Positions 1 to 64,000 of a stretch of 64,000 nucleotides of DNA are shown piece after piece. The notes under the pieces are model-generated. The model was not told where the DNA came from, did no database searches, and was given only the letters and a program-made list of their open reading frames with translations. The stretch is from Octopus vulgaris (taxonomy: Eukaryota). Made by a program: the position numbers and the translations under genes. The stretch covers positions 65,224,001 through 65,288,000 of the forward strand of contig OX597815.1 of the NCBI GenBank assembly GCA_951406725.2, written 5' to 3'. The stretch's first letter is position 1. Each line of letters starts with the position of its first letter.

Positions 1-2395
1 CAGGAGGATAGTTCACAACTTCATTTATATCTGGAATTGCATCAACAGACTTGTAAGTGTGTATAGTGCCGGGAAGAGAATGCATTAGCTGTTGATTAAT
101 TTTGTTAACAGCGACGTTTTTTGAGCTATATATTGATCTTTCACACAGCCAATTGTGATTTTGGCAGTTTTGTGTGAAGTTGGGAAAGACTTTGTTTTTG
201 AGGTCATCTACAGAATTAACAACAGAGGAAAATGACCACATTTCCATTTGTCCTGCAGCATCAAGAGGCATCTTGCCTTCACCAAGTGTCAAAATGTCCT
301 GTGCAAACTTTGTGGACATTTTGTTGCTGTGTAGCTGAGCTCTCATGTTAGTGGTGAGACTGAGGATTGTAACATGATGCCACAGGGTAGAGGACTTTAG
401 GCATGCTCTAGTGCCTTTCGGAATGACAGGAAGAGTTTGCCTGAAATCACCTGACAAGAGGAGCGTTACAACTCCCATTGGAGCCTGACAGTCTCGGATG
501 TCTTTCAGGGCTCTATCTAATGCTTCCAAAGCTCCCTTGTGAGCCATAGTGCACTCATCCCAGACAATTAGATGACACATTTTAAGCACTTGTCTCTGAT
601 CTGAGCTTTTGTTGATGTTGCATGAAGGCATTTCGGATGCTGCTAAATTGAGAGGGAGTTTAAAAGTTGAGTGTGCTGTCCTGCCACTGGGTAACAAAGT
701 AGCTGCAATGCCAGAGGAGGCTACAGCTACTGCAATGTCCTGATGCTGCCTAACTTCTGCAAGGAGAAGCTTTGTAATAAATGTTTTTCCTATCCCTCCA
801 AGAGCATCAAGGAAGAAAATTCGTCCCTTGCATTGGCGTACACTGTTAAGAATAGTTCTGTAGGCCTACAGCTGGTCCAGAAGTAATTTAGGCTCATTTT
901 CAACAATGTACTTTGAAAGCACTTGAATGTCGTAGGTTGTTTCACGAACGACAGCAGTGGGAAGGCTATTTGACCCTGACCTGAATGCTTGTGGCAGGCC
1001 ATACGTCGACAATTCCTTTTCACCCAGTTTAGCAATTCTGTCTTCAATGTCAATGAGTGTTTTGTTATAGATTTCATTGCTGATACCCTCCATGTCAGGA
1101 TAGAGCAGTTGAGCTTGGTGCTGAAAGTCTTCAGTCAGGTTGTCTCTATATTTGAGCCATAGAGTGGCCGGATCACACAGTTTGCATGCCTGTAGTAATA
1201 CTGCAAATAGTGCCCTGAGACTTTTAGGTGATTGTGATAAAGCAGCCTCTCCTAAAGTTGCATCCCATTGTGCACCACCTTCTAACAGACCTTGTCGATA
1301 GCAGGCTTCTCTGTATGTTGTGCAGACATGTCCATGAACGGTTTTTAGGGCCTGGAAAGACGTTGGCCCTCTGACCTCATGCAGTAGTAGACGAAGGTAG
1401 AAGCACTCTTGTTGAGTAGGATGCACTGTGTATACTCACCCAAGGCAAGTCTGAAACTTAATGCCAGGGTATCCATGAACATTTTGACCTGCTTTCCGTG
1501 GGGCCCATTTTTTTCCATTCCAAGTGTAGTACAATGGAATCTGTGGATACAGCAAGGTTTGAGTGAATGGATCCATTTGACAAAGCTTGAAGAATGCAGT
1601 GAGTGTGCTATCCCTTGGTTCCTCTTCCAACTGAGAAGCATTAGCATCGGTGAAGTACACTCTTTGACCATTTTCCAGGTGCACTGCAAGCTGTTGAATG
1701 GCGGGGTGTCGTTGGTGAATTGGAAAGCCAAAGATGCATCAGAAAGCCTCGTTGCTACTTATGTACCATCCCACCTGATAATGCGTCACCTCATCCTGGC
1801 AGTATTCTTGTTGAAGTCCAAACATTGCAGCGTCAGAACCCTTGTTTACATATTTGCAAACGTACTTGATGGATTTAATGGAGTTGCAAAACTCAACGTT
1901 GATGTGGGCATTGAAAGTCTTCGACAGGAGTGGGCAGTATGGAACAATCCATCTATTATCAATATCATGCTGTCCGATAGTTGCTGTGAAACCTCCGTCT
2001 TCTGTTTTTTTTGCGTCTGTATGATGGATACCCATCAGCACCTGTCTGAGTTTCTTGTAGGAACCTCCTTGGAAATCTTTTTGAACATATGCTGTCCTTC
2101 AAGCATGGTGTGTTTATGTTGAATCCACGCCCACATGGACCATGTACCATGTTTGCTTTAACTATTTCGTATAGTTCTTTGTCTAAAGCCGGATCAGGAA
2201 GCTCTGCAGAGATTATCTTGTCGATGTCATTGGAATTGATCTTTGCTGAGAGCCAAAGCAGGATATGAGCATGAGGAAGGCCTCTTTTTTGCCACTCGAT
2301 TGTGTACATGTCACATAGTATGGGCTCAAAGACTTGCCCTTTTTGTATGAGCTCCATAAGAGAGATTAACTTCAGATGGAAAACTCAGGCGTTGA
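1..2395 (-). pseudogene. Helitron RepHel (HUH Rep + PIF1-like helicase), frameshifted; runs off the window start
   Basis: Rep motifs YTIEWQKRGLPHAHILLWL, ISAELPDP, MVHGPCG, CSKRFPR (ORF 1965-2357). DNRWIVPYCPLLSKTFNAHINVEFCNSIKSIKYVCKYVNKGSD (1739-2041). FYLRLLLHEVRGPTSF (866-1426). Manual minus-strand reading of <800 gives helicase motifs GKTF, VASSGIAATLLPSGRTAHSTFKLP, IVWDECTM, LLSGDFRQTLPV. Split across several frames. Confidence 0.95.
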
Positions 2396-3124
2396 GATTC
2401 CGGTTCGAATGTAAGGCAGGTTTGAAAGTGTTCCCAACAGTTATTAGTTGTAGTGGTAGAGTGTTTATGACGAATATGTACGTATGCAAGTATATATATA
2501 TGTATGTATGCCTGTATATATGTACAAAATCCACTGAGAAGGCGTTTGTTGGTCTGAGGCTACAGCAGAAGACACATGCCAAGTCACCACACAGTGGGAC
2601 TGAACCCAGGACCATGTGTTTGGAACGTAGTTTGGACTTTCTTCTATCGAAGGCATTTTAACAAAAATGCTTCTGTAAAGACGGTGAAAATATTGTCAAT
2701 TTCGCCAAACAGGGACACAATTCAAATTTTAAACAATAACCAAAGCCCCTTCTCTGAAAGGGGGAGGGTTACGGTTTACAATTATTTAACAAATGCAACG
2801 CAACAACGTTTCTCTGACGAGGAACCAACAAACGTGATTACAATAGTCAAACAGTAATAATAACAACAAGCCTTTTTAATTTATCCCCATTTATGTGAAA
2901 CCACTTATTCAAGTTCAAGTCATTGATGCAATTTTATACGAATTGCTAATACACACACACACACACACATAATAAGGGTGAAAAATTGAATATTAATTTG
3001 ATTAATATAATTTGAAAACCAGTGGTGTAGCATATAAGACCATAGCAGATCTTCTTCTAGCAAAATGGATGACCACTTGTTAATGGTTTATCCCTGTTAT
3101 ATAATACTTTCACTTTAATAGTTT

Positions 3125-3381
3125 CAATATTAAAGTGAAAGTGTCTGCATTACAAAAGAGAGATGTTTTTGTTTCACTTTTAACACGTAATACTGAAATA
3201 GTGGAGAAGATATGATATTGTTGTGGGGTCGCCCTAGGGAAAAAGTTAAGATTTTTATTTTGCCGATGACACTTAAGTAAGGCATGTGTAAAATTTGAAT
3301 GAAATTGGTTGTGTAGTTCTCAAGTTTAAGGGAAACACACAGACAGACAGACACACATTCTCAGTTTTATATATAGAGAGA
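3125..3381 (-). mobile_element. Helitron-type 5' terminal segment, probably the 5' end of the element at 1-2395
   Basis: Minus strand begins TCTCTATATATAAAACTGAGAATGTGTGTCTGTCTGTCTG, i.e. 5'-TC, AT-rich, then (GTCT)n. This is the same architecture as the 5' end at 23063 and the same orientation as RepHel. Confidence 0.6.
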
Positions 3382-3472
3382 TAAAGGGAAAGTTTACGAA
3401 AATAAACAAAAGACGAAGGCAGGTGGAATACAAACAAACAAATGTATTAGTATAGTGCTCAGGAATAGAAAG

Positions 3473-3510
3473 TCTTTTACGTTTCGAGCCTACGCTCTTC
3501 GACAGAAAGA
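3473..3510 (-). ncRNA. Minimal type-I hammerhead ribozyme motif in the Penelope 3' repeat
   Basis: tcttt-CTGTCGA-a-GAGC(gtag)GCTC-GAAAC-GTA-aaaga. Stem I tcttt/aaaga, 4-bp stem II, GAAA core, GUA cleavage triplet. The core is CUGUCGA rather than CUGANGA. Confidence 0.7.
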
Positions 3511-3699
3511 TACACAGAAAAAACAAGGAGAGAAAAAAATGCATGTAGTAGCTAACGATCTATCATGGCGTCCTGACTTTGGACAATGGTCAGACGCGAG
3601 AGGGACAGTAGGGGAGATAACAGGGTGAAGTGACTTCCAAAACGAAGGTGCCCCCAACACAAAGGTGCGTGTGTGTATAAGAGAGTATGTATGTGCATG

Positions 3700-4385
3700 T
3701 GAAAGAGGGCTGGTGGTCTGGACATGTGTGTGTATGTATGTGTGGGTGTGGAGATGTAGGGATGGGTGTGTGGGTGGTGTGTTGTGATGTGATGTGTGTA
3801 TGTATGTGTAGGTGTAAAGATGTGGGGATGGGTGTGTGGGTGGTATGTTGTGATGTGATGTGTAATGTTGTATGGTGTAGTGTAGTGTGGTGTGATGTTG
3901 GGGGGGGTGAAAGTGGGGAAGCACAGGTGGGGTGTGGGTAGGTAGAGGGTGGGGTTAGAGGTGAGGTATGTGGGGGAGAGGTATGGGATAGGGGTGAGGT
4001 GTGTGGGGAGGGTGTGGGGTAGAATGGGAAGGATAGGGAAGGTGGAGTAGAGGTGGGTGGGTTTATGGAGGAGGGGAAGGTGGGTATATGAGGAGAGAGA
4101 GAAGAGGGGGACGGGGAGGGGGAGAAGAGATGGGGAGGAGGAAGAGGGAGAGGAGGCGGTGGGGAGGGAGGGGAGAGAAGGGGAGTGAGGGAGCAGAGAG
4201 AAAGAGAGAAGGGAGAAGAGAGTAGGGGAGAAGATGGAAAGAGAGTAGAGGGGAAGATGGAAGAAGGGAAAGAAGGGAAGAAGAGGGAAGAAGGGAAAGA
4301 GGGAAGAAGAGGGAAAGAGAGTAGGGGTGAAAAGATGTAGGAGTGAAGAGAAGTAGGAGTCGGGGAGGAGGTTAAATGAAAAGGG
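3700..4385. repeat. G/purine-rich low-complexity tract (3' region of the Penelope element)
   Basis: About 700 bp almost devoid of C on the + strand, with GT-rich then GA-rich blocks and many GGG runs. Confidence 0.85.
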
Positions 4386-6068
4386 GGGATAGTTGAGCCC
4401 AAATGGCACAAAAGAGCGAAGAGAAAAGATTAATCCCTGTTCACGGTGCAATCAGGAATCCGGATGGCCTCTGTGCAAGGACAATTCGAACACAGACAGG
4501 TGTTGCAAGGAGTGACCGGTGGAGTGGAAATGGCGTGAGACTGGAATGTCATTGGCGAGGTGGATGTCTCAGAGGTGTTCCGCGAACTGGTCAGCCAAGC
4601 GGCGTCCCGTTTGTTCGATGTACAGGGAATGGCAGAAAGAGCAAGAGATGCAATATATGATATTGCTATAGGTGCAGGTGAAGGAGTCGATGATGCGATA
4701 GGGTCGATGATGGGTGCCGGTGAGGAGGGTGATGTTGGAGAGGTGAGGGCAAGTGCTGCAGCATGGGCGGGAGCAGGGGAACGAGGTTGGGAAGTAGGGT
4801 TGGGGAAGAAGCTGTGGACCAAGAGGTCTCGTAGGTTATGGGCTCGTTTGAAGGAGGGGAGGGGTCAGTTAGGGAAGAGGTGTGAAGTGGACGGGTCAGA
4901 CTGGAGATGCCGAAAAGCTCGAAGAATGGTGCGTTGGAGAGGTAGGGTGGTGGGGTGGTAAGTGAGGGGAAAAGGGAGGCGGGTTCGAGGAGAGAGAGCA
5001 GATGCACGGTCTACGGAACGTGCTCTGGCAAGGGCAGTGTGGATAGTGGTGAGGGGGTATCCACGTAGGATGAAGTGGTGAACCATGAATTGAGACTGAG
5101 TCTCAAAGTCATGGTCGTCACTACAGAGCCTGCATAGACGGAGGAATTGGGAATAGGGGATGGAAAGCTTGGTGTGTTTGGGGTGGGAGGAAGAGAAGTT
5201 TAGGTATGAGTTTGAGTCTGTGTGTTTGTAGTGAATGGAGGTGGTAAGAGTGGAGTGATGAATGCTGACCGAAATGTCAAGAAAGGAGACAGAGGTATTG
5301 GAGATAGTGCAGGAGAAGTGGAGGGCAGGATGGAAGGATTTAACAAAAGAGAGGAAGGAGTCTAGATGTTCATGGGAGAGTGAGGTGGCACCGATATAGT
5401 CATCAATATAACGACCGTATAGTTCGGGAGTGGGACCAGTGAAACTAGAGAATATTTGGGCCTCAACATAGCCAACGAACAGGTTCGCATAGTTGGGGCC
5501 CATTCGCGTTCCCATGGCCACTCCCGAGACTTGTTGGTAGAACCGGCCCGCGAACGAGAAGCAGTTAAGAGAAAGGACAAGTTCGGCCAGACGAATGAGT
5601 GTGGAGGTGTCGGGTTCAGGGTTGGGGCGGAGGTCGAGAAAGTGTTGAAGTGCACACAGTCCTTTGTGGTGAGGGATGACGGTATAGAGGCTCTGGATGT
5701 CCATTGTAAAGAGGAGTTCGGAAGAGCCAGGAGGAAAGGAGAAAGAGTTGAAAAGCCGGAGAGCATGGTTGGTGTCGTGGATGTGAGAGGGAAAAGACGC
5801 TACTAGGGGGGCAAGGACACGGTCGAGGTATTTTGAGATAAGCTCGGTGGGTCAGTTACAGGCGGAGACAATGGGGCGGCCAGGGTTGTTAGGTTTGTGG
5901 ATTTTGGGGAGGAAGTAAATGGTGGGGGTGCGTGGGGTTCAGACAATGAGGTTGGATGCAGTATGGGGGAGACGGGAGGACGAGATGAGGTCGTGGACAG
6001 TAGAGGGGACCGTCTGTTGGTAGCTAAGTGTGGGGTCAGAGGACAGAGGGGAGTAGAAGGAGGTGTCA

Positions 6069-6114
6069 GATAGATAGATAGATAGATAGATAGATAGGTA
6101 GATAGGTAGATAGG

Positions 6115-6168
<54 letters not shown>

Positions 6169-6180
6169 CACACACACACA
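6069..6180. repeat. (GATA)n + (CA)n microsatellite
   Basis: Directly visible. Confidence 0.95.
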
Positions 6181-6189
6181 GCATACATG

Positions 6190-6478
6190 ATAATGATGGT
6201 AGTCTTGAAGTCTGAGAAAGACAGTCCAGCAATATCTTGCTGAACAACCAGCACAAATGACTTTTACTTGTAAGGATCAAATGTATGTGCTGTATATTAG
6301 CTCACTCCCTTCCCTGAAGAGGTGCAAAATGTACCTTACATCAGGTGTCAAAGTGATCACAGAGCAATGTGAGATTAAATGTTTTTCTCAAGGACACAAT
6401 GCACCATCCAGTACAGGAATTGAAACCACAATCTCATGATCATGAGTGCAACACCCAAACCATTAGGCCATACATGCT
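6190..6478 (-). mobile_element. tRNA-derived SINE, family D (other copies ~9900-10110 -, 22105-22360 +, 22400-22660 -, 41055-41390 -, 61050-61345 +)
   Basis: Shared tRNA-like head (TGGC.TAGTGGTTAGG...GTGGTTTC.ATTCC) and core TTGAGCAAAACACTTCATTTCAC across copies. Confidence 0.7.
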
Positions 6479-6719
6479 CTCATCATGCATACATACATAT
6501 TGCATGTGTGTGTGTGTGTGTGTAACTATATTCCCATTCAAGTGTGTATAATTTATTTCTTTGAGACATACTGTTTGTCTTATTTGTTATAATAAAATAT
6601 CAACACCAGTATACTGAATTTTCTATACAAAGAGCAGACCAGTTGTAAAGCAACAACCAAATCTAATCTATTCTACACACACACACACACACACACACAC
6701 AAAACACACACACAGAGAA

Positions 6720-7090
6720 CAGATGTGAGCATCTTGAATATAGATTTGCGAAGGTTAGAAAGAAATTAGGTGAGCATGCTCCATTGGATGTGTAATGTCA
6801 GTGTTGCATAATCAATAATCACAAATGAGCTGAAAGAAAAAAACTGGAGGAATCAAATGTATGATGAAAGACAGAAGACTGTATTGGTATGGACATGAGA
6901 TGCATAGAGCAGTGGTCAGTTGCATAAAGAAGTGGTAAATCCTCAAAGCATATGGAACTTATGGAAGAACCAAGACCTATAAGACGACATAGTGAAGACA
7001 TCTCTTGGGAAACTGGACCTCATGAAGGAAATGCCAAAAAACAATAGTGGGTTATGTTGCATGGTGCTGGAGCGGACCTACCTACCATGT
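6720..7090 (+). mobile_element. Highly decayed RTE-like LINE 3' fragment
   Basis: Degenerate similarity to the RTE C-terminal WYGHVMR...GRP..TW region (tgtattggtatggacatgagatgc). Similar relic at ~57470-57620. Confidence 0.4.
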
Positions 7091-7374
7091 AAGTATTTTA
7101 GTTAGGAGGTGGAGTGCTCTGAAACAGGTGAAAGGGGGAGTTGGAGACCAGACCTGAAAGTTTGTGACAGGATGGACTCAACTAAAAGTATCTAAAATAC
7201 CAGGTGGTAGTGTTAAACTAAGTGAGAGTTTAATTCTGATACTCATGATAAAAATATATGGGGAGAAGGAAGACTTTTATGGGCAATCGCTTAGTCTTCT
7301 TCAAAAATCTTATCCAGACTTACACTCACACTTATACCACATGTATGGTCAACTTTAATTGACAGAGGCCCAAT

Positions 7375-7412
<38 letters not shown>

Positions 7413-7475
7413 CTAACCCATGCCAACATGGAACACAGACATTAAATGATGTTAGAGATGGAACTTTGGCTTGTA

Positions 7476-8700
7476 CAGGCATACCTCAGCTTAAGACTTT
7501 TTGATTTAAGTCCTTCTTGATTATACGTCAGTTTTCAAAAATAATATATGGAAAAATAAAAACCTAGTTAAGTCATTTTACTTGACTTTTCGTCTATCCA
7601 CCACAACTACTGGATTTGTAAAATCACTAGCAAACCATTAAAAGCACATAAAATCATGTTACTTTACAATAAATAAGAATAAAAGCATATAAAATCATAT
7701 TAAAATATGTACTGTAAATGTTAAGATACACACCTTAAAGAAGCATAGCTTAGTGAACGGAATCATGAAATCAGCTGTGTTATCTTATTTATCGGTCTTT
7801 CAGAGCTCATATTACACTGTTCTTCCAGTACCTACTATTAAGCATCGTTGTCACTTGTGATTGTTTTGAATTTAGATTTGTTTACATCAATTTTTTGACT
7901 ACTTTCTCATTCTCATTCATTTGTGACTTTATTTTTTGCCCCCATGGTTCCCAAGAAAATTCATAGTGAAAGTGCTAAGTGTCATGCTATAACACTGGAA
8001 GATAAACTGACTACAATAAAACACCATGGAAAAGGTGAAAAGGTGGTAGCAATTGCACGATCATTTGGGATGAGTCGGACAACTGTACCGACGATTGTAC
8101 ACAATAAGGACAAGATTTTAGCACATATCAAATCTGAAGCCCCAGGGATGAAGAACACAGCCATCAATAAGAAAAAAGGCAAAATCTTTGAAGAAATAGA
8201 AAGTCTTCTTTCTGGTTGGAGGAGGAGGATTTCACAGATTTATTTGAAAAAGACAAACATCCCTTGATGAATGAGGATTTGATAGAGCTTCATGAGCAGC
8301 AAAATAAAGATGAAGAAGAAGTTGAACTTGAGCCACATCACTTTACCATTAAAAAAATGCAGCAAGCATTTGCATATATTGAAAAATGTCTTTCTATGTT
8401 CAAGGATATGGATCCAAATGCTCAATGCTTTTCCAAGATTATGGGGGCTTGTCAAGAAGCTTTTGCTCCTTATAATGTTATCCTTGAAGAAAAGAAGACA
8501 GTTCAAGGAACTCTCAACTGGATTTTTAAGCGCATCGAACAACAAAGAACAGCCAGTCAGCTATTGATGTTGACGATCCACAGCCATCTATATCCACAAT
8601 GTGAACCACCAAATTGTATATATGTATTGGGCAAATTCAAAATATTTTAGTTTTTTTTACTAGTGCAAAATTATAATAATTACCGAATTTGTTTTTTAAG
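7476..8700 (+). mobile_element. Tigger/pogo (TIGD1-like) DNA transposon, internally deleted
   Basis: TA + CAGGCATACCTCAGCTTAAG terminus at 7476. CENP-B-type HTH ITLEDKLTTIKHHGKGEKVVAIARSFGMSRTTVPTIVHNKDKI is joined directly to the C-terminal LMNEDLIEL...FTIKKMQQAF...DMDPN...EEKK. The DDE domain is missing and no 3' TIR was found. Confidence 0.85.
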
Positions 8701-10256
8701 CTTAAAACAGGCTTTTATTTTACCATGTGTTATTGCAAACCACATTCATGAATAAAGTGTCCACAATGTACAGTTTTAGATAATCTGTGTTCCACATTGG
8801 GTCACCATTTTAGATGGTGCTGTTTGTATCAGGGTTGTGGAGCCACATAAATATGACTCTACTCAGAAGGCTGTAATATCATTTGATAGGAACACAGTAC
8901 AAAGAAATACGTAGAAAAAGGCAGTAGCCTTAAATACATTTAATGTCAGCCACACATATATATACAACCTGAATGATAAATGGAAATGGTTTGATGCGTG
9001 GACACCATTATCTTCTCCTGTGCATTGCCTCCTGTCAGCTAGTCACTGCATGTCGTAAGAGAGTCAGTTAGGTCTTCACAGTCTAGAGTATTGATGTAAA
9101 AAGAGGAAAAGGTGAGTGTCTGAACCTTACTGTTGCGTGTGCCCTCTATTGGCTAGCTAATTAGGCAGCTGTGGTCAGGGGAGGTAACTGCGCCTACAGA
9201 GCACCCCTGCCTTAGCCTGGAAGCAGTCGAAGAAGAGTAATGTAGGTGGAGTAGGTGTACGCTAGGAGGGCACAGAGGAATGAACCATGGCAAAACAGTT
9301 GTATGAACTATTGAAAAATACAATGCAAGTATGTACAAGGAAAATGTTGAGCAAAGAAAGGCATTCAATCAAATAGAACAAAGTATATAAGTACAATGAT
9401 ACAGAAAGAGAAAAAAGATGAATGCGGTGTCTATTCTCCAGAACACTCTCTGTCGAGGCAAAGTTAAGAATTGTCTGAAACAATTTCTGAAGTGACCATA
9501 AGGGAGGGCTCTAGTTGAGAATTGCTCATATTTAATGGTGAGTGAGGGGAATTTTCTTTATATGAGAAGTGCTCTGATGGAAAACAGAAACATCAGTTAG
9601 TAAACAATAAAACTTATGCATTCAAACAAAGTCCTTAATGATATTTGTTCTACCCAAAGTTACAGATACTCCCCTATCCTCCTTATCATTAGAAATACTG
9701 TGAACCAGTATTGGCTCATTGAAACCCTGCAAATAATAATTTCACTGTTCCCTAATTGTGACATAAAATGAAATAAAATACAATGTTGGATGTTAGCTGT
9801 CAGTCATGTTAGTAGAGCTTCAGTGACCAAGAAAGATTAAAAATTTTAGCCCTAGGACTCATAAGATAGGAGCTTGACATAGTTTCCACAGCATATAAAT
9901 GACAGAGATTTCAACACTACATCTTGAAGGGGACACCAGTTTGTCACAGGGTTAACTTCCCAGTCATTGCTAAACCCATGTTGCTCAGTGGACTGGAGCA
10001 ACATGAATTGAAGTGTTTTGCTCCAGAACTCAATGCACCACCTGATCTGTGAATCAAAACCACAACCTTACAACTGTGAGGGAAACATCTTAACCACTAA
10101 ACAATACACCTTTACTGGAAGTTGTAACTATAATGAATTAGGCAAAGTTAAGAAACCAAACTAGGAATTGAACCTGTAGCACAAATTCAGCACACGAGTA
10201 GTTTACCATCATTCTGTAGCACTGACACACACATACACATATACACATGCTCACAT

Positions 10257-10349
<93 letters not shown>

Positions 10350-11959
10350 AACACACATCACACAGTGTTGCTTAAATCATTACAGCAAAGGATCAAAGTA
10401 ATAAATTAGGAATGCAGTATTGAGATCAGAACCTACAAAATGATGTATGCTACCCTCACATGTGAATGTATTCAAATTTGAAATGCCCACCTGTTGACAA
10501 ACTTTCAAGAAATCCATTGGCAAAAAGAATCAAAACATTTATTAAATAAGTTACGTAATTATGAATGTCTGAAATTAAAGATTAATTATTTGTCTTAACA
10601 AAGATGTATCACCCCACCTCCTCCAAGGCCCTTATCCATTATAATTCACCCTGATATGATTAAGGTCGCTTCCACTCCTTGCCTAGGCAAAACAAAAGAT
10701 TGTCTATAGAACTTATGATGTAATCATTCTACTAATATTGTTACATATGATTTGCATGCTTGCACATGACTGGATTTATTGAAGGTAGTGGCTAGTTCAA
10801 TGTAAAAGCTTGGTTAATCACTCGAATAAATGTTCTGAAAATAATGGGTCACATGAAACTGCATTTGGATAACTGTTGTACATGACAAAAGATGTTGTTG
10901 CTGGTTTCTAACAATGTACTTCCACTCTATGACCCATATATGACAGACGTTTTGTTGTAATGTTTTGCTGTAGCAACAACAAGAAGAAAGATCTTTTGGA
11001 AGTTTATGATAAAGAAACTACAAATGACAGGTTTGTTTTAGCTAAAACAGGCAAGATGGCTATGCAAAATGCTTAGATAATGGTGAAATCCTTGGAACTT
11101 GGAACAATAAATGTAAGCAGCATAAGATATGTACTAATGTTCCATTCACTTCTATCTTTATTTCTTTCAACCTCCACTCTGCCCACTGCCACCATCACTT
11201 CTTAAATGTGAGTAGCCATATGGCCCCTTTCTTTCACACTGTAACCCCTCGTCCCATAGTATAAGAAGGACTTAAATCCTGCTGTAGCCCCACTCAGTTG
11301 AAGTGGCTCCTTAATCTTGCAGGCCACATTGCAACTTCACTAATGCTGGTGCCATGAAGGAAGCACTCAGTAGTCTCTGTAAAGTGGTTGGTGTTAGGAA
11401 GGGCATCCAACTAAAGAAACCATGTCAAAGCAGACATTTGAGTATAAGGCATGTCAGATCCTGTCAAACCATCCTATCTATGACAGTAAGGGACATGGGC
11501 ATTAAATACTGGTGGTGGTGGTGGTGGTGGTGGTAGTGACAATGACAACGAAGATGATGATGATGATGAGGAGGAGGAGGTTCTTATTACAAAATCAAAA
11601 TCTGTCCAAATCTATTCATGGTTATCCTGAAAAATTTCATGAATTGGCTTGTTTTTGTGAATTTGATGAAACTGGGATAAAAGGACAGTGTATAGAAAAT
11701 TATATGATTGAAATAAAGCTCATTCAGGATCAGCTGGCATTTAAGTGTTTTATAGAAAAGCACAAGGATATCTTTTTTGTCAAGTGACTCCAAGTTTGAT
11801 GCATTCATTAATAGCATAAAATGATTTCTAGATTTCAGATGATGAATTAATCAAAAAATATAAAAAGGGTAAGAACAATCATGATGATATCATTGTGTGA
11901 TATGCTGATAGCTTTTATTAGCTTTTGAGACTTCTGATATGCTATGCATGAGAAGACAC

Positions 11960-12232
11960 GTCAAACTAAGTGAATCATAGTCATTGCTAGTGCCAGTGAC
12001 ACGTACAAGGCACACATGCTGGTGACGTGCAATAGGCACATGTAAAAGACACCTCGGCCACTGTAAAGTGGTTGGCATTATGATGGGTATCCAGCTGTAG
12101 AAACCAAATCAAAACAGACAACTGGAGCCTGATGCAGCTCTCCGGTTTACCAGTCCCAGTCAAACTTTCTTACCCATGCCAGCATGGAAAACAAATGTTA
12201 AATAATGATGATAATGAAGATGATGATGATGG
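11960..12232 (+). mobile_element. SINE family C with (GAT)n tail (other copies ~11300-11510, 22695-22970 -, 31750-32140, 38795-39010, 51830-52020, 57275-57440, 57990-58222)
   Basis: Recurrent GTAAAGTGGTTGGC.TTAGGAAGGGCATCCAGC.GTAGAAAC ... ACCCATGCCAGCATGGAAAA...GTTAAA.GATGATGAT. Confidence 0.8.
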
Positions 12233-12234
12233 TG

Positions 12235-12850
12235 TCCTCCTGCATTGCTCAGCACACTAAGCGACAAGATCTTCTTCCACTGGGTTTGGTTGGTTGCTAT
12301 TCTTGCACATCCATTCCACATAATGGTGATTTTCTTCAGGTCATCTTGAAATGTCTGCCAAGTGATTATCAACATACTCCTTTTTACACCTGCCAACAGG
12401 TGGTACCCAAGATATGGCAGAGTTTTCAAATGCTGTTGATCAACTAAGCAGAGAATGTGGCCAGCCAGGCAAAATCAATGCTCTGCTATAAACTCCTGTG
12501 GTGGTCATGAACTCACTCTTCTCAAAATTTCCTCATATCTACGACACAGTCCAGTCAGTCAACTCTCAGGATCTTACTCAGGCACTTGTGATGGAATACA
12601 TTTAGTTTTCTATCTGTCCTAACTGTGCTCTTCCAAGTCTTGCTAGCATAGACTGAAGCAGGCAGAATGATGGAGTTATAGATGAAATTTCACCCATATG
12701 CTGGAACACAACTGCTACCTTTCCAACCTTGCAGTCTTGAAATCCACAATGGTCAAATTTAGAATGCTGATAGTAAAAAGTATAAATCTGATCATAAAAG
12801 TGGCTTTTACCAATATAAGCAGGCACAATCAAAATAATGTCCGCCATCTG
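12235..12850 (-). mobile_element. RTE-clade LINE 3' fragment, decayed
   Basis: Minus-strand reading gives VFHHKCL.KILRV ... LAGHIL ... TWQTFQDDLKKITIMWNGCARIATNQTQWKKI, typical of an RTE C-terminus. Confidence 0.65.
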
Positions 12851-12879
12851 GTAACAGGTTCATTAAACCTTTTGTTTTC

Positions 12880-13063
12880 TTTTTACTTTTTTCAGTCCTT
12901 AGACTGCAACCATGCTGGAGCACTACCTTGATGGGGTTTAGTCAAATAAATCGTTCTTATTATTTTGAGTTTGGTACCTTATTCTATCAGTCACTTTTGC
13001 TGAAGTGCTAAGTTATGGGAGACATAAGCAAACTGTCAAGCAGTGGAGGCAACAAACACAAAG

Positions 13064-13099
<36 letters not shown>

Positions 13100-13252
13100 C
13101 ACACAAATATATATATATATATTGTTATCTTTCATCTTTTACTTGTTTCAGTCATTATATTGCGGCCATGTTGCTGCATATACATACATAGACACACACA
13201 CACACACATACAAACATACATACATACATACATACATACATACATACATACA

Positions 13253-13284
<32 letters not shown>

Positions 13285-13405
13285 CAAAGGACTTCCACAT
13301 TTTCCATCTACCAAATTCACTTACAAGGCTTTGGTCAGCCTGGGCTATTGTAAAAGACACTTACTAAAGGTGCCATGCAGTAGGTCTGAACCTGAAACTA
13401 CACAG
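12880..13405 (-). mobile_element. SINE family A with internal microsatellite (other copies ~2525-2630 -, 16375-16520, 21240-21400, 25345-25730, 37065-37560, 40360-40765, 52545-52790 -, 53240-53655 -, 59640-59870, 63040-63140)
   Basis: Recurrent TGGCTGTGTGGTAAGAAGCTTG...GGTTCAGTCCCAC...CCTTGGGCAAGTGTCTTCTACTATAGC...GTGAGTGGATTTGGTAGAC.GAAACTG and 3' CAGCATGGC.GCAGTC.AATGACTGAAACAAGTAAAAG. Confidence 0.8.
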
Positions 13406-13762
13406 CCATGCATACAGAAAAGCCAAAAAAAGAAAAGAGTTACTATAAGATAATCTATGATTCTACAAAGCGGTTTGGGGAAATTAAGATGGGAAATTCT
13501 GCACGTATTTATGACATTGGTGTAAAATCATTGCATGGTCATAGCTCCGGTATTATAGACATGTTATTAGAATGTTGCAGGAAAGAATCACAAGCCAAAG
13601 GTAAATATTACTTTGCTTGGAAGCTGGTGAGGGGTTGATAGCAAGTTGGACATCTGGCCATTGAAAATTAGCCTCAATGAATTTTGTGTGCCCCATGCAA
13701 ATGTGGAAGAGTGAAAGTTAAATAATGATGATGATTATGATATTAATAACATAAATCGATAG

Positions 13763-14212
13763 TGGTTTCAAATTCTGGCACAAGGCCAGCAGTTTTGGAG
13801 GAGGGGATAAGTTGATTATTTCTATCTATGTTCTCAACTGGTACTGATTTTGTTGACTCTGAAAGGACGAAAGGCAAAGTAAAGCTCGGCAGAATTTGAA
13901 CTCAAGACATTAAGTTGGAAGAAATGCTGCTAAGCATTTCACCTGGCATGCTGATAATTCTGCCAGATTACCACATTAACATAAATTAATATTGATTTCA
14001 AATTTTGGCACAAGGCCAGCAACTTCTGGGGAGGGGTTCAGTCGATAACATTGACCCCAATGTTCAACTGATATGTATTTTATTGACCCCAAAAGGATGA
14101 AAGACAAATCTGACCAAACCTTGGTAGAATTTGAACTTAGAACATTAAGCTGGAAGTAATGCTGTTAAGCATTTTCCTGGTGTGCTAACAATTCTGCCCA
14201 GCTCGCCACCTT
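13763..14212 (-). mobile_element. Two head-to-tail tRNA-derived SINEs, family B (other copies ~20520-20670, 27890-28101, 39245-40360 -, 44280-44410 -, 55066-55298)
   Basis: GGCGAGCTGG.CAGAAT.GTTAGCA...TGAGTTCAAATTC.GC.GAG...CTTTGCCTTTCATCCTTT.GGGGTC ... GGCCTTGTGCCAAAATTTGAAA occurs twice. Confidence 0.85.
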
Positions 14213-14779
14213 AACATAAATTGATATTAATAAATAATAAAGGTATGAAACTTAAACAATTTGACCAATCACTCATTGAAATTTTGGGAACGATTTGTCA
14301 CATTAAAGGAAACCAATAAGAGTTTGAATGTTGTTGTTAGTGAATGTCATGGTAAGTGAAGAGAGAGAGGTTTTGAATGTTGTTGTTAGTGAATATGATG
14401 ATTTACTCTGTTATGGTTGTGATAGATGTGGATTATCCAACACTTATGAAACTGAAACCTAAGGACAATTTGGGTGATTAAGAGACTAATATTCTTCTCA
14501 AAGGCAACATTGGGCCATGATGTTATTTTTAAGTAAAACCATGATCAACAGACCTTAAGCTATTAATGATTAAGAAGCTGATGAAGCTATTTAATGAAGG
14601 TCTTCTAGAACAAGTACCAGTTGAAAGTAAATGTACCCCTCTCATTTAAAAGTTTTAATTAACTGATTACTAAATTGTTAAAATGAAATACTCCATCCAC
14701 CCATTTTCTCTATCCACTATTCCTGGGAGAGTCATGAATGTATAGTCTTCAGGTACCTCTTCCTTAGGTTCCTATCAAA

Positions 14780-15270
14780 GCAACCATCATTTCACTTTCC
14801 AGGTTGATTTCTAAGCATAACCAACCAAGACTATGGATATTATCCATCTCATTCTCTGGTTACCCCCTGTTCTCCTACCAGTTGATATAGTTTGAAGAAT
14901 CTATCTTGCAATTCTTTCCTGTGACATCACATGTCCAAAGTAAGGGAGCTGTGACTTTTCAATGTGGAGAAGTAGTAGTTTGACAAAGCAAAACTCCTTG
15001 ATCTCTGAACTATGCACCTGGTTGAATAACGTTATTCCACAGATCTTTCACAGGCACACCATTTTGGCTGCTTGTATTCATAATTGTATTCTAATGGTCA
15101 GTACCCAACATTCATAATCATAGGTGAGGATAGGTATGGAAACTGAATTGAAGATAGCAAGTTTGGATTCTTTACCAACCCCTTCTGCGTATCTGATGCT
15201 AGAACTGGTGCATTACTGTGCCAGCACCTGTAATTCTAGCATCTAATACTTAAACTTCTCCATTTGCCTC
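14780..15270 (-). mobile_element. RTE-clade LINE fragment (post-RT region)
   Basis: KLAIFNSVSIPILTYDYECWVLT...IQAAKMVCL.KICGITLFNQVHSSEIKE...IEKSQLPYFGHVM. Confidence 0.7.
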
Positions 15271-16037
15271 AGTGTGCACTGAGTAGATATTCTACAGTGA
15301 AATAAGTAGCCGCCTTAAACCCAATCACATGCAAATATGCAAAATGCATGCAATAATATTAGTGACATCACATCATTTAGAAATAAATTGGTTTAATCAA
15401 TATTTCATTCTGAAATATTTTGCTAAATTATTTTACTAAATAGCATTTCAAGGATAACATCACCAGCTTGACATATGTTCTAAAGTAAAAAAAGTTAGTA
15501 TGATAAATTATAGCAATGGGTCTTTTAAGCTGGACATGTTTTCTGTATGGAATTAAAACATTCAGCATAATGTTCCAGAAAACAAATTGATCATGTTATG
15601 AGAAATGACGTTAATTATGCATTGGTGTTGAAACTAACTGAAAATCTGCATGCCAAAGTTGGTCATGTTACAGAAAGGTTGGAATTATCAGGTAAAGTAA
15701 TCAATCAAGTGAAATCTCTGTTAGAGGTTGAAGTAGTGTCTTTGTTCTTGGTGGTATACAGAGGGACAAAGGAAGGTGTCTCCATAAATCATGGTTTACT
15801 TGTTAGAATTAGGGATGTAAAAATGGTGAAGGAAAATTATCAGTTAGAATCATTTCTCAGACTTGTTAATTTCTAAGAAAATCATTAATCGAACCATGTA
15901 TCATATCTTAGACCACTTCAAAACTTAGGGTCCCATTTTCACAAGGGGTTGAATAGCAAAGGCATTTGAACATATAAAGCTGATGTTGATATCAAAGCCA
16001 GTTGGTTCAGGTTAATGATTTCACAAAAAAACTTACC

Positions 16038-16260
16038 TTAACCCTTTAGCATTTAAACCAGTTACATCCAGCTAAAATATTCTACCTGTTTTTTGTTCAA
16101 AGTGGCCAGATTTGGCTTCTCATACCTGACTCTACAATGTTATTCTGGAGCTAAGTAATCATATCATTGAAATCTTGTAGCTATGAGATATTGTATGATA
16201 AATGCAAAACAATGTGAACAAACAAGCATTATAAACAAACTGAATGCTACAGAATTAAGC
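16038..16260. mobile_element. TTAA-flanked MITE (related copy ~28170-28560)
   Basis: Termini TTAACCCTTTAGCATT... and ...AATGCTACAGAATTAA. A reverse-complement homolog lies at 28380-28560. Confidence 0.55.
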
Positions 16261-16591
16261 AACTGATACAAAGGAAAGGCTTCATCATCTTTATTTTAGG
16301 CTTTAATAAGATAGTCATCTTGTCAGGAACATTGACTATAGCTGAAGCAAGACTCAGATATTGAAAGGTTATGGTGCGGGTGTGGCTTTGGTGCAGGGTA
16401 GCTGTATGTTTAAGAAACTTGCTTCCCAACAATGTGATTGTGATTTCAGTCATGTTGTGTGGCATCTTGCACAAGTGACTTCTACTATAGTCCTGAATTG
16501 ACCAATCATATATATCTAAATCTCCATCTATCTGTCTATCTGTCTGTCTATACATACATACATAGATGCACACATGCACACATTCACGCAT

Positions 16592-16633
<42 letters not shown>

Positions 16634-16639
16634 GATTGT

Positions 16640-16745
16640 GAGGGTGTGGAAAAAAGTGAAGATCTGAAAACAGGAAAGGCAGTTGGGCCATCAAGTATAG
16701 TAGCTGAGATACTGAAAATGTCTGGTGTGGAAGGGCCAGAACTTG
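16640..16745 (+). mobile_element. Short RTE LINE RT N-terminal fragment
   Basis: DLKTGKAVGPSSIVAEILKMSGVEG matches the K.GKA.GP.GI..E.LK motif of non-LTR RTs. Confidence 0.6.
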
Positions 16746-17028
16746 AGGCTGAGCAAGATGTAGGAAGGCATGAGATGTTGAAGATTTGGCTCCAAGCAGC
16801 TGAGCCCCATGAAGAAGATGACAAAAAACAACAATAAGTAGTGACACACCAAACTGGAAAAGCCCTACCATCCATGCAAGAATGGCAAAATTGACATAAA
16901 AATGGTGTTGTTGACAGAGATTAGGCTGTATAATATAGATGTAGGAACCAAACTTAGTTCTGTTTTTACAACAAAAACAAAAAAGTAATACTTATAGACA
17001 AATTTAATCATAGATATATCTTCCAATG

Positions 17029-18953
17029 TCGGTTAATATAGGGCGTTACGATTATCAGAAAATCAAAAAAAAAATGTGTGTAATAGGTGTAAAACAACTT
17101 CCTATGAACGAATATGAAAAAAAAATTCGCGCACGCGAAAGGGGGTGGGGGAGAGGCCTCGGAAAATTCACATCGGGAAGTTCCGAAAGCGTCTGAGGAG
17201 CTGACCCGGGCACCAAAACAAAAAAAAATAGTGTAATATGTGTAAAACAACTTGCTCTAAACGAATATAACAAAATAAATGCGCTCTCGCGAAAGAGGGG
17301 TGGGGAGAGGCCTCGGAAAATTTATATCGGGAATTTCCGAAAGCGTCTGAACCGGGCACAAAAACAGAAACAAAAACAGCGTAATAGGTGTAAAACAACT
17401 TGCTCTAAACGACTATCATGAAAAAAATGCGCGCTCGCGAAAGGGGGTGGGGGAGAGGCTTCGGAAATTTCACATCTTCAGTCCACGGCCTTTAAACTAA
17501 GAAAAAATAGTGTAATTGGTGTAAAACTACTTGTTCTAAACGAGTATCAAGAACACACACTCACACATGAATCATAAACTCCGTATTTTTGTACATATTT
17601 CGCAAAAAAAAAAATAAAGAGAAGAAATTCTGGAAAAAGTGAAGAAATGTTGGATCTCCGCCATGTGAATCAAAATACGTGTCAGAAACATCTTGAAATA
17701 CTACAGAAATTATGTTACGAAAATGATAATGTATACATACCTCTTTGAGTGGTCCATCGATAATGATGATAAAGAAATGAGTTGGATTTGAACTCAGAAT
17801 ATTGACTAACACAACTACATACTACAAGACTCAAAATATTCAGCCAAGTCACCACCCTTTAACTAGCAATAATAATAACATCAATAACATAACAGCCAAA
17901 AGATTTATTTGTTCTGAAAATAACAATCATAGTAAATAAATATGTTCTTTAATATTCACATTCATGTGCACAGTTAAACACACTTACATACAAACAGTCA
18001 CGCATGCATAATACAGAACGGAACACATAAATGAAGGATGCATTACTTAGTATATATTACATCTAGAGAATTTTGATTAATAAGTCAAATATGCAAATTA
18101 TAAAGATAATTAATTGCTTTACTAAACAGTGTTGTAAAGGTGAAAAAATAAATTTGGGAAAAAAATACACGCCAAAACTAATTAATAAAGGATAATAATT
18201 TTTTCTGTCTCTTTTTTTCTGATAAATGCATCTTAATAAGTGAGAAGAATTGCATATATCTGAACTATTTCAAAGAAAAGCATAAATTTAATGTTTAAAA
18301 TAGCTTTAACCAAGGAATGAGATCCAACATTTCTTCACTTTTTCCAGAATTTCTTCTCTTTATTTATTTTTTTTTTGCGAAATATGTACAAAAATACGGA
18401 GTTTATGATTCATGTGTGAGTGTGTGTTCTTGATACTCGTTTAGAACAAGTAGTTTTACACCAATTACACTATTTTTTCTTAGTTTAAAGGCCGTGGACT
18501 GAAGATGTGAAATTTCCGAAGCCTCTCCCCCACCCCCCTTTCGCGAGCGCGCATTTTTTTCATGATAGTCGTTTAGAGCAAGTTGTTTTACACCTATTAC
18601 GCTGTTTTTGTTTTTGTTTTTGTGCCCGGTTCAGACGCTTTCGGAAATTCCCGATATAAATTTTCCGAGGCCTCTCCCCACCCCTCTTTCGCGAGAGCGC
18701 ATTTTTTTTGTTATATTCGTTTAGAGCAAGTTGTTTTACACATATTACACTATTTTCTTTTTGTTTTGGTGCCCGGGTCAGCTCCTCAGACGCTTTCGGA
18801 ACTTCCCGATGTGAATTTTCCGAGGCCTCTCCCCCACCCCCTTTCGCGTGCGCGAATTTTTTTTTCATATTCGTTCATAGGAAGTTGTTTTACACCTATT
18901 ACACACATTTATTTTTTGATTTTCTGATAATCGTAACGCCCTATATTAACCGA
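17029..18953. mobile_element. Foldback-like non-coding element: ~630-bp near-identical inverted arms with internal tandem subrepeats, ~660-bp spacer
   Basis: Left arm 17029-17658 (TCGGTTAATATAGGGCGTTACG...GTTGGATCTC) is the reverse complement of 18319-18953. 130-150-bp subunits start TAAT.(G/T)GTGTAAAAC.ACTT at ~17081, 17234, 17382 and 17513. Confidence 0.9.
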
Positions 18954-19039
18954 ACATCTTTCTATCTTTCAATGTATTTATTAATGCCTCGTTTGTAAAA
19001 TTTGTTAGGTTTTGATGAGAAATAAGAAACCAATTAATG

Positions 19040-20030
19040 TTCAGTTTCTTCTCTTGACATCAATCTTTGTCCATCAAAATGGTTTGGTAAACTCTTAAAA
19101 AAATGATAGTCCAAAAGAGCAAGGTCAGAAGAATAAAGTGGGTACAGAATTTTTCCCTAAATTCCTCTACCAGATCCTTGGTGAATTTTGCAGTATGAAG
19201 ATGGGCCTTATTGTAATGAAAGAATGACAGGCATTTTCTCTCCAAACTAGTATCAAATGGTGAAACTGCTGACAGTACACATAAGTATTGATGGCGTGAT
19301 TATTTCCCAACAGTCCATAATAGATGATTCTTTGGAAGACCCACCATACATTCAACATGACCATTTTGAGATGAAAGACTCCTCTTGGTTTCTGAACTGG
19401 TCAGTCCCCACAACTGATTCACTGATGATGATACTTATCATTATAGTAAAGAATCTATTTCTTATCACCACTCATGACCTGTTTAAAGATGGATCTTGAA
19501 GCTATCTTGAAGCTATCTTATAAGTAAAAACTTTAAGATGTAGAGACAGTGCTGGCATTTCACTCCAGACAGACTGTGTGGGACCAACTTTTCAGCCACT
19601 AACACACCTACAATCCTGTTTAATTCATGTCCAGTAGCTGAATAGTTAATATCAAAATGCTCACCAATTTTTCTAGTAGTAATGAAAGGAACAACTCAAA
19701 TAATCTCATCAAGTTTCTCTGGATTAAGTCCTTTCTTAAATAAGAAAATCACTTTCTATTCTTTCACTTAAAACATGAGAACCACAAATGTTCTGAATGA
19801 AATTTGCTGTTGCACTAACCTTACTACCTTTATGAAACTCATAAAGTAAAACAAACCTAACATGCTCTCTAGTTAGCTTGAACATGGAGTCATGTTGCAA
19901 GGTATTTTGACAATAAACTTGGTATAACCAGAGAAAAATAGATAATATACATAGGAAGACATTTCTAGAAAAATAAATAATATGCATAGGAAGGTATTAC
20001 TAAGCAATGTAAAGAGATGATACTCAAATA
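19040..20030 (-). mobile_element. Decayed mariner transposon
   Basis: REHVRFVLLYEFHKGSKVSATANFIQNICG (HTH), VMLNVWW...IIYYGLL...INTYVYCQQFHHL, FHYNKAHLHTAKFTK (the HDNARPH equivalent). Many frameshifts. Confidence 0.85.
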
Positions 20031-20804
20031 AACCTTGTTTAATATCTTCAGTTCAAAAGTTGGAGCTCATACACATTCATTCTAACCTGATACATTTATT
20101 CAATACATTCTACCTAGCTTTTTAAAAGAAGACAGGGTGCAATGAATTGCAAATTTGGCTGCTATTTCTAACAGATTGAGCAAACATATAAAGACTCCTT
20201 CAGTGAATAACAGTAGTTTTATAACAAAGAATGGCCTACAGATGTGATTGGGTCTTGAGGACATGTAATAAAAGTCTTTGAATAGTAGCATCTGTTTGAT
20301 GAAGTGTATGAATTCTTGAATGAAGACAGGTGGCAGAAGATAATAGAAATGTCATTCTAATAAATACAGGAAGGGCTTCTTTCACTGATAATTGACATTT
20401 AATGATGGTGAATAATACATAGGATGAGGGGTGAAGGAAAGTAGAGGCAGGGTAAAAGTGGTAATGTCTGATCTACAAAATTTGAGTGTCACAGTTGAGA
20501 TAAAGGTGATAGATTAGCAGAAGTGTCATGGGGTGAAGGAGCAGGCACAATGCCTTGCAGTGATTATAGTCTGAGTTCAAATCCCATTGGGGTCAACTTT
20601 GTCTTTCATCCAGATGTTGGAAGGGGAAGGGATGTCAATTAAATCAAGTATGAGTCATGAACTGGGGGAAATTTATAGTTCTGTAATGATTCCTGGATAT
20701 GAATGGAATTTTACTAAATGACAGGACAAGATTACGCAGGATTGAGATGAATAAAAACATGTTGTAAATATGACAGCAGGGAAATATGGACAACAAAAAC
20801 AATG

Positions 20805-20921
20805 ATGATGATGATGAGGAGGAGGATAGTGTTGGTGTTGATGATGATGGTGGTTGTGGTGATGATGATGAGATGATGACAGCAGTATTGAATGAGGTGG
20901 TGGTAGTGTTGGGGAGGATGT

Positions 20922-20970
<49 letters not shown>

Positions 20971-21120
20971 GAAGAACTGATAATGATGATAGTGGGGATG
21001 ATAGTGACAGAGGTGATAGCATCAGGTAAGATGCTATTGCTGCTGATAAGGAAGATGATGATGATGACAATTAGGGTAATGATGGTGGCAATGATGCTAA
21101 CATCAATAACAATGATAAAA
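20805..21120. repeat. Degenerate (GAT)n trinucleotide tract
   Basis: Directly visible, with a pure core at ~20922-20968. Confidence 0.9.
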
Positions 21121-21457
21121 ATAAGAGCCTATGGCATTATGTGTTGTTGGAGAAAGCAGATATAACAACAATGTAGTTGTATTTATAAAGACAGAATTAA
21201 TATCAGAAGCAATACTGCAGAGACATTCCTTAGTCTTTGGTATGGCTGTGTGGTTAAGAAGGTTGCTTTTCAGTCACATGGTTTTGAGCTCGGTCCCACC
21301 CCATGACACCTTGGGCAAGTATTTTCTACTACAGACTAGGCTGACCAAAGCTTTGTGAGTGAATTTAGTAGATAAAAATGTACAGAAACCCACTGTGTGT
21401 ATGTATGTATGTATGTATGTGTGTGTGTGTGTATATATATGTGTGTGTGTGTGTGTG

Positions 21458-21488
<31 letters not shown>

Positions 21489-21590
21489 ATAGTAAATCCA
21501 AAAAAGAAGAACAAACACAAAAACCACAACAACATGAGGATGTGGTACATGTAAAGTATCAGCAGATGCTCAGGGAAAGAAAGAAAGATG

Positions 21591-21625
21591 GTTTAATGTT
21601 TCAAGCAATGCTCTTCTTCAGAAAC
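21591..21625 (-). ncRNA. Decayed minimal hammerhead motif in a solo Penelope-type terminal fragment (~21491-21690)
   Basis: gttt-CTGAAGA-a-GAGC(att)GCTT-GAAAC-att-aaac has the same layout as 3473-3510. The surrounding sequence resembles 3390-3560 (GCTCAGG.A.AGAA..., ...AACAAACA). Confidence 0.6.
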
Positions 21626-22049
21626 AGAGGAAAATCCAATAGAAAGGAAGACAGAGGAAGGAAATCGCCAACAATTCACGTGTGGTTACATAGTCACTAT
21701 GAGAACATTTAAATCTCTTATGAGGATCTTCTTATCCAAAATACACTTGTTCAATAATTTGTATTTTGAGATATTTCTTCAATGAATATATTATATAAAA
21801 TATCATAAAATATCAAATACTATTAAGTTTGAAAACCAATACAAATTAATTTATTATTTAATTAACATCTTAACCTACAATTTTTTCATTTCTCAATCAA
21901 AATTAAAAATGCAAAACATATAAGTATGTAATCTTACATTTTAAAATACCTTGGGGGGAAACTCATCAGGGTGTACAAAAGATACAATGCAAGGATTACA
22001 TTATGATCTGTTGGAATACTCCAATACACTCAGGATGTATATATGTGTA

Positions 22050-22082
<33 letters not shown>

Positions 22083-23062
22083 ATACCTGTGTGTGTGTGT
22101 GTGTACATGGCCTAGTGGTCAGGCAGTTACATACACATTCGCTAGATCATGTGTTCGATTCCCTGATTGGGTGCCATGTTATGTTCTTGAGCAAAACACT
22201 TCATTTCACAATGCTCCAGTCCTCACACTTGATCATTGGGAAATGCTGGCCTGCTTGCCTCGCCAGCAAAGTGGCATCATTTGAAGGCTAAAACAATGCA
22301 TAGTGCATTGTGATCAGTGATATTTAACAGCATGTGATAGTTTGGTCAGTTGTGTGTTACATAATATATATATTCATACATACATGTATAAATATATATA
22401 TATATATATATATATAAAGTAAAGGTAAAAATAACCTTTATGAGTCATACCAACTTATGAGGGCTGGTTTCCCAGTCTCCACCCGGGCAGGACACTGGTT
22501 CGTCACAGAATTTCTCACTTTTGCTAGCTGAGTGAACTGGAGTAATGTGAAATGAAGTGTTTTGCTCAAGAACATAACACATTGCCTTGTCCAGGATTTG
22601 AAACCACAATCTTAAGATTATGGGCCCAACAACCTAACCACTAAACCACGCACCTCCACTTATATACACATATATATATATATATATATATATATCATCA
22701 TCATCATCATCATCATCATCGTTTAGCGTCCGTTTTCCATGCTGGCATGGGTTGGACGGGTCAACTGGGGTCTGTGAAGCTGGAAGGCTTCGTCAGGCCC
22801 AGTCAGATCTGGCAGTGTTTCTACGGCTGGATGCCCTTCCTAACGCCAACCACTCCGCGAGTGTAGTGGATGTTTTTTACGTGCCACCTGCACAGGTGCC
22901 AGACAGAGCTGGCGAACGGCCACGAACGGATGGTGCTTTTACGTGTCACCGGCACGGGGCCAGGCGATGCTATATATATATATATATATATATTTGTGTG
23001 TGTGTGTGTGTGTGTATATATAAGTGTGTGTGTGTGTGTGTATCTACGTGTATATATATGTA

Positions 23063-24886
23063 TCTTATATATAAATGGCAATTTCTGTCTGTCTATCTGT
23101 TACCATCTTGGTGCTTATACCAGCAAACCAGTCTTCCCCAAAGTTTGCATACATGTTGCATACATGCTCAATTATAGGCTAATTGGATTTCAATAAAATC
23201 AATAATGCGCCTCCTATGGGGGTTGGGCTATTATATGATAAAATGAGAAGGGTGCAAAAACTGTCAGGTTGGGGAAATGTGGTGACATAATGAGGGTGGC
23301 TGATATCAGGGAAGGGGAGGACACAGGAAGAGTCTGAGACAATGAGAGACAGGGACAGAGCAGGAGAGAGAGAATGTGTTTACTGAAGGAAAGAGTGAAT
23401 TTTAATATTTTGTTCTTTCATTTTTACCTATCACTTAACGTATATGCTTTATTGAATTAACTATCATATCTCAGTAAAAACTTTTACAATATGTCTAACA
23501 ACAGAGGTTAAACTAATACGGGAAAGGTAATGTATTTTTATATTCGCTTTCAAATCACCGTATTAAGATTTATTAAAACTTTACCAATGTACTGAAACAA
23601 TAACACTATATATATTGTCTTTCATTTTCTCCCATAGATGAATAGCCCATCGTTGTCAGGCAATTTTTACAATAGAATGTCTGATATAAATTTTGGCTTA
23701 TTCCATGTCAGACCATGTCTTCCACGACAGATAGGCCTCTTGATCAGGACAGATTTGCGTAATTTTTCATAAAAAAATTTCCTTGATGTTCTTTTTCCTT
23801 TTTTAATTATATACATGTTTGTTTGACCATTTCCCATGACTTTATTCATTAAAACTTATTAAAACTTCAGAAGACAACTTTGGTTGTCGTAATGCTTTGT
23901 TTAATAATAATTCTTCATTTCATTTTGTGATCGACAGCTATCATGCAGAAAATGCCATCTTCCAAATCCTGTTTTCTGATTAGGTAAAATTGACTAAACT
24001 TTGAACCCCAGTATCAGGGAGGGAGAGAGGACAGGAAGAGACAGAGAGACAGGGAATGTGAGAGTCAGACAGAGAGAATGAGAGACAGGGACAGAGCAGG
24101 AAATAGAGAATGTGTTTACTGAAGGGAAGAGCAAATTTTAATACTTTGTTCTTTAATCTTTACCTATTACTTAACACATGCCTCCCACCTCACAACCTGC
24201 ACCTCATGATTGAGACACCAGTGATGCTTTTAAGAAACTGGACTTAGCCAAGCTTTGCAATGGTGCATGACTTACAATCAACATGATGATGCCAAAAGTT
24301 TAAGAGGCGACCATTCTCACTGGTAAAGCAAGTGGTGGGGTTGTCTTCATACCACAAATTCTGCTGATTCCTCCTGACATGCCATTTGAGTTCAAACAAC
24401 TGAAATTTCCTGTAAAACTGAGTTTTGTAATGACAATAAACAAGACTCAGGGACAGTCCTTGGAGGTGGTAGGCTTAAACCTTGCAGAACTTGTTTCTTC
24501 CCATGGCCAACAGTATGTGCATTGCTCAAGAGTCAGTAATCCAAATCATTTGTTTACTTATGCTCCAGAGGGCAAGACCAAAAATGTAGTATATCAAGAG
24601 GCTCTGCAAAATTGATAATAATCAACTATTAATCAATTGTTTCATAGTCGCACATCATCAATCCTCTCATCCTTCCAACCATCCACCAATTCAACTTTGA
24701 TATTACCTTACCATTACAATCAATCACTTGTATGATTCATGTGTATTACTTGCCAGTATTTGTAAATCTATTTGTAATTTAAACAGAAACTAAACAGGGG
24801 ATGGGATAGGACATGAAACTGTATAATGGGAATAGGAACTGGAAATAATCCCTGTTTTTCCAGGTATTACTAGGTAATTCAGCTAG
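23063..24886 (+). mobile_element. Complete non-autonomous Helitron (internal deletion derivative) retaining the helicase C-terminus
   Basis: A|TC 5' end (TCTTATATATAAATGGCAATTTCTGTCTGTCT) and 3' CTAG|T at 24883-24887. PIF1 C-terminal motifs PVMLLRN, KLCNGARL, FPVKLSFVMTINKTQGQSL, SHGQQYVHCSRV, KTKNVVYQEAL at ~24180-24615. Confidence 0.88.
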
Positions 24887-24902
24887 TATATATATATATA
24901 TA

Positions 24903-24957
<55 letters not shown>

Positions 24958-24989
24958 ATATATGTATGTATATATGTAAATATATATTT

Positions 24990-25346
24990 TATGGAAAATA
25001 AAGTAAATTTCAAACACAGGACAGCTGTGAAAACAGCCTTGAAAATTTGATAAATACCCCAAGAACATGGAAAAAAGTTGCCAGAAGGCAACTACAGAGA
25101 ATCAAGCCCTGTACCTCTCAGACATTGGCTGAGTACTATTAAGTTACATGAACCCAGACAACAGTTACCATCTATTATAAGGCTAAATAATAACTTTTTG
25201 GAATGGGAGAACATTTTTTATAAAGAAGCTTAGAAGTGTTGAGTGGGTTGGTATTTTACTGGAAATAAAGTAAATTTTAAATGTGAGATAGTTGTGAAAA
25301 CAGCCTAGAAAACTCTATGAATATCCCTAGAAGATGGAAAAAATTT
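24990..25346 (+). repeat. Diverged ~270-bp-period direct repeat (related sequence at ~56408-56545)
   Basis: AAATAAAGTAAATTT.AAA....GA.AG.TGTGAAAACAGCCT.GAAAA...ATA.CCC.AGAA.ATGGAAAAAA occurs at ~24995 and ~25263. Confidence 0.6.
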
Positions 25347-27780
25347 GATGGCACATGGCTGTATGGTAAGGAGCTTGCTTTCTAACCAGTTGGTTCCATG
25401 TTCATTCATACTGTGTGGCACCTTGGGCAACTGTCTTTTATTAAAGCCTCGGGCCAACCAAAACTTTGTGAGTGGATTTGATAGACAGGAACTGACAGAA
25501 GCCTCTCATATATATATATATATATATTTGACAACAGATGTTGGTGTGTTTACACCCCCCATAACTTAGTGATTCAGCAAAAGAGATCAATAGAATAAGT
25601 ACTAGGCTTATAAAGAATAAGTCCTGGGATCAGTTTCTTCAAGTAAAAAGCCCTTTAAGGTGGTGCTCTAGTCTAGCATGGCCACAGTCAAATGACTGAA
25701 ACAAGTAAAAGTAGAAAAGGATAAAAGAATATGTGTGTGTATCATTCAACTACAGTAGTTGTTGAATAATATTCTTAAGGTCACAATTTACTCACATGTG
25801 GCATCTTTCAGAGCTTGTCACTAATTCAGTTCTCAACCAACACCACCAAGTTTAGATCTAAATAAATTTTTTATTTTAAAAGCAAAATGTATTTATCTTA
25901 GCTTCAATGACAGAAGAACAAAAATTTATAACAAAAACGTTGTGAGGTAAAATATCATGAAAAAAATATAAGTAAGGCAAAAAATTGGATTCAAGTATAA
26001 TTAACTTGTTTATTTTAATATCAAACTATTTAATTAAGCTTAGATGATAGGAATTTCATGGTATCAATCTCATGCAATGAAGTTTTAAAAGAAAAAGTTA
26101 TGAGTGTTTGTTTCCCAAATTTGAGGTTGATAATATAGATCTATACTTTTTTATGAATATAGTTTTATAAGGGTACTTTTATTATATAATTCATTGGTGT
26201 CACTGAGGTAAGGAAGAAATTATCAACAAAACTGATAATTGACACATTTGACACATTATTAATTAGTATAATAGTGTAGCCTGGAAAAAACATGGAAAAA
26301 TGCGAGCAAAAGAAATAATATTCTTAAGATGATAAACCTGGAAAATAACAGGACAAGTTATTACACTTGAAAAGTTCAGAACAACTTATTACATCTGGTA
26401 AAGTACAGAACAAGAAATTTTATCCTTAGAATAATGCAACTAAGGATAAAATTTGAATATTAAGAATTATTTGATTTTAATTTACAAAATAACATTATAA
26501 TTAAAAAAGGTACCATCATTTTGTTAAAATATTAACATACTAGAATACTTAAAAAATGAGAGCCAGAAGTACCAATATAGCTCAAGTTTTATGCATAGTA
26601 GAATAGTATATATGGTAGGCAAATTAATTATGTAAAAAATAGGCATTGGGTCAAGACTAAAAATGTGATGACTTGGCAATAACTTAGGCAATAACTCAAG
26701 CAAATTTTACTATGAATTTGTTGTTATAGGTAGATTTTACTGCAATATATAACTCATTTTTGTATTATTCTGTTTATTGTACAAACTAACTATGAACTAC
26801 TATTATTTTTTATAATCTATTTTCAAATTTCTAATTATTAATTAATAATTTAAAAAATGAATTTTTTTAATGTGCAAAAAATATTTTGAGTTATTTTTAT
26901 TTTTAATAGAAATAACAAGTAATGAATAAAGTAGTAACATGTAATAAAATTAGTTTTATTGAGTTTTAACAAAAGCTAATATTTTCTAAATATTTTATTT
27001 GAAATTTTCTCCTTAGTGTAATATTCTTCTCAATCACCTGCTTCAGTTATCTCTTTCTCTCCCCTGAGTTACATCATAGATCTGTGATGCTTTACTATAC
27101 TGGCTCTCATTCTTTTTGCCTTCTCATAGTCATCCTCGATACCCCCACCCACCATTACTCACTATAGCTACCCTAATATACCTCTGACCTCCATCTCTGT
27201 CACTGTATGTCACCTTGCATGTCATACCCCTACTTTCTGATTTGTTTTCCTTCCTGAGCCACTTCTATTCATCTCACCTTACCCCCTCCTCCTTACTAGT
27301 ATTTCCCATCAACCACAACTCTACCCTTGTTCATCACTCACTACATTTCCCTCTACCCCATCTCTAACCAACTCTTACTCTCCTCTCACAATTTTATCTA
27401 AAAGTACTCCCTCCTCCCCTCAACCCAATCCACTGTCTGTGTGCTCTCTTGAACTCACCTTTTTGTATCCTGAAAGTTCTCTGTGGAACTTTGTCACGAC
27501 TACCTCTGTCTATTCCGTTATTCCCTTTCACCCTTTTATAATGCAGGGTAGCCATGTCTCACCTCGGTAGAAAGACACCTGTGCTTGTCCCCTATAATAC
27601 TTTGATTTCTCAAGTACAGGTGTAAAGCCACCTCCTCCTCACCTAAAAATACCCCCACTCAGTTGAGGGAGCTTTTTCAAGATGGTGCCCCAGCATGGCC
27701 ACAATCCAATGAGAAAAACTAGTAAAAAAGTAAAACGTTTAATTGATTCTTTTGAAGCAAATGCTTTCCTTTTGAATGGA

Positions 27781-28622
27781 TTAACCCTTTCATTATCATA
27801 TTTCTGCTGAAATACACTGACATTACTTCAATTAATTTTTAAAACAAAAATGACTTTAGTCAAATAACTCTCATTATTAAGCTGGTGTTAAGGCAGCAAA
27901 CAGACAGAATTGTTAGCATGCTGCACAAAATACTTAGTAGCATTTTTTCTGTCTTTATGTTCTGAGTTCAAATTCTGCTAACTTTGGCTTTGCCTTTCAT
28001 CCTTTCAGGGCCTATAAAATAAGTACAGCACCGGGGTTGATGTAATTGACTTCATCCCTTTCCTGAAATTTCTGACCTTGTGCCAAAATTTTAGACTATC
28101 GTTAAGCTGGTGTTTGGGACATAAATTAACATGACATTTTAATAGAAAGTTTTAATTTGAATCACTTTAACTATTTAGTATTCAGATAAATATTACATTT
28201 CACAGAGTAATCATCATCATCATCATCATCATCATCGTTTAGTGTCCGTTTTCCATGCTAGCATGGGTTGGATGGTTCAGACCCCAGTAGAACCGTCCAA
28301 CCCATGCTAGCATGGAAAACGGACGCTAAACGATGATGATGATGATGATGATGATTACTCTGTGAAATGTAATATTTATTTGTATTGTTTCTAAGTTAAT
28401 CATGCATTATCTCATAGCTTTGAGATTTTGATGAAGTGATGGCTTATTTTTTGAATGACATTGTAGGCTAAGTGTGAGAGGCTGGATCTGGTTGATTCGA
28501 ACATAAGACAGGAAGAATATTTGGAGTTCATATGGCTAGTTTTAGTGCTAAAGGATTAAAACAGTAAGGTTGTAGCATAGAATCAGGGTGGTCTCAGGAG
28601 AATTAGTGTCAAAGGGGTTCAA
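27781..28622. mobile_element. Nested cluster: TTAA-type MITE containing a SINE B (27890-28101, 13-bp TSD), a second MITE and a fold-back SINE end
   Basis: Termini TTAACCCTTT...AAAGGGGTTCAA. TSD TTAAGCTGGTGTT at 27877-27889 and 28102-28114. Confidence 0.7.
28186..28379. repeat. Near-perfect ~90-bp-arm palindrome (11-nt loop)
   Basis: ATAAATATTACATTTCACAGAGTAATC(ATC)n GTTTAG...GGTTC / AGACCCCAGTA / GAACC...CTAAAC(GAT)nTACTCTGTGAAATGTAATATTTAT. Confidence 0.95.
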
Positions 28623-29646
28623 TACTCTGAAGGATTCTATTTAAACTGATAGTTTATTGATAATCTACAAATGCCAACAAAATATTATAACATGATCAGT
28701 GTTGAGATTAAATGTTTCTATATTATTGAAACAAATATCTATGATGATTAATATTACTTCAAGATGGAAACAGCAGCTTCAATAAATTTTATTGAAATCA
28801 TTGGTAAAGTTAAGTAAAGAATCTAAATGTATGGAAAAATATTCTTCAAAATCAAAGGACAAAACTTGAACAGATTTGTGACACAGTTTTTTTTGAAGCA
28901 TTGATCATTTTTTGAAAGATTTATCTAAGAATAAGTTAAAGGAAATTACTCTCTAGCATCCTTCATTTGATCTTAATCCTTAGATGATCTTGCCAATATA
29001 TCACTCAACCTGTTATTTTATATTCTACAGGAATGGAATTACCAATATCATCAAAAACATGTAAATTTTTATGTTTATTGAGTTTCCAATATACTTTACA
29101 GAATCATAAATAATGACACCGTTATTTTATTTGTCTCTTGTAACAAAAATAAGCTCCATCTTTTCCACTTCAGAAGATATGGCAGTAGCATCAAAGATTC
29201 TATCTTGAAAGGTTAATAAGATATTTTGGTACTGAAGCATGTAACTTTGGAAAGAGTATGAAGAAACTGAAGAACTTTTGATCTTGCCATACCCGAAGAA
29301 AATATCACTTTACAGCAAAGCAAAAACTACCCTCTTATGTGGAATTAATTAATTCATATATGACATGCTAAACCAAATGTTGAAAAACATCAGAAATGTA
29401 AACTGAAGAGTTATATCAGTATAAAATCACAAAGTTTTAAGATGTACTTGATTAAATCAATGCCATTGGATGACTGGCATTTATTTTATTAAGTTGGTGA
29501 AGTAAAAAGCAGAGTCAACCCTTGAGTCCTCTGTTAGTCATACATCTGGGCATGTATGTACAGGCCAGGGTGAGGTTTTTGAGGAAGCCTGGTATCATAA
29601 TTTTGAACTGTGTATTTTTCTGGACCCTTTCAACCTAAATTAGAGT

Positions 29647-30200
29647 ATGACCACAGCCAACTCGTTTAACTTTTCGAATATGATGGAGGAATTGAAAATT
29701 GAGGAAGATGCATGTTCTTACTTGAAAGAGAAGGGTGTTATCCCTAAAAGAAAATTGTGTACAAAAAGATACTACAAGAAGATGCTTTATGGGAAAATTT
29801 ACTGGATGTGCTCCAGAAAAGGATGCAACAAGTGTGTGTCTGTTAGAAAAGATACATGGTTGGAAGGTGACACTCTTCCTCTTAAGACTGTACTGCTTTT
29901 TTTGCTTTACTCATGGGTCATGGAATTGACTCCAGTCCAGTTTTTTGTTTAAGAACTGGGGATGAGCCACTGCACTGTTGTTGATTACAACACTTATGTT
30001 TGTGAAATACACGCAGAGGACCTACTCTGCAACCCACTTCAGAAGCGTGCTACCAGAACAGTAGGTGTTCAGAGGAGTGTGTTGCAAGATCAGATATATG
30101 TTTTTCTTTATGTGGTGCCATGTTGAAATCACAACACACTAGAGGAATACATATGTCAATCAGTTTTTCCAGGAACCACAATTTTCAGTGATTTGGGGGG
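29647..30200 (+). pseudogene. Merlin/IS1595(ISXO2)-like transposase fragment
   Basis: Zn-finger-like YWMCSRKGCNKCVSVRKDTWLEG..LPLKTVLLFLLYSW, then in other frames ELGMSHCTVVDYN and V.PGTTIFSD. The catalytic core is deleted. Confidence 0.75.
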
Positions 30201-30584
30201 GGGGGGGCTATTCTTACAGCACTGAATTTGATTTTTAGTAATTTAACATACAATTTGTATTGTAATTTTTTTGAAAAAAAAGGAAACAGAATTCATTAAG
30301 GATTTTTCTTTTTTTATATTGTTTATATGCCTGTTTCAACATTTCACATGACTTTATTCATTAAAACTTATTAAAGCTACAAAACTTTTTACAAGTTTGT
30401 CATCATAATGTCATAGGTAGCCATCAGGCATAAAATGCCAGCTTCTAAATCCTGTTTTCTGATTGGGTAAAAATGATCAAACTTTAAACCTTTGTAACAT
30501 TTTTCTAAAATGTTTTTGGAAGAAGTGAATTATAAAATCAGATTCAGTGTGGCTTTATATAGCTATGGTGTGACTTCACCTGAA

Positions 30585-31166
30585 ATTTGCATCACCGGTC
30601 TGGAACCCTTATCTTGCCCAGGATATTAATCATCTGGAAGCTGTTCAGCGACGTGCAACCAAGAGAATACCCTCCATCAGGAATTTGCCATATTCTGAAC
30701 GCCTTACTTCCCTGGGCATGGATACATTGAAACTCCGACATCTGGCAGCTGACTTGGCAAACACCCATAAAATTATTAACCATCTTACAAATAATAACTC
30801 TGAGCACCTTTTCAAACTCCATCTGTCTAACACCCATGGACATGTTTTCAAAGTCAGAAAACAGCATAGCTCCCATGACTTTCGGAAGCATTTTTTCACG
30901 CTAAGAGTTGCTGAAGCATGGAACAAACTACCAGCATCAGTTGTTGGTTGTCGGAGCACTGCATCTTTCATAAACTTCCATGCTTCTTGAGATTCGCCAA
31001 TGCTACACCTGATTTTCTCCCCTCCATACACATGCAAGCATATATCTGACTCATACACTGTTCACTTTCTAGACATTCGTACATTACTGCATATGCTTTA
31101 TGTGCACTTTTGACAAGTTGTGGTGCACCTGAGCAATGTATACAATAATTCCATTATTATTATTTT
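30585..31166 (+). mobile_element. CR1-like LINE 3' end with 3' UTR and (ATT)n tail
   Basis: QRRATKRIPSIRNLPYSERLTSLGMDTLKLRHLAADL...THGHVFKVRK...RKHFFTLRVAEAWNKLP. Tail CCATTATTATTATT. Confidence 0.85.
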
Positions 31167-31956
31167 ATCTATATACAAAATTTGAAAATTGTCACTAAAT
31201 TTTTCAAATTTCATACACACACATACACACACACACACACATTATTTTATGTTGTTGTTGACCGCTCTAAAAAGCTTTTTAGAGCATACTTTTTTCAGAC
31301 TTATGAACACATGAGTGCTTCTTTAGCAATACTCTGCCACTTTTGTTATGATCCCTTGAGGGTATGCTGTGGTACTTGCCACAATCTCTCTCACTCTTCC
31401 TTTACTCAACCATCCCATTTATATTCTGATCCCTGTTCCTTGTGAGTATGCCTTGGCACTTCCCCATTTCTCTCCTGCTGTCTCTCGCATTCTTGCTGTC
31501 TTCCACTATCTCTCTTTCTCTTGCTCTTCCTTCTGGTTGGGTAACCATATATCTCCTTTGCAGCAGTAAACCTGTTTCTGTCCTTATTCTCTCTCTCTCT
31601 CTCTCCCTCCCTCCGTCTCCCCCCTCTCTCTGACAGGTAACCATGTACCTCCTCTACAGTAAGACACCTGTTTCTGTCTTTAAGTCACGCTCTAACCTTT
31701 CATCAGCTGACACAAGATAACCTCCTCCAATGTCTCCTCCTTTCTCACTTGCTTACCCTGCCAGTGCTGGTACCACGTAAAACACACTTGGTCCACTCTG
31801 CAGGGTGGCTGGTGTTAGGAAGGGCAGCCAACCATAAAAATAGTGCCAAAACAGACACAGCAGTCTGGTGCAGTCTTCTGACTGGCCAGATCTGTCAAAC
31901 CAACCAACCTATGCCAGCTTTGAAAGTGGACGTTAAACAATGATGATGAAGATGTT

Positions 31957-31992
<36 letters not shown>

Positions 31993-32144
31993 TATATGTA
32001 AAACACTGAGTCCACTCTGTGGAGTGGTTAGATTTAGGAAGGGCATCCAGCCATAAAAACCCTGTTAAAACAGACACAGTAGCCTGACCAGCTCCTGTCA
32101 ACCGTCCTACACATAGAAGTCAGATGTTAAACAATGATGATGTA

Positions 32145-33023
32145 TATAAGTTCACAAACTAGTTCTGTAGCACACCAACAGATGGCAGCACATGGTTGCA
32201 TGTGCAGTGAGAGCTAGGAGTGACCTTCATGAAGCAGTGCCAAGTGACATTACTTCGCAAGTTCTGAAATTTGTGTTTTAGTTATCTCACATATGTTGTA
32301 GTCTGTGATTTTTGTCACAGACTGGAAGTTGGAACAAAGAGCCAACATGACAATTTGCAGTAAACTTGGGAAGTCTGCTACAGAGACATTGAGCATGCTT
32401 CGGTAAGCTTATGATGATGAGGCAATGGGTCATATGCAATGTTTCAAGTGGCATGGGTGCTTCAGAAATGAAAGAACATCCCAGGAAGATGATGAGTGAT
32501 CTGGAAGACCTGCCTCAAACATTACCCCTGGAAATGTGAGGAAAATTCATCAGCTTGTGCATGAGAATCTTTAGAGGACAATCAACAACATTGCTGATGT
32601 TGTTGGTCTGTCATATGGGTCCGTGCAGGCAATCTTAACATCTGGATTCTTCACGAAGACAATGCACCCTGTCATCAAGCTCTCCTCACTCATGAGTTTC
32701 TCACCAAAATCAACATGGTATCACTTCCACTCTTGCTCTATTCACCAGATTCAGCACCTGCAGACTTCCATCTCTTCCCCAAGATGAAAATGCAGCTCAA
32801 AGATCACTGTTTTAACACCATTGTTAAGATCAAGGGCGAATCACAGTAGGTCCTTGACTTGCTTACACAAAATGACTTCTAGGCTGGATGCTAAAAGTGT
32901 CTGCAATGCTGGGACCAGTGTATTGCTACACAAGGTTACTATTTTGAAGAAGATGATGTTAAAACTTGGTAAATAAAATATTTTTTATCAAACATAACTA
33001 GTCCAGGAATTCTTTGATACCAC

Positions 33024-33029
<6 letters not shown>
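32145..33029 (+). mobile_element. Decayed, internally deleted mariner
   Basis: KLGKSATETLSML..AY.DEAM...QCFKW, EDDE.SGRP, WILHEDNAPCH, YSPDSAPADFHLFPKMK. Terminal GTCCAGGAATTCTTTGATACCACCTCATA runs into (TA)n. Confidence 0.85.
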
Positions 33030-33091
<62 letters not shown>

Positions 33092-33102
33092 CATATATAT
33101 TT

Positions 33103-33971
33103 ACTGGGTGTGATGAGTATATTGTCACCATTTTATATTTTTAATTTCATGTATGAACATTGTTTGTTTCTGATTTTAACCACATAGTATAGTAGGATCA
33201 GTTGGGCACAGTCTGTGAGAAAAACAGTACCATGACACTATTAACTCTGCCAGAAATTTGGAAATGACATGCTGTACTGCTTGGCATTTGCATCAGAAGC
33301 TCCAATACGAACATTTCAGAGTGTTTGGGTGTCAATCTGAGGACAGTGCAATCTGAGGACATGTAAAAAGAATGATAAAAATCAAACACCCAGTCAACAA
33401 TATGGTGCGTGGAGTGATCACTAGTGATGGTGACGTTATGCCTCCATTCATCTTCCCACACGGCCTCAACACGGAGACCTACATCAAGTGCCTGGAGAAG
33501 GTGGCGCTGCCCTGGGTCAAGAGAGTGGCTGCTGGAAGACCCTATGTCTGGCTACAAGACTCTGCATCATGCCGCACAAGCAGAAGAACCCAGTCATGGC
33601 TGTCAGACAATTTCTGTGACCACATCATCCCTAACATCTGGCCACCTGACTCTCCAGCCTACAAAACCCTTGATTATCATGTGTTGAGCAAGAGACCAAC
33701 AAGACTCCTTGTAACACCAAAGATCAACTGAAGGCAAAGCTTATGGCAGCATTCACCAACTTAAACAAAGGGACCGTCCAGAAGAGTTGCAGGAGATTCT
33801 AAAGTCATCTGACAGCCGTGGTTGAAGCCAATGACGATTTTCTTGAATAATTTTACACTTTAGTATTTCAAGATATATTTTTGTAATTTTGGTAAATATA
33901 TCTGTTAAAATAGGATTCATGAATTTGTAGTTATTATTATTTTTTTTTTTATTCCTTCGTAACACAGTGTA
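33103..33971 (+). mobile_element. Tc1/mariner-superfamily (maT/DD37D-like) non-autonomous element, copy 1
   Basis: KHPVNNMVRGVITSDGDVMPPFIF, YVWLQDSASC, WPPDSP..KTLDY. Homologous to 49623-50503. Confidence 0.85.
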
Positions 33972-34019
33972 GGTAAAAAAGCGTTGGAGTCTTTAGTCAT
34001 CTGTCAAGTCACAACAAGG

Positions 34020-35370
34020 ACCTCAGAAAGATAATACTTTCCTTAAGATGTGCATTGTGTCCAATAAGGCTGCTTTTTGTAAGACATCAATCTTGCATGG
34101 GATTTCCAGTTGCCTTAAGACGTCTTGAAATTTCAATAGGATTGAGCCCAACACTCCGATCACCACTGGTATCAATTTTACATTACCCTCTTGCATTCCA
34201 TAGTCATGCAATTTCCACTTTCAATTCGGAGTACTTGGTAATATTTTGACCTCTTTACTCACAACATTTATGTCATTTGGTATGGCTACATCAACGATCT
34301 GAAAATATTTGTGTCTGTTATTCAATATGACAATATCTGACCAATGGTGTTCGATTACATGATCCATCTGAAAATCATAGTCCCAGAGTATCATTACTTT
34401 TCTGTCCTCCTGCATAACTTTATTTGATACATACTCATATCAGTTCTCTGTTACTTCATATGGGTATTTATAGCATAAAAGCCAATGAACATATACACAC
34501 TTTATCATGGTGTCACTTGCATTCTTTTTGTGCAAGGCTCTCACATCGATTTACCAAATGGGTCACATTTTCCACACTCTTTCCACAGAGTCTGCATTTC
34601 TGGGTGTCAGAAGTTTTATAGACATTATACTTCACTGACTTGGTAGCAAGAGCCTGGTCTTGTGTAGCAATGATTTGGCTTTCGGTGGTATGCTTCAAAT
34701 CACCTCGCTCAAATCATGCCCATGATGCTGTATTATCCTTAACGTCCTGTGTATTCCTTTCAAAGTGTTCATGCATTCTCATTTCAAGAAGGTCTTCTTT
34801 CTCTTCTCCTCAGCTCTTCTTTGTCCATCATTTCATCTGCATTTACACCCATATCTTTTGTGGTATATTGCAGCAGGTCCTCATCACTATCTATTAAATA
34901 TTTGGCAAGCATTCCCCTTTCACTCCTTATACAATGGTCTATACTAATTAGTCCTCTGCCACCATTCATTCTTTTCATATACAGTCTGTTTATGTTTGGT
35001 TTAGGGTGTAGTGCCCTGTGCAGCGTCATCAACTTTCTCATTCCTCTATCAAGTGTTGATACTTTCTCCTTAGTCCATTTGAGGATGGACGCACTATATC
35101 TGACCACCACAACTGTCCAGATACTCATTGCAGTAATCAGAATTTTGGCATTCAGGTTGGATTTCAACACCATCTTCACCTTTTTTGATATGCTTCACTG
35201 GCCTTGACTTTTATTTCTCTGTGTAAAATATCATCCAGCTCCCAAATCCCTAAATATCTATACCCACTACTGTTGGGTTCACCCATGGTCTCTCCTGATG
35301 GTAACCACAGTCCTCTGCATGATGCTTTCTTCCCTCTTTTCATAATAAGTACTGAACATTTGATAATCTC
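34020..35370 (-). mobile_element. R4/Dong-like non-LTR retrotransposon (restriction-like endonuclease), 3' part, decayed
   Basis: YKYLGI, LYMKRMNGGRGL, TESQIIATQDQAL, CCHC finger CRLCGKSVENVTHLVNRC, ILWDYDFQMDHVIEH..SDIVI, IVDVAIP, IPVVIGVLG, LQKAALL. Confidence 0.88.
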
Positions 35371-35627
35371 AAATTATTATTATTACTATTATTATTTCTA
35401 TTTAAGTTTTTATTTTCTTATACTACTTATTAATTTTTAATATCTCTATAATCCTATCATTTTCTAGAACTTTATTATTATTTTGATGATTCTGGATATA
35501 GTAAACCTTATTTTTATATCCAGCTTCCAACAATGCATGGGTATAAGTTTGATTTTGCTTAAATACATCTGCATTAGCTGAAAGCAATATATGTGTCTCC
35601 GTGTGTGTGTATGTGTGTGTGTGAGTG

Positions 35628-35683
<56 letters not shown>

Positions 35684-35686
<3 letters not shown>

Positions 35687-35898
35687 GGGTGCTGAAAAGT
35701 TTCTAGCTTTAAGTGTGCCGTGAAAGTCCTGGTTGGAGGCCCAAACTTCTGAATTCTTTTATGAGGCTTAGTAAAACTGAAGGACCACTGCAATAAATGT
35801 GAGAATCTGAGAGGGAAATATGTTGAATAAAATCATAATTAACTAATCCTCATGTATTTTCTTTTACCCAAAAGCAGGAACTTTTCAGCACCACCTCA
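35684..35898. mobile_element. Mariner-derived MITE (~215 bp)
   Basis: TIRs ..GGGGTGCTGAAAAGTTTCT.GCTTT and AAAGCAGGAACTTTTCAGCACCACC. Confidence 0.75.
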
Positions 35899-36431
35899 CA
35901 TGAGTGTGTATGTGTATATATATATATAAATATTTCTCTTTGTAATGTTGGATCATAAATTACTTATCCAATTGTCATAGAGTGCAATGGCAAGAATGAT
36001 AAGGCAGTCTGTAAGAGGACAATCAAGTACAACACACATGTATAGAAGCATATATAAATGTTATGTATGTGCATGTACGTGTGTATGATATCTATATATG
36101 TAAGTATGTATGATTTTCTTTTTCTCTTTTAAATTTAGAATTAATTTTGACCAGCCACCTGCTTGGTTGCAAGGTAGTGAAGAAAAACACTTATTGTTTA
36201 TCATCTTTTAAATCTCCAGAAGGTTTTGCAGATTTTTAATTGTCCCAGATATTGTGATCAATGAATGACTGAAGGCATTGCATTCTCTCCCCAAGAACCC
36301 AAGTTCAACCATGCTTTGCTCCAGACAGGTTGGTACATATATTGTCAGTCCAATAATAGTAGGTGTAAAAACTGAAAGAGTATCTGTATATTTATGTATG
36401 TTATGTATGACATACATACATAAACAGGAGC

Positions 36432-36462
<31 letters not shown>

Positions 36463-36641
36463 TGTATGTATGTATGTATGTATGTATGTGTGCATGTATG
36501 TGTGCATGTATGTATGAATATATGTGTCTATATATATATATTTATATATACACACACATACATATATATGTGTGTGTATCTACCTATGTATATATAGGTA
36601 TGCATATGTGTGCATGCATACCTATATATAGATAGATAGAT

Positions 36642-36700
<59 letters not shown>

Positions 36701-36703
<3 letters not shown>

Positions 36704-36927
36704 ATAAATATTAGGGAATAAATCCAACTTTACAGGGAAAAAAAATCAGATTTAGGATTAAATCCAATTTTATAGTAAAATATTATAAAATATTATTAGA
36801 GACAAAACCACTATTTTGCAAAACAAACAAGGAAAGACTTAATCAATACATAAAATTTTAATAAATAGTCAAAAAAACCGCCACTACAATCGTTTCTTGT
36901 CTTGATCGACAATCTTCAGGTGGACTT

Positions 36928-36930
<3 letters not shown>
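36701..36930 (-). mobile_element. ~230-bp AT-rich hammerhead-bearing element between two (TA)n runs
   Basis: Flanked by (TA)n at ~36652-36700 and 36931-36960. The end motif AGGGAATA..ATCC.....TACAGGGAAAAA is shared with 58550-58585. Confidence 0.65.
36881..36923 (-). ncRNA. Minimal type-I hammerhead ribozyme with intact catalytic core
   Basis: ccac-CTGAAGA-TTGTC(gatcaa)GACAA-GAAAC(gatt)GTA-gtgg. Perfect stems I and II, a near-palindromic stem III (acgattgt) and a GUA triplet. Confidence 0.85.
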
Positions 36931-36970
<40 letters not shown>

Positions 36971-37198
36971 ACATATACATATATATGTGTGTGTGTGTAT
37001 CTATCTATCCATATATAGGTATGCATATACACGTATGTATTGCATGAAAGTATGCACACATGTGTGTGTGGCACAGGTGTATCTGTGTGGTAAGAAGCTT
37101 GTTTCCCAACCACATGGTTCTGGATTCAGTCCCACAGAACCCAGGTACTTTGGGAAAGTGTCTTCTACTATAGCCTCGGGCCGAACAAAACCCAGTGA

Positions 37199-37508
37199 GT
37201 GGATTTGGCAGATCGAAACTGAAAGAAGTCCATCATATATATGTGTATGCATATCTTTGTGTCTGTGTTTGCTCTCTCACCACTGCTTGACAACCAGTGC
37301 TGGTGTGTTTACGTTCCTGTAATTTAGAGGTTTGGCAAAGGAGACCAATAGATTAAGTACCAGGCTTTAAAAAAACCCTCTAAATTACAGGAACGTAAAC
37401 ACATCAACACTGGTTGTCAAGCAGTGGTGGGAGAGCAAACACAGACACAAATATATATATACACATATATATGATGGACTGCTTTCAGTTTTGATCTGCC
37501 AAATCCAC
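37199..37508. repeat. ~132-bp-arm inverted duplication inside a SINE A copy
   Basis: 37199-37330 is the reverse complement of 37377-37508 with few mismatches. Confidence 0.9.
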
Positions 37509-38524
37509 AGAGGTTAGTATGGCTGCAGTATTGACTGAAACAAGCAAATGATAAAAGATGAAAGATCTATAAATACATATATATTTGTGTGTGGTGTGTG
37601 CACACGCATATGCATGTGTGGGTGTACATGCATGCATGTGTGTGTGCATGTGTACATTAATGTCTTCTTCACTTTGCATGATGGATGTAATTGAGTGTCA
37701 CCATCATGTGAGAGGTTTTATTTATTTCCAATCTTCCATGAAAACATGTCTGGGCATGGAAAATTATTACCTTGCTTGGAAACAGATGAGAGTTGGCAAC
37801 AGGAATAGCATCTGGCCATTGACAATATACCTCAACAAATTCTGACCAAATTTATATAAACATCTATATATACATATATCTCACTAGTATCATGTATACA
37901 TACATATATGCATATACAGCACACACCCTCTCACACACACATGCATTCACACACACACACGCATGCACACACACAAATATATAAACGTGTGTTTATGTAT
38001 TTGTATGTATGGGTGTGTGCAGTTGTTCATGTGTGTGTATAATAAAAAGAAAACACAACAAACAAGTAAACTAAAAACTGGTAGACACAAATTTTCTAAC
38101 AAAACAAAACCGCTCACCTTACCGGTCTGATAGTTGATTTATATAAATATGGATGATCATAAGGCCCATAATATTTAAATTTCATTGGCTCTCTCAGGCA
38201 ATTATTAGAAATGAATGGAATAAAAATGAGATAAGAAAGAGAAAATTATTGATTTGCCATCAAGAAACTACTTATAACATGACATTTTGGTCAAAGTAAA
38301 GCTTTATAAGCAAATATTGCAAACTACTTGCCAGAAATAGCTGGAAAATTACTTTATATGATCTGTTTTTTTGTTGTTTTCTTTTTTGGTGTATATTCAT
38401 ATTAGTGTGTATATATACATGTGTATGTATACTAATAAAATTCAATTAGTTTCTCATTCCCTCACCCCAACCCAGCCCATACATATGCATATGCCTACAA
38501 ATACATGGATATGTATATGTATAA

Positions 38525-38574
<50 letters not shown>

Positions 38575-39406
38575 ATGTATGTATGTATGTATGTATGTAA
38601 GTATGTATGTATGTATGTATGTGTATGTATATATATATATATGTGTGTGTGTATATATATGTATGTATATGTATGTATGTTTGTATGTATATATATGTAT
38701 GTATATGTATGTATGTATGTATGTATGCATGTGTGTGTGTGTGCTTATATGTATATATTAATATTTATACATACACACATAATACAAACATATAGGTGAA
38801 GGTGTCACATAAAAAGCACCCAGTACACTGTGTGGTGTGGTTGGCATTAGGAAGGGCATCCAGCTGTAGAAACCAAGCCAAAACAGACACTATGGAACCC
38901 AGTGTGGACCCTGGCCTTACCAGTTCCTGCCAAGCCATCCAACCCATGCCAGGATGGTAAACAGACATTAAATGTTGTTGTTGTTGATGATGATGATGAT
39001 GATGATGTTGTCACAATGTTATAGTTTCTGATAAAGTATTTAAAATAATTCTGAAATTCAAATATTTACACTGCCATCCCTTTCCTGTCTTTTACTAGCT
39101 GTTTTCCTTCCATGTTAACATAGATAGGACTTTTTTGTAGAGTTTAAGGGATTAGTACTGTTGTATTCCCTTCATTTTATTACACAGTATAGTGATTTCC
39201 GTGTTTGTTGGGTTTTTTTTTTAGACCAGGCTATGAGGTTTTAAATTTTGTCACAAGGTCCGTAACTCCAGAGGAGGGGGTTTAGTCAATTACATCAATC
39301 CCAGTGTTTAACTGGTACTTATTTTAATCAACCCCAAAAGGATGAAAGGCAAAGTCAGCCCCAACAAAATTTGGACTCAATTTATAAAGACAGACAAAAT
39401 GCCATT

Positions 39407-40304
39407 CATCATCATCATTGTTCAACCGTGGTCGAGACAATGGAATTTACTATGTTACGCCAGACTTCACGGTCCATCATAGCATTACGGAGGTCCTGTT
39501 GCTGGATGCCTGTATCCCTGGAGATTACATCAGGGTAGGAGAGTGTGCGCCCTCTGGTATTGCGAGTAGATGGCTTCCAGAGGAGAAGAGTAGAAATTAC
39601 TTCTTTTTCAGCTCTACAACAATGTCCAGCAAACTGGACTCTCCTACCTTTTACAAGAGATGACACAGGTGGTAATTTCCCATATATTTGCATTTTGGTT
39701 GGATGGCGCTTCCACAAGAGATTTTGAGCTCTCATAAGGAGGCGAGTGTAGGTTCCATCCAACCGCCTCTCAAGCTTCTTTGATAACGTCCAGGTTTCTG
39801 AGCCATATAGTAGAATTGGTTCGACTGTGGCTTTGAATATTTCAAGTTTGAAGTCTCTACTTAGATTTGATGACCAGATCTTATGCATGTCATTACAGGC
39901 TGACCAGGCCATACCCTTTCTAGTTAGAAAGTCTTTTCCAGATGATGATATGTATGACCCAAGATATTTATAATCAGTAACCATATTTAAAGGCGCACTG
40001 TTGAGAGTGTGGATGATGCAATCACTGTTGGACAGGCACTTGTTTATGTATTCAGTTTTGGCCTCATTGAGGTAAAGACCTACACAATTTGAGGCTTGTT
40101 CAAGAGATTGTAAAAGAGACTGGGCATTGGAGAGAGAATCACTGATAAGAGCGATGTCGTCAGCAAAGTCAGTGTCTGTCAAGTACTCAGCTGGGTGTCT
40201 GGAACTTCTTCTTGGTTTTATTTCAAAGCCCTTGTCAGAGATGGTATCAACTGACATACGTAGCACATAATCAACAACAATGATGAAAAGAAATGGAGCG
40301 AGGT
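39407..40304 (-). mobile_element. Young 5'-truncated RTE/RTEX-type LINE (RT C-terminal half, open frame) inserted into a SINE B
   Basis: Uninterrupted ORF with LAPFLFIIVVDYVLR, DTDFADDIAL, YKYLGS, VEPILLYGSETW, FAGHCCR. (GAT)n tail. Exact 11-bp TSD AAAATGCCATT at 39396-39406 and 40305-40315. Confidence 0.93.
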
Positions 40305-43300
40305 AAAATGCCATTAAGCATTTTACCTGCTGTGCTAACGATTCTGCCAGCTCACCACTTTAGATCAAGCTATATGGTTAAAAAGCTTCCTTTGCAACCA
40401 TGTGTTTCAGGTTCAGTCCCACTCTATTACACCTTGGGTAAATGTCTTCTACAATAACCCCAGGTGCCATATAAGAATTTGAGAGATAGAAGCTGAAAGA
40501 AGCCAGTTGTGTGTGTGTGTGCGCACACATGCGTGTGTGTGTGTGTGTGTATGGTTCTTTGTGTTTGTGCTTGTACCCTACCACTACCTGACAACTAGTG
40601 TTGGTTTGTTTACATTCTCACAACTTAGCAGTTCAGCAAAATAAACCAATAAAATAAGTAGCAAACTTAAAAAGAAATGCTGTGGTCAGCTAAGCCCTTC
40701 AAGGCTGTGCCCCATGTTAGTCACAGACCAATAACTGAAACAAGTAAAAGATTAACAGATAAAAGATGCCTCTCTACCTCACTGGTCACAATGCACTTCC
40801 ATTCTTTCTTTGATTGTGTCCTTCTTTACTGGTTGAGTCTGAATTGCTTGTCTGTCATCTTACTATTATTTTGGATGTCTTATGAGTGGTATCTTCTGAT
40901 CTTCTGGATATCATTTGACAACTATACAGGCCTACCTCTAATCTGTAAACCTTGTAATATATCCAGCCCAGTAGAACTTGAGCTTTCAGTATCTCCATGT
41001 AAAATGTTGAAACAAAATAACTGAGAACTGCAAATACCTAAGTTAGTAGAATATTACAGACCCCCTTTGGTCATGAAAGACCATGGGACTGTATTTAGAA
41101 AGTTTCACTCCGAGGCACAAGTCCAGGCAAGGTTGTTTATGGAAGACCAGCAATTGCTCATGTATACTAGCCTCCCCTCTTCATGCTACCGATGTTATCC
41201 AAGGTAAAGGCAAAGGTTTATACAGCTTGGCACAAATGACGCTGCAACTTGTTTCTACAGCTGAGTGAACTGGAGCATCATGAAATAAAGTATCTTGCTC
41301 AAGAACACAACACACAGTCCAGCATAGGAATCAAACTTACTACCTCATGACTGTGAGCCCGACACTCTAACCACTGAGCCATGCACCTTTAGAGACCCAA
41401 TTAAAGGGTCAGCAATGTGTGCCCCATCATGAGCACTGCATTTTATGGTGAATGGTGGTTATATGTCACAGAACAAGACACTGTTGGGATATTTGTTTGC
41501 TTGTAATACTAAGTCTAAGGGATTTGTCTTTCACCACCCCCACTCACTGGTGGCAAATAGAAGAAAAGCCATGACCAAGTAGTGCTATGATGGTGTATGA
41601 AAGGGAAAAATACAAATAAGTATTGCAATGCTACAAACTTGATCAATTGATAAGATGAATATAAATGTGCAGGTGTTCTAGAAAGAAGCCTGGTTTGGGG
41701 CATTACAAGAACCAACTTGAAACAGAAAAAGGAAATAATCTCTCAGATGTGACCCAATGCACTTAGAGTTATTACATTTGTGAGATCACACAAGAGAACA
41801 CATACTATTCTATCTCCTCAAATTCTTAGCTTCTATAATTTATTTCTACTGTTCAACTGATCTATTACAGGCCGCACATGGTTTATACACAATCATGTGA
41901 AGGTGAGTGACCTTGTAGGCTTATAATTGTGATGTAGACCAATGTCAGCAGCAATTTGTTTTTTATTTTCTTTTTTTTCTTCAAAACGTTTATTTCCTTC
42001 ATTTTCAAAGAGTTTGGCTCCCTGGTGAACTAGTTTTCTCTCCTTAAGATGGTCTATCACCAGTTCTTCCTTTTCATTTCACCCTAACAATGTCTCAGAA
42101 CTTCAGATTCTCTTTTAACAGATCTTTAAAGTATTTCTTCAGCTGACCTTTTGATTGCTTTCTTTCATTCAGTTGGTAATAGAAAGCATGTTTTTGAAGC
42201 TGATTACGAATCATTTAGCTGAGATGAACTCCCACCCCACCACCACACCTGAATTGGTTTATGATGACAATTTCTTCAATATTGGTTGTTTTAGCTTCAT
42301 TGATCTTCATTGATCTTCATTCAGTCATTGTCCCAGCTGATTTCAATGCTTCTAAGGCGTTGATAATGAAAATGTTCTAAGTTTTCAGGTTGTCCATAAT
42401 TTCAGTCTAGAAAGGGATTCTGACAATTACAGACGTGTAGTCAGTCATTTTTGCATCATCTTTGAGATTTGGTTCTTGTATACTCATGCCCAAAAGTGAC
42501 CAAAAGCTACTCCAGCACAATAACGTTTGTACAGGATCTCATCAACAATGTCAACCTTCTAAATATATTCTACAAATTAGTTGAGCTCATTATTGTAAAT
42601 TTCAGTGGTATTTTATAATAGAGAATCTCCTTTACTCCACCCAAGACCACTCCTAGCTTGATGATGTACACTTCCTGTTTTAAAATCATCTAAATGAAAG
42701 CTTCCTATCCAAAATTTCATGGCCATTCATATTCAAAATACCAGCTTAATAATGACAAATTTATAAAATAAAATTCTTCATTATTTCCAAATTTAATTGA
42801 AAAATGCAGTGTAGTTCTTCAACAGAAATATGGCAACAAATCAGTTTATCAATTTTCTTACATTTTCCTTTTCTTTTGTGGGGTGGTTTAAGTTGGTTTT
42901 ATATCCAAGTAGGGAAGGTCTCAGTGCATTTTGAACCAAATACTCCTATTGTTAGATGTCCTTTGAAGAAAATCAGCTCTGAAGAAAATACAAACAGTGA
43001 GCACAATCTAAAGGTATGTGCCAATCAGACAATTTCCCAGAAGCCCCATGGGCCTAAGAGGGTTCCAATGCTAATCTATGTATGCAGTGGCTGCATATGT
43101 TGCTATATTGCTAAGCTGAAGGGCCTATAATGCCATCAAAATGACCCTGAGGGCAGTATCTCTTTTTTTAGTTTCTCAGACTGAGGTCAATAGATTAATG
43201 TAATTTGATTATGGTTGTAATAAAATATTTAATTTGTAACCAATTATAATCATCAACAGACCACCTTGGCTCCACAGAATTTATTCTTTTTTGATCGTTT

Positions 43301-43446
43301 TATGAAACCAGAGTAACAAAATAAATGTTAATGTAAATATTAAAATATATTTTGCCTCCGAAGATAAGGTTAATAATCTGAAAAAATAATAATTGTAAAA
43401 ACAAAATTTTGGTTGCAAAGAATGACATACATTTAAAAAATTAATA

Positions 43447-43490
<44 letters not shown>

Positions 43491-44759
43491 TCATGTGTGC
43501 ATGCATATGTATGTGTGTGAGTGACTGTGTGAGTGTGTATGTGCATGTGTGTGCATTAATGTGTGTCACAAATAAATGAGTTGACTGGTCGGTGAGTACC
43601 AATGTTGAAAATTTATCAATGTGGTCCTAGTGTTAACATGGACCAGGTATCTAAATATTTAATGGCTCAGCATGTACTGTCTGCTTGCCAGTCAGTAAAG
43701 CTAAATGCTTTCAGCTTGAAGTAGCAGTAGTAGTCCTGTAAAACCGACAAATGTTTTTACAAACTGACAGTGAAAGTATACTTTAGAGGGAGATGCAGTG
43801 CTGGATTCTCCCAATGATTAGTACTAGGGTAGGTTTGCCCCAGGTCAGTCCTGATTGAACAGTCTTATTGCTCACAGATAGTTGGCAAGACACAAATCGT
43901 AACCTCTTGATCCATCTATTTCTACTCAATCTCCTCCTAACCAAGGCCTGTACTTTAGTTTCTGACATGCAGTGGGTAAATTGAAAGAGGTGTTGCACAA
44001 CTGTCTTGATATACTTCACTCTCCTGGCTACATAGTCTATTTGGTAAAGTTCATAGTGTTTGGTAGGTGAAATATTAATCTCACAGACAGATCATTAACC
44101 TATCATAGTGATATTACCAGATCTTGTAGCATTTTCGTACATATGATTAGACACATATGATTTAATGTTCTTCGCTGATACATAACAAAACACTTGTAAT
44201 GTAATGTTAGCTGGTCAATCAACATGTTATTTATCAGCAACAGTCCACTTTTTAATAAGAGATGTAAATATGTTACATATTGATTTCAAATATTGATTCA
44301 AAGCCACACATATTAAGGGTAGGAGTAGTTAGTTGAATTGATCCCAGTCTTATTTTATCAAGCTAGAAAAGATGAAAGGCAAAGTTGAACTTGGCAGAAT
44401 TTGAATCTAAAAGAAAATAGAGAAATATAGATTAAAATGAGTGTCATTTAGTTTCAGTAAGAAAATAGTAATAGTTAGCAAATTAACTAGTAAGAAAGTC
44501 TTTGATGAAAGCACAAAGTCAATAATTTTGAAGAGGGGGTGCCTTTGAACCCCCCCCCCCCCTCTCCCTCCGTATTTCACTAGTACATCATTTTATTTTA
44601 TATATAATGTTCATCCTGCAAGATTTGAACTTAGAATGTAAAAAGCTAGAACAAATAACACAATGCCTTTTTTTTCCAGAGCTCTAATGATTCTGCCAGC
44701 TCTGCATTGTTAACAGCTTCTTCATCTTTTAAAAATACAATGCTTCTAAACAATTTTAC

Positions 44760-44781
44760 AATAATGATAATAATAATAATG

Positions 44782-44848
<67 letters not shown>

Positions 44849-44897
44849 TAATAACAATAATAATAATAATAATAATGACAATAATGACGATAATAAA
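44760..44897. repeat. (AAT)n microsatellite
   Basis: Directly visible. Confidence 0.95.
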
Positions 44898-45069
44898 TTC
44901 TCTGATGCAGTACCAGACAGTGGCTCTCATGGCTCTCTTGGTTTCTAATCTTAACTAACTGGAAGTATTATCATGTACATTGTTTTGTCTTCATATAAAA
45001 GATGAGCTGCAACAAATATTCTGTTCAATACCACAGTAACAATATAAAATTATAACAATGAATAATTTC

Positions 45070-48000
45070 TCAAAAGAGGGCGAGTTCCTTGGGCTGCTCG
45101 TGAGGACCCTACAAAATCACATTCACCCTGACCACTATGGCAAGTGCCCTCTCCACATCAACTTCCTTCAACACATAGGTACCTGCTTAGAGTAGGCCCA
45201 TTCACTTAGGCCATTCTTGCAACATCCACCCAACTTTTAACAAGATTGCTGGGAGGTAACACTTCCCTCTGTACTCTCACTTTCCCTTTCAAGTAAAACT
45301 TAAAATGTTTATGATGGCCTGCCCAAAGAGGAAAGTATCTGTCTTTGGCCCTTTTAATCTGCCCCACCACCACCACCACCACACACACACACACATAACC
45401 ACTTTCACTAAGACCACCAGGCAAAGAGACGCTGTCTGCCCTACCTGGCCAAAGGATGGCAACAGGATGATCTTCACTATAGACTCAGCCAAGAGTCTGA
45501 TCCATCCTACACATGACAGCAGGTGTTCAGTATAGACTCACAAGTCAGTAATGCTCAGGCACTGGACAAGAGCATGCAGGACAGTTTTGTCATTCTGTGT
45601 ACATCTCAGGCAAGCCTGGCTGACAGCAATTCCATGTCTCTACAAGCAGAGTTTTTTCTGAACTGGTCATGCACCCAAGCTGCTCTGCCAGGCTAAGGAT
45701 TTCTGGAAATTATCAATAAGCCCCATCCCTAAAGACCTCAGGAACTGACCAGCCAGTTGATTCTCGTTAATGCCCAGAGGACATCATTATACTTACCCAC
45801 CACTAACCCTCTATAGAATGCCAAAGCAAAGCTTCCACCAACTGCATTGCCTGACTGACAGAGAGCTGTGAGCACCTGACAGCACCCTAGGTGTCAGGTG
45901 CCCTGTCTCGGTCTATTCTTGATCCAGGACTGCAGCCCAGTCAAAAAGACAAGCCTTGGAAAATTCCATCTGACAAACAGTGACCACACCTGCTCACTAT
46001 CAAGGAAATACAGATGTCATAGCCTTAGCACATGCCTTTACATCAGTAGCCATGGCATGCACAGTTCACCGTTCAGCAAGTGTTGACAGTAAATGGTTCA
46101 CCTGGCCAGAGGAACATATCTCTTCCACAGAAAGTAGATGCGTGTGCTCCAATTTGGCCTGACATAAACTGGAGCAAGGCATGATTGTAAGGTGGTAATA
46201 TATGATGGAAGCCATAAAAGCATTCACTACCTTTGCCCAATATTTTAGTGATAGCTTTCTCTTTGCCCACTTCTGGGTGAGATTGGCAACCCTGCTCATC
46301 ACCATGTCCGAGTTCCCCTCTACCTGGTGATCCAGATGAAACCAGACCCCAAGCAATTTAACCAGTCCGTCTGTCCAGCATTCCACAACATTATTAGACA
46401 ACATGAACCTGCCTTTCCAGGTGCTGAGCTGCAACCCCACTAACCTTTCTTGATTAATTTTTGCTCCTGTCACTACCTTGTATTCTTTTATTGCAGTGCT
46501 GACCAGATCTATATGCTTGGTATTCAATACTATGATAGTGATGTCATCTGCATATGACAACACAGTTCTCCTATGTCCTAATTCATGCAAGATGCCTCTC
46601 AATACCTCCTATTTCTGTAGCAGTGACTCTAGGGTCAGTACATACAGAAGAGACAAGAGCAGTCTCCTTTGACAAACAAAGCACATGATACTGAATAGTC
46701 CTTATAAGTAGCCATTCACCTGAACTGCCAAGCAGATGTTGCTATACATTGTAGTAATCCATCTACAGAAAACGGGACTGAAACCTGCTGCTGTGAGAAC
46801 AGCCACTAAGTATTGGTGATCAACTCTATAGAAAGCTTTAGATTGATCCAAATTGATCAGGGCCCCACCATATCAGTTTTCTTACCCACCTTATCAATGA
46901 TATATAGCATGAGGTGGAGGTTGCTATGGATAGATTTGCTTGGGATGGCACATTTTTGTGCATCACCAATCAGATCCTCCCTGACAAGTGCCAATCTCTT
47001 TTTAATACCTTATTTTGAAATCTGTGTTCAGCAGCATTATGGGCCTAAAATTTTCTATTTAATCCCTTTTCATTGAGTCATTTCTCAGTAGATCCACTGC
47101 TCCTCAACTCACAGAACTAGGAATTCTCCTGTTCTGCTGCTGTTTGTAGACGATATCTGTTAAGAGGTCAAATATAAAAGTAAAGAACTTAGGGTAGACC
47201 ATCCACACCAGGTGATTTTTTCCCCTTGCAGCCCATCATCACATTCTGTATTTCTGCTGCTATTATCAACATTTTGCAATGTTCTGCACCCTCTTGCCAT
47301 CCATCTGAAGTTCATCTGTGTTCTGGCCTGCCATTTGTCTCAAACAGTTGGGCAAAGTGCTGCTGAAATTCCACATACATCTTCTAGGTCTGCTGAAATT
47401 CCACCAAAGACTGAACTCTGGCTCTGTTATCACATCATGCTTCTGCCTCTTGGGTCCATCAAATGGCTTTCATTCCCTCGTTTCTTAGAACATACATCTT
47501 ACCTTTGACAATGTATCTTTCATACTGAGTATTGGAGGATGAGTCCACGTCCAATATCACTGGAGTACATTGATTGCAATGCTTTTCCTAAGCACCTTTC
47601 CTAAGTTTCTAAGTTACCCCTTTATTCCATTTCTTTCTATTGCTAATGCCTTACTAAACCGAATCAATTCTACTCTAATCGCCCTTTTCAGGGCAAGCTA
47701 CCATTTGTTGTTGATGATTAGCACCATCAATGTCTGCTTAACTAATTCGCTTATCTGGTCTCTGCAAGCTTAGCATGCCAGGAGTGATGCATTCAGTGTC
47801 CAGTAACCAGGTCCCTGCCTGTGGAGCCTAAGTTGACCATGCAGATCACAACTTTGTGGTCTGTGTAGCCAACAATTTTAAAAAGTGGACAGCTTATACT
47901 ATCCTTATCTACTGGTCTATAAAATACTCTATGTAAATACAACATAGATGACCTGATGCAGTTCATCCATGGTACATTTGGGAAATCAAGTCAGGCATAT

Positions 48001-48440
48001 ATTTTCAACTGCTTGTCAGGCAGTTGAAAATATGCATCCAAGATGGTGTTCCAGTTACCCATTAGCACTAAAGGTTGAGATGTTTCCAGGAAAACCTCCA
48101 GACATTTGAAGAAAACTGGGTGTCCTGCTCCTGTCAGAGTACAAACAGTCATCAGTCTGAAGGCTTCCCCATTGCAACTGTTTACATCCAGGACCACCAA
48201 CTTACCTTATAGGTCCAGTAAGATAGCTCTTATCTGCAGATCTAGACCTCTCTGGAACAGTACCACAGTTCCACCCACCATTTCTAGTTGACATGAATAT
48301 AAGTAAATCTCATATCCACCAAAAATAAGCATGAAAGCTTGTCGGTAAGATAGCTACTACATCTAAACTTAGTGACCTGAGGTCATTGAGTAGGTGATCC
48401 TGTTTTCAAGGTGACCCTAGGCCATGTGCCTGTTCAGAGC
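45070..48440 (-). mobile_element. Tx1/L1-clade LINE ORF2 (APE endonuclease + RT), heavily decayed
   Basis: EN-like LVVLDV..., LVLMGNWNTILD and TDHK. RT-like LDQSKAFYRVDHQYL, YADDITIIV, KLLGVWF, WAKRKLSL. Multiple frameshifts. Confidence 0.8.
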
Positions 48441-48559
48441 AGTGCAGTGCAAGTCAGAAGGAAGGAGAATGAAAAGAGTCACTTACCCTATATTTGTAGA
48501 TTGACAGATGTTCTCTCGTTCTGACTATTTATGGGTGTCTCCACACACATTTCTTTGAA

Positions 48560-49160
48560 GAGCCTTTTATTTATGGGGAAGTGTGAGAGATGAATGTAAA
48601 CAGAGAGGAGGTGGCCAGAGGTATATAGGAGGTAGATATAGCAAGTGGTGAACAAAGATTGGGTTGATCAATGGTAAATTTGAGTTAGAAGATAATAAGA
48701 ATGATATACAAATGTCAACTGAGACTAACTCAGAAGGAGTGGGAGTGATTATTGGCAGTTCAGAAATCGTGATATGATATGGTTTGTAGTAACATTTTCT
48801 AATTTCATTACTCACAACAGCAAAAATCATACAGTAGACAAGGGAATGATGGAGAGACTGAGTGGTAGAGAAATGAGGGACAGGGTTAAAGATTGCAAGA
48901 GATTGGGCGAGGCGTGTAAGACGAATAAAATAAGGATGGATGATCATAAAAGTGATGGTACATATAAGTGTGGGAGTGGCAATGGTGAGGATGAGGGATG
49001 GATTGTCAATAGGAAGTGGTTTGAGGGCAGGACCCTGTTGTCTAGGTAGAGGGTAGAAGAAGGGAAAAATGCAGTCATGCACTTGACAGGGACATTGAAT
49101 ATAGGACTTGGCAGTGTGCATAATGTGCATACACATGTTTCCACAATCTAAGTCGTGGGC
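48560..49160 (-). mobile_element. Possible old Penelope-like 3' fragment
   Basis: Pyrimidine-rich minus strand and weak resemblance to the region around the GIY-YIG domain of 3382-6068. No clean motif. Confidence 0.3.
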
Positions 49161-49581
49161 ATATACATTATGCCTTTAGATCTTCTGTCATGCTATGCTA
49201 GCATAGCTGGACAGGTTTTAATGAAAACTACATATCATCAATCATAAATGGTCATTTGTAATCTTCTCTTGAGGCTCAACATCCTGAGATCATTCTTCAC
49301 AACCTCATTCCACTTTTGACTCAGTTCTCCTCTTTGAAAGGCTCCAGCTAACATAAGTGACAGGTATCTCTTTACAGAGCCTCATCTATAAATATCATAT
49401 AACTATACCAAAGCAGTTTCTCTCTTGTACACAACATCTGATTCCTTTTACACCCATTTTTCCACTCAACCCACTTGTACTGTCATTTGCACATCCAGCT
49501 GAACATGCTTGTTTCAACACACACACACATGTGCGCATGTGCACTGCATGCACACATATATGTATGTATGGATGTATGTAA

Positions 49582-49622
<41 letters not shown>

Positions 49623-49627
<5 letters not shown>

Positions 49628-50503
49628 GATGTAATGAATAAATTGTCATCTAAATTATGCAAAAATAAAAATAACACTGACATCTCATTTTAACAGATAT
49701 GTTTACTAAATTACATAAAAAATATCTTGAAATACTAAAGAGTAAATTTATTCAGTAAAATCGCCATTGGCTTCAACTGTGACCTCCAGACGACTTCAGA
49801 ATCTCCTGTAACTCTTCTGGATCGCCTTCTTCTTTAAGATGGTGAATGTTGCCACAATCTTTGCCTTCAGTTCATCTTTGGTGTTACAAGGAGTTTTGTT
49901 GGTCACTTGCTCAACTGTACCACATACATGATACACAAGGGGGTGGCAGTCTAGGGAGATAGGTGGCCAGATGTTAGGGGTGATGTAGTCGCAGAAATTG
50001 TCTGACAGCCATGACTGGGTTCTTCTGCTTGTGTGGCATGATGCTGAGTCCTGTAGCCAGACATAGGGTCTTCCAGCAATCACCCTCTTGACCCAGGGTA
50101 GTACTATCTCCTGCAGGCACTTGATGTAGGCCAACACGTTGAGTGTGAGGCCATATGAGAAGATGAATGGAGACATAATGTCGCTGTCACTAGTGATCAC
50201 TACAAACATCATGATGTTGACTGGATGTTTGATTTTTATCACTCTTGGTACATGGCCTCAGATTGACACTCAAACACTCTGAAATGTTTGTATTGGAGCT
50301 TTCAGCACAAATGCCAAGCAGTGCAGCATGTCATTTTCAAATTTCTGGCAGAGTGGATTGCATCATGGTGCTGTTTTTCTCACAGATGGTGCACAACTGC
50401 ACTGCCCCTATTATACTGTGTAGTCAACAAAATCAAAAACAAACCACGTGCATGTGCAAAATAAAAAATATTGAATGGTGATAATTTATCTGTCACACCC
50501 TGT
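49623..50503 (-). mobile_element. Tc1/mariner-superfamily (maT/DD37D-like) non-autonomous element, copy 2
   Basis: ORF 49796-50242 has KHPVNIMMF, YVWLQDSASCHTSRRTQSWL, WPPISLDCHPL.Y. TIRs TACAGGATGTAATGAATAAATT and ATAATTTATCTGTCACACCCTG. It shares the same internal deletion junction (CAATCTGAGG.CATGTA...TGATAAAAATC) as copy 1. Confidence 0.88.
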
Positions 50504-50635
50504 GTGTGTATATATATATATATATATATACACACAGGGTGCGACAGATAAATTATATATATGTAGAGAGAGAGACAGAGAGAGACAGAGACAGAGAGAG
50601 ATAAATAAATAGACAAATCAACTGACAAACAGAGA

Positions 50636-50650
50636 GACAGACAGACAGAC

Positions 50651-50746
<96 letters not shown>

Positions 50747-50755
50747 TGATAGATA
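50636..50755. repeat. (GACA)n/(GATA)n microsatellite
   Basis: Directly visible. Confidence 0.95.
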
Positions 50756-53113
50756 CTGATAAAGCCAGCCTATAATGATATTGTAAAAAATATTACTTTT
50801 TTCCTTTTATCAAATTATGTCTATTAATGTCTTGTTAACTCACTTCCTAAAAATCAAAAGACAAAAAAAAAAACAGAAAGAAAAAAAATATCCAAATGAT
50901 AATGTTTCTAGGATTGTCTGAGATTAGCCAATGGCAATGGAACTGTTGTGGGTTAATCCTGACACTGTAGAACCAGTGATAAATACTTGAACATAATTAT
51001 GAGAGAGGCATGAAACAAGTAGAAGTTTTCTCAAAGTACTTCCTGCTAATTTTTTTTCCTAGTCTGTCAACTAAACAAGTGCAGATATTTAAGTACCATC
51101 AAAAAGTTTTGGTTTGTTTGTTAAAACAAAGCCAAAAACAGCAACTAATCACCATTTTTCATATCACAAAGTATGAAGAATATTTCGCTTTTGCATTTGG
51201 TTTGCAAGAATCTCAGGGTGAAATCATGTATTGAAACGGATTTTGTTGTATCTTGTGGAGGCAGGGGTCATAATAATAAAGGAATTATATCCAAAAGATG
51301 TGAGCTCTTCTCACTCTTTTCACTCTGTCCACATATGACAAAAGATGGATATGCTTAAAAACGATTATCTCCCCCTGAGCAGTAAATCTCTTTCATTCTG
51401 TCTCTATCATGGTATATACTGTTTCCTGTAAGACCACCATGTAAATTACAATTATTGTATGTATGTATGTAATATTTTTTGATATTATTCTTTTCCTTCG
51501 TATCATCCATTCAACACTTATTCTTCATCTATTACATTTAGTTCCTCACCCTTTCCTCCTCTCTCATTCTCCCTTATTGCTTCCACACTCCACCCACACT
51601 CCAAATTTTACACCTATTCACTCCTACTCACCTCTTACATTGAGGGTTCACACAGTTACTTCGTCACCATTATTTTTATCCCTTCCAAGCTCCATCCCAA
51701 TCACTCTTACCCTCTCTTCTAAAAGGTGGGTAGCCATGTAGCTCCTATACAGCAGGAAACTTATTCTATTCTGGGCCTTTTCTCATATATTTTAACCCCT
51801 CATTTCCTACCATAACACTGCTTCCCTTGGGGCTCATAGTCTTGCAAGCTGAATTAGTGTTGTTGGCACAAAAAAGAAAAAAAGAACCCACCAACACCAA
51901 GTACACACTGTAAAGTAGTTGGGGTTAGGAAGGGCATCCAGCCGCAGAAATCATGCTAAGTTGACAGTGGGCATAATGCAATACTGTGAGCCATCAGATC
52001 CTGTCAAACCATTTAACCCACCACCACCACCACCACCACCGCCACTACTGTCAATACCACTATCTCCATCACCACCACCACCATTATCATTAAATGGTCT
52101 TCTTGAGACACTTCTGTGGTCTTTGTCCTGTTCTTAACCTTGTTAATCTGTCACAGAGATTACTACCTCCTCACTAAATTAACAACCTCTAAAACAAACC
52201 TTAAATATAGTTTGATTTTATTATTATTTTATTTTATTTCAGTTATTTCCTTTTTATCATCAGACTGGACCAATAGACTGTTCTGTTTCAATATCTATGG
52301 ACCAAAGGCACTTACAACTATCTGTGACATCCACTTCAAGCACAAGCAACTGCCAATGGTATAACCACTTAAGAAGCACTTCTGCTGCTGCTGCTGTTAT
52401 ATTGTTGTGCACTATTCTCTTATAGTTAAAAGATTGTCGTTTTTCTATGTGAGTACAACTAATATATATATATATGTAATATAACTCAACCATAATTATC
52501 AGCAAAAAAAAAAGAAAAAAAAAAGCTTTTACTCAGAATCAAATATAATTTTGTCTTTTACTTGTTTCAGTCATTGGATTGTGGCCATGCTGGAGTACTG
52601 CCTTGGAGAATTTAGATGAACAAATTGATCCCAGTACTTATGTTTTGTTTTTTAAGTTTGGTATTTATTTTATCAGCTTCAGTTGCTGAAATCCTAAGTT
52701 ACAGGGATATAAATAATCATCCACACCAGTTGTCAAGTACTAGTGGGGACAAACACATGCACAAAGCTACATATATACACACACACACACACAATGTAAA
52801 TGTGTGTGTGTGCGTGTGTGATGTGTCTGTGTGTGTATACATACATACGCATATATATATATATATATGTATATCTTTGTCTATGTATATTTATATTTAT
52901 ATATATATGTGTGTGTGCATGCACGTGTAGTATGTTCAGATAGTCTGCTTTCTACTTGTTCAGTGTTCGAGGTATGCCTACCTAGTCAGAGCAGGCATCT
53001 GAACACTACATAAAATATTCTTTAAAACTAATTTTCTAAATTTAATTTTAACTTCATGAAGCTCAATTGAGCATAATTCATATATATTTAGCATTTTATT
53101 TTATGTTTTTTCA

Positions 53114-53150
<37 letters not shown>

Positions 53151-54132
53151 ACACATACATATATGTATTTATGTGTCTATCTATCTATTTATCTCTCTCT
53201 CTCTCTCTGTATATGTATATATATATATATATATATACATACCTTTTACCTTTTACTTGTTTCAATCATTAGAGTGCAGCTAGGCTAGGGCACTGCTTTG
53301 AATGTTTGGTTGAATGAACTGACCAAGTACTAATGTTTTTTAAGCCTGGTACTTATTCTATTGGTCTTTTTTGCCAAACTGCTAAGTTACAAGAATGTGA
53401 ACACAACAAACACCAGTTGATAAGCAGTGGTGGTGGGATAAACAAGACACAGACACACATACACACACACACTCACACACACACACTTACACACACACAC
53501 ACACATTTACAATTTCCATCTCCCAAATTCACTCACTCCCAATGCATTGGTCAGCTTAGGGCTACAGTAAAAACACTTGCCTAAGGTGCCACTCAGTGGG
53601 ATGGAACCCAAAACCATGTGATTGCAAACCCAGCTTCTTAACTTCACAGCCATTTTGTATCTACTAAGCTATTTCTTAATGACATTTTTATCTATATGCT
53701 AAGCATAAATACATTAGTATTTGTGAATATTTGTCATATTATCTAACGGAAGATCTGCATTGCTCCAAATATAGTAATGTTGTACTCCTTTTCAGAGAAA
53801 ATGGATGGTGTACTGTATTAGGTTAGGCTTGGCTTTGTAATTAGGAAGTTCAGTTCACAACCCTATGGTTCCGTGTTTGTTCTCACTCTTACTGATTGGC
53901 ACATTATGCAAGTGTCTTTTTTCCTTCACATACCCTTAGCTATCTGTTAAGTTTCGTATACAGAAACTGAGCGTGTGTGCACGCCCCCCCCCCCACACAC
54001 ACACATTTATACCACATCATAGCTATCATTTGCAAGCAAGTATGACTTGTTAGTAGTCCCAAGCTTTTCCTGTATATATACTGCAACTGTCTCTTTTGCT
54101 GTCTCTGTCTCTCCCAGTCTCTCTCACTTACA

Positions 54133-54210
<78 letters not shown>

Positions 54211-54211
<1 letters not shown>

Positions 54212-55393
54212 CTAGAATGAAAAATGCAAGAGCAGAAAGTATTCTTAAGTATTGATCCTGGAAAAGTACAGGACAAGAAGAAAAAAAATTTAAATATTGC
54301 TGCTGAAGTTAGAATTTGCTAAATAAATTTCTGATTGCTAAATAGATTTTTCAAATCATTCATCAAATAGTGTGTGCAATTTATGTTTTTTCTTTTTTTC
54401 TTTTTTCTTTTTATTGTACATTTTTAAAATTCAAGTTAATATTTTTGATTTAAAAATTTCTTTGTATTAAGCTAATACATTTCAGTCTTATTTTTACTGT
54501 TACATGATTTTTAAAATTTTCTATTTTCACAAAACTCATAATCCCAAAATTTTAAATCGTGGATATTGTATTAAAATTAAATTCGTATAGAATATATGTA
54601 ATTCAAAAATAAGAGTAAAAAATATGTAAAAAAATTATTTAAAAAAAAAACAAAAGAATTAATTTCTTCAAAGTTTGCATTATCAGATAACAAAGTATTT
54701 TCTATTTGTAGTCAGAAGAATGTTTTTTTAAAAAAGAAAGTTAATGAACAAATTGAATGCAAAATGTAGAAATGACCCTCTAGCTTTTTTCAAAAACTTA
54801 GGGTTTATAATGCATTCTCACTTTTGCTTAAACTGCTATCATGTGATTTTTTTTAAATATCTAAAGCACTAAGTTTGTAATATTAAAATTTAAATGTGTA
54901 AACTTGTAAGCAATTAGACTTTTCACAAACATTGAAAATAAATAGCTCCTTGAGTATTTTAATCTAAAGTTTTATGTAAAAATAAAAATAAATTAAAAGA
55001 GCATTTATTACAATTTAAAATTTTTAAATTCTAACTTCAGCAGCAATATTTTGAAATTTTTTTAAAGGTGGCAAGCTGGCAGAATCATTAGCATGCTGGG
55101 TGAAATGCTTAACGGTATTTCATCTGCTGTTTCATTCTGAGTTCAAATTCTGCTGAGGTCAAACTTTGTTTTTCATCCTTTCGGGGTCGATTAAATAAGT
55201 ATCCGCTATGCATTGGGGTCGATGTAATCAACTTAATCCCTTTGTCTGTCCCTGTTTGTCCCTTCTGTGTTTAGCCCCCTGTGGGCAATAAAGAAATAAA
55301 TATTTTAAGATTTTTTCCTTCCTATTCTGTACTTTTCCAGGTTCAATACTTAAAAATATTCAAGCACTCTGCCCCCACACTTCTCATTCTAGT
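54211..55393. mobile_element. AT-rich element with ~105-bp imperfect inverted termini; the right arm is interrupted by a SINE B
   Basis: ACTAGAATGA...CCTGGAAAAGTACAG...ATATTGCTGCTGAAGTTAGAATTT (54211-54317) versus AAATTCTAACTTCAGCAGCAATAT [SINE] ...CTGTACTTTTCCAGG...TCATTCTAGT (55026-55393). Confidence 0.7.
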
Positions 55394-55859
55394 CTACATT
55401 TTTTTCCAGGTAACACTTCTATTATTTTAATTAATTATATTTACCTTTATACTTTTTATTCTAGTAATACTAAAAATAAGGCAGAAATGTTTTTAGCTTA
55501 ATACAAAGAACTTTTAAAATCAAAAATATTAACTTAAATTTTTAAAAATTTGCAATAAAAAGCAAAAAATAAAAATTATTAAAAACAGAAAAGTGCACAC
55601 ACCATTTGATGAACAACTTCAGAAATTTATTTTGATCCAAATTTTCCTGAGCACCTTCAGCTTCATTTTTCTCAATTTTTGTTGAGTAGCTAGTCATGTA
55701 TCTGGTCAATATCATACTGACAGTCAACATTTGCCTGCCATATCAAACATAAAGGATTGTAATCATTGATAAATTTTTCAGATGATTTTCTTTGAAGTTG
55801 ATAAAGCTTTTTAACACTTTTTTCATTTCTTCTTAATTTAACACTTTCAGCAACAGTAA

Positions 55860-56290
55860 AGGAGATGAATCTTCCTTCAGCCTTAGGAAAGCCAAATAGA
55901 CATTATTTTACCACATTCTTAGCATTTTCTACAAATTCTCTAGGTTTTGCTGCATGAATGCATTTGAAAACTACTGACCAAATTGTAAAGATTGGGGTTA
56001 GATGCTGAACACAGCAATCTGGAAGTAATGTATTGTTCAATAAATTTAAAGTTTTTTTCAGGAGAATCGTTTTTAAAAATAGGTGCTTGATCCACCCAAA
56101 TTTTCATATGAATATAAGGAGCCTCTCTTTGTTGAGACTCTATTCTCCAAATATAATGCATGATGTTGTTTGCCACAAATCCGATTGTTTTTTTGTTGTT
56201 TTTTTTGCCAAAACTACTTTATTCATTATAGCTTGCAATTGGTGATTAAAATGTTCATTAACAGCAATAACATCATTTATACACAAAGAG
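55860..56290 (-). pseudogene. Helentron/Helitron2-type Rep (HUH) fragment
   Basis: WRIESQQREAPYIHMKIWVDQAP...FIEQYITSRL...NLYNLVSSFQMHSCSKT, followed by CLFGFPK. This matches the R.EFQ.RG.PH.H...W...AP...FI..YIT...Q.H.H..TC...C.FGFP pattern. Confidence 0.75.
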
Positions 56291-56334
56291 CTTGTTTTAA
56301 CAGTTTGAATATATATATATATATATATAATGTA

Positions 56335-56407
<73 letters not shown>

Positions 56408-57087
56408 ATAAACTTTGAAGTGCTGACTGGATTGGTATTTTAGAGAAAAGGAAGGAAATCCCAAACACAGAATCGTTCTGAAAACAACTAAGGAGATCAG
56501 GTAAATACCCTTGGAAAATGGGGGAAAAAAATGGCTAGCAAGAGAATCAAAATTTGTATCTCTCAAATTCCAATGAAGCACTCTGTGTCATTAAATTAAG
56601 TGATTCTTGACATCAAAGACTGTCTTTCATCAAGTTAGATATCTTAAAAATGACAAAAATATTTGGATTTTTTAAAATGATCACTTTTTTTTTCGTCACT
56701 TATAGTCACACTCCCTTTTTGTAGCTAATATGATGAGGTTTTCACCATCAGATTCATCTGATAGAGCTCTTTCATTTGAACACAACTATTGTAGTTCTCT
56801 TTTGTAAAAGCTGAGATATTTTGATTCAAAGTCAATTTTGAAGCTTACTTACCATCTTTTACATCACTTAAAGCCACACTATTTTTTTTAACTATTATTT
56901 TTTAACAAGGTTTACACCAAAAGATTCTTCTCAATGAATACATGCTTATAAACCTAATCAATCTGTACTTTTCTTCTAAAATAACCAAGATATTTTCATT
57001 CAAAGTAAATTTTTGGCCTTACTCTGCCAATTTTTGACCTCACATAGTTTGACCTAACTTTTTTCTCAATGAGCCACATTTCAATTA

Positions 57088-57165
57088 CTCTATCTCCAAA
57101 TGTAGTTGAAGACAGGATCATCATTGCTCTATCTCCAAATGTAGTTGAAGACAGGATCATCATTG
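57088..57165. repeat. Exact 39-bp tandem duplication
   Basis: CTCTATCTCCAAATGTAGTTGAAGACAGGATCATCATTG occurs twice. Confidence 0.9.
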
Positions 57166-58485
57166 CTAAAAGAACCACATTCAATTTAGTTAAGAACTGA
57201 ATTAGTGATGAAGCCTAGAATTGCTCATGGGCGACTAAAGTTAAATTTAATATAAATATATATATAATAATACATATGCTGTAAAGTGGTTGGCATTAGG
57301 AAGGGCATCCAGCCACTAAAAACATGCCACATTTGACAATGGAGCTCAATGCAGTGTTGTGGCTTGCTGGATCTAGTCAAACTTTTCAACACATACCAGC
57401 ATGGAAAGACTGACATAAAACGATGATGATCATGACAATGATCATAATTATAATATTGCATAAAGACATGCTAATTGCTAAATGGACGATGGAACTCATG
57501 GAAGACAAAGACCTTGGTAGACATTGGATGAGGTGGTGAAGAATGAGCTCAAGGTGCTGAGCCTCATGGAAATGGCAAAGAACTAAGACGATGGGCAAGT
57601 TTTTGTGCTTAAGAAAACCCATCAACCCAAGGACAAATAAGTCCTTAAAACCATATCACTTATGTTTATGCCCTTGTGCCCAATCCTCTACTTTTCCCTC
57701 TGACAAAGATTTATGACTGACCTTACCTCCACCCCTGTTCTCCCATCACTGCATCTCCTATCCACAATCCCTTGAAGTTACTTCTACACCCTTACTACTT
57801 CTCATTCATTTACCTATCTGCAACTTGAGGGCACATCATGACACATCTTCACCAACATCCTCCGAACCCTAACCCTACCCAACAGCAAAACACCTCTTCC
57901 TGTTCCATCTTGATACTTTAACATCCAATCACTTCATATAAAGCCACCTTCCTCACTACCACTCACCACCACTTCAGCAGAGGTGGGGATCTTCTCTTGC
58001 AAGTTACTTGGTAACCTCACTGGTGTTGGTGCCATGTAAAATTTACCCAGTACACTCTATAAAATGGATGGTGCTTGGAATGCCAAGTCATAGAAACCAT
58101 GCCAAAGCAGACATTGGACCTTGATGCACTCTTCTGGCTGGCCAGCCTCTGTTGAACTGTCCAACCCATGCCAGCATGAAGCATGGATGTTTAATGATGA
58201 TGATGATGATGATGATGATGATGCATACATGCATACATATATATATGTATACCAAATTAACTCACAAGACTGTGGTTGGACAACCAATGTCTTGTGAGTG
58301 GATTTGGTAGACAGAAACTGAAAGAAGCCCATCAAGTATATATATCAAATATATATATATATATCAATATATATATATATATATATATATATACAAACAC
58401 ACACATATATTATGGCTGCCCCCTCGTTATTGAGTATGGCCATTGCACGAAGTTTTATACATACATACATACATACATACATACA

Positions 58486-58521
<36 letters not shown>

Positions 58522-58530
58522 TATATATAA

Positions 58531-59625
58531 TAATATTAATTATTATTATTTGAGGGAATATTAATCCTAACATACAGGGAAAAATTCAATTTAGAAATAC
58601 TAAATCAAATTTCACACAATATTATATATATATATAGAAATGAGAAAAAACCACCTTTTATCAATTCAAAATGAACAATTAAATTACACCATCTAGAAAA
58701 TTACATATAATAGAAATATTAAAATTAAAATAACAATAATATACCGATGATTAAGTAAATTGCCAAAAAATAATAAAACGTATATAATTGGTAGAATAAC
58801 GACACGTGTTTTGTGGCTATATTTAATAAATGATTATAGTAAAACAATTAATAGTAGTAGTAAAATCACTTTGATATAAATATAGCCACTCATCAGGTTA
58901 AAAATATACTAGAATAATAAAATAATTAATTAATAAATATAATTTAAAGAAAACTAAAAACAATATTTAAATTATTCAATACTTTAAAATTAATTGATAT
59001 ACACAATGTTAGTACAAGTCATTAATATTGTAATCAAAATAAGAAATGGTTCAAATATAGACAAATTCATTAAATAAGCTAACTATATAATTAATATATG
59101 TGTAGTATCTATAGATTTAATATATCACTCTATAATATAGTTGACTAAATATCAATTAATATAATACGTAATTATCTTAAATTTAATACTACTTAATAAA
59201 TATACCACCTAACAATTAAATAATACATTGTCTAACAAAATTAATTCTCAAATTAAATTAAATGTAATATGTTAGATCCCTTTATAAAAAAAATCTAGAT
59301 AAATAGATATAAGAATTAATATCTATCGTAACTTATACCTAACAATATATATAAAGATGATATAATAGTGAGAATTATTTGCAAATGGAAAGTAAGAAAC
59401 ATTTAAGCCCCATAAATTAAAGAAAGGTGCAAAAATATTAGAACAAATGAACAATACACTATGAAGATTTTCAATCACAACCACCAGTCCACTACAAATC
59501 CAGTCAATAACAATAATAATAATAACAATGATCAAACTCAAAATAATACAAGATCCAAATAATATTGATAAACAAACTATGTTACGAAGTTCAACGATTA
59601 AATTAATCTATCTGGATTAATATAC
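58531..59625 (-). mobile_element. ~1.1-kb very AT-rich non-coding hammerhead-bearing element adjacent to (TACA)n/(TA)n
   Basis: Shares its end motif with 36701-36930 and contains the hammerhead at 58797-58900. The distal boundary is uncertain. Confidence 0.5.
58797..58900 (-). ncRNA. Type-I hammerhead motif with greatly extended stem II; the core G of GAAA is mutated
   Basis: taac-CTGATGA-GTGGCTATATTTA(~50 nt)TAAATATAGCCAC-aAAAC(acgt)GTC-gtta. 13-bp perfect stem II base, palindromic stem III acacgtgt, GUC triplet. Confidence 0.75.
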
Positions 59626-60307
59626 CCATATATATATGCATATGGGGGTGAGTATCTTTATGTCTGTATTTGTCTCTCACCACCACTTGATAACCAGTGT
59701 TGGTGCGTTTACATCCCTGTAGCTTAGCAGTTTGTAAAAGAGACCAATAGAAGAAGAACCAGGCTTTAAAAAAGTAAGTACTGGGGTTGATTCATTCAAC
59801 TAAAAATTCTTCAAGGTGGTGCCCCAGCATGGCTGCAGTGTAATGACTGAAACCAGTAAAAGATAAAAGATATATTTAAGTAATAATTTATAATAATAAT
59901 ATAAATAATAATTTTAATTAAGAAAGAAGTCAAATTGATGTTACAATTGTTTCTATAAATGAACTATATTTTTATTTCATATCTCATACAATGTTATGCA
60001 ATTCATACAATATCATTTAGTACATGGAAATATGTGAAAATAATCCTATTGTACATTCACTTCCTCAGATGTCATGATTTGAAGGCACAATCAACCAAAT
60101 AAGTGTTTTAGGATAAGTTCATTTGGGTGTGTTGCAACATGTAAATAGACTGAAAACTGAAAGCTTTCGCTTGATATTTCCTGTAGGTTTTAAGACAATC
60201 TTAATAAAGAGTTATAGGAGTAGATCAAAATAAAAAGTAGCACAAGGAGGAGGAGCAGCAGCAGCAGCAGTAGCAGAAAAAGAAAGATGAAGAAAAAAGG
60301 AGGAGGC

Positions 60308-60338
<31 letters not shown>

Positions 60339-60851
60339 AAGAAGAATAGAAGGAGAAAATGTGGAGGGATAGAAGTGGGAGGGGGGAAGAAGATTCCCAG
60401 GACTACAGCACAAGGACAAGGAGGGAGAGTAGAAAGAGGAGGAGGATATAACATCCATTTTCCATGCTGGTTGTTTGTCAGAAATGTGTTCCCTACAAGT
60501 GAAAACAACACAGGTAACAAGAGTCAACAGAGTTTAACCTTTATCAGCTTGGCCAATTGCAGCTCCTCCTTCCAAAATATTTGCCAATTGTAATGCCCTG
60601 TATGTGACTTTCAGCAGAGATAAAGTCTGCTGTAAATGATTTATATTTGACCTTTAGTTCATATGGAATGTTTCTGAGAGATCAAAAAAAATCAATCCTG
60701 AGAAAAATATTTTCAGCTGTTTTGGACAGAGGTCAAGAACAGTTTAGCTCACTGTTGAATTATTGTGAGAAGAAGACAATGGTAAGACATCAGTAACAGC
60801 ACTCTCTATTAAAAAGAAAATGTATATTGCCAGAAGGATGCATGCACACAC

Positions 60852-60906
<55 letters not shown>

Positions 60907-61402
60907 TGCACACACTCACACACATACATGTACACACACATATACACACAGATACATGTATACATATGTATGTGTGTGCATGTACATGCATATATATATA
61001 TATTGTATATGCTTATGATATATATGTTTGCATATGTTTATATATGTGTGCCCACATGGCCTAGTGGTTAGGGGTTGCATTCATGATCACTAGATTGTGG
61101 TTCCAATTCCTAGATTGGGTGGTGCAAAGTATTCTTGAGCAACATACTTTTTTGTATTGCTCTGTGATCACTTTGACACCTGATGCATGGTACACTGTGC
61201 ACCTATTCAAACAACGTCATCTTGATGGAGGGAGTGAACTGATGTGCAGCACATACATCTGATTCCTATAAACAAATCATTTGTGCTGGTCACTCAGCTA
61301 AAGCTGAACACTCATATGCCATCTTCAATGGGAAAGTCCACCATATATATGAATATATATATATATATATATCAAAATAAGCAACAAGGATATCCAGAGG
61401 TA

Positions 61403-61490
61403 ATGCAGTACGATCATTTCAAGCAACTCCATTTAATTGAACAATGCAATCATTACATCAATTTATATGTAGAGCAATCCTCAGCTGCAT
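61403..61490 (-). ncRNA. Decayed type-I hammerhead motif
   Basis: atgcag-CTGAGGA-(~55 nt, poorly paired)-GAAAt(gatc)GTA-ctgcat. 6-bp stem I and near-palindromic stem III; lies ~30 nt from a (TA)n run. Confidence 0.55.
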
Positions 61491-62256
61491 AAAGACATAG
61501 AATTTAATTAAATTAAAACAGATGGACACATTAATATAATTTTACCTATAATCTCCAAGAAGGTAAGGAGATAGACAAAAAACATGCTGTCTTCACTTCA
61601 GCTTAGAAGCTACTAAAGTATCAGGAAGAAAGACTTGTTACAGATTTTGCTTGTTACTGTTTTATGAGGTCAGTTTTAATTTATACACTAATCAAATCTT
61701 TGTATATCTAAAGCCAAAAGAACAAGGAGTAATGCCTGCTAGGAAGGGGACTGAGGGAGTCAACAGAAAATCACAATGGGTATAGTCATTAAAAACTATC
61801 AAGATTTATTTGAAGCAATATAATGAGATTTGGTAAATGAAATCAAGATGTTAGCTGACAATTAAAGGGGCAAGCCAATAGTAGACCATTGATAATGAAA
61901 CAGGGGAAATCTTATCATGTGGTACAATAATAAAATATTTTAAGCAATATTGTCATATTGTATAAAGTTAAAGTTTAGGATTATTCAGATTATAAAGAAG
62001 AATATTATAACAAAATGATAAAAAATTTTTTTGAATACTTTTGAGGATATATATATGTAACAAAACAGGAAGCTGGAAGATTTATTTGTATTATTTAGTC
62101 ACCTGTTTTATTTGTTGATAAGAATTAAAGAGTTTCACATGTTAGATAGACATGTAAGGAATTTCCTATCAGAAATTCTTCAGTCTGATGTGTACATGTG
62201 CAAACTTGTGTGTGTGCATATGTATGTACATGTCTGTGTATATGTATATATAAATA

Positions 62257-62311
<55 letters not shown>

Positions 62312-63634
62312 ATATGCATGTATGTGTATGTATGTGTTTACTTATGTATGTGTGTGTATAACTCACTCTCTTTCGTTTTCCTGTAATATTTGATTTGCTC
62401 TTTCTTCTTTTGCCTCAATTATCTATACTCTCCTGCTGTGGTGGCTTGTGTGTAAGCACTGTGGAACTGCAGCATCCTTTATTTCCACTTGATATTATCA
62501 ATAACATTCGATATATTGAGTCCTTTTTTTCTTTCATTCTTTCTTTATACTTGTACATTATATAATCCTTAAGCTTAATGTCAGTAGCTATCCCCTAGTT
62601 TATGAAAAAAATGCAAAAATCCTTGCATAGAACTGTACACTCCACATTTATAGTGATGTAGTGTTTGGCTGTTGTGTGCATGCACACATGTTCAAGATAG
62701 GAAGCTACATGCTAGGGAGAGAGAGCACTGTGGTTCATGCAGTGCTGACTTTGGTATACTAATGAAAGGTAGGGTTTCTTTTTGACTCTGTATGTGTTGT
62801 GGTTAAAAACGGGTTTATATTCTTGAATGTGATAAAGTTTAGAATTAGATTATTATCCTGTTGCTGCCAGGATTTGAAAAATAGCACAGATTTCCACACA
62901 CACCTCACCTCTTATTTTGTGATTTAGGGAAAATTTTTGAAAAACAAAGGGGAATTCACAGTGGTGTTCAGTGAACAAATTAAACACACTACCCAGCAGT
63001 GGCTAAAACGTGAACCTATCAAGTTTATGTATTAATTTTCTAATTACTAGGCTTACAAAGAATAAGTCCTGGGGTCGATTTGCTCGACTAAAGGCAGTGC
63101 TCCAACATGGCTGCAGTCACATGACTGAAACAAGTAAAAGCGTTATGTTTGTTTCTTTTATACAATATTAAAACAACACCTAAAAATTTTCTGAAGCAGC
63201 ACCCCCCCCCCACTAATTTTATCTATGAGCTGCCACTGCTCTCCTGATTACTAATTAAATGTAAATGCTTCATCCAAATGTAAAATTTGTACTATTTAAA
63301 TCTTTGAAGAATTTCTAATAGGAAATTCCTTACATGTCTGTAATTCATAGTAGCAAATGAAACATATGTGATGGGGACTAAATAATACCAATAGATTTTC
63401 CAACTTCCTTTTTATTATACAATAACTCTGCTTACAATATTTCCAGAATTATCAGCTCTAATATGTACCTTGCAACTAAAACAACAATGACAGCAACTAC
63501 ATACAGGATTATAATGGTGGAATAAGCATGTGCTTCAATATGAAACGGTTGGGATTTTACCCTACCTACATAATGTGTGTGTGTGTGTTCACGTATGTGT
63601 GTGTGTGTGAATATGTGTGGAGACTAGGTGTAGA

Positions 63635-64000
63635 TGAATGATTTGTGTGGGAAGTATAAGGATGTAGCAAGTAAAATAAGTGTTGACAATGATTTCAGTA
63701 ATGAATTTAGCATTATGTAGGAGTCCATCAAGGTTCAGTCCTCAGTCATCTTGTATTCATCATAAAACTACAGGCTGATACAGAGAAGTTTAAGACTGAC
63801 TGTTCACAGGAACTCCTAAATGCTGGTAACCAAGCCCTAATAGTTAAATTCTAGGGGAATTAGAGAAAAAATTCCAGTTATGGAAGCTAAACCTGGAATT
63901 GAGAGGCCTTCAAGTAAACCTAGCGAAAATAGAGGTTTTTGTAAGTAGAAAAGAAGAGAGGACCCAGGTACCTTCAGGGGTATGGCCTGTCTCAATATGC
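63635..64000 (+). mobile_element. RTE-clade LINE RT fragment, decayed; runs off the window end
   Basis: FSNEFSI..GVHQGSVLSHLVFII...ELLNAGN (the YADD equivalent)...WKLNLELRGLQVNLAK. Confidence 0.75.

Follow-up and report, generated by a model that had tools for sequence, protein, structure and literature searches.

The six hammerhead motifs found in our window (the whole 64,000-nucleotide stretch of Octopus vulgaris contig OX597815.1 that was analysed) are very probably hammerhead sequences carried by separate copies of high-copy repeats, two of which trace to Penelope-like elements (PLEs) and four of which likely do, with their shared strand likely due to chance. They form a further instance of a known pairing: minimal hammerheads in the pseudo-LTRs of metazoan PLEs were already described in 2014 (Cervera and de la Pena 2014, PMC4209133). 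At a density of ~62 hammerhead copies per Mb, or about four per 64 kb, the five motifs reported by the sequence-only reading are what one would expect to sample from so common a class of repeats, and they are outweighed by the spliced and unspliced copies of the site-3 family, which bear on why PLEs keep introns.

Hammerhead motifs in the window

All five sites of the sequence-only reading were confirmed in position, minus-strand orientation, stem I pairing and the letters of stem III, but of these five only sites 2, 3 and 5 have the exact CUGANGA...GAAA core it described, and the palindromic stem III fails at site 2, where ACAU lacks self-complementarity (duplex +3.4 kcal/mol). A sixth minus-strand motif (site 6, Table 1) had been overlooked; its window copy, like those of sites 2, 3 and 5, has the exact CUGANGA...GAAA...UH core. 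The site 1 core is CUGUCGA, with U at position 6 in 45 of the 48 site-1-type sequences counted in sampled loci (overlaps between loci incompletely removed), and the window copy of site 4, predicted to be inactive, has AAAA in place of the GAAA kept in 9/10 other aligned copies. Stem I comprises 3–6 bp at all six sites and stem II 4–13 bp at sites 1–4; stem II of site 6 pairs only with one base skipped, and that of site 5 starts with two U.U mismatches and lacks a contiguous closing pair (0 contiguous pairs). Self-duplexes through a palindromic stem III are predicted for sites 1, 3, 4 and 5 and for the family forms of sites 2 and 6, a capacity gone in the window copies of the latter two. Sites 2, 4 and 6 are decayed copies, and the defects of sites 1 and 5 are family-wide. 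Monomer folding z-scores, uninformative for motifs so small, were close to 0 at all sites except site 4 (-4.66).

Table 1. Hammerhead motifs and the repeats that carry them (window coordinates).
Feature	Position	Strand	Description
Site 1: minimal hammerhead	3473..3510	-	CUGUCGA core (A6U, family-wide); extra A ahead of 4-bp stem II; palindromic ACGU stem III
Site 1 element: 5'-truncated, broken Neptune-type PLE	3365..6067	-	RT ~4868-6060 (RVT_1, E 6e-6)
Site 1 element: GIY-YIG-type endonuclease	~4400-4820	-	Followed by low-complexity 3' UTR
Site 1 element: pseudo-LTR containing site 1	~3365-3585	-	
Site 2: minimal hammerhead, decayed	21591..21625	-	CpG changes in stem III and where stem II meets G12
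Site 2 repeat: solo, pseudo-LTR-like	21489..21692	-	Related to site-1 end; 3,351 candidates
Site 6: hammerhead, long stem II, stem III decayed	21873..21972	-	Family copies with palindromic ACAAUUGU; 343 candidates, head-to-head pairs
Site 3: intact minimal hammerhead	36881..36923	-	5-bp stem II; 8-nt near-palindromic stem III
Site 3 repeat: solo pseudo-LTR and tail, young Hydra-clade PLE (by motifs)	36712..36930	-	Between (TA)n runs; starts at element's 3' splice site
Site 4: hammerhead, 13-bp stem II base and long hairpin	58797..58900	-	G12A; predicted inactive
Site 4 repeat: 3' fragment, PLE-like	58480..59618	-	Tail homologous to site-3 tail (score 71 vs shuffle maximum 57); likely Hydra clade
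Site 5: hammerhead, 6-bp stem I, 8-nt stem III	61403..61490	-	Stem II poorly closed, family-wide
Site 5 repeat: 3' fragment, PLE-like	61365..62045	-	Head-to-head pairs elsewhere

The motifs are real and lie far above the shuffle background. A strict descriptor, loosened at A6 and G12 once the sites were known, matched the window 3 times, compared with a mean of 0.01 (maximum 1) in 100 block-wise dinucleotide shuffles. A relaxed scan gave nine candidates, of which three lay beyond the six sites, including the sole plus-strand one, and had no homologue among the sampled loci. The proposal that these are chance matches in AT-rich DNA could appeal to monomer folding energies, which for 5/6 motifs are no better than those of shuffles, and to the Rfam scan, in which the 150 of 184 matches listed included no hammerhead and only microsatellite-driven miRNA matches. 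That proposal, to which we attach next to no probability, is already refuted by the family alignments, in which the core and palindromes are restored, stems I and II are kept across families despite differing sequences, and the first stem II pair is swapped from U-A to A-U in a site-3 relative.

Repeat families and parent elements

Each motif belongs to a dispersed family with 343–3,351 search candidates, the ends of sites 1 and 2 being related to each other and likewise those of sites 3 and 4. The suggestion that this genome hosts diverse ribozyme-bearing retroelements is upheld by 22 seed clusters among the sampled loci, four of which, all singletons, were discarded as likely chance ahead of the homology count. 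The proposed link to the minimal type-I hammerheads of PLEs likewise holds, with coding parents for sites 1 and 3; as to retrozymes, none of the six sites lies in a tandem array. Only at sites 1 and 3 was an RT ORF with a C-terminal GIY-YIG domain tied to the terminal repeat. The sampled loci yielded no parent ORF for sites 2, 4, 5 or 6, and these four motifs are likely PLE ends too; inverted pairs occur among the listed copies of sites 4, 5 and 6.

Site 1 adjoins RT and endonuclease remnants in the window, and a same-strand site-1 pseudo-LTR follows the endonuclease in 17/24 other endonuclease copies. Its parent has the RT, Cx4Cx2C linker and CCHH-type endonuclease described for Neptune or Nematis PLEs (PMC8557442), and the window copy is broken. 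The site-3 end was found elsewhere in the genome immediately before and after intact 838–841-aa ORFs, and 44 of the 51 site-3 matches listed (self included) were 100% identical. This family shows TA flanks, head-to-head pairs, two 3' end points, pseudo-LTRs and inverted 5' copies. Pfam returned no RT or GIY-YIG match for the ORFs and the Hydra assignment therefore rests on motifs (DKT, CxCx5C, CxxC and CxH, with KWK in place of RWK); the homologues found bear no clade names. Judged by these motifs, the site-3 parent is a Hydra-clade PLE, and a 'Neptune' label was dropped on the same motif list. It shares with the Hydra-clade PLEs of Craig et al. (2021, PMC8557442), whose hosts include Mollusca, the C-terminal GIY-YIG domain, DKT, the CxCx5C linker, CxxC, CxH, (TA)n targets and a canonical hammerhead, but differs in its KWK (RWK in that clade) and in its size: those elements are generally <3 kb, and this one exceeds 6 kb and includes a 3' region of 3.5 kb as well as an intron of 1,828 nt. 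A seeming connection between a site-2-like end and a second Hydra ORF was rejected, since that end sits in its own TA run as a separate insertion and the three sister copies bear a different hammerhead.

It is possible, though unlikely, that sites 2, 5 and 6 belong in part to non-autonomous, retrozyme-like families with short RNAs of their own that are mobilised in trans by PLE proteins. The absence of a parent ORF for these sites among the sampled loci, the mostly short copies of the site-2 family and the proposal that animal retrozymes derive from PLEs (10.64898/2026.07.22.740005) point that way, and animal non-LTR retrozymes (PMC7229834; 10.64898/2026.07.22.740005) are likewise short, non-coding, PLE-linked repeats with type-I hammerheads. 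However, sites 2, 5 and 6 show no tandem units, two of the six sites have coding parents, the site-1 family is equally short in most copies and yet has one of these parents, and the parent search covered sampled loci only.

The octopus motifs resemble the PLE hammerheads described in PMC4209133 in their type-I layout, 4–6-bp stem I, palindromic stem III, extra base before stem II (here sites 1 and 2), and in occurring as many families per genome, mostly as solo copies with some close opposite-strand pairs. They depart from the description available there in the 8-nt stem III words of sites 3–6, the long stem II hairpins of sites 4–6, the family-wide A6U of site 1, the U.U rather than G-C that opens stem II of sites 5 and 6, and the octopus density given above. 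Our literature search returned no report of hammerheads in octopus, although either these families or A6U may already appear in supplements to PMC4209133 and PMC8557442.

Strand orientation

All six window motifs lie on the minus strand (two-sided p 0.031, taken alone). The sequence-only reading had called five of five on one strand weak evidence. Chance is the most likely cause of the common direction, since motifs of this kind face both ways about equally inside the sampled genes. In 21 genes of known strand (1.195 Mb, from two gene families only) there were 35 sense and 39 antisense copies, or 25 and 29 without inverted pairs (p 0.68); intact-looking cores numbered 16 sense and 18 antisense, and a descriptor-only count, made without discarding clusters, gave 14 and 18. 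An antisense bias of up to ~67% fits inside the confidence interval of this sample. If 0.7 of all copies were truly antisense, 29 or fewer antisense of 54 would be seen with probability 0.008. No strand clustering of copies was found. The 70-kb flanks on either side of the window hold 5 plus-strand and 4 minus-strand copies, giving 10/15 minus with the window included (p 0.30), and at ~62 copies per Mb about 45 windows with at least six copies on one strand are expected genome-wide.

The earlier suggestion of purging, in which a plus-strand host intron would have lost its sense ribozymes and kept the antisense copies, is not supported by the gene counts, and we consider it improbable. It has on its side the six of six in the window, one myosin gene with 7 antisense copies and 1 sense, an engineered fast hammerhead that, placed in an intron, lowers zebrafish expression by as much as 20-fold (PMC11856399), and the reported depletion of retrozymes from Xenopus introns (10.64898/2026.07.22.740005). 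Against it stand the lack of bias across the 21 genes, intact-looking cores included, the mixed strands of the flanks, and the state of the window copies, 3/6 of which are decayed and two more from families with fixed defects. In addition, Pfam found no host exon in the window or the 70 kb on either side (14 + 150 window segments, from 225 candidates listed with TE-like ones excluded, and 150/181 flank segments), a weak test that short or unannotated exons would escape; the matches in those segments were transposon-type domains, two zinc-finger-type and one weak Rep. Our literature search, which lay outside the supplements of PMC4209133 and PMC8557442, returned no report of an intronic orientation bias. 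Chance remains our preferred reading of the shared strand, and the lack of antisense bias in introns suggests that these ribozymes seldom cut host pre-mRNA.

Cleavage and the proposed mechanism

Copies with 5' ends at the cut site were sought as an in vivo sign of cleavage and, one case aside, were not found. No copy starting at the cut and found with the post-cut part alone occurred among 30 site 1 alignments or 38 site 3 alignments, only 1/57 copies in the sampled regions started at the cut, and the 5' ends of site 1 and site 2 copies cluster 60–107 nt upstream of it. One near-full element begins at the cut site, and cleavage may therefore at times shape the template. Published work describes poor in vitro cleavage by minimal PLE hammerheads (PMC4209133) and low activity for a natural A6C variant (PMC3088659, where no A6U variant was noted). 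Work on the Anolis element Poseidon (Frangieh et al. 2024, PMC11167929) has shown protein-assisted cleavage, with RNA that is still uncut as the main substrate and an internal start of reverse transcription. That element resembles the site-3 family in its tail, delimited by two 3' end points, its ribozyme left uncut in copies and its AT-rich targets, but its ribozyme overlaps the ORF start, whereas that of the site-3 family lies ~240 nt upstream.

Following this published work, we infer that sense RNA would arise from a pseudo-LTR promoter and that the PLE endonuclease would nick (TA)n DNA. Reverse transcription would initiate internally on this RNA, in the 'tail' that immediately follows the ribozyme, and copy back through a mostly uncut hammerhead to the RNA 5' end or a point short of it. 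The outcome would be large numbers of solo ends of 150–250 nt that face either way and retain the complete ribozyme. Cleavage by these ribozymes would be weak, limited to dimers or dependent on protein assistance, and their cost to host introns would therefore be too small for directional purging.

Spliced and unspliced copies of the site-3 family

The 1,828-nt intron of the site-3 family ends just ahead of the ribozyme, an arrangement also found in D. virilis Penelope (PMC4209133). The family numbers ~900 copies; among those sampled 11/29 were precisely spliced, short and uncut, compared with 0/16 of those adjacent to an ORF. We give an even chance to the reading that site-3 DNA records both PLE templates, with spliced, uncut sense RNA giving short solo ends and head-to-head twins whose starts lie 9–23 nt before the splice junction, and unspliced RNA only giving the ORF copies. 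If true and unreported, this would explain PLE intron retention, since the spliced RNA is copied and yields dead ends; if true, it would also speak against an antisense-template model of head-to-head repeats. Our literature search, which covered few subscription papers (Arkhipova et al. 2003 not among them), returned no report of spliced PLE copies. Intron retention and ribozyme function in PLEs have both been called unresolved (PMC8557442), and with its intact ORFs, its intron and its spliced and unspliced copies the site-3 family is a good system for both. The ribozyme of this young family is near-invariant.

Hammerhead motifs in the window and their families

All five minimal hammerhead motifs named in the sequence-only reading were found on the minus strand, together with a sixth that it had overlooked (site 6; Table). 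Among the five, only site 3 is both canonical and undamaged. A strict descriptor gave three matches, where 100 shuffles yielded 0.01 on average. This control is partly post hoc because changes at A6 and G12 were permitted only after the sites had been inspected; stronger support for the motifs comes from the family alignments.

Table. Coordinates of the window, its hammerhead sites and other elements, and loci of related elements (L handles are loci, with positions within the locus after the colon; other positions are those of the window)
Feature	Coordinates	Strand	Description	Family candidates, first-look search
Window	G000:C2:65,224,001-65,288,000	forward	Within a 2.8-Gb animal genome; GC 37%, microsatellite-rich	
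Site 1	from 3473	minus	U at position 6	at least 1,755
Site 2	from 21591	minus	Stem III palindrome lost by a CpG-type change	at least 3,351
Site 3	from 36881	minus	Canonical, undamaged	at least 963
Site 4	from 58797	minus	Catalytic G12 replaced by A; G kept in 9/10 other aligned copies	at least 1,308
Site 5	from 61403	minus	Stems I and III good; stem II without closing pair	at least 1,805
Site 6	21873-21972	minus	Hammerhead motif	at least 343
Patch with sites 2 and 6	21489-22040		Microsatellite-rich; two families about 250 nt apart on one strand	
Site-1 element	about 6067 to 3365	minus	Broken element ending in site 1	
Helitron-like region	1-2400	minus	Broken PIF1 helicase (PF05970, E 2e-58)	
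Helicase piece	24304-24612		Further fragment	
Fold-back element	17029-18953		Inverted arms of about 600 nt (148-nt tandem units), 96-99% complementary; 727-nt spacer	
Palindrome	28214-28354		Near-perfect, 141 nt; built from a pair of ends of a common repeat, facing head to head and tailed by (ATC)n	
Tc1/mariner-like remnant	33199-33916; 49682-50399		Transposase; two inverted copies (83-86%), 16 kb apart	
LINE fragment	39418-40359	minus	RT C-terminus, 314 aa open (RVT_1, E 4e-7)	
Near-full site-3 element	L034:1195-1369 (G000:C1 near 218,253,400)		5' repeat; preceded by an inverted segment	
Site-3 intron and loci of the family	L091:6605-8432; L257-L281		Intron GT-AG, 1,828 nt; 3' end about 10 nt before stem I	
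Site-3 parent 3' region	L091:4930-6600		C/A-rich then G/T-rich block upstream of the donor site; may form a long fold-back	

Every site in the window is a single copy of a dispersed family. (TA)n borders the family copies, which frequently lie in head-to-head pairs. The site-3 family is very young, 44 of 51 copies among the matches listed (self included) being identical over 106 nt. Two abundant families have spread carrying damaged ribozymes: after partial removal of overlapping loci, U6 was present in 45/48 site-1-type sequences and a weakly pairing stem II strand in 14/23 site-5-type sequences. About 18 hammerhead families, including ones with U3-A8 covariant cores, CCGA cores or a 10-nt palindromic stem III, were present in a gene-body sample at roughly 62 copies per Mb.

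A 2014 study (PMC4209133) described minimal hammerheads in the terminal repeats of Penelope-like elements (PLEs), where they occur mainly as solo copies and belong to many families, and those of the window are a further set of this known kind; the available text of a repeat annotation paper on an octopus (PMC13282606) mentions PLEs and not ribozymes.

Parent elements

The site-1 element carries reverse transcriptase sequence (RVT_1, E 6e-6), a Cx4Cx2C linker and a CCHH-type endonuclease; its 3' region is of low complexity and leads into the terminal repeat. Of 24 further copies of the endonuclease region, 17 have this repeat within about 1 kb downstream. By the motif descriptions found in PMC8557442, the parent is apparently of Neptune type. 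Site-2-type ends are similar to site 1.

Intact ORFs of 841 and 838 aa (L091 and L092) have the site-3 repeat immediately in front of them and again 3.5 kb behind. They went unrecognised in a Pfam search and contain DKT, CxCx5C, CxxC and CxH, marks of the Hydra clade, to which these motifs would assign them. The tails of sites 3 and 4 share homology (score 71 vs a shuffle maximum of 57), and no ORF was linked to sites 2, 4, 5 or 6 among the loci examined. A second Hydra-type PLE family (L087-L090) has intact frames of 843-962 aa and an RT region 52% identical to that of site 3; its hammerhead has a long stem II and lies about 580 nt upstream of the ORF.

Spliced copies of the site-3 family

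The part of these results worth following is the spliced-copy pattern. In 29 other site-3 loci recovered by search, the intron end was kept in 17, the upstream exon was joined precisely to the acceptor position in 11, and one was truncated in between; the window copy begins at the splice junction and would fit either class. The spliced copies are short, reaching just 9-23 nt above the junction, and 6 of the 11 have a spliced head-to-head twin. Among 30 ORF loci of the family, the ORF start was visible in 22, and all 16 with a ribozyme upstream were unspliced (Fisher p 0.003). Because several sequence variants of the spliced copies recur in unspliced parents, the alignments suggest that spliced copies arose repeatedly and not by one deletion.

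Transcription would start about 20-25 nt above the donor, resembling the Penelope of D. virilis, in which an intron is reported 46 nt after the transcription start (PMC2377424), and spliced RNA reverse-transcribed from its tail would yield short dead ends. An antisense template has been proposed to account for both intron retention and head-to-head repeats (PMC3846280); the spliced twins are at odds with that model for the site-3 family. No report of spliced PLE copies was found in the literature searched, of which coverage was partial.

Copies spanning the predicted cut

When only the segment past the predicted cut was used as query, none of 30 site-1 and none of 38 site-3 alignments started at the cut. 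Copies starting there numbered 0/14, 0/14 and 0/6 in sampled regions, and 1/23 in one further family. Most site-1 and site-2 copies start 60-107 nt upstream; the near-full site-3 element (L034) starts within one base of the cut. Because copies almost never start at the predicted cut, the RNAs copied into the genome would have been mostly uncut, or re-joined. This agrees with in vitro results (PMC11167929) in which the main substrate is uncut RNA and reverse transcription initiates internally.

Strand orientation

The sequence-only reading had proposed that the common strand might reflect purging of sense hammerheads from a plus-strand host intron, with an antisense bias within introns. Neither idea was supported in the 1,195,002 bases between exons of 21 myosin and sodium-neurotransmitter-symporter genes, found by exon order. 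Of the motifs that the descriptor alone picked out, 14 were sense and 18 antisense. When 18 of the 22 seed clusters served as queries in a homology search, 35 copies were sense and 39 antisense, or 25 and 29 with inverted pairs left out (p 0.68; 95% interval of the antisense share 0.40-0.67); intact-looking cores numbered 16 and 18. Neighbouring copies shared a strand in 21/38 cases, there was no between-gene overdispersion (p 0.43), and removal of one gene with a 7:1 antisense ratio left 24 to 22. The counts would be improbable under a true antisense share of 0.7 (p 0.008) and are compatible with one of 0.65 (p 0.057). The 70-kb flanks of the window are likewise mixed (5 plus, 4 minus), and no host exon was found across the 204 kb of window and flanks, a weak test. 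The common strand of the window motifs is most likely due to chance: by a Poisson estimate from 62 copies per Mb, about 195 windows genome-wide should hold at least five copies on a single strand, and about 45 should hold at least six.

What the first reader, a model, noticed from the sequence alone, without database searches (positions are those of the whole stretch)
36701..36930. 230-bp solo element with an intact hammerhead, sandwiched in (TA)n: candidate microsatellite-targeting retrozyme
Seen: a non-coding unit bounded on both sides by pure (TA)n. It begins (minus strand) only ~7 nt before a hammerhead with a fully canonical core, CUGAAGA...GAAAC...GUA. It shares a terminal motif with the 58.5-kb element. 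Inference: this is a non-autonomous retrozyme or solo pseudo-LTR mobilised by a Penelope-type RT that targets TA repeats, and it is the best candidate in the window for an active ribozyme.
Basis: partly seen in the sequence, partly recalled or inferred. Interest (0 to 1): 0.7.

Follow-up and report, generated by a model that had tools for sequence, protein, structure and literature searches.

The report
Spliced, ribozyme-tipped Penelope retrotransposon end
The 230-base piece is the clipped tail end of a young, protein-coding jumping gene that inserts into TA repeats, not a separate ribozyme element, but hundreds of its sister copies lack the gene's intron exactly and some begin at the predicted self-cutting site, which likely records how this class of elements copies its RNA.

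Summary
Observation confirmed; retrozyme reading not supported. Window 36701-36930 (minus) holds a minimal type I hammerhead and matches, at all but two positions, the terminal repeat of a 6.3-kb element with an intact 838-aa RT/GIY-YIG ORF bearing the Hydra-clade Penelope-like (PLE) motifs. It is one 5'-truncated copy among roughly 700; 97 of 99 sampled end in (TA)n. The family is the interesting part. 484 genomic junctions lack a 1.85-kb GT-AG intron exactly, against 419 that keep the acceptor. Spliced copies stop at or just inside one base 23 nt before the donor (10 of 484 go further); 30 of 30 sampled intact-donor copies run past it. A lineage with the first GT changed to GA has junctions at the next GT. 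Copy 5' ends pile up about fivefold just after the predicted cleavage site; 14 arms start within 2 nt of it. Best reading: sense RNA is the template, the intron is spliced only when cap-proximal, copying starts at two fixed sites, and some templates are self-cleaved (about 55%). No usable RNA data. This scan noted twin priming (same genome) and spliced Hydra-type retrocopies (another genome) before.

The parts
36701..36930 (-). 5'-truncated terminal pseudo-LTR (second exon part) of a young Hydra-type PLE
   Evidence: One indel and one mismatch against the upstream pLTR of the full-length copy L031; 40 of 40 scored genome matches 99-100% identical
36881..36923 (-). Minimal type I hammerhead: helix I 4 bp, helix II 5 bp, helix III 2 bp with self-complementary loop
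   Evidence: Sequence; helices invariant and loops variable over 5 subfamily variants
36884..36885 (-). Predicted self-cleavage site (after GUA); 14 sister arms begin within 2 nt of it
   Evidence: cleavage itself not shown
36928..36930 (-). 5' truncation point, one base after the splice acceptor / exon junction of the parent element
   Evidence: cannot tell whether the template was spliced
36784..36790 (-). Internal second terminus (inferred second RT start site): 596 genomic arms end here in (TA)n
36701..36783 (-). About 80-nt 'tail' between the two fixed termini; 3' end at 36701 (inferred first RT start site)
36652..36700 (.). (TA)n target tract at the 3' end
36931..36961 (.). (TA)n target tract at the 5' end; no target duplication can be told inside the repeat
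58525..58910 (-). Terminus of a distantly related element with a long-stem hammerhead whose GAAA box reads AAAA
   Evidence: family not searched

Best explanation
The 230-bp unit is a 5'-truncated copy of the 3' terminal repeat of a young, autonomous Penelope-like element with Hydra-clade motifs, likely pasted into a (TA)n tract by that element's own reverse transcriptase and endonuclease. Shown: identity to a full-length ORF-intact copy, fixed 3' end, TA flanks, three kinds of sister copy (intron kept, intron exactly absent, truncated). Inferred: (1) Pol II starts at the A of an initiator-like TTCACTT inside the long terminal repeat, 23 nt before a splice donor; (2) RNA that starts there is spliced and copied as short dead-end inserts of about 250 nt, whereas long read-through RNA carrying the ORF keeps the 3' copy of the intron, and this is how the intron survives; (3) the enzyme primes on sense RNA at two fixed sites about 80 nt apart, and when both fire on one RNA the two cDNAs are joined head to head, giving inverted arms with a tail on one side only; (4) most templates are uncut at the hammerhead, and perhaps a fifth are the 3' product of self-cleavage (about 0.55). 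The window copy is most likely inert.
For: Full element: pLTR-ORF-UTR-intron-pLTR, 6340-nt unit, 838 aa without internal stop. Motifs R-x-x-WK, DKT, YRDD, CxCx5C, CxxC, CxH, no GxKF/Y match the Hydra definition. 97 of 99 sampled copies are followed by (TA)5; 2 run on into the ORF leader. 484 joined versus 419 acceptor-keeping junctions; intron 1853 or 1849 nt, GT...AG, two donors 4 nt apart. 84 spliced arms reach the inferred start base, 10 pass it by 4 nt or more; 30 of 30 intact-donor copies pass it. 14 of 30 sampled donors read GAAAGT and junctions keeping GAAA exist, 6 of 6 with a loop marker seen in 3 of 6 GAAAGT-donor copies but 1 of 73 first-donor junctions. A sister subfamily shows the same acceptor/junction pair and the same start letters. 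Two arms of one insertion agree in loop SNP 21 of 21, splice form 14 of 14, G-run 15 of 16; in 5 of 52 rows the short arm reaches exon 1 while the long arm stops at position 57 or later. 5'-end rate about 0.9% per nt at positions 49-74 against 0.04-0.23% elsewhere in exon 2, in two samples.
Against: No RNA evidence for start site, splicing or cleavage. The pile-up lies mostly 6-20 nt after the cut site, in an AT-rich stretch, and 5 of 27 copies whose long arm reads through the hammerhead have a short arm ending there too, so pausing or microhomology explains part of it. The control for exact starts is weak: about 5 truncations among 100 of 119 listed matches, judged from six letters and pooled with another subfamily, against 14. 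One first-donor junction carries the marker of the GA-donor lineage. Helices are invariant, so there is no covariation support (261 of 500 shuffles as high). Clade placement rests on motifs, not a tree. The samples are the first listed matches on contigs C1-C3, and the two samples share loci.
Confidence: 0.8

Rival explanations
1. Independent non-autonomous retrozyme: a tandem 230-nt unit that is cut out by its hammerheads, circularised and re-inserted.
For: Type I hammerhead, TA flanks, hundreds of near-identical non-coding copies; a few local tandem restarts (L019, L042, L100).
Against: Unit equals the terminus of an ORF-bearing element; 5' ends vary from position 130 to beyond -480, so 230 bp is not a unit; no regular arrays or circular permutation in the fetched loci.
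Confidence: 0.04
2. The intron-less copies come from one or a few DNA-level deletion derivatives that then spread as a SINE-like subfamily, not from repeated copying of spliced RNA.
For: A short derivative could be transcribed from flanking promoters; no RNA junction reads were obtained.
Against: Deletion edges are exactly GT and AG, with two donors 4 nt apart; junction copies carry the same SNP classes as intron-keeping copies; the donor shifts where the first GT is lost; the sister subfamily repeats the pattern with a different exon 1; spliced copies lack the upstream region that would hold the promoter.
Confidence: 0.08
3. The hammerhead is never cut in vivo; ends near it come from RT pausing at the helix or the U7 tract and from AT microhomology during joining.
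For: About two thirds of sampled long arms read through the site (67 of 100); short arms of read-through copies also stop at 55-73; Frangieh 2024 found uncut RNA the dominant substrate and no reads ending at the site; fold is weak.
Against: The 90% AT intron end has a far lower end rate (at most 5 of 31 in about 260 nt); 7 arms begin unambiguously at the G after the site, both arms of one insertion do so, and one copy restarts there after an A tract; arm end classes are correlated (22 of 27 against 6 of 24, p 7e-5).
Confidence: 0.4
4. Inverted arms arise by fold-back self-priming on one cDNA or on an antisense template (Arkhipova 2013), not by two priming events.
For: Arms are concordant in SNPs and splice form, as fold-back also predicts; short palindromes sit at many junctions.
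Against: Short arms occur alone between TA tracts, always end at one internal site (596 matches), and in 5 of 52 rows reach further 5' than the long arm; sense-strand GT-AG removal cannot come from an antisense template.
Confidence: 0.15

Closest known systems
Hydra clade of C-terminal EN+ PLEs, including Hydra-1_Obim (Craig et al. 2021, PMC8557442; passages, section 11 and supplement hits read)
   Same: RT then GIY-YIG; RWK, DKT, CxCx5C, CxxC and CxH motifs; no CCHH; hammerhead; (TA)n insertion; partial tandem and inverted 5' copies
   Different: Unit is 6.3 kb (Hydra elements generally under 3 kb), with a 1.1-1.9-kb intron and an Asn-rich linker; protein start and hammerhead differ from Hydra-1_Obim; intron-less copies are not mentioned in what I read
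Penelope of Drosophila virilis (Schostak et al. 2008, PMC2377424, passages; Cervera and De la Pena 2014, PMC4209133, parts 1-2 of 4)
   Same: Start site shortly before an intron in the terminal repeat; intron end next to hammerhead helix I; palindromic loop 3 suggesting dimer cleavage
   Different: Intron there is 75 nt and described as retained on transposition; here about as many junctions are spliced as unspliced
Poseidon of Anolis carolinensis (Frangieh et al. 2024, PMC11167929, parts 1-2 of 4)
   Same: Two fixed RT start sites delimiting a tail; AT-rich targets; uncut RNA as main template
   Different: Tail about 80 nt and upstream of the start codon, not 30-40 nt inside the ORF; genomic ends here do cluster after the cleavage site
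Animal non-LTR retrozymes (Cervera and de la Pena 2020, PMC7229834, abstract and outline only; Li et al. 2026, 10.64898/2026.07.22.740005, part 1 of 5 and passages)
   Same: Short, non-coding, type I hammerhead, pLTR-related
   Different: No tandem unit with two hammerheads; no sequence of its own apart from the parent PLE

Membership tests
Hydra-clade PLE (parent element) | Single ORF, RT with C-terminal GIY-YIG EN | tested here: met
   838 aa, YRDD at 359, VVY...YIG from 708; Pfam and PDB gave no informative hit
Hydra-clade PLE (parent element) | RWK motif, DKT in place of DKG, no GxKF/Y | tested here: met
   RIKWK at 41 (two residues inserted relative to RWK; homologues read RMRWK), DKT at 128, no GxKF/Y
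Hydra-clade PLE (parent element) | CxCx5C linker; CCHH absent; CxxC and CxH around the conserved E and N | tested here: met
   CTCRDKSNC 689, one Cys only between the GIY and YIG equivalents, CYLC 795, CRH 824
Hydra-clade PLE (parent element) | Hammerhead in pLTR and (TA)n insertion | tested here: met
Hydra-clade PLE (parent element) | Placement in the Hydra clade of an RT tree | not tested
   No named reference proteins were available to the tree tools
Neptune / Nematis PLE | CX2-5CxxC linker and CCHH motif | tested here: not met
   against definitions
Naiad / Chlamys PLE | N-terminal EN, no canonical hammerhead | tested here: not met
   EN is C-terminal, hammerhead present
Animal non-LTR retrozyme | Tandem units, at least two consecutive with complete hammerheads | tested here: not met
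   Window copy is single; 5 irregular same-strand pairs in all fetched loci; criterion
Animal non-LTR retrozyme | No coding parent; fixed unit of 170-400 nt | tested here: not met
Animal non-LTR retrozyme | Linear and circular RNAs of unit length | not testable with these tools
   Only contigs of runs guessed to be RNA were served
Minimal type I hammerhead | Core CUGANGA, GAAA, NUH with helices I and II | tested here: met
Minimal type I hammerhead | Palindromic helix III / loop 3 for dimer cleavage | tested here: met
   Self-complementary 8-mer, duplex -5.8 kcal/mol; the common variants keep self-complementarity
Minimal type I hammerhead | G10.1-C11.1 pair | tested here: not met
   U-A here; unpaired in 3 of 5 variants
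Minimal type I hammerhead | Self-cleavage | tested here: inconclusive
   Indirect only: distribution of genomic 5' ends

The most novel reading that the evidence does not exclude
The insertions of this one family are a genomic record of the whole PLE RNA cycle: capped, spliced sense RNA is reverse-transcribed; the intron survives only because its 3' copy is not spliced in read-through RNA; two priming events on one RNA make the inverted arms and the tail; and about a fifth of inserts derive from hammerhead-cleaved RNA, which would be in vivo evidence of cleavage by a metazoan PLE hammerhead.
Probability: 0.4. Interest if true: 0.7.

Novelty: new member of a known kind. Interest (0 to 1): 0.5.

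Why it matters
Two questions about Penelope-like elements are stated as open in papers read here: whether introns survive because the template is antisense or unspliced sense RNA (PMC3846280, section 11), and whether their hammerheads cut in vivo (PMC11167929 found no such reads; PMC4209133 says in vivo evidence is absent). A young family with hundreds of near-identical copies, an intact ORF, exact intron-less inserts, a predicted start base and a predicted cut site makes both directly testable. The single window copy matters little.

Tried and rejected
Rfam: no hammerhead match, whole window or element alone. Folding: z about 0; the hammerhead is not the minimum-energy fold. Pfam and PDB searches of the ORF were uninformative. 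RNA: no RNA holder listed on record; four runs guessed to be RNA, contigs only, cover parts of the ORF start and the pLTR but show no joints and cannot show start, strand or level; the intron and donor were not covered by any read test. Naiad and then Neptune were my first guesses and were dropped on motifs. One search had a wrong anchor (SNP in the reference) and was redone; one search had a structure string out of register and was redone; one search was in an uninformative frame. The control pattern was swamped by a sister subfamily (91 of 100 listed). Covariation: none beyond shuffles. A downstream promoter element was looked for by eye at +28 to +32 and not seen (consensus recalled). Lunse et al. 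2017 was not held and Arkhipova et al. 2003 was not read. Searches for intron-less PLE copies or twin priming in PLEs listed no paper reporting them; most subscription papers, Repbase/Dfam and bioRxiv supplements were not visible, and the O. vulgaris repeat library of PMC13282606 (passages only) may already hold this family.

Full report
Observation. The descriptor is met once in the window and never in 150 resamples. It is a minimal hammerhead: 4-bp helix I, 5-bp helix II without G10.1-C11.1, 2-bp helix III with a self-complementary loop; its fold (-5.4 kcal/mol) is not the lowest (-6.5) and Rfam does not detect it. Five subfamily variants keep the helices and core unchanged while loops vary, and loop-3 variants stay self-complementary, which fits dimer cleavage as proposed in PMC4209133 but gives no covariation signal. 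The 58.5-kb element shares 71% over 124 nt and has its own long-stem hammerhead with AAAA for GAAA.

What it belongs to. A genome search gave 1097 candidates; the 40 scored were 99-100% identical. Two copies 6340 nt apart on C14 frame a full element (L031): inverted 5' part, terminal repeat, an 838-aa ORF, long UTR, terminal repeat, (TA)n. The window copy differs from its upstream repeat by one indel and one base. The protein has RT then GIY-YIG, and the Hydra-clade motifs of Craig et al. 2021; 40 homologues at 31-42% include Argonauta proteins, and one partial 63% hit is from Octopus bimaculoides, so the host is probably an octopod (inference). Hydra-1_Obim is a different family. Exact-match counts: 3756 3'-end 27-mers over several subfamilies, 690 anchors for this subfamily. 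Of 99 sampled copies 97 end in (TA)n and 2 run on into the ORF leader. The 230-bp length is one truncation point among many: of 100 sampled long arms (the first listed matches, window copy included), 31 keep intron sequence, 27 are joined to an upstream exon, 42 stop in the last exon.

Intron-less copies. In L031 a GT...AG interval of 1853 nt ends 9 nt before helix I. 484 genomic matches have it removed exactly, at the first GT or at a second GT 4 nt on; 419 keep the acceptor (inverted arms count separately). 14 of 30 sampled donors have the first GT as GA, and junctions that keep those four letters exist and mostly share a marker with that lineage (6 of 6; 3 of 6 in GA-donor copies; 1 of 73 in first-donor junctions). 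Spliced arms end 5-23 nt before the junction; 84 reach the A of TTCACTT (initiator-like; consensus recalled) and 10 pass it by 4 nt or more, extending 27-295 nt. By contrast, all 30 sampled of 235 intact donors extend past that base. A sister subfamily shows the same acceptor, its own joined form and the same first letters. I infer a cap-proximal first intron that is spliced in RNA starting at the internal promoter and kept in read-through RNA; only the latter can carry the ORF and promoter into a new copy. This architecture matches D. virilis Penelope and bears on the antisense-template proposal. It is inferred from DNA alone.

Two fixed ends. 596 arms end at an internal site about 80 nt before the 3' end, directly in (TA)n, as the inverted partner of a long arm or alone. 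Paired arms agree in loop SNP (21 of 21), splice form (14 of 14) and G-run (15 of 16); in 5 of 52 rows the short arm reaches further 5' than the long one, which simple fold-back cannot give (two loci appear twice among the rows). This fits two RT start sites as shown in vitro for Poseidon firing on one RNA. Earlier notes of this scan reached the same idea for retrozymes of this genome.

Cleavage. Numbering from the acceptor, the cut is after base 48. Long arms: 1 of 67 ends at 7-48, 21 of 88 at 49-74, 12 of 100 at 75-130; short arms: 5 of 66, 20 of 86, 13 of 99 (approximate binomial p 1e-7 and 7e-6; samples overlap). The shape mirrors the cluster just inside the inferred start base. A genome-wide pattern gave 17 matches: 14 arms starting at 47-49 (7 unambiguously at 49, two of them the arms of one insertion), one restart after an A tract, two internal variants. 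The control inside the hammerhead gave about 5 in 100 of 119 listed. Against: most ends lie 6-20 nt past the site in AT-rich sequence, and short arms of read-through copies stop there too (5 of 27). I put cleavage as the main cause at about 0.55.

The window copy starts one base after the junction, so its template cannot be typed; 8 of 100 long arms end within a few bases of the junction, and spliced origin is somewhat more likely because intron-keeping copies rarely stop there. It lacks the promoter region and a second hammerhead and is most likely inert.

Verdict. A real feature and a new family of a known clade, not a retrozyme. Interest comes from the family: intron-less PLE inserts and cleavage-site starts were not reported in the papers my searches listed, though this scan noted spliced Hydra-type retrocopies in another genome. 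No RNA data could confirm any inferred step.

Noticed in passing
window about 4900-6160, minus strand: Degenerate reverse-transcriptase remnant with stops, 21-27% to the Hydra-type homologues (best E 2e-9); its TPRT..YF.PKIHK..RPIVSAC stretch resembles the Neptune-type rows in the Craig 2021 supplement alignment, so probably another PLE.
   Followed up: partly
window 17029-18953: About 600-bp inverted arms at 96-99% with internal 148-154-bp subrepeats around a 660-bp core; looks like a young DNA transposon or foldback element.
   Followed up: partly
window 58525-59625, minus strand: 1.1-kb AT-rich element with a related 3' end and a long-stem hammerhead whose GAAA box reads AAAA; whether this is a family trait or decay was not tested.
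   Followed up: partly
window 28214-28354: Near-perfect hairpin bounded by (ATC)n / (GAT)n, apparently an inverted duplication of a common SINE-like tail.
   Followed up: no
L031 ORF residues 501-690: Asn-rich linker (32% Asn) between RT and EN, like the N-rich inserts described for Adineta vaga Penelopes.
   Followed up: partly
L124-L152: Intron length varies by lineage: about 0.93-1.15 kb in GA-donor copies, over 1.5 kb in GT-donor copies; some loci hold two donor regions about 1.2 kb apart.
   Followed up: partly
L031 spliced leader: A 5-bp hairpin across the exon junction, just before helix I, is predicted only in the spliced RNA; splicing could change hammerhead folding, as suggested for D. 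virilis.
   Followed up: partly
L241, L292, L019: Tandem restarts: L241 resumes at the base after the cut site following an A tract, L292 also restarts there, L019 repeats exon 1 plus hammerhead three times; consistent with template jumping.
   Followed up: partly
L085, L070, L251: Unrelated hammerheads of other families lie within 1.5 kb of sampled copies, one with a 44-nt helix II.
   Followed up: no
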